Assembly: GCA_032718475.1 (NCBI GenBank)
Contig: JAUCBJ010009092.1
Coordinates: forward strand, 1 to 64,000
Reading direction: 5' to 3'
DNA length: 64,000 nucleotides
DNA from: Nemertoderma westbladi
Lineage: Eukaryota; Animalia; Xenacoelomorpha
Numbering within the stretch: position 1 is the stretch's first letter; the number at the start of each line of letters is the position of its first letter. The notes beneath the pieces were generated by a model, which saw only the letters and a list, made by a program, of their open reading frames with translations, searched no databases and had not been told where the DNA came from. The position numbers and the translations under genes were made by a program. Below are positions 1 to 64,000 of this stretch, in pieces.

Positions 1-52
1 ACGGAGGTGGCAAGTTTTCTTGATCAATGACCTAGAATACCTGACCTGACCT

Positions 53-804
53 GAACATGCTGCTTCTAGTGTTGGTCTTTTTATTAACTCCAGAAAGACC
101 AAAATTCTGACAGTTAACTTTGAAAGTCCTCAGCAAGTCTCTGATCGGATGAGCATAAGCTCAAGGATGGTATGCTTGAGCATGTGGACGACTTCTGTTA
201 CCTGGGATCATGGATCCGGAAGTCAGGTGAGGACCTTCGAATACGTAAGGGAAAGGCATGGGCAGCCTTGAATAGGCTTTCCAGGATTTGGAAGTCACCG
301 AGAATTAATCGGAAACTTAAAGTCCGATAATCTAGAGCAGCAGTAGTTCCGGTACTCCTCTACGGGAGTCCATGCTGGGCTCTAACTACTGAGGACACCA
401 AATCTCTGGATGGCACATTCTCAAGAATGCTACGCCGGGTTCATTGTGTCAAGTACAATGCACACATCTTCAACCAGACACTATATAACATTGGAGGTGT
501 CTCATTGGTTCCCCCAAGCTTGACACTAGAACAAAATCGCCTCCGCTTTGCAGGACATTGCTTTCGCCGTGAGGACCAGCCAGTGCATAATCTTGTACTT
601 TGGCAGCCTCATGGAGTGAATAAGCATGATGGACAGCCCATGACTTTCTTGAGACGCATCTTAAAGGACACTGGCCTTAAAGATGCGGATGATCTAGCAA
701 ATGTCATGGGTGATAGGGAGTTGTGGCGGTGCAATTTTGTTGACAAGCCGGCACAGTATTCTTAAAAATGCAGCTGCATTGCAGCATGCCGATCCTAGTA
801 GTAG
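53..804 (+). mobile_element. 5'-truncated RTE-clade LINE fragment (RT C-terminal region, 3' UTR, (TAG)n tail)
   Basis: Translates as RT C-terminal motifs (DDFCYLGSWI, RKGKAWAAL.RL.RIWKS, RLRFAGHC) with a frameshift and a stop. Nearly identical to 23113-23853. Ends in tagtagtag at 796-804. Confidence 0.9.
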
Positions 805-809
805 GCCCC

Positions 810-949
810 GCCTGGCCCCCTGCCCCCCCTGGCCCCCTGGCCCCCCTGGCCCCCATGGCCCCCCTGGCCCCCCTGGCCCCCCTGGCCCCCCTGGCCCCCC
901 TGGCCCCCCTGGCCCACCTGGCCCCCCTGGCTCCCCTGGCCCCCTGGCC
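810..949. repeat. 9-bp GC-rich tandem repeat (CCCCCTGGC)n, ~15 copies
   Basis: Directly visible. Abuts the LINE tail and produces the spurious (GPP)n ORFs. Confidence 0.9.
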
Positions 950-1690
950 AGGATTTCGGTTATAGTTTTGAGATTCACTCACTCTTTTTAAGATCAAATC
1001 GCAAAATAAATTTGGCTTTCTGACTGAACCCAATACGATATAAACTGCATGTCGAATTCCGTATCATCATAGGTCCTATCATTCATTTGAATAATACATG
1101 GATGGCTTCGTATAGGAGTTAATATCGAAGATGAATGTTACCATAGATACATGACCACTACTACCTATCCATTTACTAACTATCACGGTTATCTTGTGGG
1201 CAATATATTCTCATAGTACATAACGGAATAATAGTACAGAAGTACATAACTTGGCCAAATGGAAATCTCAATTAAATAATAAATAAATAGTTAGAAAACC
1301 CGAAAAGGAGGAAATATTAAATTTATTACTATCCATAATAAATTACTAAATCACTGAACTTTTTACACAATAACGACGAATTACGTCACATTTGTTATGA
1401 CGACCGGATTTTAAATAGTCTCGGGATTTTATGGTTGAGTTTAATGAGTGGGGCTGGGTTGTGGGCGGTAACCTTGTAACTTTGAACATAGGTCATAGGT
1501 TTAAACATACCGGAGCCCCACTCACTCTACCATAACTCTTTTAAAATATCAATTAAATGCTACAATATTTGTATGGTGATAATTCGAAACGTTTCTGTCT
1601 GCTGGTCTCACCTCATTTTTCAATTTTCCAGGATTTATTCGTTAAAAACCGTAAAAAAAATCTATAATTAACAAAACTTATCTACAAAAC

Positions 1691-4600
1691 GCCGGGGTAG
1701 CTCAGTTGGTTGAGCGCCGGGCTTGCAATCTTTTGGTTGTAGGTTCAGCCCCGCCTGGGTCCACTCAGCCTTTCATCCACTGGAGTCGATAAAATGAGTT
1801 CCAGTTTAATTACTGGCAGCAAAACAAGGGATAGGAGTAGCGGCCACTCCTACCTTCGGGTAGCAGATAAGAGTAGCGTCCACCCCTACCTTCAGGTAGC
1901 AGCTAGGAGTAGAGCCCACCCCTTCCTTCAGGTAGCAGATAGGAGTAGCGCCCACCCCTACCTTCGGGTAGCAGATAGGAGTAGTGCCCATCCCTACCTT
2001 CTGGTAGCAGATAGGAGTAGCGTCCACCCCTACATTCGGGTAGCAGATACGAGTAGCACCCACCCCTACCTTCGGGTAGCAGATAGGAGTAGCACCCACC
2101 CCTACCTTCGGGTAGCAGATAGGAGTAGCGCACATCCCTACATTCGGGTAGCAGATAGGAGTAGCGCCCACCCCTACCTTCGGGTAGCAGATAGGAGTAG
2201 TGCCCATCCCTACCTTCTGGTAGCAGATAGGAGTAGCGTCCACCCCTACATTCGGGTAGCAGATACGAGTAGCACCCACCCCTACCTTCGGGTAGCAGAT
2301 AGGAGTAGCACCCACACCTACCTTCGGGTAGCAGATAGGAGTAGCGCCCACCCCTACCTTCGGGTAGCAGATAGGAGTAGCGCCCACCCCTACCTTCGGG
2401 TAGCAGATAGGAGTAGCGTCCACCCCTACATTCGGGTAGCAGATACGAGTAGCACCCACCCCTACCTTCGGGTAGCAGATAGGAGTAGCACCCACACCTA
2501 CCTTCGGGTAGCAGATAGGAGTAGCGCCCACCCCTACCTTCGGGTAGCAGATAGGAGTAGCGCCCACCCCTACCTTCGGGTAGCAGATAGGAGTAGCGCC
2601 CACCCCTACCTTCGGGTAGCAGATAGGAGTAGCGCCCACCCCTACCTTCGGGTAGCAGATAGGAGTAGCGCCCACCCCTACCTTCGGGTAGCAGGAGTAG
2701 CGCCCACCCCTACCTTCGGGTAGCAGATACGAGTAGCGCTCACCCCTTCCTTGGGGTAGAAGATAAGTGTAGCGCCCACCCCCTCCTACCATCGGGTAGC
2801 AGATAGGAGTAGCACCCACACCTACCTTCGGGTAGCAGATAGGAGTAGTGCCCATCCCTACCTTCTGGTAGCAGATAGGAGTAGCGTCCACCCCTACATT
2901 CGGGTAGCAGATACGAGTAGCACCCACCCCTACCTTCGGGTAGCAGATAGGAGTAGCACCCACACCTACCTTCGGGTAGCAGATAGGAGTAGTGCCCATC
3001 CCTACCTTCTGGTAGCAGATAGGAGTAGCGTCCACCCCTACATTCGGGTAGCAGATACGAGTAGCACCCACCCCTACCTTCGGGTAGCAGATAGGAGTAG
3101 CGCCCACCCCTACCTTCGGGTAGCAGATAGGAGTAGTGCCCATCCCTACCTTCTGGTAGCAGATAGGAGTAGCGTCCACCCCTACATTCGGGTAGCAGAT
3201 ACGAGTAGCACCCACCCCTACCTTCGGGTAGCAGATAGGAGTAGTGCCCATCCCTACCTTCTGGTAGCAGATAGGAGTAGCGTCCACCCCTACATTCGGG
3301 TAGCAGATACGAGTAGCACCCACCCCTACCTTCGGGTAGCAGATAGGAGTAGCGCCCACCCCTACCTTCGGGTAGCAGATAGGAGTAGTGCCCATCCCTA
3401 CCTTCTGGTAGCAGATAGGAGTAGTGCCCATCCCTACCTTCGGGTAGCAGATAGGAGTAGTGCCCATCCCTACCTTCTGGTAGCAGATATGAGTAGTGCC
3501 CATCCCTACCTTCTGGTAGCAGATACGAGTAGCACCCACCCCTACCTTCGGGTAGCAGATAGGAGTAGCGCCCACCCCTACCTTCGGGTAGCAGATAGGA
3601 GTAGTGCCCATCCCTACCTTCGGGTAGCAGATAGGAGTAGTGCCCATCCCTACCTTCTGGTAGCAGATAGGAGTAGTGCCCATCCCTACCTTCTGGTAGC
3701 AGATACGAGTAGCACCCACCCCTACCTTCGGGTAGCAGATAGGAGTAGCGCCCACCCCTACCTTCGGGTAGCAGATAGGAGTAGCGCCCACCCCTACCTT
3801 CGGGTAGCAGATAGGAGTAGTGCCCATCCCTACCTTCTGGTAGCAGATAGGAGTAGCGTCCACCCCTACATTCGGGTAGCAGATACGAGTAGCACCCACC
3901 CCTACCTTCGGGTAGCAGATAGGAGTAGTGCCCATCCCTACCTTCTGGTAGCAGATAGGAGTAGCGTCCACCCCTACATTCGGGTAGCAGATACGAGTAG
4001 CACCCACCCCTACCTTCGGGTAGCAGATAGGAGTAGCGCCCACCCCTACCTTCGGGTAGCAGATAGGAGTAGTGCCCATCCCTACCTTCTGGTAGCAGAT
4101 AGGAGTAGCGTCCACCCCTACATTCGGGTAGCAGATACGAGTAGCACCCACCCCTACCTTCGGGTAGCAGATAGGAGTAGCACCCACACCTACCTTCGGG
4201 TAGCAGATAGGAGTAGCGCCCACCCCTACCTTCGGGTAGCAGATAGGAGTAGCGTCCACACCTACCTTCGGGTAGCAGATAGGAGTAGCGCCCACCCCTA
4301 CCTTCGGGTAGCAGATACGAGTAGCGCTCACCCCTTCCTTGGGGTAGAAGATAAGTGTAGCGCCCACCCCCTCCTACCATCGGGTAGCAGATAGGAGTAG
4401 CACCCACACCTACATTCGGGTAGCAGATAGGAGTAGCGCCCACCCCTACCTTCGGGTGGCAGATAGGAGTAGCACCCACCCCTTCCTTCAGGTAGCAGAT
4501 AGGAGTAGCGCCCACCCCTACCTTCGGGTAGCAGATAGGAGTAGCGCCCACACCTACCTTCGGGTAGCAGATACGAGTAGCGCTCACCCCTTCCTTGGGG

Positions 4601-5135
4601 TAGAAGATAAGTGTAGCGCCCACCCCCTCCTACCATCGGGTAGCAGATAGGAGTAGCACCCACACCTACATTCGGGTAGCAGATAGGAGTAGCGCCCACC
4701 CCTACCTTCGGGTAGCAGATAGGAGTAGCGCCCACCCCTACCTTCGGGTAGCAGATAGGAGTAGTGCCCATCCCTACCTTCTGGTAGCAGGTAGGAGTAG
4801 CGTCCACCCCTACATTCGGGTAGCAGATACGAGTAGCACCCACCCCTACCTTCGGGTAGCAGATAGGAGTAGCACCCACACCTACCTTCGGGTAGCAGAT
4901 AGGAGTAGCACCCACACCTACCTTCGGGTAGCAGATACGAGTAGCGCTCACCCCTTCCTTGGGGTAGAAGATAAGTGTAGCGCCCACCCCTACCTTCGGG
5001 TAGCAGATAGGAGTAGCGCCCACACCTACCTTCGGGTAGCAGATAGGAGTAGCGCCCACCCCTACCTTCGGGTAGCAGATATCGAAAGTGGAGTCTTTGG
5101 GTCGCCTCTGGCCTCGGCCGACTGTTTGCTTGGTT
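1691..5135 (+). mobile_element. tRNA-derived SINE with internally expanded 36-bp array
   Basis: Head GCCGGGGTAGCTCAGTTGGTTGAGCG...GGTTCAGCCCC is A-box/B-box-like. Central segment is CCACTCAGCCTTTCATCC...GATAAAATGAG. The 3' part resumes at ~5081 (atcgaaagtggagtc...ggccgactgtttgcttgg). Collinear with the compact copy at 24319-24553. Confidence 0.88.
1830..5080. repeat. 36-bp minisatellite GATAGGAGTAGCGCCCACCCCTACCTTCGGGTAGCA, ~90 copies
   Basis: Directly visible, with 12-aa periodicity in the ORF track. Variant units recur in ordered blocks. Confidence 0.97.
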
Positions 5136-7447
5136 GATCTACATCAATCGTATTTATTTTTCGATTGTGGAATAAAATTGAGATATCAATGGAACTTTAA
5201 TAATCTGCAGATAATCTTCCCCGCTCCCCCCCCCCCCCCCCAAAAAAAAAAAAAATTTAAAAATCCCGCCAGGCCAGCGATGTAAGAGAGGGTGTACAAA
5301 ATTTCGTAGCATTTGATTATTTTAGGAAATGGTGTAGAATTATCAGATTATCAGATTTTGTTTTTCCTAATTGCATGGCAAAAACGTTATTTTGCAATGA
5401 GTTTATCAACAATTTGTATTCGGCCGTTTTTGGTACCATGTAATGTAAGCAGTATCATTCAATAGTCAAACTTATGTTCAATAATTTTTCAATTTGACCG
5501 AGGTTGACTGAACAGGTATTTTGGCTGGACTATATTCAAGATGTTTGTAGTTAAGATCAGCTAGTAGTTAGTTATGCCATTGCTGTGTGAGAAGGACATT
5601 TTGCAGTGTGCTAATTGATCTGTGTGGTTCATTTTACGAACGAATGTAGTGAGTGGTCACGCGTAGTGATGGATTAAAGTAGCATTGTAAGTAGCATTTC
5701 TTGAGCTAACAATGTGTGCGGGCCCTTATAAAGTGTATCAGAAATATCTGCTGATGGATATTTCAGTTTTCAGAAGAATGCCAGGTTTTCACTAAAAGCC
5801 AGGTTTCAGAAGGCCTGAATCTAACCAAAACAATAACCGAATTTGTATCTGTACAGGTTATAAGATTGAATTTCAAATTCTTCATATATAAAATCCCAAT
5901 ATAAATTCGACCGATTTCTATATTTACTAGTTCCAGTCAGATGACAGACAGTCGCAGTCAGGCGTAATATTGAGTGCGAATTACAATAATTTTGTTTTTT
6001 CAAGTTAACAAAAGATACTTTAACTTTTAGTGTTGGCGGTATCCACACCTACTGTGCTATCGGCTACCGTACGCTCTGTATCCCGCTTACACCGCCGGCT
6101 ACGGTACGCTCTGTGATCTCCAATGTGTGTAATGTTTATTACCGGTACAGCACTGGCAGTCAGTCATGTTCCTGTTGTGTTTGTATGACGTGACCTCGTG
6201 GTATCGATCTAATATTGGTGATTCACATTGTAACCTCTATAATAGTATTAGCTATATCCAGAAGCCTACCGGTACAATAACAAAGAGATTACGCTTCAGT
6301 GAACACAAACCCCCCTGGGGAAAATGTTTGGAGAAGAGGAAAACCTAATGCATAATATATTCAGCCGCAAAACTGTCACTAAATGATATTATCTTTGATC
6401 AACTGCCTTTCAATTATACCAGTTGTGTAAGCAATCAGTGTGGAACACAACGAGGCCCATGTTTACCGACACTGATTTAACGAGTAGAAACGGAAATTGG
6501 TTGGCCGCTTCGAATGGAATTCTCGCTGATATAGTGCTGCCGAAATATTTGCTGAAGTCGAACTTCTAATCACAAAATGTTAATTGAACCAACTTTTCAA
6601 CATCATTTCTTCATTTGACTAAACTTAAGAACAAGCAGAAAACATTGTAGCCCTAATCGTTATATTGGACGGCTTCATTATTATTAGTGAATGTGTCAAT
6701 TACTTTTGCTGGATGGAGTGTGTGGATGTATTTATTTAGGTGAGTATTTAGGTGTGTTGTTGTACTATGCGTCGCCACACAATAATGATTATAATATTTG
6801 TGCAGCCAAAATAAATAATTATGGTAAACAAATAAAAAAGTTTCTGTTGATATGCTGAAATCTTTGTATAATTCTGGCTAAAACTTGCGGTCATGCATGG
6901 CATGGCACTGGATAGGACAGTGCCAAGCATACATGATACCGGTAATGTCTCCAACCAAACGCCAATATATACTAATGCACATCACATCAATACTAAAAAA
7001 TGTGGTGTAGAATGTGATAAAAGGATTCTAAATATGTAATAATGTCCAAATTTCTTTTAGCAATAATTATCATTCGCTGGAAGCCATGTATTCTACTTAA
7101 TTACTACCCAGTAACGTTCTGGAACAATTTGTTTATGTATGTGTAGCTACCAATAAATATGTTGAACAGGCATAACATTGTTGCACACCTACAAAATATC
7201 CTGGAATAAAGTGTCTTAATTCAGGTACCTGGAGCCACCAAACTTTGCTACAAATTTTAGTGAGATTACTTAGAATTTGAAATAGATATAGTTTCACCTC
7301 CCTCCTCCTCCGTGGTGGGTGAGCCAGAATTTTTATTTTTGCTTTCAATCTTTGAAAAAGGTATCTCCGACGATATTTCAATTATTCAGTTATTTCATTC
7401 ATATTATTATTCAGTTATTCAGTTATGCAGTTATTCTTTAACCTTAT

Positions 7448-7700
7448 AGTGTGGGGCGAGCGACGAAAGTAAGCTAGCTTAGCATACAGGTACCACTAAC
7501 TTAATCGGTGTGTCTGTTGCTCTGTTGATCTGTTGTTCTGTTGATCTGTCGATCTGTTGTTCTGTCGTTCTGTCGTGTCCAATTTTAAACGTTAATAACT
7601 CAGCCAAATCTCGATAAAATATATCCAAACTTGGTACATATGTAGTCTGGAACAGTTTAGAAATTTTCCAAGTTGAATTTGCTTGGGGTCTTCGTGCAGC
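7448..7700 (+). mobile_element. Helitron/Helentron-associated (DINE-1-like) non-autonomous element
   Basis: gcgagcgacgaa start, CTGT-rich microsatellite and aaacttggtaca motif. A related copy lies at ~57094-57260. Confidence 0.5.
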
Positions 7701-9384
7701 ATCTGTGTAACTGTCTTGCAGTTATAATAAATTTATTTACCCAAAAATTATTAGGCTTGGCATCAGCTGGTTGCTAGGAGACTGCAGGATATATCAGGTT
7801 GGTTTGAAATTCATCAATACCGGTACAATGCAGCAATTAATAATGTGGCCTTGGAAAGTGTGGTAGGGCTATTTAACTTTCTTCAGTCATTCCAGCATTT
7901 CCAGATGCAGAGTTCAGAGTATTCAGTTATTCGCGACTATTTTAGCCATATCATGTACTGGTACGGTACGGTACCTTAATCGTATTAAACATATGTTTTA
8001 CAGTGCGGTACCGGTACTGTTACAGTGGTACAGAGTTACCGGTACCGTCTTCAGGTTGTTGGCACCACCCACCAATCGGCAAAGGCAACCATGGAAGTTT
8101 TGAAATTATGCGGACTTAAGACTGACTGCATTTGTCAGTTTGTACCAGCTGACCTTTATTCCATGTTCCGGATCCACTACTGCACTAGGTACCCCAACAA
8201 CCCTATAATACAATACCCAGCAACGTTTTGGAATTGTACCGGTACTCAAACAACTCGCCATTTTTTGAGTAGTTTGACTGTGGACTTCTATGACATCGAT
8301 GCCAAGATGCCAATGCGAAAGTTTTTTTTAAAGTAAAAGTTTGGTTAAATTTTCTTAATTATTTATTTAAATTTCTTAAGTACCGATTTTGGGATAGAAT
8401 TGCTCAATTTTAATCTGTATCTAATAACCGACCCTCGTCCTGTGCGATGGCCCCACGAACGTGTTGTATGTACCAATGGAAAGCTGTTCGATCAAGGTTT
8501 CAAAAGTAAAAATAATTTAATTTGGATATGAAATAGTTGAAAAGATATGGAATATGGGCATTCGAAAGTTGCTATGAAGGAAGCAAAGAGTAGTATGGTG
8601 TTCTTATTACATAGAATCAAAAAGGCTCGCGCAGGTGCACAACATGCAACTTGGACGCTCATATCTCAGCTATTTTATTCAAATTTGATGCAATCTCATT
8701 AAGATTTGTAGAAAAATGAAGGAGGGGGGTGGGGGGTCCAGGTACGTACTATATTCCAGGACATATGGTGCAACCACAGTAGTAGCAGATAAGAATGTTA
8801 TGTATTTATTAAATATAATAAATAGCCTTCAGCAAACGATAATTCTTGCAATCGTTCAATCAAAACTTCATATATACTGAATATGTATATAAAATAAAAT
8901 ATAAAATAAAAAAAAAATACTGCCACTGGCCGCGCCACGATGCCACCACACTCGGTTATAATAATTGAGTGCATATATGGCATATATAATATAACAAATA
9001 TATTTATTAGTATTAGTCACACTGGCGTTGTGGGCAATTAAATTAAATTAACCTTGTTCGTTTTATTATTTGAAATATTGTAACCTTATATTTTTTTCAA
9101 AGTAACAGATATAAAAAAAATTTAATTAGTATATGAATCATAATATTAGAGACGATAAAATAATAGAGTACGATTGATTAATTTAAAGTTAAGTAACAGA
9201 CAAATAATTATTACGACCGTATAAAATAATGTAAAGTAATTTAACTACTGTAATACTGTATACCGCAATGAAGTAAATGGGGCAACAATGATGGATCCAG
9301 TAACGAGTTTAAAGTAAACAGGTAGAAAGTGGGAACGTGCAATAACATATCAAAAAATAAGTTACGTAAAGAAGGGGCGCTTTA

Positions 9385-10230
9385 ATGGTGAAGATTATGA
9401 GGGGGGCCCAGATCTGGAATAAGCCGCGGGTCATCAATAGAAGATGGCGGTATAGCTTGAAGAGATCTATGTCCTCTCAGACATATGTCTGCTGATCTCC
9501 CCAGACTAAATGAGATCCTGCAACGCAGCCAGTGCGATACAGGTGCATAAGTGGAGCCTCTCTTCTCCGAAAGGAGACCTGCCAAGGTGTGCCATGAAAC
9601 GTCTGCACTCCGGCCCTGCTGCAACACGCACGCTCGACATTTATAATTCTATCATTGTAGGACCGGCGCTTCTTCCCTTCGTGGCTCTTAAGAATAGAAT
9701 CTATTGGAGAGGAGAGATATGATGTTGCATTCGGGTAAAATACACGAACATCGAGTTGGAGAAGCGTCCCCAAAACCCCCTTACCGAAATATCCAGACGA
9801 GCTTCACTGGATGTGTTAGCTGAACCTGGGAATAGGACCTCAGCCGTTATGGGTTGCAGTTTTGGCTCCAATGCTACATCCATACACACCTCATCGCGAA
9901 CATCATTGTGGCGTAATGTGATAAATCTGCCTTTCTTGCAAGAGCATGGTCAGGTGTAAATGAGGCAGAACAGGCACAGGAGGAAGGCATGCCAAATATA
10001 GGGAGGTTGTATCTTAGAGCGATTGCATCTCGATAATCGGATTTGTTTAGGGCAAAACCTTCACACTCTAATGGAAGAGCGGTCAACCATGATGAAGTGC
10101 CCGGGCGCGATGCATGGTCAAGAGCACGTGCCATTGGTGGATTACAAGAGTCCTTGATGATGGCTGCTTTGGTGTTCCATAGCTGTATAGTTCTGGTTCG
10201 AACTACCAAAGTTATGGCTTTCTGAGCCTC
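9385..10230 (-). mobile_element. Degenerate CRE-clade non-LTR retrotransposon fragment (Zn-finger and restriction-like endonuclease end)
   Basis: Frameshifted pieces read SSWLTALPL, YRDAIALRY, C.C..F..DHAL, EPKLQP, RLDISVRGFW, DVRVFYPNA.SY, HEGKKR..Y and WLRCRISFSL. Homologous to 20400-21150. Confidence 0.82.
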
Positions 10231-11079
10231 TGAAGATGAGTGCACACTCGGTTTGGTTTTTATTATTTTAAACTTCAGAACCACCACCAGTGTTCCGCGT
10301 TTCTATTGTCCTACCATCCACCATTTCTCATTAATACGTGGGTGGGCTAAAGCTACACTAGCACTACTATAGTGGAGGCCTACCCATCCATTCCAATTAC
10401 CCAACAGATTCTGTGCGGTGTTGGGAACAATGTTATGTTAGTCATGCGTTTTTGAGAATAAAATAATTATATGTTTTGAAAATTGTATTACTATTCTAAA
10501 TAATTTTGTATTATTTGGTAGCCAACACTCATGTACTCCAAAAATCTCATAAAATTCCCTGTCATCGAAGGAGACATGAGTTTGAATATTAATTAGACGA
10601 AGTTGATTTCATAACGACTATATTCAGCTATACATTTAGCATGCCAAAGGGAAGAGAATGGCTGGATGCACCACCCATGAATTATTCAGCTAAAATCGCA
10701 TAAACTGAGTGCATGCTGGGGCTGAGTAATGTAGTGTATACTGCAACAAAGTAGTTCTCCGCAAAGACTGTCAATTTAATTAGCAACATATAATATTCCA
10801 TATTCACAAACGTGGCATAGTATTGGAACGTTTCTTTGCACAAATAATGGAAATAAACAATTTTATTTTATGTGTTGATATTTACAAAAATGAAAAAATA
10901 TTATCTTTGCAGTAAAGATAAATAAGTCAAGTATTGTTATCTCTCAATGGGACTCTATTTTTTTACTTCCTCAGTCGAAGCCATCCTTTCTTTCAGTTAG
11001 CACGTCTCTGGTTGTCACGACTGAAAGAAAATGGAGTGAGGGTTACAGTTAATGAGTGAGCACTCCACCATTAAATATA

Positions 11080-11288
11080 ATAAATGGCCTGCAGCTGAAA
11101 CAAATACATGCAACTTTCAAATGCCCATATCTCAGCTATTTCGCAACCAAATTCAAATATTTTTATATATTTAGAATCCTTGTACTCCAGCTTTCCACTA
11201 GTATCAACAAATCACTACAAGGTTGAAAAATAACTACGTTGTAACTTGCGCTATATCGACGGAGACACTTTTTTTAAACGCTTGTAGC
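11080..11288. mobile_element. Tc1/mariner-like non-autonomous element end
   Basis: Ends in gacactttttttaaacgcttgta. Dispersed similarity to 56462-56668 (taaatggcct...gaatccttgta...agctttcca...gacacttttttaaaacgctt). Confidence 0.5.
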
Positions 11289-12149
11289 TAAAGATTGAAA
11301 GCAAAAATAACAATTCTGGCTCACCCAGTTATAGTCGAGTAGACGCTTGGTACATTTTACTGACGAACCGTTCTCCAGCGTATGACTGCAATTTTATTTG
11401 CTCATGATGTTGTTCCACATTATAATAATAAATTTTCGCTATAAAGACTTTGGGAAAGGTTGAGCAATTTTTTTGGTGGCCGTTTCTTTGGAGGGTAAAA
11501 TCATAACAAAATTGCCAAAAAATATTAAGCTATGTAGAGAATGTGTTAGCAACAACATTAAACATTCTAGAATATTATGTTTCATGTAATTATTAATAAT
11601 TATATAATGCAAAACACTGCAGTAACAGGCTACATTTAGCCACTGAAAAGAGAGTTGGAGGCGATGACTGCTTCGTCTACTGTAATTGTCTATCATAATT
11701 AAAAAATTGCGATTAATAGTGACATTTATAGTTTTGAGAAAATTGCCTTATCTGCGCTGTTGGAAACGCATGATAAAATGCAGCGATAGCAATCTGAGAA
11801 AGGACTTTTGCCATTTGCGAAACAAGATTGCCGCGATACGAATATTTGGCTGGAAATGTGAAGATTCCGTTGGATCCGGGAGATGGTAACTAGTGAGCTT
11901 GAAGTGAAGACCTAACTATTATGGGAACCCGATTCTATCGAAGTCGTTACGTAACTTTTACAGGTAATAAATATACTTAATGTACGCCGGCATTTAATAT
12001 TTAAAATATCTCCCTATTTAAGAAGATTTGTATTTTTGCTTTACAATTATTGTTTAAAAAGCATTTAAAAACGTCTCATCCAATCTAATTTAGCCACGGC
12101 GGCCGTATCACATCATTTTATAATAGCTATTTTTAATTTTTTGATAGAG

Positions 12150-13320
12150 ATAAATGTTCTAGAACATATTGCTGTACCCAAACATAAAAGAACAGCATTC
12201 TCTATGTGAAGTCTAATTCTGTATAGAAACAATTTGTTGTATATTTTGGAAGCTGCCAGAAATAGAGAAAGATCCAACGATAGTTTGTTATGGTATACCG
12301 AGGTCTCCTTTCTTAGGGAGAGGCTTTAGTTGACTTTTAGTCCATATTGGTAGTGGCTTTTCCCCTTTCAGCATCTGGTTGCAAACATCTAATAATAGTC
12401 TGTTCAGCACTCCTGTTTTACATACCTCTGCAAGGATTTCAACCAATCCACTCGCTTTATGATAGGACATGCTTTTTAATGCTTCTCTGGAGTTCGGCAG
12501 GTTGAAGCGTCTTGCAATATCTTTTCCTTGTAAGTAGGACTGAACTCGATGTTTGGTGGCTGCACTTATACTTTTACTTTAGGCCTACAGCTACACTACT
12601 GTAATAATGCTGCTAGTACGTAATGGTATGGGGTTCTGGATGTTCAAGCTGCTAAACTTTCTCAACTTTGTTGATGTTTTCGTCTGTTGGTTGTTCAGCT
12701 TCCTATATTGCATTATCAGTTCTAAATTTCTACCAGTCATAGTTGATTCGCTTGTTTGTCCTGGGTTTGCTGGCTCTCAAACTGAGTCTGATTCTGCAGT
12801 CACGATTATGAGGTCAGAAGCAATTATAGGTTGAACGAGTTGTATGCCTCGCAGTTAAATGTCCGCAGCTTCTCCTTGCTCTTTTCGAATGCGGTGTTAG
12901 TTAGTATCACTTCACATTTTTTCCTATTATCTAAGAGTAAGCACCCATTTCTGTTCTGCAGAAATGGGATTCTTTCTTTCACCCATTTCTTTTGATCGCA
13001 TTCAGATCACAAGCAATGACTTTAACAATTCGTTTCGGAATGACTTTATAAGTCCAGTCAGATCTTCTAGTCCTTGGCGACTGCTTGTTCTGGCTCTAAT
13101 GCATTGTTTGGACTGTAGCAACACATTAGTTGTCTTGTGATTCCTATTAAAATTGTTGTGGGGTTTTTGATCCTGGAATTTTTATATTTGATGGGGTTTA
13201 GTGTCAGAATTGCAAATGGACTTGGCAAAATTTCTACTCCACCAATTGATACATTGGCTGAATTGCTTTCTGCTGAATTTGCAGAACTGGGAATGGATGG
13301 ACGTTACAAACGACCATCCA
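12150..13320 (-). mobile_element. Heavily decayed RTE-like LINE (APE endonuclease to RT N-terminus), different subfamily
   Basis: Minus-strand remnants include KASG.VEI.AEV.KTG, WTKSQL.PLPKKGDL, CYSPNN and PIIASDL. Many stops and indels. Confidence 0.65.
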
Positions 13321-13327
13321 TGTTGAA

Positions 13328-13400
13328 TTACTGGGAGCAAACCTTGGGATAGGAGTAGCACCCGCGCGCCCCTACCTTCGGGTAGCAGCTATTGAACAGG
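13328..13400 (+). mobile_element. Partial copy of the SINE body (one 36-bp unit plus flanks)
   Basis: ctgggagcaaaccttgggataggagtagc...cctaccttcgggtagcagctattgaa matches 24441-24503. Confidence 0.75.
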
Positions 13401-13939
13401 GAGATTGAGACAGGAAAGGGGGGAAACTTGATACAAATCCCGTCTAGCCTAGGCTAATTACTATTTCGTCTCAATATGTTAAATTTCCAATTTAGGGAAA
13501 GAAGCAGGTTACAGTACCATGTTATTCTTACCAAAACAATAAGCGAAAGTCATAGGAAAGGATATAGTTTTACTTTTGGGAGTAACCAGCTGTTATTTGC
13601 GTCGATTCTTCCCTAGAGAGAGATTAATTTTGATTCCTAGAACTTTTAACTTGACTTAACTTTTAAATTAAATATCATGCACAAAATATAAAGAAAGTCA
13701 ATATATATTTCAGATATGAAGTTTACATCCAACGGATACTGTAGCAGTCAATAATATAAGAAGAGTTTGCTCGCAAGTATTATTCTGGAGAGCGGCTGAA
13801 GACATTAATATGCAGCCACCACTAGCTGTTGACGCAGCAATTTCTAAATTGGGCTTTAAATTTTTATTGCAAGTGTGCGAATAAGGACTGTCATAACGTG
13901 TAAATAAATATATTATTATCAAAAATTAAACAGGATACG

Positions 13940-13992
13940 AATATGTTACAAAATGTGACGGGACGAGATCCCGTCACATTTTGTAACATATT
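13940..13992. repeat. Perfect inverted repeat, 24-bp arms, 5-nt loop
   Basis: aatatgttacaaaatgtgacggga-cgaga-tcccgtcacattttgtaacatatt. Confidence 0.95.
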
Positions 13993-14249
13993 TTTTTGAT
14001 ATTTATATGTTGGCGCGAGATCCCGACCGGTTGACTTTGTGGTGGTTGTTCCTACACGCACGCTGGCTGACTGATGGATGGACTGACTTGGCCCTAGGCG
14101 GTGAATAAAGAGTTTGTCTGTTGAACTTTGCTGTTGTTAATCGATTGACAATATACTGATGAATAGTTACCGGTAGTGGCAACAGCACAGCGTAGCAGCG
14201 GAAACTGTTTCACCTCTACTATAATGAGTAAAATTCCAACTGGTTGGAA

Positions 14250-14290
14250 TACACGTAACCGTTAATATAATATATTAACGGTTACGTGTA
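14250..14290. repeat. Perfect inverted repeat, 20-bp arms, 1-nt loop
   Basis: tacacgtaaccgttaatata-a-tatattaacggttacgtgta. Confidence 0.95.
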
Positions 14291-14295
14291 CGTGT

Positions 14296-14546
14296 AAGGT
14301 CTAAGGGAGGTAGATCCATGGGGTGGTAAGTAGCCAATGGGAGGCCAGCACATGGCAATGAGTGTATCGGTTGGAGGCCAATAACGTGTCAGCCTATTAG
14401 GCTGTAATTTCCCCTTTAAATATTAAAGGGGAAATTACAGCCTAATAGGCTGACACGTTATTGGCCTCCAACCGATACACTCATTGCCATGTGCTGGCCT
14501 CCCATTGGCTACTTACCACCCCATGGATCTACCTCCCTTAGACCTT
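14296..14546. repeat. Long palindrome, 124-bp arms, 3-nt loop
   Basis: 14296-14419 is the reverse complement of 14423-14546. The centre reads cccctttaa-ata-ttaaagggg. Confidence 0.95.
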
Positions 14547-15249
14547 TGGTTAGCCTCTACCCACTGAGGTGGATTGTTCGCCATGTTGGGTACCTTGATA
14601 GCCAACGTGGTAAATTGCCCCCCCCCCCCCCCCCCCCCCCCATTTTGTGGTTGGAATGCATAGCGGAATGGATCCGCTAACACAAAATTTGTAACTCCTA
14701 ACTGCAACCATAATACTTATTCCTTAAAATTTTAGTTTCTCCTGCTTAGTTTCTTCTTATTTATGAATGACAATTGTCTCAATAGGTAAATATACCCATG
14801 CAGGTTAACTTATTATTGTTGCTATGTAAAACATCTGTCGTTAAGATAAATAGTGTTCTAGAAAAAAATGCTCAATGCGGAGTATGTGAAATATAACATA
14901 ATTTCAAATGGCTTATACAAGTGAACACTTTCAGCAAAAAAAACTGCAGTCATACCCAATTTGAACGGTGGTCGCCACTGTCTACTTGACTATTAGGAGG
15001 AGGGAGATGAAACTAACTCTGTTTCAAATTTCATGCAATCTCATTTCGATTTGTGGGGAGGGGGGGCACGTACCTGAATTTTAGTATTATTGTTATTTTA
15101 ATTCGGTCAGTACCGACATAATGCACAGCTTAACATAATAAAATGTATAGCGTGGACAGAAATGTAGACGATAAATATAAAACAATTAAACATACTAAAA
15201 TTAATTTGATTCAACAAGGTGACTAGCTGGATGCCGAGATTCAATGTAA

Positions 15250-15760
15250 GAAGATCTCATTAGTTCGAAATTATATTGAAAGTTAATTTCATTAATGGAG
15301 TAACACTTTGCAAGGAAGACATAGTCTTCAGTATCTTTTAGAGATAGACTACCCTTGTTCAGCAGTGACACCAACCATTGAAGTTCAAAACAGTTGATTG
15401 AACACAGATGGCAGGTAGCATGACTTTCGTGCAGTTTCGTAGCAGCCACTGATACCAATGAAACGACCCCCACAGCTGGTTGACAGGAGATAACGTAAGA
15501 GTTATAGCATCCGTGGCTTTGGGCACATCTTTATTTATACGTTCGATCAGGTTGATACATTTAACAAAAGCTATTTGTGATACAGTGTTACAGCCCATGG
15601 CGAGTTTGAGTGTCGCATTACTAAGGTCGTTCCCACAGTTTAGGATGCTTCTCATTGACTTTCGTATCTGCCTGTCGAGTACACCAGTAGTCACAGATAA
15701 CGTAAGGGAGCTAAAGTAAAATTCAATACCATATTATGTAATGGCCTTCCAAAATATCGA
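15250..15760 (-). mobile_element. Possible old LINE RT C-terminal remnant
   Basis: Minus-strand YGIEF...LDRQIRKSMRSILNC...SNATL resembles the post-RT region of LINEs. The match is weak. Confidence 0.3.
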
Positions 15761-16131
15761 TACTGTTGAGAGGGAGTGTTGGCGCACTGTCCACGCCTCT
15801 TTGGTGAAAAATAGCTGAAAAATAGGTGAAAAATAGCTGAAGCAGATGAAATTCACTGTAAACAAACATGCAGCACTGACGATGACGACACTATATCCAT
15901 GGTGTATTGGCGTGAAGTTTTAGGAAGCCCTATTTTTAGACATAAAATTCGTCAACACTCTCTAAGTCTGTCATTAAGAAATCTGGTGAGACCAGCCAGG
16001 AACTAGCTTATATAGTTTAGAGATTTGATTATATTTCTACATACAGGCATTTTTATTGTATTTGAAGTAGTTATGTATTGCTTTACCCGGGGCGCCGGGT
16101 GTGTAATAATTAAATATTATTAATGTTGTAG

Positions 16132-16263
16132 TCACCTACAATATCAAAGACGTAATATTCCACTGGGCCGCTGAGAATGCAATCTCGAGAGAAGATATTG
16201 AACTTGCTCAGTTTACTATCGAAGGGATCAAGTACAAAGAATACACAGCAAAGTTCCCCGCAG
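16132..16263 (+). CDS. Cys-loop receptor (GABA-A/glycine family) exon: loop B to loop C of the ligand-binding domain
   Basis: gttgtag|TC...GCAG|gtaatt, 132 nt, phase 1-1. Encodes xTYNIKDVIFHWAAENAISREDIELAQFTIEGIKYKEYTAKFPAG, aligning with GABA-A beta YGYTTDDIEFYW...IELPQF...FATG. Confidence 0.9.
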
Positions 16264-17257
16264 GTAATTCGACTGTTGCTTGTTTTATTACCAATATTAT
16301 CCATTATTATTGAGTTATGTATTTGTATAATAACATGTGTGTGTTTATTTGAGGCAATATGATAACATAAGATAAATATTGAATAAGTCGCTTATTGTGA
16401 CCGAATTTTTGCATTCCATATTGTCCGGTTTGGAACTGCTGCAATCCCCTTAAAGTTCTTATCGTTTCATCCGATCGGATAGGTGTAATCCAGGAACATT
16501 GAGGTGATCGCTGCAATCCATTGCATGGTATGACAATACCAATGGATATGTAATGTGGCGATTATCTGACCAGAAACCAAGGCGGCCAGAATCCCAGTCA
16601 GACACTGACGTGTACACAGACGTTGTTTCTGTTAGACATTTGCCGTATTAATCTTTCACAGTTGAAATCCCCCCCAATTACTATTATATTACTGTGTGGG
16701 TATCCGTATCACGCTCGTGTGATTTTTATCTTGTGAAGTAGATTCTAGTGTTCTAATTAGTTACTGTACTGTATGTCCGATGTGATATGTATGTTATTTT
16801 AGTTATTGTAAATTGTGACAAGTTTACGCCACCTGATTAACTCCAAAAGTCTTCCTATTTGCCTTTCACACCTATCAGATTGTTCCACAGGTTTTTCACC
16901 ATAGATTATTCACCATTCTAAATGTCCCAATTTTTCATTAAAAATAAGTCTATTTAATTAGATCTATGATAAATTAGGCCGTTAACTGAAAACTTACAGA
17001 TTACAGGTATGGGACCGAATTATACACGACCACATTGTCATAGTATTCGACTGATGGGTCATGTGGTCTATCTCCCACAAACTCGGAGACATTGTCTTAG
17101 TGATAATTATCCGGACAGGATAGTCAAAAATGGATCGTACAGAAGGAATTATCCTAGATATAATTGCTGGGTCGAATTTTCGATTTGATATTGTGAGAAT
17201 GTGTTTTATTTTCTGGGAAATCTTGAAAAATCCCATGTCTATGCTGTTTTTTTTAAG

Positions 17258-17410
17258 GGATCTACAGTGGACTAGAGGCAGTGTTTATATTTAAGAGGAG
17301 TGTTGGATTCTACCTAATGCAGACATATGTTCCAGCCTTTTTGTGCGTCGTTATTTCCTGTGTTAGTTTCTGGATTAGAAGAGATGCAACGCCAGCCCGG
17401 GCAAGTTTAG
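17258..17410 (+). CDS. Cys-loop receptor exon: loop C, M1 and start of M2
   Basis: ttttaag|GG...TTAG|gtgagt, 153 nt, phase 1-1. Encodes GIYSGLEAVFIFKRSVGFYLMQTYVPAFLCVVISCVSFWIRRDATPARASLG, including the PAR anion-selectivity motif. Confidence 0.95.
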
Positions 17411-17524
17411 GTGAGTTCTGGAATAAAATTACACGTTGGATGAAGCTGTAATGCTGTAGTGTAGTAGTGTTATGGAAACTAGACTGTTAGGCGAGGAGGG
17501 AAGGAACAAGTATTTTTGGTGTTG

Positions 17525-17735
17525 TCGTGTTTCGGCAACTGATAGTAGCGTTAGAGCCGCGTTTCGGCAACTCGTAGTCGCGTTTCGGCAACATGGTAAC
17601 AAGGTTGTGTTTTTGCAACTGAGTGATGCATTTTCGAACTCATAGTTTCATTTCGGCAACTCATAGTTGCATTTTGGCAACTGTTAACAGGATGCGCTTA
17701 GGCAAACTGATAGATGCGTTTCGGCAACTTGTAAA
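17525..17735 (+). repeat. Cluster of degenerate CGTTTCGGCAACT motifs
   Basis: About nine spaced copies. A reverse-complement cluster (AGTTGCCGAAACG) lies at ~24020-24160. Confidence 0.65.
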
Positions 17736-18284
17736 CAAAGGCCAACTGGATACTGTATAGAGCCTACAGTATAGAGATAGGTGGAATCTCAACGTCACCA
17801 TCGCATTGTATTAACATAGGGCAGAGCAATTCAGTATTATTTATTACCTTTGCCTCATTATGTTTCCCATTATTCATTTTCATTCTACAATATTTTACCC
17901 GCGCCTACTCCAACACTACTTCGAGTTATATAGAAACTGATGATATTAATTCCATATATTGTCTACATATTATTCGATATATTATAAGTCTATTAATTCA
18001 ATCTGATATTATAATTCAATCTGATATTAATTCACACAGTACTGTTTATCTATTCCCCTTTTCAATTTTGGTTTTTCAACTCGCCTTCGACTCAGTAGAT
18101 AGAATTTAGAATCCGACATATCTCAGGATCAGTTTGCGCCCAAAATGGAGAGCGTACAATGATTAGTTCTAATTTTAGGTTAGTTTGAGTAACACCTGTC
18201 CAGCGTCACGGACGGAACGTCACGGGTGGAAAAAAATTCTACATTTATATTATATGATTATATGATATATATATGATTTATTTT

Positions 18285-19159
18285 ACAGGAGCTAATAAAC
18301 CAACAGGTTGATGCCATCAATGATGCTGACGACAGCAGGCAATCATCCCAGGCATGGAAATCGATCAATCTGCTTACTGGTCGGAAAAGCCAACCAACCA
18401 CCAAGGTTAAGGCTGAATCACCAGCCGATCGCCTCAATGGTTGGAAAGCCCACTTTGAAAAGCTCCTCAATAATGACAGGGTATTGCCTGATAACTTTAT
18501 AGAAGTAAAAGTGTCTGAGTCTGTACTCCCAGATATTCTCATTGGCGATATCTCCTTTGCAGAAGTGAAGGCTGCTGCAAAGAGCATTAAGACCAATCGG
18601 GGCAGTGGAGTAGATGGTGTTCCCCCTGAGGTCTTTAAAATACCTGAGTGTTTAAAGCTCATCTATCCCATCATAGTAGACATGTACAGAACAACAAGAG
18701 GCCTACGAGAAATGAAAACAAATAAGTTGGTGCCAGTTCCCAATAAGGGCAACCTAACACTCTATGGTTCTTTTCGGGGATCTCATTAATCTCGATTGCT
18801 GCAATGCTATACAATAGAATTCTATTAAATCGCATCAGGGACCCATTGAGAGACTGCTCCGTGGAAATCAGAATGGGTTCCGTAAAGGTCGTGGGACCAT
18901 GGAGCCCATTTTGGCACTTAGAAGGATAATTTAAGAGTTATCAAAAAAGAAGGACAGGCATCTGGCTGTTATATTTGTTGACTTCTTCAAGGACTTTGAT
19001 TCAGTCTCTCGCTCACGTATGTTCAGCATACTTTCATTATATGGGATTCCTGATGAAATTATTCCAGCAATCAGATCAGTATACGATGGTTCGACAACAT
19101 TTGTGTCTACTGTTGATGGTGACACAGAACCATTTTAAGTGTTATGGGGCATCCTCCGG
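18285..19159 (+). mobile_element. RTE LINE copy A, 5' part (pre-RT to RT motif), split by insertion
   Basis: Reads QELINQQ...GVDGVPPE...PVPNKGNL...NQNGFRKGR...FVDF.K.FDSV and breaks at GGGCATCCTCCGG (19147-19159). Confidence 0.9.
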
Positions 19160-22100
19160 ATACTAGGATGGCATGCTGCATTGCAGCTGCATTTTTAAGA
19201 ATGCTGTGCCAGCTTATCGACAAAATTGCACCGCCACAATGCCCTATCACCCATGACATTTGCTAGATCATCCGCATCTTCAAGGCCAGTGTCCTTTAAG
19301 ATGCGTCTCAAGAAAGTCATGGGCTGTCCACCATGCTTATTCACTCCATGAGGCTGCCAAAGTACAAGATTATGCACTGGTTGGTCCTCACGGCGAAAGC
19401 AATGTCCTGCAAAGCGGAGGCGATTTTGTTCTAGTGTTCAATTCCATCAATAGAATCACAGCTCTGTGGAATATTCGAATTTTCTGGCCTCGATGTGCTC
19501 GATTCTTTTTTAATACCTACCGAGGTTACTCAATTCTGGTTCTCCATGGGCCTTCCGGAACTCTCCATTTACTCAGCAGAGAAGGGTTCACACAGGGAGA
19601 CCCTCTGTCAATGCTGGGATATGCTGTCGCTGTCTACCCCCTTATCCTAGAACTGAAATCTGACGAATATAATCAGGTATGGTTTGCAGATGATTCAGAG
19701 AACGTGGGCGAATTGATAAAGCTTCATTCGCATCATAAAGCGTGGACCATCCTATGGGTATTTCCCAGAGCCTGATAAAGGCACCCTTATCGTTGATAGT
19801 GGTGATGAGACAATTGCACGCCATTTATTCAGTGGACTCAGCATCAATGTGGACGGGAGTGGTGTGGTAAATGGTACCAGGACTCTGGGTGGATTCGTTG
19901 CTGATAACAGTCTCCTAAATCAGTATATATCTTCAAAGGTTTACAAGTGGGAGGCTGACATAGAACGCCTTGCAGAGATTGCCGTCAACCAACCACAAGC
20001 CGTCTACTCAGCCATAACACGCTCACTGCAATTTCAATGGGGATTTCTGCGAGTGATGCCATCTAGCACAAAGGAACTGTATACACAACACAAATAGAGA
20101 ACGCCTTGCATGACAAGTTCCTTCCAGCGATTATGGGTGGTTCAGTTTCCAATGTGGAACGGAAGCTGCTTTCCTTACCAGTAGGCAAAGGTGGCTTGGG
20201 AATCCCTGATCCGACTCAGACAGCAACTACCTCACTAGAGACTTCTCGATCCGCAATGCAAGTGGCATGTGAAGCAATCAAAAGTCGATCAGAAATTAAC
20301 TTTTATGAACATGGACGCTCCGTAAAGGAGGCACGGCAATCCCACTCCAAGCAGGCATGTGAACACGCCAACAACATCCTTGATTCGGTGCAGAACGAAT
20401 TACCCCCATCTCGTCGACGAGCAGTTGGAAGGGCCTCATCATCGACTTCGAGTTGGCTGACAGCACTTCCGCTCAAGTTACAAAACTTCGATCTGGCAGC
20501 CAATGAGTTTAGGGATGGTCTCAGTCTTCGCTATGGATGTCCTCTAGTTGGTGCCCCCACCAACTGTGGTGGCTGCGGTTCAGCATTCATGCTCTTGCAC
20601 GCCTTGGATTGCAAGAAGGGTGGTTTAGTAACATTGCGTCACAACGAGGTGCGAGATGCCCAGGGTGAGCTCTTTAGCCTGGTCTTCTCGGAGGCATCAG
20701 TAGAGAGAGAGCCCATCATCCGCTAGGCAGATGATCAACACAACATGGAAGGACTGCGAGGTGACTTATCTGTACGGGGATTCTGGCAGCAGCAGAGGAG
20801 GGCATTGTTTGATATTCGAGTTGTTGACTCTGACGCCCCCTCTTATGCTACCAGATCAGTACAGTAGCTATTGAGCAGCGCGGAAAGAGAGAAGAAAAAT
20901 AAATATCTGGAAGCTTGCGCACAACGTCAGGCTGACTTCTCCCCTTTGGATACCACAGTAGATGGCGTTCTGGGTACAGAGTACTCCATGGTCCTCCACC
21001 GCCTGGCTGAGTTCCTCAGTACCAAGTGGGATAAACCCTACTCCCAGGTAATGTGCTGGATCCGAACCAGACTGTCGTTTGCGACGCTGAGGGCCACCTG
21101 TGCCTGTTTTAGATCATCCAGGTCATGTTGGCGGTGCTCAGGTGTAATGTATGGAGCTGCACCACCTCGATTTACACTCGAGAACTAGACACTTCCTGCA
21201 GCTGGTATTGAATAATTTGAATTTTCAGGTTGTATAGTTTGCTGGGTTATCAACACTATTTTACTATAGCTATATATGTTTGTCTTCTGTCTTTCCTCCA
21301 CTTTTTGGCCATATTTCATTAATATTCTGTGCAGGTTATTGTTATTGTTATTTACCATGGAAATAATAACAAATTTTGTGTTTGTGAGTATAGTAGTTTT
21401 GTTCTAGTGTCAAGCTTGGGGGAACCAATGAGACACCTCCAATGTTATATAGTGTCTGGTTGGAGATGTGTGCATTGTACTTGACACAATGAACCCGGCG
21501 TAGCATTCTTGTGAATGTGCCATCCAGAGATTTGGTGTCCTCAGCAGTTAGAGCCCAGCATGGACTCCCATAGAGGAGTACTGGAACTACTGCTGCTCTA
21601 AATAATCGGACCTTAAGTTTCTGATTAATTCTCGTTGACTTCCAAATCCTGGAAAGCCTATTCAAGGCTGCCCATGCCTTTCCCTTACGTATTCGAAGGT
21701 CCTCACCTGACTTCCGGATCCATGATCCCAGGTAACAGAAGTCATCCACATGCTCAAGCATACCATCTGTTGAGCTTATGCTCATCCGATCAGAGACTTA
21801 CTGAGGACTTTCAAAATTAACTGTCAAAATTTTGGTCTTTCTGGAGTTAATAAAAAGACCAACACTAGAAACAGCATGTTCTAATGAGCTGAGGAGCCGT
21901 TGGGCCCCCTCTAGTGATTCTGAGAGTACTCCTAAGTCATCAGCAAAGTCTAGATCAGTTAGGTACTTGTCAGGATTTCCTCGACTTCTGGAGCCAGTAG
22001 GTGGAGATATCATCACCCCATCATCATTATGATGATCTAAGGACATGCGTAGAACATAGTCAACTACAATTATGAACAAGAATGGTGCAAGTGTGTCTCC

Positions 22101-22880
22101 CTGGAGGACGCCCCATAACACTTCAAATGGTTCTGTGTCACTGTCAACAGTAGACACAAATATTGTCGAACCATCCTATACTGATCTGATTGCTGCAATA
22201 CGATGCGATTTAATAGAATTCTATTGTATAGCTTTGCAGCAATCGAGATCAATGAGATTCCCCGAAAAGAACCATAGAGTGTTAGGTTGCCTTTCTTGGG
22301 AACTGGCACCAACTTATTTGTTTTCATTTCTTGTGGGACTCTTGTTGTTCGGTACATGTCTACTATGATGGGATAGATGAGCTTTAAACACTCAGGTATT
22401 TTAAAGACCTCAGGGGGAACACCATCTACTCCACTGGCACGATTGGTCTTAGTGCTCTTTGCAGCAGCCTTCACTTCTGCAAAGGAGATATCGCCAATGG
22501 GAATATCTGGGAGTACAGACTCAGACACTTTTACTTCTATAAAGTTATCAGGCAATACCCTGTCATTATTGTGGAGCTTTTCGAAGTGGGCCTTCCAACC
22601 ATTGAGGCGATCGGCTGGTGATTCAGCCTTAACCTTGGTGGTTGGTTGGCTTTTTCGACCAACAAGCAAGTTGATCAATCTCCATGCCTGGGATGATTGC
22701 CTGCTGTCGTCAGCATCATTGATGGCATCAACCTGTTGGTTTATTAGCTCCTGTAGATTAACAGAGTACTGCCTGTTCAGGGACCTAGATGCAGCCTTAA
22801 CTGCATTCTTGGCCGCTGTAGTCTGTTTGAGTCGGGACTCTTTCTGTGCCTTGTAGAGGTCATTTCGGCACTTCTGAATT
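19160..22880 (-). mobile_element. RTE LINE copy B inserted antisense into copy A, itself split by a CRE element
   Basis: The 3' end lies at 19160-19437 and the rest at 21397-22880 (QGDTLAPFLF, DLDFADD, internal deletion near 22200). Flanked by the 13-bp duplication GGGCATCCTCCGG (19147-19159 and 22881-22893). Confidence 0.9.
19438..21396 (+). mobile_element. 5'-truncated CRE-clade non-LTR retrotransposon (RT, CCHC finger, restriction-like endonuclease), degenerate
   Basis: Motifs QGDPLSML, WFADD, LPV.KGGLGI, C..CG...HALDCKKGG...RHNEVRD, RGDL.VRGFW, FDIRV.D.DA.SY and EREKK.KY. Flanked by the 14-bp duplication TTTTGTTCTAGTGT (19424-19437 and 21397-21410). Confidence 0.88.
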
Positions 22881-23853
22881 GGGCATCCTCCGGGGAGACA
22901 CACTTGCACCATTCATGTTCATAATTGTGGTTGACTATGTTCTACGCATGTCCTTAGATCATCATAATAATGATGGGGTGATGATAACTCCACCTACTGG
23001 CTCCAGAAGTCGAGGAAATCCTGCCAAGTACCTAACTGATCTACACTTTGCTGATGACTTAGAAGTACTCTCAGAATTAATAGAGGGAGCCCAACGGCTC
23101 CTCAGCTCATTAGAACATGCTGCTTCTAGTGTTGGTCTTTTTATTAACTCCAGAAAGACCAAAATTTTGACAGTTGACTTTGAAAGTCCTCAGCAAGTCT
23201 CTGATCGGATGAGCACAAGCTCAAAGGATTGTATGCTTGAGCACGTGGACGACTTCTGTTACCTGTGATCATGGATCCGGAAGTCAGGTGAGGACCTTCG
23301 AATACGTAAGGGAAAGGCATGGGCAGCCTTGAATAGGCTTTCCAGGATTTGGAAGTCACCGAGAATTAATCGGAAACTTAAGGTCTGATTATTTAGAGCA
23401 GCAGTAGTTCCAGTACTCCTCTGCTGCTCTCTAACTGCTGAGGACACCAAATCTCTGGATGGCACATTCACAAGAATGCTACGCCGGGTTCATTGTGTCA
23501 AGTACAATGCACACATCTCCAATCAGACACTATATAACATTGGAGGTATCTCATTGGTTCCCCCAAGCTTGACACTAGAACAAAATCGCCTCCGCTTTGC
23601 AGGACATTGCTTTCGCCGCGAGGACCAGCCAGTACATAATCTTGTACTTTGGCAGCCTCATGGAGTGAATAAGCATGGTGGACAGCCCATGACTTTCTTG
23701 AGACGCATCTTAAAGGACACTCGCATTGAAGATGCGGATGATCTAGCAAATGTCATGGGTGATAGGGAGTTGTGGCGGCGCAATTTTGTTGACAAGCCGG
23801 CACAGCACTCTTAAAAATGCAGCTGCAATGCAGCATGCCGATCCTAGTAGTAG
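22881..23853 (+). mobile_element. RTE LINE copy A, 3' part with (TAG)n tail
   Basis: Resumes exactly at GILRGDTLAP, continues through FADD and RLRFAGHC, and ends in tagtagtag. Confidence 0.9.
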
Positions 23854-24318
23854 TGTCCAGCGTCACGGACGGAACGTCACGGGTGGAAAAAAATTATACA
23901 TTTATCAATCTGACCACAAAATCATATTTTATCACTGCCATATGTGCAAACCGGCAATGTACACATATAAATGACCAATTAACAACTCTGCCGTCAATAA
24001 CTATAGGGTTTGTGACCTATTTGCCGAAACGCAACTTCAGTTAGCCGAAATGCAACTACGAGTTGCCGAAACACAACCATAGCAGTTGGTGAAACGTAAT
24101 TGTTTAGTTGCCGAAACGCGAATTTCAGTTGCCTAAACGTGACAGTTGCCGAAACGCGACGTAACCGTATTTTTAGAGCGCACAGATATATATATTTATA
24201 CTTAGATATAAGACACAACTATTCAGTATTGTATACAACTGGTTTCCACACCGTACAGTTATATTTTGGTTTTTATTAATTATTATTCTATATAGATACC
24301 TATATATATATCAATAAC

Positions 24319-24553
24319 GGCGGGGTAGCTCATTTGGTTGAGCGCCGGGCCTGCAATCTATTGGTTGTAGGTTCAGCCCCGCCAGGGTCCACTCAGCCTT
24401 TCATCCACTGGGGTCGATAAAATGAGTACCAGTTAATTAACTGGGAGCAAATCTTGGGATAGGAGTAGCGCCCACCCCTACCCTCGGGTAGCAGCTATCG
24501 AAAGAGGAGCCTTCGGGTCGCCTCCGGCTTCGGCCGACTGTTTGCTTTGCTTG
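24319..24553 (+). mobile_element. tRNA-derived SINE, compact (unexpanded) copy
   Basis: Pol III-type head GGCGGGGTAGCTCATTTGGTTGAGCG...GGTTCAGCCCC, central ACTCAGCCTTTCATCC...AAAATGAGTACCAG, a single 36-bp unit, UUCG hairpins and a tttgc tail. Confidence 0.9.
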
Positions 24554-24615
24554 ATATATCAATGAGATAAATTCGTAGTCATAAATCGAAAGGATTTCTG
24601 CGCTAACTCCATCCA

Positions 24616-27600
24616 TTATTACAGGAATAGCCACTGTTCTAACAATTGTTACAGGAATAACCATAGTTCTAACAATTGTTACAGGAATAGCCACTGTTCT
24701 GATAATTGTAACAGGAATAACCACTGTTCTAAAAATTGTTACAGGAATAGCCACTGTTCTAACAATTGTTACAGGAATAACCACTGTTCTAACAATTGTT
24801 ACAGGAAGAGCCATAGTTACAGGAATAACCACTGTTCTGACAATTGTAACAGGAATAACCACAGTGCAAACAATTATTACTCCACTGTATTACTACACTG
24901 TTCTAACAATTGTTACAGGAATGGCCACTGTTCTAACAATTGTTACAGGAATAACCACTGTTCTAACAAATGTTACAGGAGTAACCACTGTTCTAACAAC
25001 TGATACAGAAATACCCATAGTTCTAACAATTGTTAGAGGAATAACTACTGTTCTAACAATTGTTACAGGAATAGCCATAGTTACAGGAATAACCACTGTT
25101 CTGACAATTGTAACAGGAATAACCACAGTGCAAACAATTATTACAGGAATAACCACTGTTCTAACAATTATTACAGGGATAACCACTGTTCTAACAATTG
25201 TAACATGAATAACCACAATGCAAACAATTATTACATGAATACCCACTGTTCTAACAATTATTACAGGGATAACCACTGTTCTAACAATTGTTACAGGAAT
25301 AGCCACAGTGCAAACCATTATTACAGGAATAACCACTGTTCTAACAATTGTTACAGGAATAGCCATAGTAACAAGAATAACCACAGTGCAAATAATTATT
25401 ACATGAATACCCACTGTTCTAACAATTATTACAGGGATAACCACTGTTCTAACAATTGTAACATGAATAACCACAATGCAAACAATTATTACATGAATAC
25501 CCACTGTTCTAACAATTATTACAGGGATAACCACTGTTCTAACAATTGTAACATGAATAACCACAATGCAAACAATTATTACATGAATACCCACTGTTCT
25601 AACAATTATTACAGGGATAACCACTGTTCTAACAATTGTTACAGGAATAACCATAGTTCTAACAATTGTTACAGGATTAACCACTGTTCTAACAATTGTT
25701 ACAGGAATAGCCACTGTTCTTACAATTGTTACAGGAATAACCACTGTTCTAACAGTTGTTACAGGAATAGCCACTGTTCTTACATTTGTTACAGGAATAA
25801 CCACTGTTCTAACAATTGTTACAGGAATAGCCATAGTTACAGGAATAACCACTGTTCTGACAATTGTTACATGAATAGCCACAGTGCAATCAATTATTAC
25901 AGGAATAACCACTGTTCTAACAATTGTTACAGGAATAGCCATAGTTACAGGAATAACCACAGTGCAAACAAATGTTACAGGAATAACCACAGTGTAAACA
26001 ATTGTTACAGGAATAACCACTGTTCTAACAATTGTTACAGGAATAATCACTGTTCTAACAATTATTACAGGAATAACCACAGTGCAAACAATTGTTACAG
26101 GAATAACCACTGTTCTAACAAATGTTACAGGAGTAGCCATAGTTACAGGAATAACCACTGTTCTGACAATTGTTACAGGAATAGCCACAGTGCAAACCAT
26201 TATTACAGGAATAACCACTGTTCTAACAATTGTTACAGGAATAGCCATAGTAACAAGAATAACCACAGTGCAAATAATTATTACATGAATACCCACTGTT
26301 CTAACAATTATTACAGGGATAACCACTGTTCTAACAATTGTAACATGAATAACCACAATGCAAACAATTATTACATGAATACCCACTGTTCTAACAATTA
26401 TTACAGGGATAACCACTGTTCTAACAATTGTAACATGAATAACCACAATGCAAACAATTATTACATGAATACCCACTGTTCTAACAATTATTACAGGGAT
26501 AACCACTGTTCTAACAATTGTTACAGGAATAACCATAGTTCTAACAATTGTTACAGGATTAACCACTGTTCTAACAATTGTTACAGGAATAGCCACTGTT
26601 CTTCCAATTGTTACAGGAATAACCACTGTTCTAACAGTTGTTACAGGAATAGCCGCTGTTCTTACATTTGTTACAGGAATAACCACTGTTCTAACAATTG
26701 TTACAGGAATAGCCATAGTTACAGGAATAACCACTGTTCTGACAATTGTTACAGGAATAGCCACAGTGCAATCAATTATTACAGGAATAACCACTGTTCT
26801 AACAATTGTTACAGGAATAGCCATAGTTACAGGAATAACCACAGTGCAAACAAATGTTACAGGAATAACCACAGTGTAAACAATTGTTACAGGAATAACC
26901 ACTGTTCTAACAATTATTACAGGAATAATCACTGTTCTAACAATTATTACAGGAATAACCACAGTGCAAACAATTGTTACAGGAATAACCACTGTTCTAA
27001 CAAATGTTACAGGAGTAGCTATAGTTACATGAATAACCACAGTGCAAACAATTGTTACAGGAATAACCACAGTGTAAACAATTGTTACAGGAATAGCCAT
27101 AGTTCCAGGAATAACCACTGTTCTAACAATTGTTAGAGGAATAACCACTGTTCTAACAATTGTTACAGGTATAGCCATAGTTACAGGAATAACCACAGTG
27201 CAAACAGATGTTACAGGAATAACCACAGTGTAAACAATTGTTACAGGAATAATCACTGTTCTAACAATTATTACAGGAATAACCACAGTGCAAACAATTG
27301 TTACAGGAATAACCACTGTTCTAACAAATGTTACAGGAGTAACCACTGTTCTAACAACTGATACAGAAATACCCATAGTTCTAACAATTGTTACAGGAAT
27401 AACCACAGTGCAAACAATTGTTACAGGAATAGCAATAGTTCCAGGAATAACCACTGTTCTAACAATTGTTACAGGAATAACCGCGTGCAAACAATTGTTA
27501 CAGGAATAACCACTGTCGCTGAGCAAACAATTGTTACAGGAATAACCATAGTTTTAACAATTGTTACAGGAATAACCACTGTTCTAACAATTGTTACAGG

Positions 27601-28750
27601 AATAGCCATAGTTACATGAATAAACACAGTGCAAACAATTGTTACAGGAATAACCACAGTGCAAACAATTGTTACAGGAATATCCATAGTTTCAGGAATA
27701 ACCATAGTTCTATCAAGTGTTACAGGAATAGCCATAGTTACAGCGTTACAGGAATAACCACAGTGCAAACAATTGTTACAGGAATAACCACAGTGCAAAC
27801 AATTGTTACAGGAATAACCACAGTGCAAACAATTATTACAGGAATAACCACTGTTCTAACAATTGTTACAGGAAGAGCCATAGTTACAGGAATAACCACT
27901 GTTCTAACAATTGTTACAGGAAGAGAGAGCCATAGTTACAGGAATAAACACTGTTCCAACAATTGTTACAAGAATAACCACTGTTCTAACAATTATTACG
28001 GGAATAACCACTGTGCTACTGCTAACAATTGTTACAGGAATAACCATAGTTCTAACAATTTTTACAGTCACAACCACTGTTTTAACAATTGTTACAGGAA
28101 TAACCATAGTAATAACAATTATTACATTAATAACCACTGTTCTAACAATTGCTACAGGAATAGCGACAGTTCTAACAAAAGTTACAGGAATAACCACTCT
28201 GCTAACCATTGTTACAGGAATAACCATAGTTCTAACCATTGTTACAAGAATAACCATAGTTCTAACCATTGTTACAGGAATAACCATAGTTCTAACAATT
28301 GTTAAAGGAAAAACCGTAGTTCTAACCATTGTTACAGTAATAACCATAGTTCTAACCATTGTTACAAGAATAACCATAGTTCTAACCATTGTTACAGGAA
28401 TAACCACTGTTCTAACAATTGTTAAAGGAATAACCGTAGTTCTAACCATTGTTACAGGAATAACTATAGTTCTAACTATTGTTACAGGAATAACCATAGT
28501 TCTAACCATTGTTACAGGAATAACCATAGTTCTAACCATTGTTAAAGGAATAACCATAGTTCTAACCATTTTTAAAGGAATAACCGTAGTTACAGGAATA
28601 ACCATAGTTCTAACTATTGTTACAGGAATAACCACTGTGCTAACTCTTGTTACAGGAATAACCATAGTTACAGGAATAACCATAGCTCTAACTATTGTAC
28701 AGGAATAACCATAGTTACAGGAATAACTATAGTCCTAACTCTTGTTACAG
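24616..28750 (+). repeat. 30-bp minisatellite (with 18-bp variants) made of the splice acceptor plus the first codons of the M2 exon, roughly 140-150 units
   Basis: The unit TTACAG|GAATAACCACTGTTCTAACAATTG encodes (T)GITTVLTIV. The array runs seamlessly into the real exon at 28751. Confidence 0.96.
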
Positions 28751-28950
28751 GAATAACCACTGTGCTAACCATTGTTACGCTAATCTCTGGAACGAGTGGT
28801 TCTCTACCTCGTATCTCCTACATTAAAGCCATCGAGATCTACTTGTTTGTATGCCTCATATACGTGTTTGGGGCTTTGTTGGAGTTTGCCATTGTGTGTT
28901 ACTACAGTAAACCTCGATACCAAAGATATTTTGAAGAAAAAAGACGAACT
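28751..28950 (+). CDS. Cys-loop receptor exon: M2, M2-M3 loop and M3
   Basis: cttgttacag|GA...ACT|gtaagt, 200 nt, phase 1-0. Encodes (G)ITTVLTIVTLISGTSGSLPRISYIKAIEIYLFVCLIYVFGALLEFAIVCYYSKPRYQRYFEEKRRT. Confidence 0.95.
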
Positions 28951-29683
28951 GTAAGTAAAGGATGTTAATATATGTTTTAATATAATACATTGAAACGATA
29001 ATAAACAGAGTCCTCTTTATTTACATACACAGATAGTGTTTAATTTATATATTATATATAATGTATATACACCATAACCATAAGCCCCCCCCCCCCCCCC
29101 CTACAATTTTTAATTGGACATTAAATAAATTACTTATGATCAAATATTTAATTTCAGGAATCATACTCTTATTACCTTTTAAGGCCCCAGTAGCGCTACT
29201 TCAATAATTTTTTGCAAAAAAAATTTTTTAATTTCATCTAGAGCAGATTTTTATCAAGATTCTAAATTTGAAAACCGTTTAGCAAGATCTGTCCTACTTC
29301 TCGAGATATTGCTGTCTGTCCGTTTTACTGTTGGTTTGTCCGTCAGTATGTCTGCCTTTCAATGAAAAACATATTTTCTGTCTAAAAAATTCCCTGTATG
29401 GGTTTTCGTGGTCGGTGACTTCATTTCTGATGCCATTAATCAAATCTCGTCGGTTCTGTCTGTATGCCTGTCAGTCTGTCTGTCAAAATCCGACTCTATT
29501 CAATGCACCTCGTCAGGCCGGTAGCTAGAAGTTTAAAAGGGCGGTTCGTTCGATCCAACGAACCCCCCCCTTGTCTACGGGTATGCTCGTTATTCCTTTT
29601 TTTCGATCACCAACTCTATTTCAATATAACCTAATACAGTGCCCAATACACGGAATGTTTAGTTTATATTTGTTTTTACGCAG

Positions 29684-29746
29684 AAAAAAAAGAAAAGAAC
29701 AATGACCGGTAACCCGTATGATGATGATAATTCAGATTGCCCAGCG
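29684..29746 (+). CDS. Cys-loop receptor exon: intracellular M3-M4 loop (small symmetric exon)
   Basis: tgtttttacgcag|AAA...GCG|gtgagt, 63 nt, phase 0-0. Encodes KKKKRTMTGNPYDDDNSDCPA. Supported by splice sites and frame only. Confidence 0.72.
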
Positions 29747-29889
29747 GTGAGTGATGAGATAACACATATATTATGTAATCGTATATTGAGATACGCTTGA
29801 TAAAATTATTAAGTAATTATTAAGTAATCTAGTAATTAAATAATTGAGAATTCAGATGATATATAACTCCGGTAATTAAGACCTGGCAC

Positions 29890-30340
29890 ATCATGACCAA
29901 GTTCTTTCGAGCCACAGTGGAAAGTATACTTTCATACGAGGGTGAGACCTGGACACTGACTAAATCACTTGAACAACGAATTGATGGTTGCTACACAAGA
30001 CTACTAAGGGCAGCCCTAAACATCAGCTGGAGACAACACATGACAAACGCCGAGCTTTGTGGTACAATACCACCTGTATCAACCACCCTACGTGAACGCA
30101 GATTAAGATTCAGCGGGCACTGCTGGCGAAGTAAAGACGAGGTCATACCAGATCTACTTCTCTGGCAACCAACTCATGGAAAGCGTAGTCGTGGAGGACC
30201 GGCCATAACATATATAGATCAACTTGAAAGGGATACTGAACTTGGGAGAAACGAAATTGCAACAACTATGGAGAATCGGGAAGCCTGGAAGGATCTCATT
30301 TTTACTGTCCGAGCTAGCACGACCTAGTAGTATATAGTAG
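29890..30340 (+). mobile_element. RTE LINE 3' fragment (third subfamily) in an intron
   Basis: Reads FRATVESILSY..ETWTLT...DGCYTRLLR...RRLRFSGHCWR and has a tagtag tail. Confidence 0.85.
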
Positions 30341-30514
30341 AATTTATGTTTCATGCATTATTGAATACACACATCTCATTGCGCTTTGTTCTGTTTCTTG
30401 TTTTTTATATGCTTTCACAATAGCACACATTTAAGAGTAACGGTAATATAAACAATTTATTTACGCGTCGCACCTATAGCACCATAATGTCAAAGGGGCT
30501 TCCATGTTGGGGGA

Positions 30515-32540
30515 TTATGGCCCCCCATAAGTGCAGTTAAAGCTTCGGCGGTCTTCTCGCTTATGGCCCCCCATAAGTGCAGTTAAAGCCTGGGCGGTCT
30601 TCTCGCTTATGGCCCCCCATAAGTGCAGTTAAAGCCTGGGCGGTCTTCTCGCTTATGGCCCCCCATAAGTGCAGTTAAAGCCTGGGCGGTCTTCTCGCTT
30701 ATGGCCCCCCATAAGTGCAGTTAAAGCCTCGGCGGTCTTCTCGCTTATGGCCCCCCATAAGTGCAGTTAAAGCCTGGGCGGTCTTCTCGCTTATGCCCCC
30801 CCCCCCCCCCTCCCCCCCATAAGTGCAGTTAAAGCCTCGGCGGTCTTCTCGCTTATGGCCCCCCATAAGTGCAGTTAAAGCCTCGGCGGTCTTCTCGCTT
30901 ATGGCCCCCCATAAGTGCAGTTAAAGCCTCGGCGGTCTTCTCGCTTATGGCCCCCCATAAGTGCAGTTAAAGCCTCGGCGGTCTTCTCGCTTATGGCCCC
31001 CCATAAGTGCAGTTAAAGCCTGGGCGGTCTTCTCGCTTATGCCCCCCCCCCCCCCCCTCCCCCCCATAAGTGCAGTTAAAGCCTCGGCGGTCTTCTCGCT
31101 TATGGCCCCCCATAAGTGCAGTTAAAGCCTCGGCGGTCTTCTCGCTTATGGCCCCCCATAAGTGCAGTTAAAGCCTCGGCGGTCTTCTCGCTTATGGCCC
31201 CCCATAAGTGCAGTTAAAGCCACGGCGGTCTTCTCGCTTATGGCCCCCCATAAGTGCAGTTAAAGCCTGGGCGGTCTTCTCGCTTATGGCCCCCCATAAG
31301 TGCAGTTAAAGCCTCGTCGGTCTTCTCGCTTATGGCCCCCCATAAGTGCAGTTAAAGCCTGGGCGGTCTTCTCGCTTATGCCCCCCCCCCATAAGTGCAG
31401 TTAAAGCCTCGGCGGTCTTCTCGCTTATGGTCCCCCATAAGTGCAGTTAAAGCCTCGGCGGTCTTCTCGCTTATGGCCCCCCATAAGTGCAGTTAAAGCC
31501 TGGGCGGTCTTCTCGCTTATGGCCCCCCATAAGTGCAGTTAAAGCCTCGGCGGTCTTCTCGCTTATGGCCCCCCATAAGTGCAGTTAAAGCCTGGGCGGT
31601 CTTCTCGCTTATGGCCCCCCATAAGTGCAGTTAAAGCCTGGGCGGTCTTCTCGCTTATGGCCCCCCATAAGTGCAGTTAAAGTCTCGTCGGTCTTCTCGC
31701 TTATGGCCCCCCATAAGTGCAGTTAAAGCCTCGGCGGTCTTCTCGCTTATGGCCCCCAATAAGTGCAGTTAAAGCCTGGGCGGTCTTCTCGCTTATGGCC
31801 CCCCATAAGTGCAGTTAAAGCCTCGGCGGTCTTCTCGTTTATGGCCCCCCATAAGTGCAGTTAAAGCCTGGGCGGTCTTCTCGCTTATGGCCCCCCATAA
31901 GTGCAGTTAAAGCCTCGGCGGTCTTCTCGCTTATGGCCCCCCATAAGTGCAGTTAAAGCCTCGGCGGTCTTCTCGCTTATGGCCCCCCATAAGTGCAGTT
32001 AAAGTCTCGTCGGTCTTCTCGCTTATGGCCCCCCATAAGTGCAGTTAAAGCCTCGGCGGTCTTCTCGCTTATGGCCCCCCATAAGTGCAGTTAAAGCCTC
32101 GGCGGTCTTCTCGCTTATGGCCCCCCATAAGTGCAGTTAAAGCCTCGGCGGTCTTCTCGCTTATGGCCCCCCATAAGTGCAGTTAAAGTCTCGTCGGTCT
32201 TCTCGCTTATGGCCCCCCATAAGTGCAGTTAAAGCCTCGGCGGTCTTCTCGTTTATGGCCCCCCATAAGTGCAGTTAAAGCCTGGGCGGTCTTCTCGCTT
32301 ATGGCCCCCCATAAGTGCAGTTAAAGTCTCGTCGGTCTTCTCGCTTATGGCCCCCCATAAGTGCAGTTAAAGCCTCGGCGGTCTTCTCGCTTATGGCCCC
32401 CAATAAGTGCAGTTAAAGCCTGGGCGGTCTTCTTGCTTATGGCCCCCCATAAGTGCAGTTAAAGCCTCGGCGGTCTTCTCGCTTATGCCCCCCCCCCCCC
32501 CCCCCCATAAGTGCAGTTAAAGCCTGGGCAGTCTTCTCTC
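30515..32540. repeat. 46-bp minisatellite TTATGGCCCCCCATAAGTGCAGTTAAAGCCTCGGCGGTCTTCTCGC, ~44 copies, intronic
   Basis: Directly visible. Contains a CTTATGG/CCATAAG hairpin, and some units have expanded poly-C. Confidence 0.96.
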
Positions 32541-32912
32541 CTTTTATAATTAACTTCTAATTTAGTGCATGCATAATTTATTATGTTCATCGCATAAATG
32601 TTTATTTTACCATGGTTTGAGTGGTAATAATAATAATAATAATAGGCCATCACAAGCAATCAGCTACAATAATGCCAGGGCGCCCCCTAGATGCCACTGG
32701 CTAATGTGTGCGAAAATATTTGGAAAACTTTTGATTACTGGGATTCAAATATATACCGATCACTGATGTATGGCTAACAGTTTTTGAATCGTCCTCCCAC
32801 ATACAGTTCAGCTCTCTATTGTAGTAAGAACGTTTCGCATTGAATTTATTAAAGTACTCGATTTCACGACTGGAAGCAAATAGTCTATCTATATGTCTAT
32901 GAATATTTGCAG

Positions 32913-33287
32913 AGTAACACAGGATTACTGGGTCAGCACCTGTACCCGTACCCACAGTATCCAATGCAGTCCAACCTCCAGCAGAGGTCGTCTGCCGCCT
33001 CTCGCATGGCAACCCACGACAGCGAGGTGTTCCAGCGACCAATCACAATCGTGGACAGGAGTCCGCAACACCAAACTTTTGTCGCGCGTCTCAATACATC
33101 GAGAACTTCCACACGTAACCGAGGCAATAAACACAATAAATGTTCATTTATAATATCAGAACCGAGTAGAGTAGACGTTATATCAAGAATTGTTTTTCCT
33201 TTAACATTTATTCTATTTAATATCGGTTATTGGATTGGCTACGTTAAGAATGCTGGTGCAGTTTTGAGCGAAATGTTAGACGCCTAA
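32913..33287 (+). CDS. Cys-loop receptor terminal exon (loop, M4, stop)
   Basis: tatttgcag|AGT, phase 0. Ends EPSRVDVISRIVFPLTFILFNIGYWIGYV...*, the classic D..SR..FP..F..FN..YW M4 motif. Confidence 0.93.
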   Translation, partial: SNTGLLGQHLYPYPQYPMQSNLQQRSSAASRMATHDSEVFQRPITIVDRSPQHQTFVARLNTSRTSTRNRGNKHNKCSFIISEPSRVDVISRIVFPLTFILFNIGYWIGYVKNAGAVLSEMLDA

Positions 33288-33479
33288 TCAGACTTACCGT
33301 CTACTACGTTCTCACCTCTTAGCTGTAACCTTTTTCCTGGTTTATATATCATGGGTTTTGTTATTTAAACAAACTTGAATTATTTTATTGTAAGATATTC
33401 TTTTTCCTAGTTATTTTGTCCTCTCTCGGTCACTCTCACTCGTAACCCAGTCTCACGCAGTTTTAAGGTTGTTTATCCT

Positions 33480-33485
33480 AATAAA
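33480..33485 (+). terminator. Candidate polyadenylation signal of the Cys-loop receptor gene
   Basis: First AATAAA after the stop, ~190 nt downstream. Confidence 0.45.
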
Positions 33486-34091
33486 ATTTCCATGCAACTC
33501 AACGATTATATTAATAACTTATTTGTATTTACGATTTTGTATTTCGATGTGGTCTTGGCTGCTTGCCCATGTATTATTGGGTGGTGGTGCTGTTATCAAT
33601 TTTTTATTTTGACCTTATTGTAACTGTGTACCTGAAACTAAAAGAAGTGCTTATTACTTTCTACGGCCTTATATTTATCCAACATAATTGCATTAATTTA
33701 ATTTCACAAACTTCCGAATGCTATGGCTACCAATAGGAATTTCTAATATTTGCCGATAAAGGAGGAAAATAAAACCTCACCTCACTTCATCTTCCCTTTC
33801 ATTTATTCCACAATTTTATATTTTGTAGAAAATCGATTCGGTAAAGACAATGAGTAGGGGATTAATGCACGTAAATCGATTGCAAATATAAGCAGTGCAA
33901 ATCTCATCAGCAGTCCAGGTCCACAGCACACAGCACACAGCACAGCACAGCACTCCAGGTCCCTCATTAGATTGATGTAGAAAATTGATACCATTTCGAA
34001 ATCCCAAGCAAAATTCAACCTAACTGCTTTATTCTTATTATCTATGAACAGATTGAGATGTGCATTATGGTATCAATATAGATTGGTGTTT

Positions 34092-34431
34092 CATACTTTG
34101 GTCAGTAATCCATCCTCCCATACTTTGGTCAGTAATCCATCCTTCCATACTTTGGTCAGTAATCCATCCTCCCATACTTTGGTCAGTAATCCATCCTCCC
34201 ATACTTTGGTCAGTAATCCATCCTCCCATACTTTGGTCAGTAATCCATCCTCCCTTACTTTGGTCAGTAATCCATCCTCCCATACTTTGGTCAGTAATCC
34301 ATCCTCCCATACTTTGGTCAGTAATCCATCCTCCCATACTTTGGTCAGTAATCCATCCTCCCATACTTTGGTCAGTAATCCATCCTCCCATACTTTGGTC
34401 AGTAATCCATCCTCCCATACTTTGGTCAGTA
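34092..34431. repeat. 27-bp minisatellite CATACTTTGGTCAGTAATCCATCCTCC, ~12.5 copies
   Basis: Directly visible and contiguous with the adjacent decayed LINE. Confidence 0.95.
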
Positions 34432-34835
34432 AAGCCATGAGCTGCCAACCATTATAATTTAATTCCATGAAGCAGCCAAAACACAAGATCGTGCGCAGGC
34501 TGGTCCTCAGCCGAAAGCAATGTCCTGCGAAGCGGAAGCGGCTCTGTTCATGTGTCATGCTTGGGGGACTATTTAGTCTCCTCCCATGCTGAATAGAGTC
34601 TGGTTGGAGAGGTGTGCCTGCGCATTGTACTTTGCAAAGTAAACCCGGCGTAGCATTCTTATGTAGTTGCACCCAGAGACTTTCTGTTCTCAGCAGTTTG
34701 AGCCAGCCTGGACTCTGTAGGCACTGAATGTTACTGATTCTGCTGCAGCTTTAAATAAACGAACCTTAATTTTCCGATGTATTATATTTGAAGATGTTCA
34801 CCTGACTCCCGGATCCACGTTCCCAAGTAACATAA
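34432..34835 (-). mobile_element. Decayed RTE LINE fragment
   Basis: Minus strand reads YLGTWIR...EQSRFRFAGHCFR, collinear with the RT C-terminal region of the younger copies. Confidence 0.8.
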
Positions 34836-35677
34836 AACATTAATCTACTCGCTCATGCACATAATCGCTAGAGCTTATACCTTATATCGTTATCATTAGT
34901 TAGGAATATTAACTTTCCATATCCTTGACTAACCTCGTTCGTAATCAATCTTATGTTATATAGTTTTCCACGCACAAGTCAAGAATATGAGGTTTTCATT
35001 TTCCGGTCTAAATTTTCGAAATGATAAATGATCCACTTTCTTCGAGTCCCTTTTTGATCACCAAAACCCTTCGTCGCTTGTGTAGGGGGGGGGGGGGGGG
35101 GGGGGGGGGGGATTCTAGAGTTAAAGGTCACGCTCATGTTCCACCCAGACCAATCCAGCTATTGGTGAACTTGAGAAAGTCAATAGACTAGCCTAAGGAG
35201 TCAAGACTCGGGTCCCGAATCTGACAAGACGAAGTGTCAATCCTGGCATGTCTGTCTGCAGAGCTGACAAGGTAAACCTTGCCTTGTTAGTCTTACCTCA
35301 GTGCAGTGGGACTTCAAGAGAACTGGATACAGACTGATGAGGTTCTCATTAGGGACATGTGATGTGGTAATGGCGGTATTGGTCTAATGGAGTGGATCAG
35401 CATGCACTCTTAACTTTCCTGAGTAACTTTTTATTTACAGGAATGGTCTGCAGCAATAGTGCCAACTGAAATTCAGCCCAGCATCAGGATTTTATCTCTG
35501 GAATTGGATTGTTTTCTGCTGGAACCCAGTTCAAGGCGCGAACTGGAAAGCTATACCTCACCCATTTGTGATAGTGTAGTAACAAGTATCACCTTCACGA
35601 GGCCCTGACGCAGTAGATAACTGTGAGGGCTTTACTGCCTCCACCGAGGTAGTTAAAGAAACCGCTGCAGAAAAGTG

Positions 35678-35767
35678 GGAGCCATGGCGGCGTAATTTTG
35701 TCGATAATCCGCAATAGCATTCATAATGCAAGTTGCAATGCAGAATGCTGATTATAGATAGATAGAT
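35678..35767 (+). mobile_element. Short RTE 3'-end remnant
   Basis: tggcggcgtaattttgtcgataa...aatgcaagttgcaatgcag resembles 23774-23835, followed by (taga)n. Confidence 0.6.
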
Positions 35768-36502
35768 GATATATGTTTGAATAATGATGATTAATCGTTA
35801 AGTTTGAAGCGAGAAAAAAAATTGTGCGGTTCTATATATTATTATTGTAACCTACGTGATACTTTAGTAGCCCCCCCCCCCCCCCTCGCTCCTATTTGAA
35901 ATATAAAGACATTCAATTGTTGCCTGTTACACTGTAATTTTGGAATATATTAAATTAACTCAACTTCCCTGGAATATAAGAGTATAAGAAACACCAATCT
36001 CTTTATTGTGCTACACGGTTACATTATTGAACGCGATATTATTTTGGGCGTATTATCTCCATCAATGCCACGATTTACGACACCCTACCTTGTATATTAT
36101 AAATTTTACCTTTAACATACTGAGCTAGGCCCATAAAACTCAAGGCATTTACAATATTATATATCACTTATGAATAATGTAATGATTACTACAGTAGTTC
36201 TGTAATCAATTTATTATAATATCTTTAGTTACTGTGCGTGAGTGTAACTAACTACCTCATTAAATAATTGACGGAATATATCAGCAGAAGGAACGGGGTC
36301 GAACATGATCGGACGTTCGCTTAATCTAAGACAATAAAAGCTGGATTTAATACGACGGAATACCATAAATATGTTAGATGATAATGAGAACGGACTGCTT
36401 TCTCTATAGAAATGCGCACACACTGGAGTTATCGTCTAAAACTCACGTTTCTACAAAAAATAATCTTCCGATAGGCTACAAAATATTGACGTTGTTCTTC
36501 AA

Positions 36503-39500
36503 TCGTGGGCCTCTCTGTATTGGAATATATTCAGTGGGCCTCTCTGTATTGGAATCTATTCAGTGGGCCTCTCTGTATTTGGAATCTCTTCAGTGGGCCT
36601 CTCTGTATTGGAATCTCTTCAATGGGCCTCTCTGTATTGGAATCTATTCAGTGGGCCTCTCTGTATTGGAATCTCTTCAGTGGACCTATCTGTATTGGAA
36701 TCTCTTCAGTGGGCCTCTCTGTATTGGAATCTCTTCAGTGGGCCTCTCTGTATTGGAATCTCTTCAGTGGGCCTCTCTGTATTGGAATCTATTCAGTGGG
36801 CCTCTCTGTATTGGAATCTATTCAGTGGGCCTCTCTGTATTGGAATCTATTCAGAGGGCCTCTCTGTATTGGAATCTCTTCAGAGGGCCTCTCTGTATTG
36901 GAATCTCTTCAGTGGGCCTCTCTGTATTGGAATCTATTCAGAGGGCCTCTCTGTATTGGAATCTCTTCAGAGGGCCTCTCTGTATTGGAATCTCTTCAGT
37001 GGGCCTCTCTGTATTGGAATCTATTCAGAGGGCCTCTCTGTATTGGAATCTCTTCAGAGGGCCTCTCTGTATTGGAATCTCTTCAGTGGGCCTCTCTGTA
37101 TTGCAATCTCTTCAGTGGGCCTCTCTGTATTGGAATCTCTTCAGTGGGCCTCTCTGTATTGGAATCTCTTCAGTGGGCCTCTCTGTATTGGAATCTATTC
37201 AGTGGGCCTCTCTGTATTGGAATCTATTCAGAGGGCCTCTCTGTATTGGAATCTCTTCAGTGGGCCTCTCTGTATTGGAATCTATTCAGTGGGCCTCTCT
37301 GTATTGGAATCTCTTCAGTGGGCCTCTCTGTATTGGAATCTCTTCAGTGGGCCTCTCTGTATTGGAATCTCTTCAGTGGGCCCCTCTGTATTGGAATCTC
37401 TTCAGTGGGCCTCTCTGTATTGGAATCTATTCAGTGGGCCTCTCTGTATTGGAATCTATTCAGAGGGCCTCTCTGTATTGGAATCTCTTCAGTGGGCCTC
37501 TCTGTATTGGAATCTATTCAGTGGGCCTCTCTGTATTTGGAATCTCTTCAGTGGGCCTCTCTGTATTGGAATCTCTTCAGTGGGCCTCTCTGTATTGGAA
37601 TCTCTTCAGTGGGCCTCTCTGTATTGGAATCTCTTCAGTGGGCCTCTCTGTATTGGAATCTCTTCAGTGGGCCTCTCTGTATTGGAATCTCTTCAGTGGG
37701 CCTCTCTGTATTGGAATCTATTCAGTGGGCCTCTCTGTATTGGAATCTATTCAGTGGGCCTCTCTGTATTGGAATCTCTTCAGTGGGCCTCTCTGTATTG
37801 GAATCTCTTCAGTGGGCCTCTCTGTATTGGAATCTCTTCAGTGGGCCTCTCTGTATTGGAATCTATTCAGAGGGCCTCTCTGTATTGGAATCTCTTCAGT
37901 GGGCCTCTCTGTATTGGAATCTCTTCAGTGGGCCTCTCTGTATTGGAATCTCTTCAGTGGGCCTCTCTGTATTGGAATCTCTTCAGTGGGCCTCTCTGTA
38001 TTGGAATCTCTTCAGTGGGCCTCTCTGTATTGGAATCTATTCAGTGGGCCTCTCTGTATTGGAATCTATTTAGTGGGCCTCTCTGTATTGGAATCTATTC
38101 AGTGGGCCTCTCTGTATTGGAATCTATTTAGTGGGCCTCTCTGTATTGGAATCTCTTCAGTGGGCCTCTCTGTATTGGAATCTATTCAGTGGGCCTCTCT
38201 GTATTGGAATCTATTTAGTGGGCCTCTCTGTATTGGAATCTCTTCAGTGGGCCTCTCTGTATTGGAATCTCTTCAGTGGGCCTCTCTGTATTGGAATCTC
38301 TTCAGTGGGCCTCTCTGTATTGGAATCTCTTCAGTGGGCCTCTCTGTATTGGAATCTCTTCAGTGGGCCTCTCTGTATTGGAATCTCTTCAGTGGGCCTC
38401 TCTGTATTGGAATCTATTCAGTGGGCCTCTCTGTATTGGAATCTATTCAGTGGGCCTCTCTGTATTGGAATCTATTCAGAGGGCCTCTCTGTATTGGAAT
38501 CTCTTCAGTGGGCCTCTCTGTATTGGAATCTATTCAGTGGGCCTCTCTGTATTGGAATCTCTTCAGTGGGCCTCTCTGTATTGGAATCTCTTCAGTGGGC
38601 CTCTCTGTATTGGAATCTCTTCAGTGGGCCTCTCTGTATTTGGAATCTCTTCAGTGGGCCTCTCTGTATTGGAATCTCTTCAGTGGGCCTCTCTGTATTG
38701 GAATCTATTCAGTGGGCCTCTCTGTATTGGAATCTCTTCAGTGGGCCTCTCTGTATTGGAATCTATTCAGTGGGCCTCTCTGTATTGGAATCTCTTCAGT
38801 GGGCCTCTCTGTATTGGAATCTATTCAGTGGGCCTCTCTGTATTGGAATCTATTCAGTGGGCCTCTCTGTATTTGGAATCTCTTCAGTGGGCCTCTCTGT
38901 ATTGGAATCTCTTCAGTGGGCCTCTCTGTATTGGAATCTCTTCAGTGGGCCTCTCTGTATTGGAATCTCTTCAGTGGGCCTCTCTGTATTGGAATCTATT
39001 CAGTGGGCCTCTCTGTATTGGAATCTCTTCAGTGGGCCTCTCTGTATTGGAATCTCTTCAGTGGGCCTCTCTGTATTGGAATCTATTCAGTGGGCCTCTC
39101 TGTATTTGGAATCTCTTCAGTGGGCCTCTCTGTATTTGGAATCTCTTCAGTGGGCCTCTCTGTATTGGAATCTCTTCAGTGGGCCTCTCTGTATTGGAAT
39201 CTATTCAGTGGGCCTCTCTGTATTGGAATCTCTTCAGTGGGCCTCTCTGTATTAGAATCTCTTCAGTGGGCCTCTCTGTATTGGAATCTCTTCAGTGGGC
39301 CTCTCTGTATTGGAATCTATTCAGTGGGCCTCTCTGTATTGGAATCTCTTCAGTGGGCCTCTCTGTATTGGAATCTATTCAGTGGGCCTCTCTGTATTGG
39401 AATCTCTTCAGTGGGCCTCTCTGTATTGCAATCTCTTCAGTGGGCCTCTCTGTATTGGAATCTCTTCAGTGGTCCTCTCTGTATTGGAATCTCTTCAGTG

Positions 39501-42500
39501 GGCCTCTCTGTATTGGAATCTCTTCAGTGGGCCTCTCTGTATTGGAATCTCTTCAGTGGGCCTCTCTGTATAGGAATCTCTTCAGTGGGCCTCTCTGTAT
39601 TTGGAATCTCTTCAGTGGGCCTCTCTGTATTGGAATCTCTTCAGTGGGCCTCTCTGTATTGGAATCTCTTCAGTGGGCCTCTCTGTATTGGAATCTATTC
39701 AGTGGGCCTCTCTGTACTGGAATCTATTCAGTGGGCCTCTCTGTATTGGAATCTCTTCAGTGGGCCTCTCTGTACTGGAATCTATTCAGTGGGCCTCTCT
39801 GTATTGGAATCTCTTCAGTGGGCCTCTCTGTATTGGAATCTATTCAGTGGGCCTCTCTGTATTGGAATCTCTTCAGTGGGCCTCTCTGTATTGGAATCTC
39901 TTCAGTGGGCCTCTCTGTTTTAGAATCTATTCAGTGGGCCTCTCTGTATTGGAATCTCTTCAGTGGGCCTCTCTGTATTGGAATCTCTTCAGTGGGCCTC
40001 TCTGTATTGGAATCTCTTCAGTGGGCCTCTCTGTATTGGAATCTCTTCAGTGGGCCTCTCTGTATTGGAATCTCTTCAGTGGGCCTCTCTGTATTGGAAT
40101 CTCTTCAGTGGGCCTCTCTGTATTGGAATCTCTTCAGTGGGCCTCTCTGTATTGGAATCTATTCAGTGGGCCTCTCTCTTTTGGAATATCTTCAATGGGC
40201 CTCTCTGTATTGGAATCTCTTCAGGGGGCCTCTCTGTATTGGAATCTCTTCAGTGGGCCTCTCTGTATTGGAATCTCTTCAGTGGGCCTCTCTGTATTGG
40301 AATCTCTTCAGTGGGCCTCTCTGTATTGGAATCTCTTCAGTGGGCCTCTCTGTATTGGAATCTCTTCAGTGGGCCTCTCTGTATTGGAATCTCTTCAGTG
40401 GGCCTCTCTGTATTGGAATCTATTCAGTGGGCCTCTCTCTTTTGGAATATCTTCAATGGGCCTCTCTGTATTGGAATCTCTTCAGGGGGCCTCTCTGTAT
40501 TGGAATCTCTTCAGTGGGCCTCTCTGTATTGGAATCTCTTCAGTGGGCCTCTCTGTATTGGAATCTCTTCAGTGGGCCTCTCTGTATTGGAATCTCTTCA
40601 GTGGGCCTCTCTGTATTGGAATCTCTTCAGTGGGCCTCTCTGTATTGGAATCTCTTCAGTGGGCCTCTCTGTATTGGAATCTCTTCAGTGGGCCTCTCTG
40701 TATTGGAATCTATTCAGTGGGCCTCTCTGTATTGGAATCTCTTCAGTGGGCCTCTCTGTATTGGAATCTCTTCAGTGGGCCTCTCTGTATTTGGAATCTC
40801 TTCAGTGGGCCTCTCTGTATTGGAATCTCTTCAGTGGGCCTCTCTGTATTGGAATCTCTTCAGTGGGCCTCTCTGTATTGGAATCTCTTCAGTGGGCCTC
40901 TCTGTATTGGAATCTATTCAGTGGGCCTCTCTGTATTGGAATCTCTTCAGTGGGCCTCTCTGTATTGGAATCTATTCAGTGGGCCTCTCTGTATTGGAAT
41001 CTATTCAGTGGGCCTCTCTGTATTGGAATCTATTCAGTGGGCCTCTCTGTATTGGAATCTCTTCAGTGGGCCTCTCTGTATTGGAATCTCTTCAGTGGGC
41101 CTCTCTGTATTGGAATCTCTTCAGTGGGCCTCTCTGTATTGGAATCTCTTCAGTGGGCCTCTCTGTATTGGAATCTCTTCAGTGGGCCTCTCTGTATTGG
41201 AATCTCTTCAGTGGGCCTCTCTGTATTGGAATCTCTTCAGTGGGCCTCTCTGTATTGGAATCTCTTCAGTGGGCCTCTCTGTATTGGAATCTATTCAGTG
41301 GGCCTCTCTGTATTGGAATCTATTCAGTGGGCCTCTGTATTAGAATCTCTTCAGTGGGCCTCTCTGTATTGGAATCTCTTCAGTGGGCCTCTCTGTATTG
41401 GAATCTCTTCAGTGGGCCTCTCTGTATTGGAATCTATTCAGTGGGCCTCTCTGTATTGGAATCTCTTCAGTGGGCCTCTCTGTATTGGAATCTCTTCAGT
41501 GGGCCTCTCTGTATTGGAATCTCTTCAGTGGGCCTCTCTGTATTGGAATCTCTTCAGTGGGCCTCTCTGTATTGGAATCTCTTCAGTGGGCCTCTCTGTA
41601 TTGGAATCTATTCAGTGGGCCTCTCTGTATTGGAATCTCTTCAGTGGGCCTTTCTGTATTGGAATCTCTTCAGTGGGCCTCTCTGTACTGAAATCTATTC
41701 AGTGGGCCTCTCTGTATTGGAATCTATTCAGTGGGTCTCTCTGTATTGGAATCTCTTCAGTGGGCCTCTCTGTATTGGAATCTATTCAGTGGGCCTCTCT
41801 GTATTGGAATCTCTTCAGTGGGCCTCTCTGTATTGGAATCTCTTCAGTGGGCCTCTCTGTACTGAAATCTATTCAGTGGGCCTCTCTGTATTGGAATCTC
41901 TTCAGTGGGCCTCTCTGTATTGGAATCTCTTCAGTGGGCCTCTCTGTATTGGAATCTATTCAGTGGGCCTCTCTGTATTGGAATCTCTTCAGTGGGCCTC
42001 TCTGTATTGGAATCTATTCAGTGGGCCTCTCTGTATTGGAATCTCTTCAGTGGGCCTCTCTGTATTGGAATCTCTTCAGTGGGCCTCTCTGTACTGGAAT
42101 CTATTCAGTGGGCCTCTCTGTATTGGAATCTATTCAGTGGGCCTCTCTGTATTGGAATCTCTTCAGTGGGCCTCTCTGTATTGGAATCTCTTCAGTGGGC
42201 CTCTCTGTATTGGAATCTATTCAGTGGGCCTCTCTGTATTGGAATCTATTCAGTGGGCCTCTCTGTATTGGAATCTATTCAGTGGGCCTCTCTGTATTGG
42301 AATCTCTTCAGTGGGCCTCTCTGTATTGGAATCTCTTCAGTGGGCCTCTCTGTATTGGAATCTCTTCAGTGGGCCTCTCTGTATTGGAATCTCTTCAGTG
42401 GGCCTCTCTGTATTGGAATCTCTTCAGTGGGCCTCTCTGTATTGGAATCTATTCAGTGGGCCTCTCTGTATTAGAATCTCTTCAGTGGGCCTCTCTGTAT

Positions 42501-45500
42501 TGGAATATATTCAGTGGGCCTCTCTGTATTGGAATCTATTCAGTGGGCCTCTCTGTATTGGAATCTCTTCAGTGGGCCTCTCTGTATTGGAATCTCTTCA
42601 GTGGGCCTCTCTGTATTGGAATCTCTTCAGTGGGCCTCTCTGTATTGGAATCTCTTCAGTGGGCCTCTCTGTATTGGAATCTATTCAGTGGGCCTCTCTG
42701 TATTGGAATCTCTTCAGTGGGCCTCTCTGTATTGGAATCTATTCAGGGGGCCTCTCTGTATTGGAATATATTCAGTGGGCCTCTCTGTATTGGAATCTAT
42801 TCAGTGGGCCTCTCTGTATTGGAATCTATTCAGTGGGCCTCTCTGTATTGGAATCTCTTCAGTGGGCCTCTCTGTATTGGAATCTATTCAGTGGGCCTCT
42901 CTGTATTGGAATCTCTTCAGTGGGCCTCTCTGTATTGGAATCTATTCAGTGGGCCTCTCTGTATTGGAATCTCTTCAGTGGGCCTCTCTGTATTGGAATC
43001 TCTTCAGTGGGCCTCTCTGTATTGGAATCTCTTCAGTGGGCCTCTCTGTATTGGAATCTATTCAGTGGGCCTCTCTGTATTGGAATCTCTTCAGTGGGCC
43101 TCTCTGTATTGGAATCTCTTCAGTGGGCCTCTCTGTATTGGAATCTCTTCAGTGGGCCTCTCTGTATTGGAATCTATTCAGTGGGCCTCTCTGTATTGGA
43201 ATCTCTTCAGTGGGCCTCTCTGTATTGGAATCTCTTCAGTGGGCCTCTCTGTATTGGAATCTCTTCAGTGGGCCTCTCTGTATTGGAATCTATTCAGTGG
43301 GCCTCTCTGTATTGGAATCTCTTCAGTGGGCCTCTCTGTATTGGAATCTATTCAGTGGGCCTCTCTGTATTGGAATCTCTTCAGTGGGCCTCTCTGTATT
43401 GGAATCTCTTCAGTGGGCCTCTCTGTATTGGAATCTCTTCAGTGGGCCTCTCTGTATTGGAATCTCTTCAGTGGGCCTCTCTGTATTGGAATCTCTTCAG
43501 TGGGCCTCTCTGTATTGGAATCTCTTCAGTGGGCCTCTCTGTATTGGAATCTCTTCAGTGGGCCTCTCTGTATTGGAATCTCTTCAGTGGGCCTCTCTGT
43601 ATTGGAATCTCTTCAGTGGGCCTCTCTGTATTGGAATCTATTCAGTGGGCCTCTCTGTATTGGAATCTCTTCAGTGGGCCTCTCTGTATTGGAATCTCTT
43701 CAGTGGGCCTCTCTGTATTGGAATCTCTTCAGTGGGCCTCTCTGTATTGGAATCTCTTCAGTGGGCCTCTCTGTATTGGAATCTCTTCAGTGGGCCTCTC
43801 TGTATTTGGAATCTCTTCAGTGGGCCTCTCTGTATTGGAATCTCTTCAGTGGGCCTCTCTGTATTGGAATCTATTCAGTGGGCCTCTCTGTATTGGAATC
43901 TCTTCAGTGGGCCTCTCTGTATTGGAATCTCTTCAGTGGGCCTCTCTGTATTGGAATCTCTTCAGTGGGCCTCTCTGTATTGGAATCTCTTCAGTGGGCC
44001 TCTCTGTATTGGAATCTCTTCAGTGGGCCTCTCTGTATTGGAATCTATTCAGTGGGCCTCTCTGTATTGGAATCTCTTCAGTGGGCCTCTCTGTATTGGA
44101 ATCTATTCAGTGGGCCTCTCTGTATTGGAATCTATTCAGTGGGCCTCTCTGTATTGGAATCTCTTCAGTGGGCCTCTCTGTATTGGAATCTCTTCAGTGG
44201 GCCTCTCTGTATTGGAATCTCTTCAGTGGGCCTCTCTGTATTGGAATCTCTTCAGTGGGCCTCTCTGTATTGGAATCTATTCAGTGGGCCTCTCTGTATT
44301 GGAATCTCTTCAGTGGGCCTCTCTGTATTGGAATCTATTCAGTGGGCCTCTCTGTATTGGAATCTCTTCAGTGGGCCTCTCTGTATTGGAATCTCTTCAG
44401 TGGGCCTCTCTGTATTGGAATCTCTTCAGTGGGCCTCTCTGTATTGGAATCTATTCAGTGGGCCTCTCTGTATTGGAATCTATTCAGTGGGCCTCTCTGT
44501 ATTGGAATCTCTTCAGTGGGCCTCTCTGTATTGGAATCTCTTCAGTGGGCCTCTCTGTATTGGAATCTCTTCAGTGGGCCTCTCTGTATTGGAATCTCTT
44601 CAGTGGGCCTCTCTGTATTGGAATCTCTTCAGTGGGCCTCTCTGTATTGGAATCTATTCAGTGGGCCTCTCTGTATTGGAATCTCTTCAGTGGGCCTCTC
44701 TGTATTGGAATCTCTTCAGTGGGCCTCTCTGTATTGGAATCTCTTCAGTGGGCCTCTCTGTATTGGAATCTCTTCAGTGGGCCTCTCTGTATTGGAATCT
44801 CTTCAGTGGGCCTCTCTGTATTGGAATCTCTTCAGTGGGCCTCTCTGTATTGGAATCTATTCAGTGGGCCTCTCTGTATTGGAATCTATTCAGTGGGCCT
44901 CTCTGTATTGGAATCTCTTCAGTGGGCCTCTCTGTATTGGAATCTCTTCAGTGGGCCTCTCTGTATTGGAATCTATTCAGTGGGCCTCTCTGTATTGGAA
45001 TCTCTTCAGTGGGCCTCTCTGTATTGGAATCTATTCAGTGGGCCTCTCTGTATTGGAATCTATTCAGTGGGCCTCTCTGTATTAGAATCTCTTCAGTGGG
45101 CCTCTCTGTATTGGAATCTATTCAGTGGGCCTCTCTGTATTGGAATCTCTTCAGTGGGCCTCTCTGTATTGGAATCTCTTCAGTGGGCCTCTCTGTATTG
45201 GAATCTCTTCAGTGGGCCTCTCTGTATTGGAATCTCTTCAGTGGGCCTCTCTGTATTGGAATCTCTTCAGTGGGCCTCTCTGTATTGGAATCTCTTCAGT
45301 GGGCCTCTCTGTATTGGAATCTCTTCAGTGGGCCTCTCTGTATTGGAATCTCTTCAGTGGGCCTCTCTGTATTAGAATCTATTCAGTGGGCCTCTCTGTA
45401 TTGGAATCTATTCAGTGGGCCTCTCTGTATTGGAATCTCTTCAGTGGGCCTCTCTGTATTTGGAATCTATTCAGTGGGCCTCTCTGTATTGGAATCTCTT

Positions 45501-48500
45501 CAGTGGGCCTCTCTGTATTGGAATCTCTTCAGTGGGCCTCTCTGTATTGGAATCTCTTCAGTGGGCCTCTCTGTATTGGAATCTATTCAGTGGGCCTCTC
45601 TGTATTGGAATCTCTTCAGTGGGCCTCTCTGTATTGGAATCTCTTCAGTGGGCCTCTCTGTATTGGAATCTCTTCAGTGGGCCTCTCTGTATTGGAATCT
45701 CTTCAGTGGGCCTCTCTGTATTGGAATCTATTCAGTGGGCCTCTCTGTATTGGAATCTATTCAGTGGGCCTCTCTGTATTGGAATCTATTCAGTGGGCCT
45801 CTCTGTATTGGAATCTCTTCAGTGGGCCTCTCTGTATTGGAATCTATTCAGTGGGCCTCTCTGTATTGGAATCTATTCAGTGGGCCTCTCTGTATTGGAA
45901 TCTATTCAGTGGGCCTCTCTGTATTGGAATCTATTCAGTGGGCCTCTCTGTATTGGAATCTATTCAGTGGGCCTCTCTGTATTGGAATCTATTCAGTGGG
46001 CCTCTCTGTATTGGAATCTATTCAGTGGGCCTCTCTGTATTGGAATCTATTCAGTGGGCCTCTCTGTATTGGAATCTCTTCAGTGGGCCTCTCTGTATTG
46101 GAATCTCTTCAGTGGGCCTCTCTGTATTGGAATCTCTTCAGTGGGCCTCTCTGTATTGGAATCTATTCAGTGGGCCTCTCTGTATTGGAATCTATTCAGT
46201 GGGCCTCTCTGTATTGGAATCTATTCAGTGGGCCTCTCTGTATTGGAATCTCTTCAGTGGGCCTCTCTGTATTGGAATCTCTTCAGTGGGCCTCTCTGTA
46301 TTGGAATCTCTTCAGTGGGCCTCTCTGTATTGGAATCTATTCAGTGGGCCTCTCTGTATTGGAATCTATTCAGTGGGCCTCTCTGTATTGGAATCTATTC
46401 AGTGGGCCTCTCTGTATTGGAATCTCTTCAGTGGGCCTCTCTGTATTGGAATCTATTCAGTGGGCCTCTCTGTATTGGAATCTCTTCAGTGGGCCTCTCT
46501 GTATTGGAATCTCTTCAGTGGGCCTCTCTGTATTGGAATCTCTTCAGTGGGCCTCTCTGTATTGGAATCTCTTCAGTGGGCCTCTCTGTATTTGGAATCT
46601 CTTCAGTGGGCCTCTCTGTATTGGAATCTCTTCAGTGGGCCTCTCTGTATTGGAATCTATTCAGTGGGCCTCTCTGTATTGGAATCTATTCAGTGGGCCT
46701 CTCTGTATTGGAATCTATTCAGTGGGCCTCTCTGTATTGGAATCTCTTCAGTGGGCCTCTCTGTATTGGAATCTCTTCAGTGGGCCTCTCTGTATTGGAA
46801 TCTATTCAGTGGGCCTCTCTGTATTGGAATCTATTCAGTGGGCCTCTCTGTATTGGAATCTATTCAGTGGGCCTCTCTGTATTGGAATCTATTCAGTGGG
46901 CCTCTCTGTATTGGAATCTATTCAGTGGGCCTCTCTGTATTGGAATCTATTCAGTGGGCCTCTCTGTATTGGAATCTCTTCAGTGGGCCTCTCTGTATTG
47001 GAATCTATTCAGTGGGCCTCTCTGTATTGGAATCTATTCAGTGGGCCTCTCTGTATTGGAATCTATTCAGTGGGCCTCTCTGTATTGGAATCTATTCAGT
47101 GGGCCTCTCTGTATTGGAATCTATTCAGTGGGCCTCTCTGTATTGGAATCTATTCAGTGGGCCTCTCTGTATTGGAATCTCTTCAGTGGGCCTCTCTGTA
47201 TTGGAATCTCTTCAGTGGGCCTCTCTGTATTGGAATCTCTTCAGCGGGCCTCTCTGTATTGGAATCTCTTCAGTGGGCCTCTCTGTATTGGAATCTATTC
47301 AGTGGGCCTCTCTGTATTGGAATCTATTCAGTGGGCCTCTCTGTATTGGAATCTCTTCAGTGGGCCTCTCTGTATTGGAATCTCTTCAGTGGGCCTCTCT
47401 GTATTGGAATCTCTTCAGTGGGCCTCTCTGTATTGGAATCTCTTCAGTGGGCCTCTCTGTATTGGAATCTATTCTGTGGGCCTCTCTGTATTGGAATCTC
47501 TTCAGTGGGCCTCTCTGTATTGGAATCTATTCAGTGGGCCTCTCTGTATTGGAATCTCTTCAGTGGGCCTCTCTGTATTGGAATCTCTTCAGTGGGCCTC
47601 TCTGTATTGGAATCTCTTCAGTGGGCCTCTCTGTATTGGAATCTCTTCAGTGGGCCTCTCTGTATTGGAATCTCTTCAGTGGGCCTCTCTGTATTAGAAT
47701 CTCTTCAGTGGGCCTCTCTGTATTGGAATCTCTTCAGTGGGCCTCTCTGTATTGGAATCTATTCAGTGGGCCTCTCTGTATTGGAATCTCTTCAGTGGGC
47801 CTCTCTGTATTGGAATCTATTCAGTGGGCCTCTCTGTATTGGAATCTCTTCAGTGGGCCTCTCTGTATTGGAATCTCTTCAGTGGGCCTCTCTGTATTGG
47901 AATCTCTTCAGTGGGCCTCTCTGTATTGGAATCTATTCAGTGGGCCTCTCTGTATTGGAATCTATTCAGTGGGCCTCTCTGTATTGGAATCTCTTCAGTG
48001 GGCCTCTCTGTATTGGAATCTATTCAGTGGGCCTCTCTGTATTGGAATCTCTTCAGTGGGCCTCTCTGTATTTGGAATCTCTTCAGTGGGCCTCTCTGTA
48101 TTGGAATCTCTTCAGTGGGCCTCTCTGTATTGGAATCTATTCAGTGGGCCTCTCTGTATTTGGAATCTCTTCAGTGGGCCTCTCTGTATTGGAATCTCTT
48201 CAGTGGGCCTCTCTGTATTGGAATCTATTCAGTGGGCCTCTCTGTATTGAAATCTCTTCAGTGGGCCTCTCTGTATTGGAATCTCTTCAGTGGGCCTCTC
48301 TGTATTGGAATCTCTTCAGTGGGCCTCTCTGTATTGGAATCTCTTCAGTGGGCCTCTCTGTATTGGAATCTCTTCAGTGGGCCTCTCTGTATTTGGAATC
48401 TCTTCAGTGGGCCTCTCTGTATTGGAATCTATTCAGTGGGCCTCTCTGTATTGGAATCTCTTCAGTGGGCCTCTCTGTATTGGAATCTCTTCAGTGGGCC

Positions 48501-51500
48501 TCTCTGTATTTGGAATCTCTTCAGTGGGCCTCTCTGTATTGGAATCTCTTCAGTGGGCCTCTCTGTATTAGAATCTCTTCAGTGGGCCTCTCTGTATTAG
48601 AATCTCTTCAGTGGTCCTCTCTGTATTGGAATCTCTTCAGTGGGCCTCTCTGTATTAGAATCTCTTCAGTGGGCCTCTCTGTATTTGGAATCTCTTCAGT
48701 GGGCCTCTCTGTATTGGAATCTCTTCAGTGGGCCTCTCTGTATTGGAATCTCTTCAGTGGGCCTCTCTGTATTGGAATCTCTTCAGTGGGCCTCTCTGTA
48801 TTAGAATCTCTTCAGTGGGCCTCTCTGTATTGGAATATATTCAGTGGGCCTCTCTGTATTGGAATCTCTTCAGTGGGCCTCTCTGTATTGGAATCTATTC
48901 AGTGGTCCTCTCTGTATTGGAATCTCTTCAGTGGGCCTCTCTGTATTAGAATCTCTTCAGTGGGCCTCTCTGTATTGGAATATATTCAGTGGGCCTCTCT
49001 GTATTGGAATCTCTTCAGTGGGCCTCTCTGTATTAGAATCTCTTCAGTGGTCCTCTCTGTATTGGAATCTCTTCAGTGGGCCTCTCTGTATTAGAATCTC
49101 TTCAGTGGGCCTCTCTGTATTGGAATATATTCAGTGGGCCTCTCTGTATTGGAATCTATTCAGTGGGCCTCTCTGTATTGGAATCTCTTCAGTGGGCCTC
49201 TCTGTATTGGAATCTCTTCAGTGGGCCTCTCTGTATTAGAATCTCTTCAGTGGGCCTCTCTGTATTGGAATATATTCAGTGGGCCTCTCTGTATTGGAAT
49301 CTCTTCAGTGGGCCTCTCTGTATTGGAATCTATTCAGTGGGCCTCTCTGTATTGGAATCTATTCAGTGGGCCTCTCTGTATTTGGAATCTCTTCAGTGGG
49401 CCTCTCTGTATTGGAATCTCTTCAGTGGGCCTCTCTGTATTGGAATCTCTTCAGTGGGCCTCTCTGTATTAGAATCTCTTCAGTGGGCCTCTCTGTATTG
49501 GAATCTATTCAGTGGGCCTCTCTGTATTGGAATCTCTTCAGTGGGCCTCTCTGTATTAGAATCTCTTCAGTGGGCCTCTCTGTATTGGAATCTATTCAGT
49601 GGGCCTCTCTGTATTTGGAATCTCTTCAGTGGGCCTCTCTGTATTGGAATCTCTTCAGTGGGCCTCTCTGTATTAGAATCTCTTCAGTGGGCCTCTCTGT
49701 ATTGGAATATATTCAGTGGGCCTCTCTGTATTGGAATCTCTTCAGTGGGCCTCTCTGTATTGCAATCTCTTCAGTGGGCCTCTCTGTATTAGAATCTCTT
49801 CAGTGGGCCTCTCTGTATTGGAATCTATTCAGTGGGCCTCTCTGTATTGGAATCTATTCAGTGGTCCTCTCTGTATTGGAATCTCTTCAGTGGGCCTCTC
49901 TGTATTAGAATCTCTTCAGTGGGCCTCTCTGTATTGGAATATATTCAGTGGGCCTCTCTGTATTGGAATCTATTCAGTGGTCCTCTCTGTATTGGAATCT
50001 CTTCAGTGGGCCTCTCTGTATTAGAATCTCTTAAGTGGGCCTCTCTGTATTGGAATATATTCAGTGGGCCTCTCTGTATTGGAATCTCTTCAGTGGGCCT
50101 CTCTGTATTGGAATCTCTTCAGTGGGCCTCTCTGTATTGGAATCTCTTCAGTGGGCCTCTCTGTATTGGAATCTCTTCAGTGGGCCTCTCTGTATTAGAA
50201 TCTCTTCAGTGGGCCTCTCTGTATTGGAATATATTCAGTGGGCCTCTCTGTATTGGAATCTCTTCAGTGGGCCTCTCTGTATTGGAATCTCTTCAGTGGG
50301 CCTCTCTGTATTGGAATATATTCAGTGGGCCTCTCTGTATTGGAATCTCTTCAGTGGGCCTCTCTGTATTGGAATCTCTTCAGTGGGCCTCTCTGTATTG
50401 GAATCTATTCAGTGGGCCTCTCTGTATTGGAATCTCTTCAGTGGGCCTCTCTGTATTGGAATCTCTTCAGTGGGCCTCTCTGTATTGGAATCTCTTCAGT
50501 GGGCCTCTCTGTATTGGAATCTCTTCAGTGGGCCTCTCTGTATTGGAATCTATTCAGTGGGCCTCTCTGTATTGGAATCTCTTCAGTGGGCCTCTCTGTA
50601 TTGGAATCTCTTCAGTGGGCCTCTCTGTATTGGAATCTCTTCAGTGGGCCTCTCTGTATTAGAATCTCTTCAGTGGGCCTCTCTGTATTAGAATCTCTTC
50701 AGTGGGCCTTTCTGTATTTGAATCTATTCAGTGGGCCTCTCTGTATTTGGAATCTCTTCAGCGGGCCTCTCTGTATTGGAATCTCTTCAGCGGGCCTCTC
50801 TGTATTGGAATCTCTTCAGCGGGCCTCTCTGTATTGGAATCTATTCAGTGGGCCTCTCTGTATTTGGAATCTCTTCAGTGGGCCTCTCTGTATTGGAATC
50901 TCTTCAGTGGGCCTCTCTGTATTGGAATCTCTTCAGTGGGCCTCTCTGTATTAGAATCTCTTCAGTGGGCCTCTCTGTATTGGAATCTATTCAGTGGGCC
51001 TCTCTGTATTTGGAATCTCTTCAGTGGGCCTCTCTGTATTGGAATCTCTTCAGTGGGCCTCTCTGTATTAGAATCTCTTCAGTGGGCCTCTCTGTATTGG
51101 AATCTATTCAGTGGGCCTCTCTGTATTGGAATCTATTCAGTGGGCCTCTCTGTATTGGAATCTATTCAGTGGGCCTCTCTGTATTGGAATCTCTTCAGTG
51201 GGCCTCTCTGTATTGGAATCTCTTCAGTGGGCCTCTCTGTATTGGAATCTATTCAGTGGGCCTCTCTGTATTAGAATCTCTTCAGTGGGCCTCTCTGTAT
51301 TGGAATCTATTCAGTGGGCCTCTCTGTATTGGAATCTATTCAGTGGGCCTCTCTGTATTGGAATCTATTCAGTGGGCCTCTCTGTATTAGAATCTCTTCA
51401 GTGGGCCTCTCTGTATTGGAATCTATTCAGTGGGCCTCTCTGTATTGGAATCTATTCAGTGGGCCTCTCTGTATTGGAATCTATTCAGTGGGCCTCTCTG

Positions 51501-54500
51501 TATTGGAATCTCTTCAGTGGGCCTCTCTGTATTAGAATCTCTTCAGTGGGCCTCTCTGTATTGGAATCTATTCAGTGGGCCTCTCTGTATTAGAATCTCT
51601 TCAGTGGGCCTCTCTGTATTGGAATCTATTCAGTGGGCCTCTCTGTATTGGAATCTATTCAGTGGGCCTCTCTGTATTGGAATCTATTCAGTGGGCCTCT
51701 CTGTATTAGAATCTCTTCAGTGGGCCTCTCTGTATTGGAATCTATTCAGTGGGCCTCTCTGTATTGGAATCTATTCAGTGGGCCTCTCTGTATTGGAATC
51801 TATTCAGTGGGCCTCTCTGTATTGGAATCTCTTCAGTGGGCCTCTCTGTATTGGAATCTATTCAGTGGGCCTCTCTGTATTGGAATCTATTCAGTGGGCC
51901 TCTCTGTATTGGAATCTCTTCAGTGGGCCTCTCTGTATTGGAATCTCTTCAGTGGGCCTCTCTGTATTAGAATCTCTTCAGTGGGCCTCTCTGTATTGGA
52001 ATCTATTCAGTGGGCCTCTCTGTATTGGAATCTCTTCAGTGGGCCTCTCTGTATTGGAATCTCTTCAGTGGGCCTCTCTGTATTGGAATCTATTCAGTGG
52101 GCCTCTCTGTATTGGAATCTCTTCAGTGGGCCTCTCTGTATTGGAATCTCTTCAGTGGGCCTCTCTGTATTGGAATCTATTCAGTGGGCCTCTCTGTATT
52201 AGAATCTCTTCAGTGGGCCTCTCTGTATTGGAATCTATTCAGTGGGCCTCTCTGTATTGGAATCTCTTCAGTGGGCCTCTCTGTATTGGAATCTCTTCAG
52301 TGGGCCTCTCTGTATTAGAATCTCTTCAGTGGGCCTCTCTGTATTGGAATCTATTCAGTGGGCCTCTCTGTATTGGAATCTATTCAGTGGGCCTCTCTGT
52401 ATTGGAATCTATTCAGTGGGCCTCTCTGTATTAGAATCTCTTCAGTGGGCCTCTCTGTATTGGAATCTATTCAGTGGGCCTCTCTGTATTGGAATCTCTT
52501 CAGTGGGCCTCTCTGTATTTGGAATCTCTTCAGTGGGCCTCTCTGTATTTGGAATCTCTTCAGTGGGCCTCTCTGTATTGGAATCTCTTCAGTGGGCCTC
52601 TCTGTATTTGGAATCTCTTCAGTGGGCCTCTCTGTATTGGAATCTATTCAGTGGGCCTCTCTGTATTGGAATCTATTCAGTGGGCCTCTCTGTATTGGAA
52701 TCTCTTCAGTGGGCCTCTCTGTATTGGAATCTATTCAGTGGGCCTCTCTGTATTGGAATCTATTCAGTGGGCCTCTCTGTATTGGAATCTATTCAGTGGG
52801 CCTCTCTGTATTAGAATCTCTTCAGTGGGCCTCTCTGTATTGGAATCTATTCAGTGGGCCTCTCTGTATTGGAATCTATTCAGTGGGCCTCTCTGTATTG
52901 GAATCTATTCAGTGGGCCTCTCTGTATTGGAATCTCTTCAGTGGGCCTCTCTGTATTAGAATCTCTTCAGTGGGCCTCTCTGTATTGGAATCTATTCAGT
53001 GGGCCTCTCTGTATTAGAATCTCTTCAGTGGGCCTCTCTGTATTGGAATCTATTCAGTGGGCCTCTCTGTATTGGAATCTATTCAGTGGGCCTCTCTGTA
53101 TTGGAATCTATTCAGTGGGCCTCTCTGTATTAGAATCTCTTCAGTGGGCCTCTCTGTATTGGAATCTATTCAGTGGGCCTCTCTGTATTGGAATCTATTC
53201 AGTGGGCCTCTCTGTATTGGAATCTATTCAGTGGGCCTCTCTGTATTGGAATCTCTTCAGTGGGCCTCTCTGTATTGGAATCTATTCAGTGGGCCTCTCT
53301 GTATTGGAATCTATTCAGTGGGCCTCTCTGTATTGGAATCTCTTCAGTGGGCCTCTCTGTATTGGAATCTCTTCAGTGGGCCTCTCTGTATTAGAATCTC
53401 TTCAGTGGGCCTCTCTGTATTGGAATCTATTCAGTGGGCCTCTCTGTATTGGAATCTCTTCAGTGGGCCTCTCTGTATTGGAATCTCTTCAGTGGGCCTC
53501 TCTGTATTGGAATCTATTCAGTGGGCCTCTCTGTATTGGAATCTCTTCAGTGGGCCTCTCTGTATTGGAATCTCTTCAGTGGGCCTCTCTGTATTGGAAT
53601 CTATTCAGTGGGCCTCTCTGTATTAGAATCTCTTCAGTGGGCCTCTCTGTATTGGAATCTATTCAGTGGGCCTCTCTGTATTGGAATCTCTTCAGTGGGC
53701 CTCTCTGTATTGGAATCTCTTCAGTGGGCCTCTCTGTATTAGAATCTCTTCAGTGGGCCTCTCTGTATTGGAATCTATTCAGTGGGCCTCTCTGTATTGG
53801 AATCTATTCAGTGGGCCTCCCTGTATTGGAATCTATTCAGTGGGCCTCTCTGTATTAGAATCTCTTCAGTGGGCCTCTCTGTATTGGAATCTATTCAGTG
53901 GGCCTCTCTGTATTTGGAATCTCTTCAGTGGGCCTCTCTGTATTTGGAATCTCTTCAGTGGGCCTCTCTGTATTTGGAATCTCTTCAGTGGGCCTCTCTG
54001 TATTGGAATCTCTTCAGTGGGCCTCTCTGTATTTGGAATCTCTTCAGTGGGCCTCTCTGTATTGGAATCTATTCAGTGGGCCTCTCTGTATTGGAATCTA
54101 TTCAGTGGGCCTCTCTGTATTTGGAATCTCTTCAGTGGGCCTCTCTGTATTTGGAATCTCTTCAGTGGGCCTCTCTGTATTGGAATCTCTTCAGTGGGCC
54201 TCTCTGTATTTGGAATCTCTTCAGTGGGCCTCTCTGTATTTGGAATCTCTTCAGTGGGCCTCTCTGTATTTGGAATCTCTTCAGTGGGCCTCTCTGTATT
54301 TGGAATCTCTTCAGTGGGCCTCTCTGTATTGGAATCTCTTCAGTGGGCCTCTCTGTATTTGGAATCTCTTCAGTGGGCCTCTTTGTATTGGAATCTATTC
54401 AGTGGGCCTCTCTGTATTGGAATCTCTTCAGTGGGCCTCTCTGTATTGGAATCTCTTCAGTGGGCCTCTCTGTATTGGAATCTCTTCAGTGGGCCTCTCT

Positions 54501-54575
54501 GTATTGGAATCTATTCAGTGGGCCTCTCTGTATTGGAATCTATTCAGTGGGCCTCTCTGTATTGGAATATATTCG
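36503..54575. repeat. 18-kb satellite of the 29-bp unit GTGGGCCTCTCTGTATTGGAATCT(C/A)TTCA, ~620 copies
   Basis: Directly visible and very homogeneous, with a frequent C/A dimorphism and occasional 30-bp units. Confidence 0.98.
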
Positions 54576-54633
54576 TCGCCCTTTACCTTAACCTTACCCT
54601 TTGTCCTTAATGTAGCTAGCTACATTACATTAA

Positions 54634-55551
54634 GGGGGGGGGGGGGGGGGGGTGGGTAGCACCCCCCTATTTTGCAAATTGACAAAAAAGTTTTTTATTT
54701 TATCATGTGCCAAATTTAATGGAGATGTCAAATCTGCAAGCAGTTTTCTCATATCTTTTCTCATACTCAAGTTATTACCCAAAACGTAAGAGCTGGTGTG
54801 ATTTTTGAAAAGCCTTCGAGCAGCACTATATTTTACAATTGTACGAGGCCCTTTTCATAAAAAAGGCTCTCACGGTACAGATATGAATAAAATTGCTAGA
54901 AAGTTGTTTTACTAGTTATATGTTTAGCAAGCATGAAAAATTTTGTTGAATTTCATTCATTTTTGACAAAGTTATTGTTGAACATAGAAAAATGGTATTA
55001 TCTAAAATAGCGGGAAGGTTTGAATTGTTCCTTAAACTTTAAACACCCATATCTCAGAATGACGTTTTTTCATGAAAAAGGCTAATTCTCCGCCAATTTT
55101 AACTGAAATGAGTTCAAATTTGGTACACTTGTTAAGATTACCCTTCTCCATACTTCTTCTTAACAAATTTGGTTGGAAAAGCCCAGGAGCCTTTTTATAT
55201 CAAAAAGGCCCAAAGCCCTTTTTTGGGGCCTTTTTGTTCTAAAAAGGCTCCAGAGCATTTGTGACAAAATTGGTTCAGAGAATTGGATGCAGGGTTCTTC
55301 TGAACCCATATTCCAAATTTCGACAAATTTCAACAAATATTGGTGGAGAAATAGCCCTTGGCGCAAAAGGCACTTTTGGCCATTAGGGAGCCATTTTGGG
55401 GCCAATTTTAAAAATATTTGGTTTGGTTATTAACAAACAGTCCAGACGATGTTTAGTAGCACAAAAAATAATTTTCACCCAATGTTATGGTCCAGAGACA
55501 CAAAAATGTGAGGTTAAATTTTGGGGTGCTACCCTCCACCCCCCACCCTCC
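54634..55551. mobile_element. Non-autonomous TIR element with TTAA target duplication (Kolobok-like)
   Basis: The left end is ttaa|GGGGG...GTGGGTAGCACCCC and the right end is GGGGTGCTACCCTCCACCCCCCACCCTCC|ttaa. No coding capacity. Confidence 0.72.
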
Positions 55552-56461
55552 TTAAACCCCGGTCAATGACTCAATTTACCGTAGGCATTTTAAACCGTGG
55601 GTTGTGGGTTATACTATATTTACAGTTGAAATTAACGTGTAATATTTCTTCACTCTTTATCTTTCCACGGGTTACTCAGTGTGATAACTGTAACGCAACT
55701 AACTGCCTTAATATCAAATTATTGTTCACATTATTTCTAGATAATAATACTATTATTAAACATTGGTAATAATAAAATCGTTTGTGAGGAACAAGTCAAT
55801 GCAATTATTTATTGATATGATAAAAAAAACATCTGTGCAGCAACACAGTAATTGAAGTCGGATACTGTACCGGTAGTTTAGTTGATGTTACATATAACTG
55901 CATCATTTGAACGTTCAACTCCAAACTCATCTCAATCTCAATAGAACAACCAAAAGATTACTGTAGAAATCATTTCCTGTAGATGTTACTAATTAACTTT
56001 TACATTTCCTCCAACCCGTTGCTTACTATAGTCAGCTCGGGTTACTGATTACCAGCTCATCCGAGATTTACGCGGACAATTTCATTGCCGTTATTTTTTT
56101 AATTCCGATCCAAAATCATAATTACTTTTTAATCCCAAATATTAATTTTGATTATGATTTTTCTAAAACGATGCACTCGGCAGAGAATTGTATTTTTCGT
56201 AATAATACAGAAGAATAACCCTAAAATACAAAAGTTCCTTATCACTTCTCACCCACAACTATTGGTCGGAGGCGCGTAGCGTAGAACAACTCATCTAACA
56301 GCACCCAATGTTGCAGCAATTAAATGAACATGCTGCCTTATTTTCAATTCAATATGATCGTATTTATGATAAATCCGCATCTGAGAATCTTGAATAAATC
56401 CGTTCCACCAACTCATAAAATAAATATCACATTCTAGAATTGTGAGTATTTGTTCAATAGA

Positions 56462-56668
56462 ATAAATGGCCTACAGCGAATTGTCATTCTTGCAATCTTT
56501 GAACGCCTATATCTTAGTTGTTTTTCAACGAAACTCAGACATTGTTACATATTTGGAATCCTTGTAACGCAAGCTTTCCAATGATATCTACAAACCGGGC
56601 CAATGTAAAGAATGGAGACGATTGGAGATGTGCAAATTCGCAACAGACACTTTTTTAAAACGCTTATA
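56462..56668. mobile_element. Tc1/mariner-like non-autonomous element end
   Basis: Dispersed similarity to 11080-11288. Confidence 0.5.
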
Positions 56669-57093
56669 AAAAAATTTTTAAGGCAAAATCGAAAATTCTT
56701 GCTTCATGTGGACATCGATGGTGAGTGGAACTAGTTGTGTTTCAAATTTCAAGCAATATGATAAAGATTTGTAGAAAAAGTTGAGGGGGGGGGGGGGGAG
56801 GGGGGGTCCGTGTCATCTGAAAATGACACTATATTACGGGTATATTACTATATTACTATTTATTTACATTGTATTATTTTCATTGTGTTTTTTTTTCATA
56901 TTAACGTTAGGCCTACCCATATCTCACCCAACACTATTTAATGCTAATATAATTGTACCATTATGGACATGCTTTTAAGAAATTAGAGTAGGCATTATAC
57001 TAAATCATTCGTTATTACATGTATTTCGATTCAAATAATGCCAATTCCAAAATTGTAACATAACAGAAATATTTGTTACTATTGACAGAGCCT

Positions 57094-57260
57094 TGTGGAG
57101 CGAGCGACGAAGTAACTGAACTTAGCACACAAGCTCTGCTGTTTCGGCAGTTGTCTGTTAGAGCATCGGTCTGTCTGTCGAAAGCGTTTCGAAGGCTATT
57201 AACTCAGTTAATATTTGATGAAAGTAAACCAAACTTGGTACATACAGTACATGTATACAG
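57094..57260 (+). mobile_element. DINE-1/Helentron-like fragment just upstream of HPD
   Basis: gcgagcgacgaagtaa...cttagca...ctgtctgtc...aaacttggtacata, as at 7448-7700. Confidence 0.5.
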
Positions 57261-57607
57261 TAAAGTCGAAAGTGTTATCGAAAACTTTTGAATGAGTTGT
57301 TGAAATCTTTTCAATAATACGCATATATATCAAAACTTTATATTTAGAAGCTTTATAAAACCATATATTTTTATTATAAATTAAATGAAAAAATACTACA
57401 ATTAATTCATAAACTTAATTTTCTCTAAAGAGTATTCATTTTGTATTGTTACAATAATTTTGGAATCAAATTACATATTACATGGCTCTCTGTAAAGTAC
57501 CACTTTACACACAAGTTTTGTAAATATTTATCAGTAATGATATAAGTGATATAAAGTAATATTTAAAAAAAGGGCCGAGGTGATTCAGAGACAGTTAAAA
57601 AAGTTAA

Positions 57608-58768
<1,161 letters not shown>

Positions 58769-58867
58769 AAATTGATTTGTATCGTTTAGAAGATAATTGT
58801 TTAATTGGATTAAATGTAGGCCTAGAGTTAGGATAATAATTATGTGTCTCTATGTGTACTACAAGTA

Positions 58868-59015
58868 TTTAGTGAATATTATTATTTAGAGTTATTTGGT
58901 GTAGAATGCATATTAGTGAATATTATTATTCAGAGTTGTTTGGTGTAGTATGCATATTAGTGGATATTATTATTTAGAGTTGTTTGGTGTAGTACCGGTA
59001 TGCATATTAGTGGAT
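58868..59015. repeat. About three copies of a ~44-bp unit in the probable HPD 3' UTR
   Basis: ttagtg(a/g)atattattatttagagttgtttggtgtagtatgcata is repeated. A candidate AATAAA lies at 59202-59207. Confidence 0.75.
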
Positions 59016-60550
59016 AGTGGTTCTACTTTAGTTTATTTCTATGATCAAGTCATTTATAGGATTTAGTTCTACTGTATTTATGTGATCATAGTTTTAACCA
59101 TTAGGCCTACTAGAAAAATTATAAAAATAGACGGAAAGGAAATATATTTCTCCGATTTATTTCAAGTGAGCTAAATTCAGATATTGATGGTGTTGAATGA
59201 GAATAAAGATTATAAAAATTGAGTGCAAAAATTAATTAATACATTCAGACATAATAAGTGATATCTGAACAATAAAAATCGTGATAGAAAGTGCAGATCT
59301 TTATTATTTATACTTTTTCTTTATACTACTTTCTAGCTAACTTATTTCTCCTTTATATTTTTGCATAAAGATTTATGTTCACTGTTTCTCAACGGAACCA
59401 AATAAGAAAGTGTTATAATCTCCATTGGATATACGAAAACCGTCATTCCCAAAACATCAATGAGTGTTGCGTTCAGTTGGCGTTGAACTGATAGTAAAAA
59501 ACGGAGTTTCATTTCATAAGAAAGTGGAGAGTTTCTGAAAAAGAATCTTTCAAAGATTAGGCCGACTGACAGGCAGACACGGGGTTGAGAAAGTGGTACC
59601 CGTAGCTATGCTCACATAATTTCGTGGCTCGCCCCTTGTTACTATTACGTATATATGTAGAGCTTTTGATATAATATGTAGGTTTGTAGGTGTGGGACAT
59701 GATGGAAGGGTTATTGTTGAGGTATTATAATAATTCATAATATTTTTTCTAATTTATACCGAAATATAACTTTTACACATTTTGAATGATATTTCATAAA
59801 ATAAATTCAGAAGGCGTTGTATTTCAGATTTAAAATTATTAGAAATAGCTTTTTGTAATTAGTTACAGTTGACGGAAATTAGATTTTAAATCACCGATTG
59901 TTGAATTTATAGAACTCGTTTTCTTTGCTTCCTCTAAAAACCTGATTATTCTTAAAAAATTAAATACGCCTTCATAGAAAAAAAAAGTCAATTCGAAATA
60001 TTGACTGGAAGTGATTCTTTCCGAGACTTTTTCAATTAACATTAAAAACATTCGTGTAGGCCTATCAAATTAATTTTTTATATACTTGTGTTATTGGTGA
60101 CGTTGGTAATATTGTTTACTGCTGTAATTTAATACCTAATTAATATTAATATGTCAAAAATAAAGTAATGATATTATTCATTTATAAAACAAGTTGTTTC
60201 AGTTGTTTTGCTATTTATCCCGGTATCGTTTTTCACCGGTAAATTTATGATTTTATATTATAATAATGATTTTATAAGCGGTTAATTAAGATTTAGAAAC
60301 ACTTCGGTTTCAGAGCTTGTGATTGGTTAATTTCGGCTAAAATTCGGAATTCAGAAATCGAATTCTCAAAAAGAATGTTAAAATTTTGGAATAAAATAAA
60401 CAAGTTAAAAATGAAATTTAATAATTTACTTTAAGGCGTCAATCTTGGAAACGCTATGTAAATGAACGTAAATGTGATATATATCCTAGAGCAATGTATA
60501 TACGAGTTAATTCAGTATATACCATGTGGATTACAGCATAAATAAAAATA

Positions 60551-63090
60551 TATCGATGTCGGCACATTGCTTTATCGATGTCGGCACATTGCTTTATCGA
60601 TGTCGGCACATTGCTTTATCGATATCGGCACATTGCTTTATCGATGTCGGCACATTGCTTTATCGATGTCGGCACATTGCTTTATCGATGTCGGCACATT
60701 GCTTTATCGATGTCGGCACATTGCTTTATCGATGTCGGCACATTGCTTTATCGATGTCGGCACATTGCTTTATCGATGTCGGCACATTGCTTTATCGATG
60801 TCGGCACATTGCTTTATCGATATCGGCACATTGCTTTATCGATGTCGGCACATTGCTTTATCGATGCCGGCACATTGCTTTATCGATGTCGGCACATTGC
60901 TTTATCGATGTCGGCACATTGCTTTATCGATGTCGGCACATTGCTTTATCGATGTCGGCACATTGCTTTATCGATGTCGGCACATTGATTTATCGATGTC
61001 GGCACATTGCTTTATCGATGTCGGCACATTGCTTTATCGATGTCGGTTAATTGCTTTATCGATGTCGGCACATTGCTTTGTCGATGTCGGCACATTGCTT
61101 TATCGATGTCGGCATATTGCTTTATCGATGTCGGCACATTGATTTATCGATGTCGGCACATTGATTTATCGATGTCGGCACATTGCTTTATCGATGTTAG
61201 CACATTGCTTTATCGATGTCGGCACATTGCTTTATCGATGTCGGCACATTGCTTTATCGATGTCGGCACATTACTTTATCGATGTCGGCACATTACTTTA
61301 TCGATGTCGGCACATTGCTTTATCGATGTCGGCACATTGCTTTATCGATGTCGGCACATTGCTTTATCGATGTCGGCACATTGCTTTATCGATGTCGGCA
61401 CATTGCTTTATCGATGTCGGCACATTGCTTTATCGATGTCGGCACATTGCTTTATCGATGTCGGCACATTGCTTTATCGATGTCGGCACATTGCTTTATC
61501 GATGTCGGCACATTGCTTTATCGATGTCGGCACATTGCTTTATCGATGTCGGCACATTGCTTTATCGATGTCGGCACATTGCTTTATCGATGTCGGCACA
61601 TTGCTTTATCGATGTCGGCACATTGCTTTATCGATGTCGGTTAATTGCTTTATCGATGTCGGCTAATTGCTTTATCGATGTCGGCACATTGCTTTATCGA
61701 TGTCGGCATATTGTTTTATCGATGTCGGCACATTGCTTTATCGATGTCGGCATATTGCTTTATCGCTGTCGGCACATTGATTTATCGATGTCGGCACATT
61801 GATTTATCGATGTCGGCACATTGCTTTATCGATGTTAGCACATTGCTTTATCGATGTCGGCACATTGCTTTATCGATGTCGGCACATTGCTTTATCGATG
61901 TCGGCACATTGCTTTATCGATGTCGGCACATTGCTTTATCGATGTCGGCACATTGCTTTATCGATGTCGGCACATTGTTTTATCGATGTCGGCACATTGC
62001 TTTATCGATGTCGGCACATTGCTTTATCGATGTCGGCACATTGCTTTATCGATGTCGGCACATTGCTTTATCGATGTCGGCACATTGCTTTATCGATGTC
62101 GGCACATTGCTTTATCGATGTCGGCACATTGCTTTATCGATGTCGGCATATTGCTTTATCGATGTCGGCACATTGATTTATCGATGTCGGCACATTGATT
62201 TATCGATGTCGGCACATTGCTTTATCGATGTTAGCACATTGCTTTATTGATGTCGGCACATTGCTTTATCGATGTCGGCACATTGCTTTATCGATGTCGG
62301 CACATTGCTTTATCGATGTCGGCACATTGCTTTATCGATGTCGGCACATTGATTAATCGATGTCGGCACATTGCTTTATCGATGTCGGCACATTGATTTA
62401 TCGATGTCGGCACATTGCTTTATCGATGTCGGCACATTGCTTTATCGATGTCGGCACATTGCTTTATCGATATCGGCACATTGCTTTATCGATGTCGGCA
62501 CATTGCTTTATCGATGTCGGCACATTGCTTTATCGATGTCGGCACATTGCTTTATCGATGTCGGAACATTGCTTTATCGATATCGGCACATTGCTTTATC
62601 GATGTCGGCACATTGCTTTATCGATGTCGGCACATTGCTTTATCGGTGTCGGCACATTGCTTTATCGATGTCGGCACATTGCTTTATCGATGTCGGCACA
62701 TTGCTTTATCGATGTCGGCACATTGCTTTATCGATGTCGGCACATTGTTTTATCGATATCGGCACATTGCTTTATCGATGTCGGCACATTGCTTTATCGA
62801 TGTCGGCACATTGCTTTATCGATGTCGGCACATTGCTTTATCGATGTCGGCACATTGCTTTATCGATGTCGGCACATTGCTTTATCGATGTCGGCACATT
62901 GCTTTATCGATGTCGGCACATTGCTTTATCGATGTCGGCACATTGCTTTATCGATGTCGGCACATTGCTTTATCGGTGTCGGTTAATTGCTTTATCGATG
63001 TCGGCATATTGCTTTATCGATGTCGGCACATTGCTTTATCGATGTCGGCATATTGCTTTATCGATGTCGGCACATTGATTTATCGATATC
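60551..63090. repeat. 22-bp CpG-rich minisatellite TATCGATGTCGGCACATTGCTT, ~115 copies
   Basis: Directly visible. Its right end overlaps the final codons and stop of the minus-strand CDS. Confidence 0.97.
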
Positions 63091-64000
63091 TGCCTGAGGT
63101 TTTCTTCTATGTCGCCGAATGTATCTCCGGGTATCTTCCAATGTTGTATACCGGTAGTCGGGAATCAAACCGTCCACCATTGTCTTGTACATAAATCTAG
63201 AACGTTCTAAATGATTTCTAGTCAGTTCTAATTGGTTGCTAAGTAGTTCCCACATGGCTGACAATGCCTGCGATTCATCGACTTGTCGAGAGGGGGCGTG
63301 ACGCATTCCCGAACCGGAATCCCTGGGGAATCCACCGGTGTTCCAATAATAATCGAACTTCTGTTCCGAATCCCTTCGCGGAGAACTCGAATGGGTTGCT
63401 GATTGGTTTCTATGGCTACGGCGTCTACTATCCTCCGATTCGCTGGATTCCGACACCAGGCGAAGCTTCTGGTGTTTCTTTCGGTAGCGTTTTTCGTGTT
63501 TCGGTTTCCGAGATTCGCCGATGTCCCGTTCCCGAGTTCGGACTTCCGGAACTTCTTCAACCATCGACTCCGACGAGAACTTAGCGGAGACGGATTCGGC
63601 CGTCTCGAAGGACTCGGAATAGTTAGTTCCCTCGGAGCCCCTAGAGGGCGACCGACTCCCGTCTCTTCCGACTCCGGACGCGGCCGAAGTCGGACGACTT
63701 TCTTCCTCGATGAGCTCCGGGATGCTCTCGGTGACAGACACCTCGCTCGCTACCCTCTCCTCGCCCTCGTCTTCCCGCGTCTCGTCGGTTTTAATGTAAC
63801 GTTTCCGACGACGAATCGGTTTAGGAATTTCTACTTTCTCCTCAATAATCTTCACTTCGATATCTTCACCAACTTCCTCGACCGCGACGTCGATCGGAAC
63901 TGCCTCGAGCCCGAAATCGTCGTCGAAGCTCATCACGTGACCGAATATATTATTGGCGTTATCTTCCGGTTCCTCAACGACGTAATTGGACTCGGTTCTC
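63058..64000 (-). CDS. C19orf44-like / DUF4614 protein, 3' part (continues beyond the window)
   Basis: The frame is open to the window edge (RTESNYVVEE...NIFGHVMSFDD). An acidic/Ser-rich region with YSESFE precedes the C-terminal QLELTR.HLE.SR..Y...YRYTTLEDTRRYIRRHR, recognised from memory as the DUF4614 end. Confidence 0.8.
   Translation of the reverse strand, partial: RTESNYVVEEPEDNANNIFGHVMSFDDDFGLEAVPIDVAVEEVGEDIEVKIIEEKVEIPKPIRRRKRYIKTDETREDEGEERVASEVSVTESIPELIEEESRPTSAASGVGRDGSRSPSRGSEGTNYSESFETAESVSAKFSSESMVEEVPEVRTRERDIGESRKPKHEKRYRKKHQKLRLVSESSESEDSRRRSHRNQSATHSSSPRRDSEQKFDYYWNTGGFPRDSGSGMRHAPSRQVDESQALSAMWELLSNQLELTRNHLERSRFMYKTMVDGLIPDYRYTTLEDTRRYIRRHRRKPQADIDKSMCRHR

What the first reader, a model, noticed from the sequence alone, without database searches (positions are those of the whole stretch)
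1830..63090. Tandem arrays are repeatedly seeded in place from local sequence, often at functional boundaries
Seen: unrelated units come from a SINE body (36 bp), an acceptor/exon junction (30 bp), LINE sequence (27 bp), a CDS end with its stop codon (22 bp) and unique flank (29 bp). In several cases short microhomology brackets the seed: attattacag/attgttacgc, tatcgat/tatcgat, and tcgtgggcc/tcgtcgccc. The arrays cover about 30 kb of the 64 kb. Inference: this lineage has a very active local amplification process (slippage, microhomology-primed rolling circle, or re-replication) rather than dispersing satellite families, and it remodels genes without breaking them.
Basis: partly seen in the sequence, partly recalled or inferred. 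Interest (0 to 1): 0.72.

Follow-up and report, generated by a model that had tools for sequence, protein, structure and literature searches.

The report
Locally born minisatellites, one splice "mirage"
Eight unrelated tandem repeats fill nearly half of this stretch of an invertebrate genome, most likely each grown from a short piece of its own neighbourhood; the oddest copies the splice signal and start of an ion-channel exon about 145 times, a repeat type already described in lancelets.

Summary
The arrays are real: eight unrelated units, 30.7 of 64 kb, with one 18-kb array supplying 59% of that. No unit recurs elsewhere in the window except the 36-bp unit, which lies once in each of two other SINE copies. 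The 30-bp array is a 'mirage': 145 acceptor-plus-exon-head units in the M2 intron of a glycine-receptor-like channel gene. 123 keep the AG, 3 stay in frame, and only the last gives the native protein. An RNA-like run shows the upstream exons spliced to one dominant exon head, but I could not read which. The 22-bp array contains the last codons of a DUF4614 gene; its stop may have been made by the duplication itself. Brackets of 7-10 bp fit three arrays; three others do not fit well. Duplicated blocks of 0.7-1.4 kb point to growth by recombination-type copying. Only 2 of 8 arrays touch a gene boundary (nominal P about 0.006, post hoc; 0.12 without the stop case). Local birth between short repeats, TE-derived minisatellites and mirages are all published. 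A special lineage-wide process is unproven because no genome was available.

The parts
804..949 (.).
1688..5148 (+). tRNA-headed SINE copy whose internal 36-bp segment is expanded to 90 units (1830-5081)
   Evidence: 88-90% identity to the single-unit copy on both sides of the array; unit list
13317..13396 (+). Partial SINE copy with one 36-bp unit
16132..16263 (+). Exon A of a glycine/GABA-A-receptor-like channel gene
   Evidence: X4 contig stops at 16132 and 16264; AG/GT borders
17258..17410 (+). Exon B: M1 and first part of M2, ending in the phase-1 donor before GITTVLT
   Evidence: Pfam Neur_chan_memb; PDB GlyR/GABA-A hits, E 1e-11; X4 contig 17256-17411
24316..24563 (+). SINE copy with a single 36-bp unit (24458-24493), the unexpanded state
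   Evidence: tRNA-like head 24319-24384, 19.4 bits, below the Rfam gathering score of 29
24613..28780 (+). 30-bp 'mirage' array: 28 nt of exon head plus the acceptor AG; 145 units, 123 with AG; first acceptor before 24625, last before 28751
28751..28950 (+). Exon C: rest of M2, M2-M3 loop, M3; intact, its exact 28-nt head occurs once in the window
   Evidence: best PDB hit glycine receptor alpha-1, E 4.5e-17
29684..29746 (+). Likely exon D (63 nt, in frame, AG/GT); inferred from sequence only
30515..32540 (.).
32913..33287 (+). Last exon with M4 and stop
   Evidence: Pfam Neur_chan_memb positions 152-233
34092..34432 (-). 27-bp array, 12.6 copies, 98% identical, at the broken end of a LINE fragment (34431-34791)
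36505..54574 (.). 29-bp array, about 622 units, 18 kb, intergenic; first and last units share a rare variant; a 38-unit run recurs 49 units away
57626..58768 (+). Intronless HPPD (4-hydroxyphenylpyruvate dioxygenase) gene
58869..59016 (.).
60551..63087 (-). 22-bp array, 115 units; the gene-side unit holds the last codons of the DUF4614 gene; stop at 63060-63058
63058..64000 (-). 3' part of a DUF4614 gene, open for at least 313 codons
   Evidence: Pfam DUF4614, E 2.9e-14; 62 homologs

Best explanation
The window holds eight unrelated minisatellites, each likely born as a short tandem duplication of local DNA (in about half the cases likely helped by a 7-10 bp imperfect direct repeat) and then likely grown by unequal exchange or gene conversion that copies blocks of many units. 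Shown: the units are unrelated, three match their own neighbourhood (SINE body, acceptor plus exon head, end of a coding sequence), and three arrays hold multi-unit duplicated blocks beyond shuffle or chance. Inferred: seeds fall more or less anywhere, and those at an acceptor or at a coding-sequence end survive because one intact copy stays joined to the gene (the last copy at an acceptor, the first at a stop). In the channel gene the spliceosome likely skips 122 decoy AGs and takes the last one, through pairing with the donor 200 nt downstream and a better pyrimidine tract; any product from the 120 acceptors that meet a stop would likely be degraded.
For: Units unrelated; no 14-mer of the 27-, 29-, 44- or 22-bp arrays (12-mer for the 9-bp array) elsewhere in the window; the 46-bp array hits only poly-C tracts and the 30-bp array one isolated 14-mer. 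Unexpanded SINE copies show the seed of the 36-mer. The 30-bp unit is the exon's first 28 nt plus AG; 10 nt before the first AG match exon nt 19-28 at 9 of 10, a match seen at 3 of 33,314 non-array sites at 30-nt spacing. Such seeds are common over spacings of 20-50 nt: 247 sites at 9/10 and 273 perfect 7-mers. Block duplication: 438 bp exact at 882-bp offset in the 30-bp array; 28 informative matches against a shuffle maximum of 7 (20 shuffles) in the 29-bp array; 7 against 4 (100 shuffles) in the 36-bp array. The array is not coding: 12 synonymous and 38 non-synonymous codon variants, including stops. The last acceptor has 7 of 10 pyrimidines plus a branch-like motif; 7 of 123 reach 7, and 83 have 5. 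Run X4 has exon-bounded contigs at depth 61-77; its 210-nt exon-B contig equals the simulated length for one acceptor and not for any of five mixtures (187-201 nt). Published precedents: PMC3087553, PMC3902484, PMC3389668, PMC6947457.
Against: Two boundary hits among eight seeds exceed uniform seeding at nominal P 0.006 with 13 boundaries, 0.03 with 30; purifying selection alone cannot raise that rate above the neutral one. The 36- and 46-bp arrays have only about 4-bp brackets and the 27-bp array a 17-bp overhang. The 22- and 46-bp arrays show at most marginal block structure (4 against shuffle maximum 3; 3 against 3). The flank before the first acceptor resembles exon nt 9-28 over about 20 nt with a 6-nt insertion, so it may be a decayed partial unit and not the ancestral intron end. 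The contig length fits 'first acceptor only' as well as 'last only', and the first acceptor scores as well as the last on pyrimidines. X4 is another sample, with an unknown array allele. The array load (48% of the window) is high, and I have no genome baseline.
Confidence: 0.75

Rival explanations
1. Targeted seeding: this lineage has an unusually active amplification process that prefers splice sites and stop codons (for example transcription- or splicing-linked DNA breaks repaired by microhomology-primed copying).
For: 2 of 8 seeds overlap one of 13 placed boundaries, expected 0.13, nominal P 0.006. 48% of the window is array. Unchecked AI notes report several mirages within single genes or windows of other invertebrates.
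Against: 6 of 8 arrays and 94% of the 18-kb-plus-SINE bulk lie away from boundaries; 11 of 13 boundaries have no array. The window was picked for this pattern. The stop may be a product of the duplication, which leaves 1 of 8 (P 0.12).
Confidence: 0.12
2. Some arrays are members of dispersed families carried by mobile elements: the SINE has a built-in repeat hot spot, and the 9-, 27- and 46-bp arrays belong to LINE or MITE copies that are expanded at many loci.
For: A loose end in X4 shows a head-to-tail junction of the 36-bp unit in a variant absent from the window. The bin holding the partial SINE has summed depth 11,000-29,000 against 15-46 for single-copy DNA. The 9- and 27-bp arrays abut LINE fragments. 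Multilocus TE-derived repeats are published (PMC3389668).
Against: It cannot explain the 30- and 22-bp arrays, whose units come from single-copy genes. Two of three SINE copies in the window have one unit. The X4 junction could be another allele of the 1830-5081 array.
Confidence: 0.3
3. The acceptor array damages or diversifies the channel: splicing goes to the first or to nearby acceptors, giving truncated messages or pores with a 10- or 16-residue M2 insertion.
For: The first acceptor has a branch-like motif at -22 and 7 of 10 pyrimidines, like the last. Acceptors at 28703 and 28721 are open and in frame. The contig length does not exclude 'first only'.
Against: All downstream exons are open and align to glycine receptors. 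One exon head dominates in X4. Published mirages and the F7 donor VNTR splice normally (PMC3087553, PMC3902484, PMC1557585).
Confidence: 0.08
4. Array lengths are partly assembly artefacts (over-expanded or mis-joined repeats).
For: A 38-unit identical run 49 units apart in the 18-kb array and a 438-bp exact duplicate in the 30-bp array could be mis-joins. No reads were laid across any array.
Against: Units carry many interspersed, non-periodic variants (34 types in the 29-bp array, 23 in the 36-bp array), with regional gradients and distinct end units, which collapse or stutter would not make. Unique flanks match DNA contigs without differences where laid.
Confidence: 0.07

Closest known systems
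Amphioxus 'mirage' minisatellites (Adh3, globins BflGb6/BflGb9, troponin C, PGBD5); passages of PMC3087553 and PMC3902484 read; the original Adh3 paper (PMC117041) is not held and is known only through these
   Same: Tandem copies of intron end plus exon start; many but not all keep the AG; the true exon is intact at the array's end; units of 10-160 bp reported.
   Different: 145 units against 3-7 for the globin and PGBD5 cases I read (the Adh3 copy number I did not see). Units are in-frame multiples of 3 from the pore-lining M2 helix. The host is not a lancelet by HPPD placement, which is unresolved.
Minisatellite birth between 5-10 bp direct repeats (Haber and Louis 1998) and slippage at non-contiguous repeats with an incomplete last unit; read as passages of PMC3389668 and PMC6947457, originals not seen
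   Same: [quoted passage not shown]
   Different: Three arrays do not fit the bracket size; one array reaches 18 kb, well above the roughly 100 units that the review gives for minisatellites.
TE-derived minisatellites (23% of human minisatellites; Alu and B1 SINE cases); passages of PMC3389668 and PMC6947457
   Same: The 36-bp array expands an internal segment of a tRNA-headed SINE; the 27-bp array abuts and resembles LINE sequence.
   Different: Only the host and the element family differ.
Human F7 intron 7 37-bp VNTR; abstract and outline of PMC1557585
   Same: An array of functional-looking splice sites of which only the one next to the exon is used.
   Different: It copies donors and the first is chosen; here acceptors are copied and the last must be chosen, over 122 others.

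Membership tests
Mirage minisatellite (30-bp array) | Tandem unit spans an intron-exon boundary of the host gene | tested here: met
   Unit = exon nt 1-28 plus acceptor AG; 145 units
Mirage minisatellite (30-bp array) | Many but not all units keep the splice signal | tested here: met
   123 of 145 keep AG; 76 of 123 have a branch-like motif
Mirage minisatellite (30-bp array) | Authentic exon intact at the end of the array | tested here: met
   28751-28950 open, glycine-receptor hit E 4.5e-17
Mirage minisatellite (30-bp array) | Normal splicing is not disturbed | tested here: inconclusive
Mirage minisatellite (30-bp array) | Length differs between haplotypes or cells | not testable with these tools
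   Only contigs are held, and the read tool does not take long repeats
Direct-repeat-born minisatellite (Haber-Louis) | 5-10 bp direct repeat brackets the seed: 30-, 22- and 29-bp arrays | tested here: met
   9/10, 7/7 and 7/9; the last with one extra base at the unit junction
Direct-repeat-born minisatellite (Haber-Louis) | 5-10 bp direct repeat brackets the seed: 36-, 46- and 27-bp arrays | tested here: not met
   About 4 bp (3 of 4 in the single-unit SINE), about 4 bp, and a 17-bp overhang
TE-derived minisatellite | Array overlaps a TE by at least one unit, or the unit matches the TE | tested here: met
   36-bp unit present once in two other SINE copies; the 27-bp unit aligns to LINE only with gaps
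Dispersed satellite family | Same unit forms arrays at unlinked loci | tested here: inconclusive
   Not within the window; one X4 contig hints at it for the 36-mer; no genome held; 0 metagenome matches
MetaSINE superfamily (the SINE) | 66-bp Meta domain after a tRNA-derived head | not tested
   Resemblance is recalled only; the consensus is in a figure not held; tRNA-like head below the gathering score

The most novel reading that the evidence does not exclude
This long-branch animal has a genome-wide amplifier that seeds kilobase arrays preferentially at splice sites and stops, and its giant M2 mirage forces backward, exon-anchored choice of one acceptor among 123, with leak-through giving channels with a duplicated pore helix, while array turnover rewrites the last codons of the DUF4614 protein.
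Probability: 0.08. Interest if true: 0.7.

Novelty: new member of a known kind. Interest (0 to 1): 0.27.

Why it matters
As it stands this is a dense, tidy example of known repeat biology. The one useful piece is the 145-unit acceptor array: a natural test of how a 3' splice site is chosen, since a forward scan from the first branch point would stop 4.1 kb too early. It would matter more if a genome-wide count showed seeds enriched at gene boundaries, because PMC3087553 calls the mechanism of mirage birth unclear.

Tried and rejected
No whole genome is held, so locus-uniqueness and enrichment could not be tested genome-wide. No RNA holder was listed by record; X4 was judged RNA-like only from exon-bounded contigs. 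The letters joined to donor 17410 were not obtained, which leaves the acceptor in use open. Homolog searches with exon C and with the DUF4614 end found nothing in the word-index search; the HMMER search found 62 DUF4614 relatives. The protein atlas did not answer. Host placement failed: HPPD is 57-66% identical to the 120 listed hits and sits on a long, unsupported branch in a tree of 46 rows, 45 picked from those 120; a look at xenacoelomorph genome papers was a guess and settled nothing. Upstream channel exons were not found in 98 plus-strand frames of 32 or more codons in 950-16131, but known exon A was missed as well, so the test is weak. No Rfam family at gathering score and no tRNA gene. 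The SINE unit had 0 matches in metagenome contigs. The 30-bp array as a coding repeat was rejected: stops, three frameshifts and 38 non-synonymous of 50 codon variants. A monomer rolling circle as sole growth mode was rejected: variants are interspersed. Brackets as proof of mechanism were treated with caution, because any array ends in a partial unit. Two paper searches for genome-wide or decoy-acceptor studies returned 0; their term sets were narrow, so this shows little. PMC117041 and PMC1783408 are not held. Look-ups of earlier findings by place, by SINE sequence and by two word sets returned nothing.
Full report
Setting. The window is animal DNA of about 38% GC outside the arrays. It holds the 3' five exons of a glycine/GABA-A-receptor-like channel gene, an intronless HPPD gene, the 3' end of a DUF4614 gene on the minus strand, and many LINE, SINE and MITE-like pieces. 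No genome is held. The host is unplaced: HPPD is 57-66% identical to all 120 listed hits and falls on a long unsupported branch.

Observation. Collapsed to one unit each, the window is 33,557 bp. The six large units share at most 4-6 exact bases. Outside its own array, no repeated word of the 9-, 27-, 29-, 44- or 22-bp arrays occurs in the window; the 46-bp array hits only poly-C tracts, the 30-bp array one isolated 14-mer, and the 36-bp array two other SINE copies.

The 36-bp array. It sits inside a SINE (1688-5148) that matches the copy at 24316-24563 at 88-90% on both sides; that copy and a partial one at 13317-13396 have a single unit. The seed is therefore shown. The bracket is only about 4 bp. 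Run X4 has a loose end with a head-to-tail junction of this unit in a variant not found in the window. The full 30 letters may rest on one contig, and it could be another allele of this locus, but it warns that the SINE may expand the same segment elsewhere.

The 30-bp array. Exon B ends in a phase-1 donor at 17410 and exon C starts at 28751; the join restores M2 as in glycine receptors, exon B aligning up to residue 278-279 and exon C from 280 of the zebrafish chain. The unit is the exon's first 28 nt plus AG. Of 145 units in acceptor register, 123 keep the AG. Only 28703 (+16 residues), 28721 (+10) and 28751 (native) are open to the end of the exon; a 1-base deletion in unit 142 shifts the frame of the 26 units before it, and all earlier ones meet stops. 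That deletion could be an assembly error; if so more upstream acceptors would be in frame. The exact native head occurs once. The commonest unit differs from it at two synonymous sites, but variants overall are 12 synonymous and 38 non-synonymous, so the array is not coding. The 10 nt before the first AG match exon nt 19-28 at 9 of 10, which only 3 of 33,314 non-array sites do at this spacing. The simplest history is slippage between those two words, then growth, which pushed the working exon 4.1 kb downstream (inferred). A caveat: the flank resembles the exon over about 20 nt with an insertion and may be a decayed unit. The last acceptor has 7 of 10 pyrimidines and a branch-like motif; so has the first, while 83 of 123 have 5.

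RNA. No run is on record as RNA, but X4 has contigs that stop at the borders of exons A and B at depth 61-77, with no cover in the bin between them. Its exon-B contig is 210 nt. A simulation with 31-letter words gives 210 nt if one acceptor is used (last only or first only) and 187-201 nt for five mixtures. So one exon head dominates; contigs drop rare forms, and the letters were not read. The last acceptor is the likely one because only it gives the native protein.

The 22-bp array. The DUF4614 frame runs into the array and stops at 63060-63058. The first residues encoded by the unit fit the pattern of the homologs' last helix, so the seed is likely coding sequence. The tail after the conserved motif is 32 residues; the median is 38 among the 50 of 62 homologs in which my pattern matched (range 14-63, some being intron read-throughs). 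The stop's third base lies outside the 7-bp bracket, and collapsing to one unit gives a 64-residue tail. Either the far end unit changed one base after amplification, or the duplication created the stop and cut about 6 residues. The coding unit carries a variant found 9 times in the array and encodes Ser where the commonest unit gives Ala, the residue that most homologs have there; array turnover may thus have changed the protein (inferred).

Other arrays. The 29-bp array has first and last units of a rare shared type and a 7-of-9 bracket 28 bp apart, so one base was added at the junction. The 27-bp array continues a LINE fragment, aligns to another LINE copy only with gaps, and the LINE does not resume after it. 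The 46-, 9- and 44-bp arrays lie in an intron, after a LINE tail and in a likely 3' UTR.

Growth. Blocks are duplicated: 438 bp exact at 882-bp offset; a 38-unit run 49 units apart, 28 informative matches against a shuffle maximum of 7; and a 9-unit run 19 units apart, 7 against 4. The 22- and 46-bp arrays show little or none. This favours unequal exchange or conversion over unit-by-unit slippage or a monomer circle (inferred); re-replication of a block is not excluded.

Boundaries. Two of 8 seeds overlap one of 13 placed boundaries; uniform seeding expects 0.13 (P of two or more 0.006; 0.03 with 30 boundaries; P of one or more 0.12). The window was chosen for this pattern and one of the two cases may have made its own boundary, so enrichment is neither shown nor excluded.

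What is known. Passages of PMC3087553 describe amphioxus 'mirages', including an acceptor-plus-exon type, with normal splicing and an unclear mechanism. Passages of PMC3902484 add troponin C and PGBD5. Passages of PMC3389668 and PMC6947457 give the direct-repeat model and report 23% of human minisatellites as TE-derived. The abstract of PMC1557585 describes the F7 donor VNTR. Passages of PMC4824008 and PMC10565955 added nothing decisive. Supplements were not read; the MetaSINE consensus and the globin mirage alignments there could bear on the SINE name and on unit counts. Seven unchecked AI notes report mirages in other invertebrates, up to 67 copies; they are leads, not support.

Verdict. The boundary preference and the special lineage process are unproven. 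New member of a known kind; interest 0.27.

Noticed in passing
window 6162-6688: A 527-nt contig of the RNA-like run X4 matches here without differences at depth 77, the same depth as the channel's exon-B contig; no long reading frame on either strand. Possibly an untranslated exon or a nested transcript.
   Followed up: partly
window 57626-58768 and 63058-64000: HPPD is intronless and the DUF4614 end is one frame of over 310 codons (GC3 0.60 and 0.55), next to a channel gene with introns over 11 kb. Several DUF4614 homolog fragments seem to break at an intron after the conserved motif, which this gene lacks.
   Followed up: partly
window 5226, 14618, 29085, 30796, 31042, 32488, 35085, 35871, 54634, 56785: Ten poly-G or poly-C tracts of 14-27 bases against one poly-A tract of 12 or more; three lie inside the 46-bp array.
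   Followed up: no
window 18278-23905: Nested and inverted LINE fragments, 94-96% identical to each other and to 1-804, flanked by a 52-bp direct repeat (18197-18248 and 23854-23905, 98%), inside the same intron as the mirage.
   Followed up: no
window 14296-14546, 13940-13992, 55077-55359: Long inverted repeats: a 251-bp near-perfect palindrome (98.8%), a short one, and a decayed 290-bp MITE-like one.
   Followed up: no
window 9874-10302 and 19720-21188: Decayed fragments of a second non-LTR element type, one copy inserted among the LINE fragments; family not named by Pfam.
   Followed up: no
window 28626-28750: A more pyrimidine-rich variant before the AG occurs only before acceptors 28656 and 28751, the end nearest the exon; possibly selected to strengthen the working acceptor.
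   Followed up: partly

What the first reader, a model, noticed from the sequence alone, without database searches (positions are those of the whole stretch)
24601..28790. The splice acceptor and pore-lining M2 codons of an ion-channel gene are amplified ~140-fold into a 4.1-kb array of decoy acceptors
Seen: the 30-bp unit is exactly the intron end (TTACAG) plus the first codons of the M2 exon (G-I-T-T-V-L-T-I-V). The intron splits M2 at LG|ITTVLT, the conserved GABA-A beta intron position (established). The first copy (AG 24623-24624) follows unique intron sequence with a CTAAC branch-point consensus at 24603-24607, so it looks like the ancestral acceptor. Splicing there reads in frame through M2-like repeats into TGA at 25206-25208. 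Most full-length units recreate a CTAAC...TTACAG|G signal, because the exon codons CTA ACC ATT GTT ACG mimic the intron end 30 nt upstream. Inference: the working acceptor has slid 4.1 kb downstream, exon-derived DNA has become intron, and the spliceosome must bypass over 100 near-identical AGs. This is either an extreme test of 3' splice-site choice or a copy-number-dependent rheostat on channel expression.
Basis: partly seen in the sequence, partly recalled or inferred. Interest (0 to 1): 0.9.

Follow-up and report, generated by a model that had tools for sequence, protein, structure and literature searches.

The report
Giant splice-acceptor "mirage" in ion-channel gene
A 30-base piece covering the end of an intron and the start of a pore-lining exon of an animal GABA/glycine-receptor-like channel gene is repeated 145 times in a row, and the spliced transcripts found use only the last, exon-adjacent copy, so this is an unusually large but likely harmless example of a repeat type already described in lancelets and some human genes.

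Summary
The array is real and the gene is alive. 24615-28780 holds 145 units ahead of the M2 exon; 122 keep an AG. DNA runs from two samples hold the units, and one contig bridges array and exon. Run X4 is not on record as RNA but its contigs are spliced. They join the upstream exon (donor 17410) to the last acceptor (28751), through a 30-mer found only in that copy; none fits an upstream unit. 120 of 123 acceptors would give a premature stop. The last acceptor is neither the strongest nor the most accessible, so position next to the downstream donor likely decides. This is a 'mirage' minisatellite (amphioxus; human CBS, F7, ABCA7), and the scan has noted this kind 8 times before in other genomes. 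48% of this window is tandem arrays. What stands out is the copy number and an in-frame isoform that skips the M1 exon. No evidence for a rheostat. New member of a known kind.

The parts
16132..16263 (+). Exon Z (end of the ligand-binding domain)
   Evidence: tblastn and HMM hits; 3' end matches the loose end of X4 record 23; start inferred from AG and frame
17258..17410 (+). Exon A, 153 nt (pre-M1, M1, start of M2); skipped in frame in one X4 contig
   Evidence: Pfam PF02932 1-29; X4 records 25 and 23
17411..28750 (+). 11,340-nt GT-AG intron holding retroelement fragments, a dispersed repeat and the array
   Evidence: skipped by X4 record 25
24316..24563 (+). Dispersed SINE-like repeat ending about 50 nt before the array ('SINE' is recalled, not tested)
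   Evidence: 88-90% identical to the copy around the 36-bp array; third copy at 13317-13396
24603..24624 (+). First (putative ancestral) acceptor with CTAAC at canonical distance; no use seen
   Evidence: would fit the laid stretch (3 mismatches in 30) but no X4 contig
24615..28750 (+). Mirage array: 145 units (mostly 30 and 18 nt) of intron end plus first M2 codons; 122 upstream AG acceptors
25284..27020 (+). Recent 882-nt block duplication inside the array (4 mismatches in 854)
28674..28702 (+). 29-nt unit (no. 143) that takes the 21 nearest otherwise-open decoys out of frame
   Evidence: a 29-nt gap in X3 record 16 fits it (inferred from coordinates)
28721..28750 (+). Last unit, which supplies the working acceptor
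   Evidence: X4 records 23, 24 and 25; 30-mer 28749-28778 occurs once in the window
28751..28950 (+). Exon B, 200 nt (M2, M3), followed by a GTAAGT donor
   Evidence: Pfam PF02932 30-96; X4 record 24
29684..29746 (+). Exon C, 63 nt (M3-M4 loop)
   Evidence: loose end of X4 record 24 equals 29684-29713; end inferred from GT and frame
32913..33287 (+). Last coding exon D with M4 and stop
   Evidence: Pfam PF02932 152-233; open frame Z-A-B-C-D; start inferred from AG and frame

Best explanation
This is a 145-copy minisatellite spanning an intron-exon border (a 'mirage') in an expressed GABA/glycine-receptor-like channel gene; the spliced contigs found use only the last, exon-adjacent acceptor, and the array is likely a tolerated by-product of repeat instability. 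Origin (inferred): a 9-of-10 match between the intron end and exon codons 30 nt downstream seeded a slip or unequal crossover that copied the AG plus the first 28 exon bases. Further unequal exchange grew the array; the 882-nt block duplication and an allele lacking one 18-nt unit show continuing turnover. Site choice (inferred): exon definition. The strong donor at 28951 pairs with the nearest good 3' splice site and defines a 200-nt exon. Upstream AGs would define exons of 230 to 4326 nt, and only 5 of 123 give 300 nt or less. Rare errors would mostly be removed, because 120 of 123 acceptors give a premature stop upstream of later junctions; nonsense-mediated decay in this animal is assumed, not shown. 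Exon-derived DNA has indeed become intron, but the protein is unchanged.
For: Spliced contigs join exon A, and separately exon Z, to 28751 with 0 mismatches, through a 30-mer that occurs once (nearest other copies: 1 at 1 mismatch, 14 at 2, 31 at 3). All 3 of X4's 3 laid contigs fit the last copy, while the DNA runs laid 14-25 contigs each, all but one of those shown being array units. Frame open through Z-A-B-C-D to the natural stop. Microhomology. Variation at all codon positions and internal stops, so no sign of coding constraint on the units. Eight tandem arrays fill 30,648 of 64,000 bases; one is a 36-bp piece amplified 90-fold inside a dispersed repeat whose single-unit copy sits at 24316-24563. 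The last acceptor is not uniquely strong (among the top 9 of 123 for pyrimidines) or accessible (rank 52-69 of 123). Same outcome in amphioxus mirages (PMC3087553, PMC3902484) and CBS 844ins68 (PMC2630376).
Against: One spliced run only, held as contigs, which drop rare variants. Only 62 of 122 upstream acceptors would have fitted the laid stretch at 88%. X4 comes from a third sample whose genome was not seen, so that it carries the array is inferred. Decay of stop-containing forms would hide mis-splicing. An exon-A-skipped isoform exists (contig depth 20.6 against 77; depth is a poor measure), so splicing around this intron is not perfectly clean. A frameshifted unit lies among the last three, which would happen by chance about 8% of the time.
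Confidence: 0.8

Rival explanations
1. Slightly harmful or regulatory length variant: the array slows or disturbs removal of the 11-kb intron, so array length sets the share of exon-A-skipped (M1-less) or decay-bound transcripts, as ABCA7 VNTR length does for a neighbouring exon.
For: An in-frame isoform without exon A is present in X4 (record 23). The array edge differs between alleles. ABCA7 precedent (PMC5954066, passages). 120 of 123 acceptors lead to stops.
Against: Both isoforms use the same last acceptor. The skipped exon lies 7.2 kb upstream of the array, whereas in ABCA7 the skipped exon lies just downstream. No upstream-acceptor product seen. No allele-length data linked to RNA.
Confidence: 0.12
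2. Decoys are used often but their products are invisible: the spliceosome picks upstream AGs at appreciable rates and decay removes the products, lowering output at a fixed cost.
For: 107 decoy-plus-real sites read TTACAG; 8 upstream sites equal or beat the last one in pyrimidine count; nearly all give stops; contigs drop rare forms.
Against: No upstream junction among 3 of 3 X4 contigs, including the two in-frame, stop-free decoys at 28703 and 28721, whose products would escape decay and would have been laid. Published mirages report no aberrant mRNA (PMC3902484, passage).
Confidence: 0.1
3. RNA structure hides the decoys: a 12-nt palindrome in many units pairs them up and leaves only the last acceptor open.
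For: A mid-array 241-nt window folds with z = -3.5 and the 3' edge with z = +0.1. 34 of 123 acceptors carry the palindrome and are less accessible.
Against: The last acceptor ranks only 52-69 of 123 in predicted accessibility; 89 of 123 lack the full palindrome; the unit is not exceptional against shuffled-unit arrays (6 of 60 fold as well).
Confidence: 0.04
4. Assembly artefact or dead gene.
Against: Diverged units in DNA runs of two samples, a bridging contig, and spliced contigs across three introns with an open frame.
Confidence: 0.02

Closest known systems
Amphioxus 'mirage' minisatellites (Adh3, troponin C, globins BflGb6 and BflGb9, PGBD5); PMC3087553 and PMC3902484, passages read; the Adh3 paper itself not seen
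   Same: Tandem copies of an intron-exon boundary; many but not all keep the splice signal; unit length inside the reported 10-160 bp; length differs between haplotypes; normal splicing at the authentic copy.
   Different: 145 copies against 2-7 in the passages read (Adh3 copy numbers not seen); the unit holds only 2-6 intron bases, so the working pyrimidine tract is exon-derived; an ion-channel pore exon.
Human CBS 844ins68 (PMC2630376 and PMC1334203, passages read)
   Same: Duplication of an intron/exon junction; the downstream, exon-proximal site is strongly favoured and the upstream exon copy is spliced out. PMC2630376 words the sites as 'donor'; its reference list titles them 3' splice sites.
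   Different: One extra copy of 68 bp, polymorphic; here 145.
Human F7 intron 7 37-bp VNTR (PMC1557585, abstract and Discussion read)
   Same: Minisatellite spanning a splice boundary; only the exon-adjacent site is used although the pseudo-sites are functional.
   Different: Donor side, 5-9 copies.
Human ABCA7 intron 18 25-bp VNTR (PMC5954066, passages read)
   Same: Splice-site-bearing VNTR of 12-427 units; in-frame skipping of a neighbouring exon.
   Different: Donor side; a length effect is shown there and untested here; there the skipped exon lies just downstream of the repeat.
Anion-type Cys-loop receptors (glycine receptor alpha, GABA-A, invertebrate GABA receptors)
   Same: M1-M4 region (PF02932); best solved relatives are glycine receptor alpha for exon B and a GABA receptor beta chain (9she) for exon A.
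   Different: No close relative (65% identity at most); subunit class not assignable from these exons.

Membership tests
Mirage minisatellite | Head-to-tail units spanning an intron-exon boundary of the host gene | tested here: met
Mirage minisatellite | Many but not all units keep the splice dinucleotide | tested here: met
   122 of 145 upstream unit starts follow an AG
Mirage minisatellite | mRNA is spliced at the authentic, exon-adjacent copy | tested here: met
   3 of 3 X4 contigs; contigs cannot exclude rare forms
Mirage minisatellite | Length differs between haplotypes | tested here: met
   X3 record 16 has a 29-nt gap against the window; a model lacking one 18-nt unit reproduces start, gap and aligned length; the inserted letters were not shown
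Mirage minisatellite | Concerted turnover inside the cluster, with distinct edges | tested here: met
   882-nt block with 4 mismatches in 854; exon-like C at unit position 20 in 10 of the last 16 full units against 2 of the other 101
Mirage minisatellite | Somatic length instability (reported for Adh3) | not testable with these tools
   needs single-molecule reads
Copy-number splicing rheostat (ABCA7 type) | Isoform ratio or expression varies with repeat length | not testable with these tools
   no paired DNA and RNA
Copy-number splicing rheostat (ABCA7 type) | Detectable use of repeat-borne splice sites | tested here: inconclusive
   none among X4's 3 contigs; 62 of 122 upstream acceptors were detectable; contigs drop rare forms
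GABA-A beta subunit | Closest relatives are beta subunits | tested here: not met
   exon B: glycine receptor alpha E 5e-17 to 1e-14, vertebrate beta E about 2e-11; exon A: all classes within 47-42 bits
GABA-A beta subunit | Phase-1 intron inside the G codon of LG-ITT | tested here: inconclusive
   2 of 14 distant loci (L001, L012) have an AG-ended non-coding stretch at this exact place, 11 read through (some may be cDNA-like), 1 is spurious; the vertebrate position is recalled, not checked
Cys-loop receptor, anion type | M1-M4 domain with PAR motif before M2 (motif recalled) | tested here: met
Cys-loop receptor, anion type | Cys-loop and N-terminal ligand-binding exons | tested here: inconclusive
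   only exon Z found; nothing else in 96 ORFs by Pfam, by tblastn or by HMM

The most novel reading that the evidence does not exclude
Array length tunes channel output: longer alleles delay removal of the intron and raise the in-frame, M1-less isoform seen in X4, while the 29-nt unit near the end has been kept by selection so that 21 nearby decoys yield decay-bound messages instead of subunits with extra pore-helix repeats. The locus would then be a natural, heritable dial on an inhibitory receptor and the largest acceptor ladder for testing 3' splice-site choice.
Probability: 0.1. Interest if true: 0.7.

Novelty: new member of a known kind. Interest (0 to 1): 0.33.

Why it matters
It shows that an animal spliceosome can bypass 122 near-identical AGs over 4.1 kb and settle on an acceptor built almost wholly from former M2 codons. 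A simple 5'-to-3' first-AG scan does not predict that; exon definition does. It is a good natural test substrate, larger than the acceptor-side cases in the passages I read (2-7 units) and in this scan's earlier notes (8-35 units, unchecked). It is not a new system. Practical point: such arrays give long false M2-like ORFs that can mislead gene annotation.

Tried and rejected
No whole genome is held, so other copies of the unit and true orthologues could not be searched. Word-indexed homologue search with exon B: 0 of 96 candidates scored. No RNA holder listed for the last exon; X4 was recognised as spliced only by laying it. Only the 3' edge of the array was laid against runs; the 5' edge and the intron after exon B were not, so total length in other individuals stays open. 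X1 and X2 show no exon cover and X4 none upstream of 28748: holes alone prove nothing. Summed contig depth in X3 (peak 1586 against 14.6 on the exon) fits many copies but is not a copy number. RNA masking rejected. Superior strength of the last acceptor rejected as sufficient. Coding use of the array (long M2-like ORF) rejected: internal stops, frameshifts, no codon-position bias. Upstream ligand-binding exons not found. No array at the M2 border in 14 of 14 distant metagenome loci, but these are 39-62% identical and not orthologues. Atlas look-up of the neighbouring HPPD gave nothing used. Two paper searches for a known M1-exon-skipped GABA receptor isoform returned 0 papers; that does not show it is unpublished. 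Three papers were not held. Supplements were not opened; the mirage alignments of PMC3087553 are in them and may bear on the copy-number comparison.

Full report
Observation. The array is in the sequence as described. Splitting it at each acceptor-like anchor gives 145 units ahead of the M2 exon: 117 of 30 nt, 20 of 18 nt and eight others. 123 of 146 unit starts, counting the exon itself, follow an AG; 107 follow TTACAG. The 117 full units comprise 58 distinct sequences, 2.7 mismatches from consensus on average, and an 882-nt block is duplicated with 4 mismatches in 854. The first copy has CTAAC with the branch A at -19, and splicing there runs 194 codons to TGA at 25206. The CTAAC inside units sits at -13 from its own AG in 72 of 123 acceptors, closer than the usual 18-40 nt (range recalled); only 16 of 123 have one in that range.

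Host gene. Exons A (17258-17410) and B (28751-28950) cover consecutive Pfam PF02932 positions 1-29 and 30-96. Exon Z (16132-16263), exon C (29684-29746) and exon D (32913-33287) complete an open frame through M4 to a natural stop, with four GT-AG introns. The exons before Z were not found in the window. Exon B is closest to glycine receptor alpha chains among solved structures, exon A scores almost equally against all classes, and no library protein exceeds 65% identity. I therefore call it a GABA/glycine-receptor-like anion channel, not a beta subunit. An intron at the same phase-1 position appears in 2 of 14 distant metagenome loci; none of the 14 has an array there.

Is the array real? Five runs hold the last exon; none is on record as RNA. 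I laid four of the six listed runs on 28690-29000. X1 and X3 (sample S1) and X2 (sample S2) gave 25, 15 and 14 contigs; those shown are short array units with 1-4 mismatches, except X3 record 16, which runs from the array into the exon and beyond. It has one other letter (synonymous T>C at 28908) and a 29-nt gap. A model allele that lacks the 18-nt unit 144 reproduces its start, gap and 332-letter aligned length. This suggests that the 29-nt unit is real and that the edge is polymorphic; the inserted letters were not shown. Either sample may be the source of the window, so likely one is independent.

Which acceptor is used? X4 (sample S3, another study) gave three contigs, all 99% or more alike. 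Record 25 carries the end of exon A and then 28749-28778 with no mismatch. Record 23 carries the end of exon Z and then the same place, so exon A is skipped in frame. Record 24 covers 28749-28950 and continues into exon C. All three loose ends equal the window's exon ends. The 30-mer 28749-28778 occurs once; one other copy differs by 1 base, 14 by 2 and 31 by 3. X4 is thus spliced RNA by behaviour (inferred), and the acceptor seen is the last. No X4 contig fitted an upstream unit. Limits: contigs drop rare forms; only 62 of 122 upstream acceptors, the first among them, would have fitted at 88%; and S3's own genome was not seen. The age and diversity of the array, and its presence in S1 and S2, make it likely that S3 has it too. 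The depths (77, 20.6, 35.4) do not add up across the junction, so the skipped share is only roughly a minority.

How the site is chosen (inferred). The last acceptor is among the top 9 of 123 for pyrimidines but three decoys beat it. Two 241-nt folds suggested masking (z = -3.5 mid-array, +0.1 at the edge), and 34 of 123 acceptors carry a 12-nt palindrome. However, the last acceptor ranks 52-69 of 123 in predicted accessibility, so I reject masking as the cause. What is unique is position: it lies 200 nt from a GTAAGT donor, and only 5 of 123 acceptors give an exon of 300 nt or less. Exon definition (established knowledge) predicts this choice. 120 of 123 acceptors give a premature stop; only 28703, 28721 and 28751 stay open. 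Without the 29-nt unit, 21 more would share the frame with no stop. A frameshift among the last three units has about 8% chance, which is too weak to claim selection.

Origin (inferred). The intron end and the exon 30 nt downstream match at 9 of 10 bases, a natural seed for slippage. The unit needs only the AG from the intron; the other 28 bases can be exon-derived. The sequence before the first AG resembles the exon start more than background (0.14% of 4192 windows; 5.5% without the microhomology), so it may be a decayed unit and the 'ancestral' label is unproven. Amplification is routine here: eight arrays fill 48% of the window, and one is a 36-bp segment multiplied 90-fold inside a dispersed repeat whose plain copy lies at 24316-24563.

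Comparison. I first found the human cases: F7 intron 7, where only the exon-adjacent one of 5-9 identical donors is used (PMC1557585; abstract and Discussion); CBS 844ins68, where the downstream copy of a duplicated intron/exon junction is used (PMC2630376 and PMC1334203; passages); and ABCA7, where a 12-427-unit VNTR raises skipping of the next exon (PMC5954066; passages). The scan's notes list eight earlier findings of this kind in other genomes and led me to the amphioxus 'mirage' class, which I checked in passages of PMC3087553 and PMC3902484: tandem copies of intron-exon boundaries, 10-160-bp units, length instability, no disturbance of splicing. Five of six features were met here; somatic instability could not be tested. 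Those notes are unchecked and are not support. My ten searches showed no acceptor-side case of this size, but the library is incomplete.

Verdict. Observation confirmed; interpretation partly supported. A very large mirage in a live channel gene, spliced at its last copy, probably near-neutral (0.8). The M1-less isoform and the frameshift guard leave a 0.1 chance of a length-dependent dial. New member of a known kind; interest 0.33.

Noticed in passing
window 16263 joined to 28751: In-frame isoform that skips the 153-nt exon A (pre-M1, M1, start of M2), X4 record 23, contig depth 20.6 against 77 for the full form. Two paper searches for a known counterpart found nothing.
   Followed up: partly
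window 1830-5081: 36-bp unit repeated 90 times inside a dispersed SINE-like repeat; the single-unit copy is at 24316-24563 and a third at 13317-13396. ARAGORN finds no tRNA gene in the window.
   Followed up: partly
window 36505-54568, 30515-32530, 34092-34432, 60551-63087: Further long arrays: 29 bp x 622 (18 kb), 46 bp x 42 (inside the C-D intron of the same gene), 27 bp x 13, 22 bp x 115; eight arrays fill 48% of the window.
   Followed up: no
window 57626-58765: Single-ORF (apparently intronless) 4-hydroxyphenylpyruvate dioxygenase-like gene.
   Followed up: no
window 5100-16131: No Cys-loop or other N-terminal exon found upstream of exon Z; they may lie more than 16 kb away or be too short or diverged.
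   Followed up: partly
window 24615-28750: A 12-nt palindrome in 34 of 123 acceptors, rare in the last 550 nt (2 of 18); it could favour hairpin-driven expansion, but does not explain site choice.
   Followed up: yes
window 27163-27174: Unit 89 reads AG directly followed by GT, the shape of a recursive splice site, with a weak donor.
   Followed up: no
window 18261-23811: Several reverse-transcriptase-like fragments on both strands in the A-B intron, with near copies at 145-762 (LINE label recalled).
   Followed up: no
window 28908: Synonymous T>C in X3's contig; X4 has the window's letter.
   Followed up: yes
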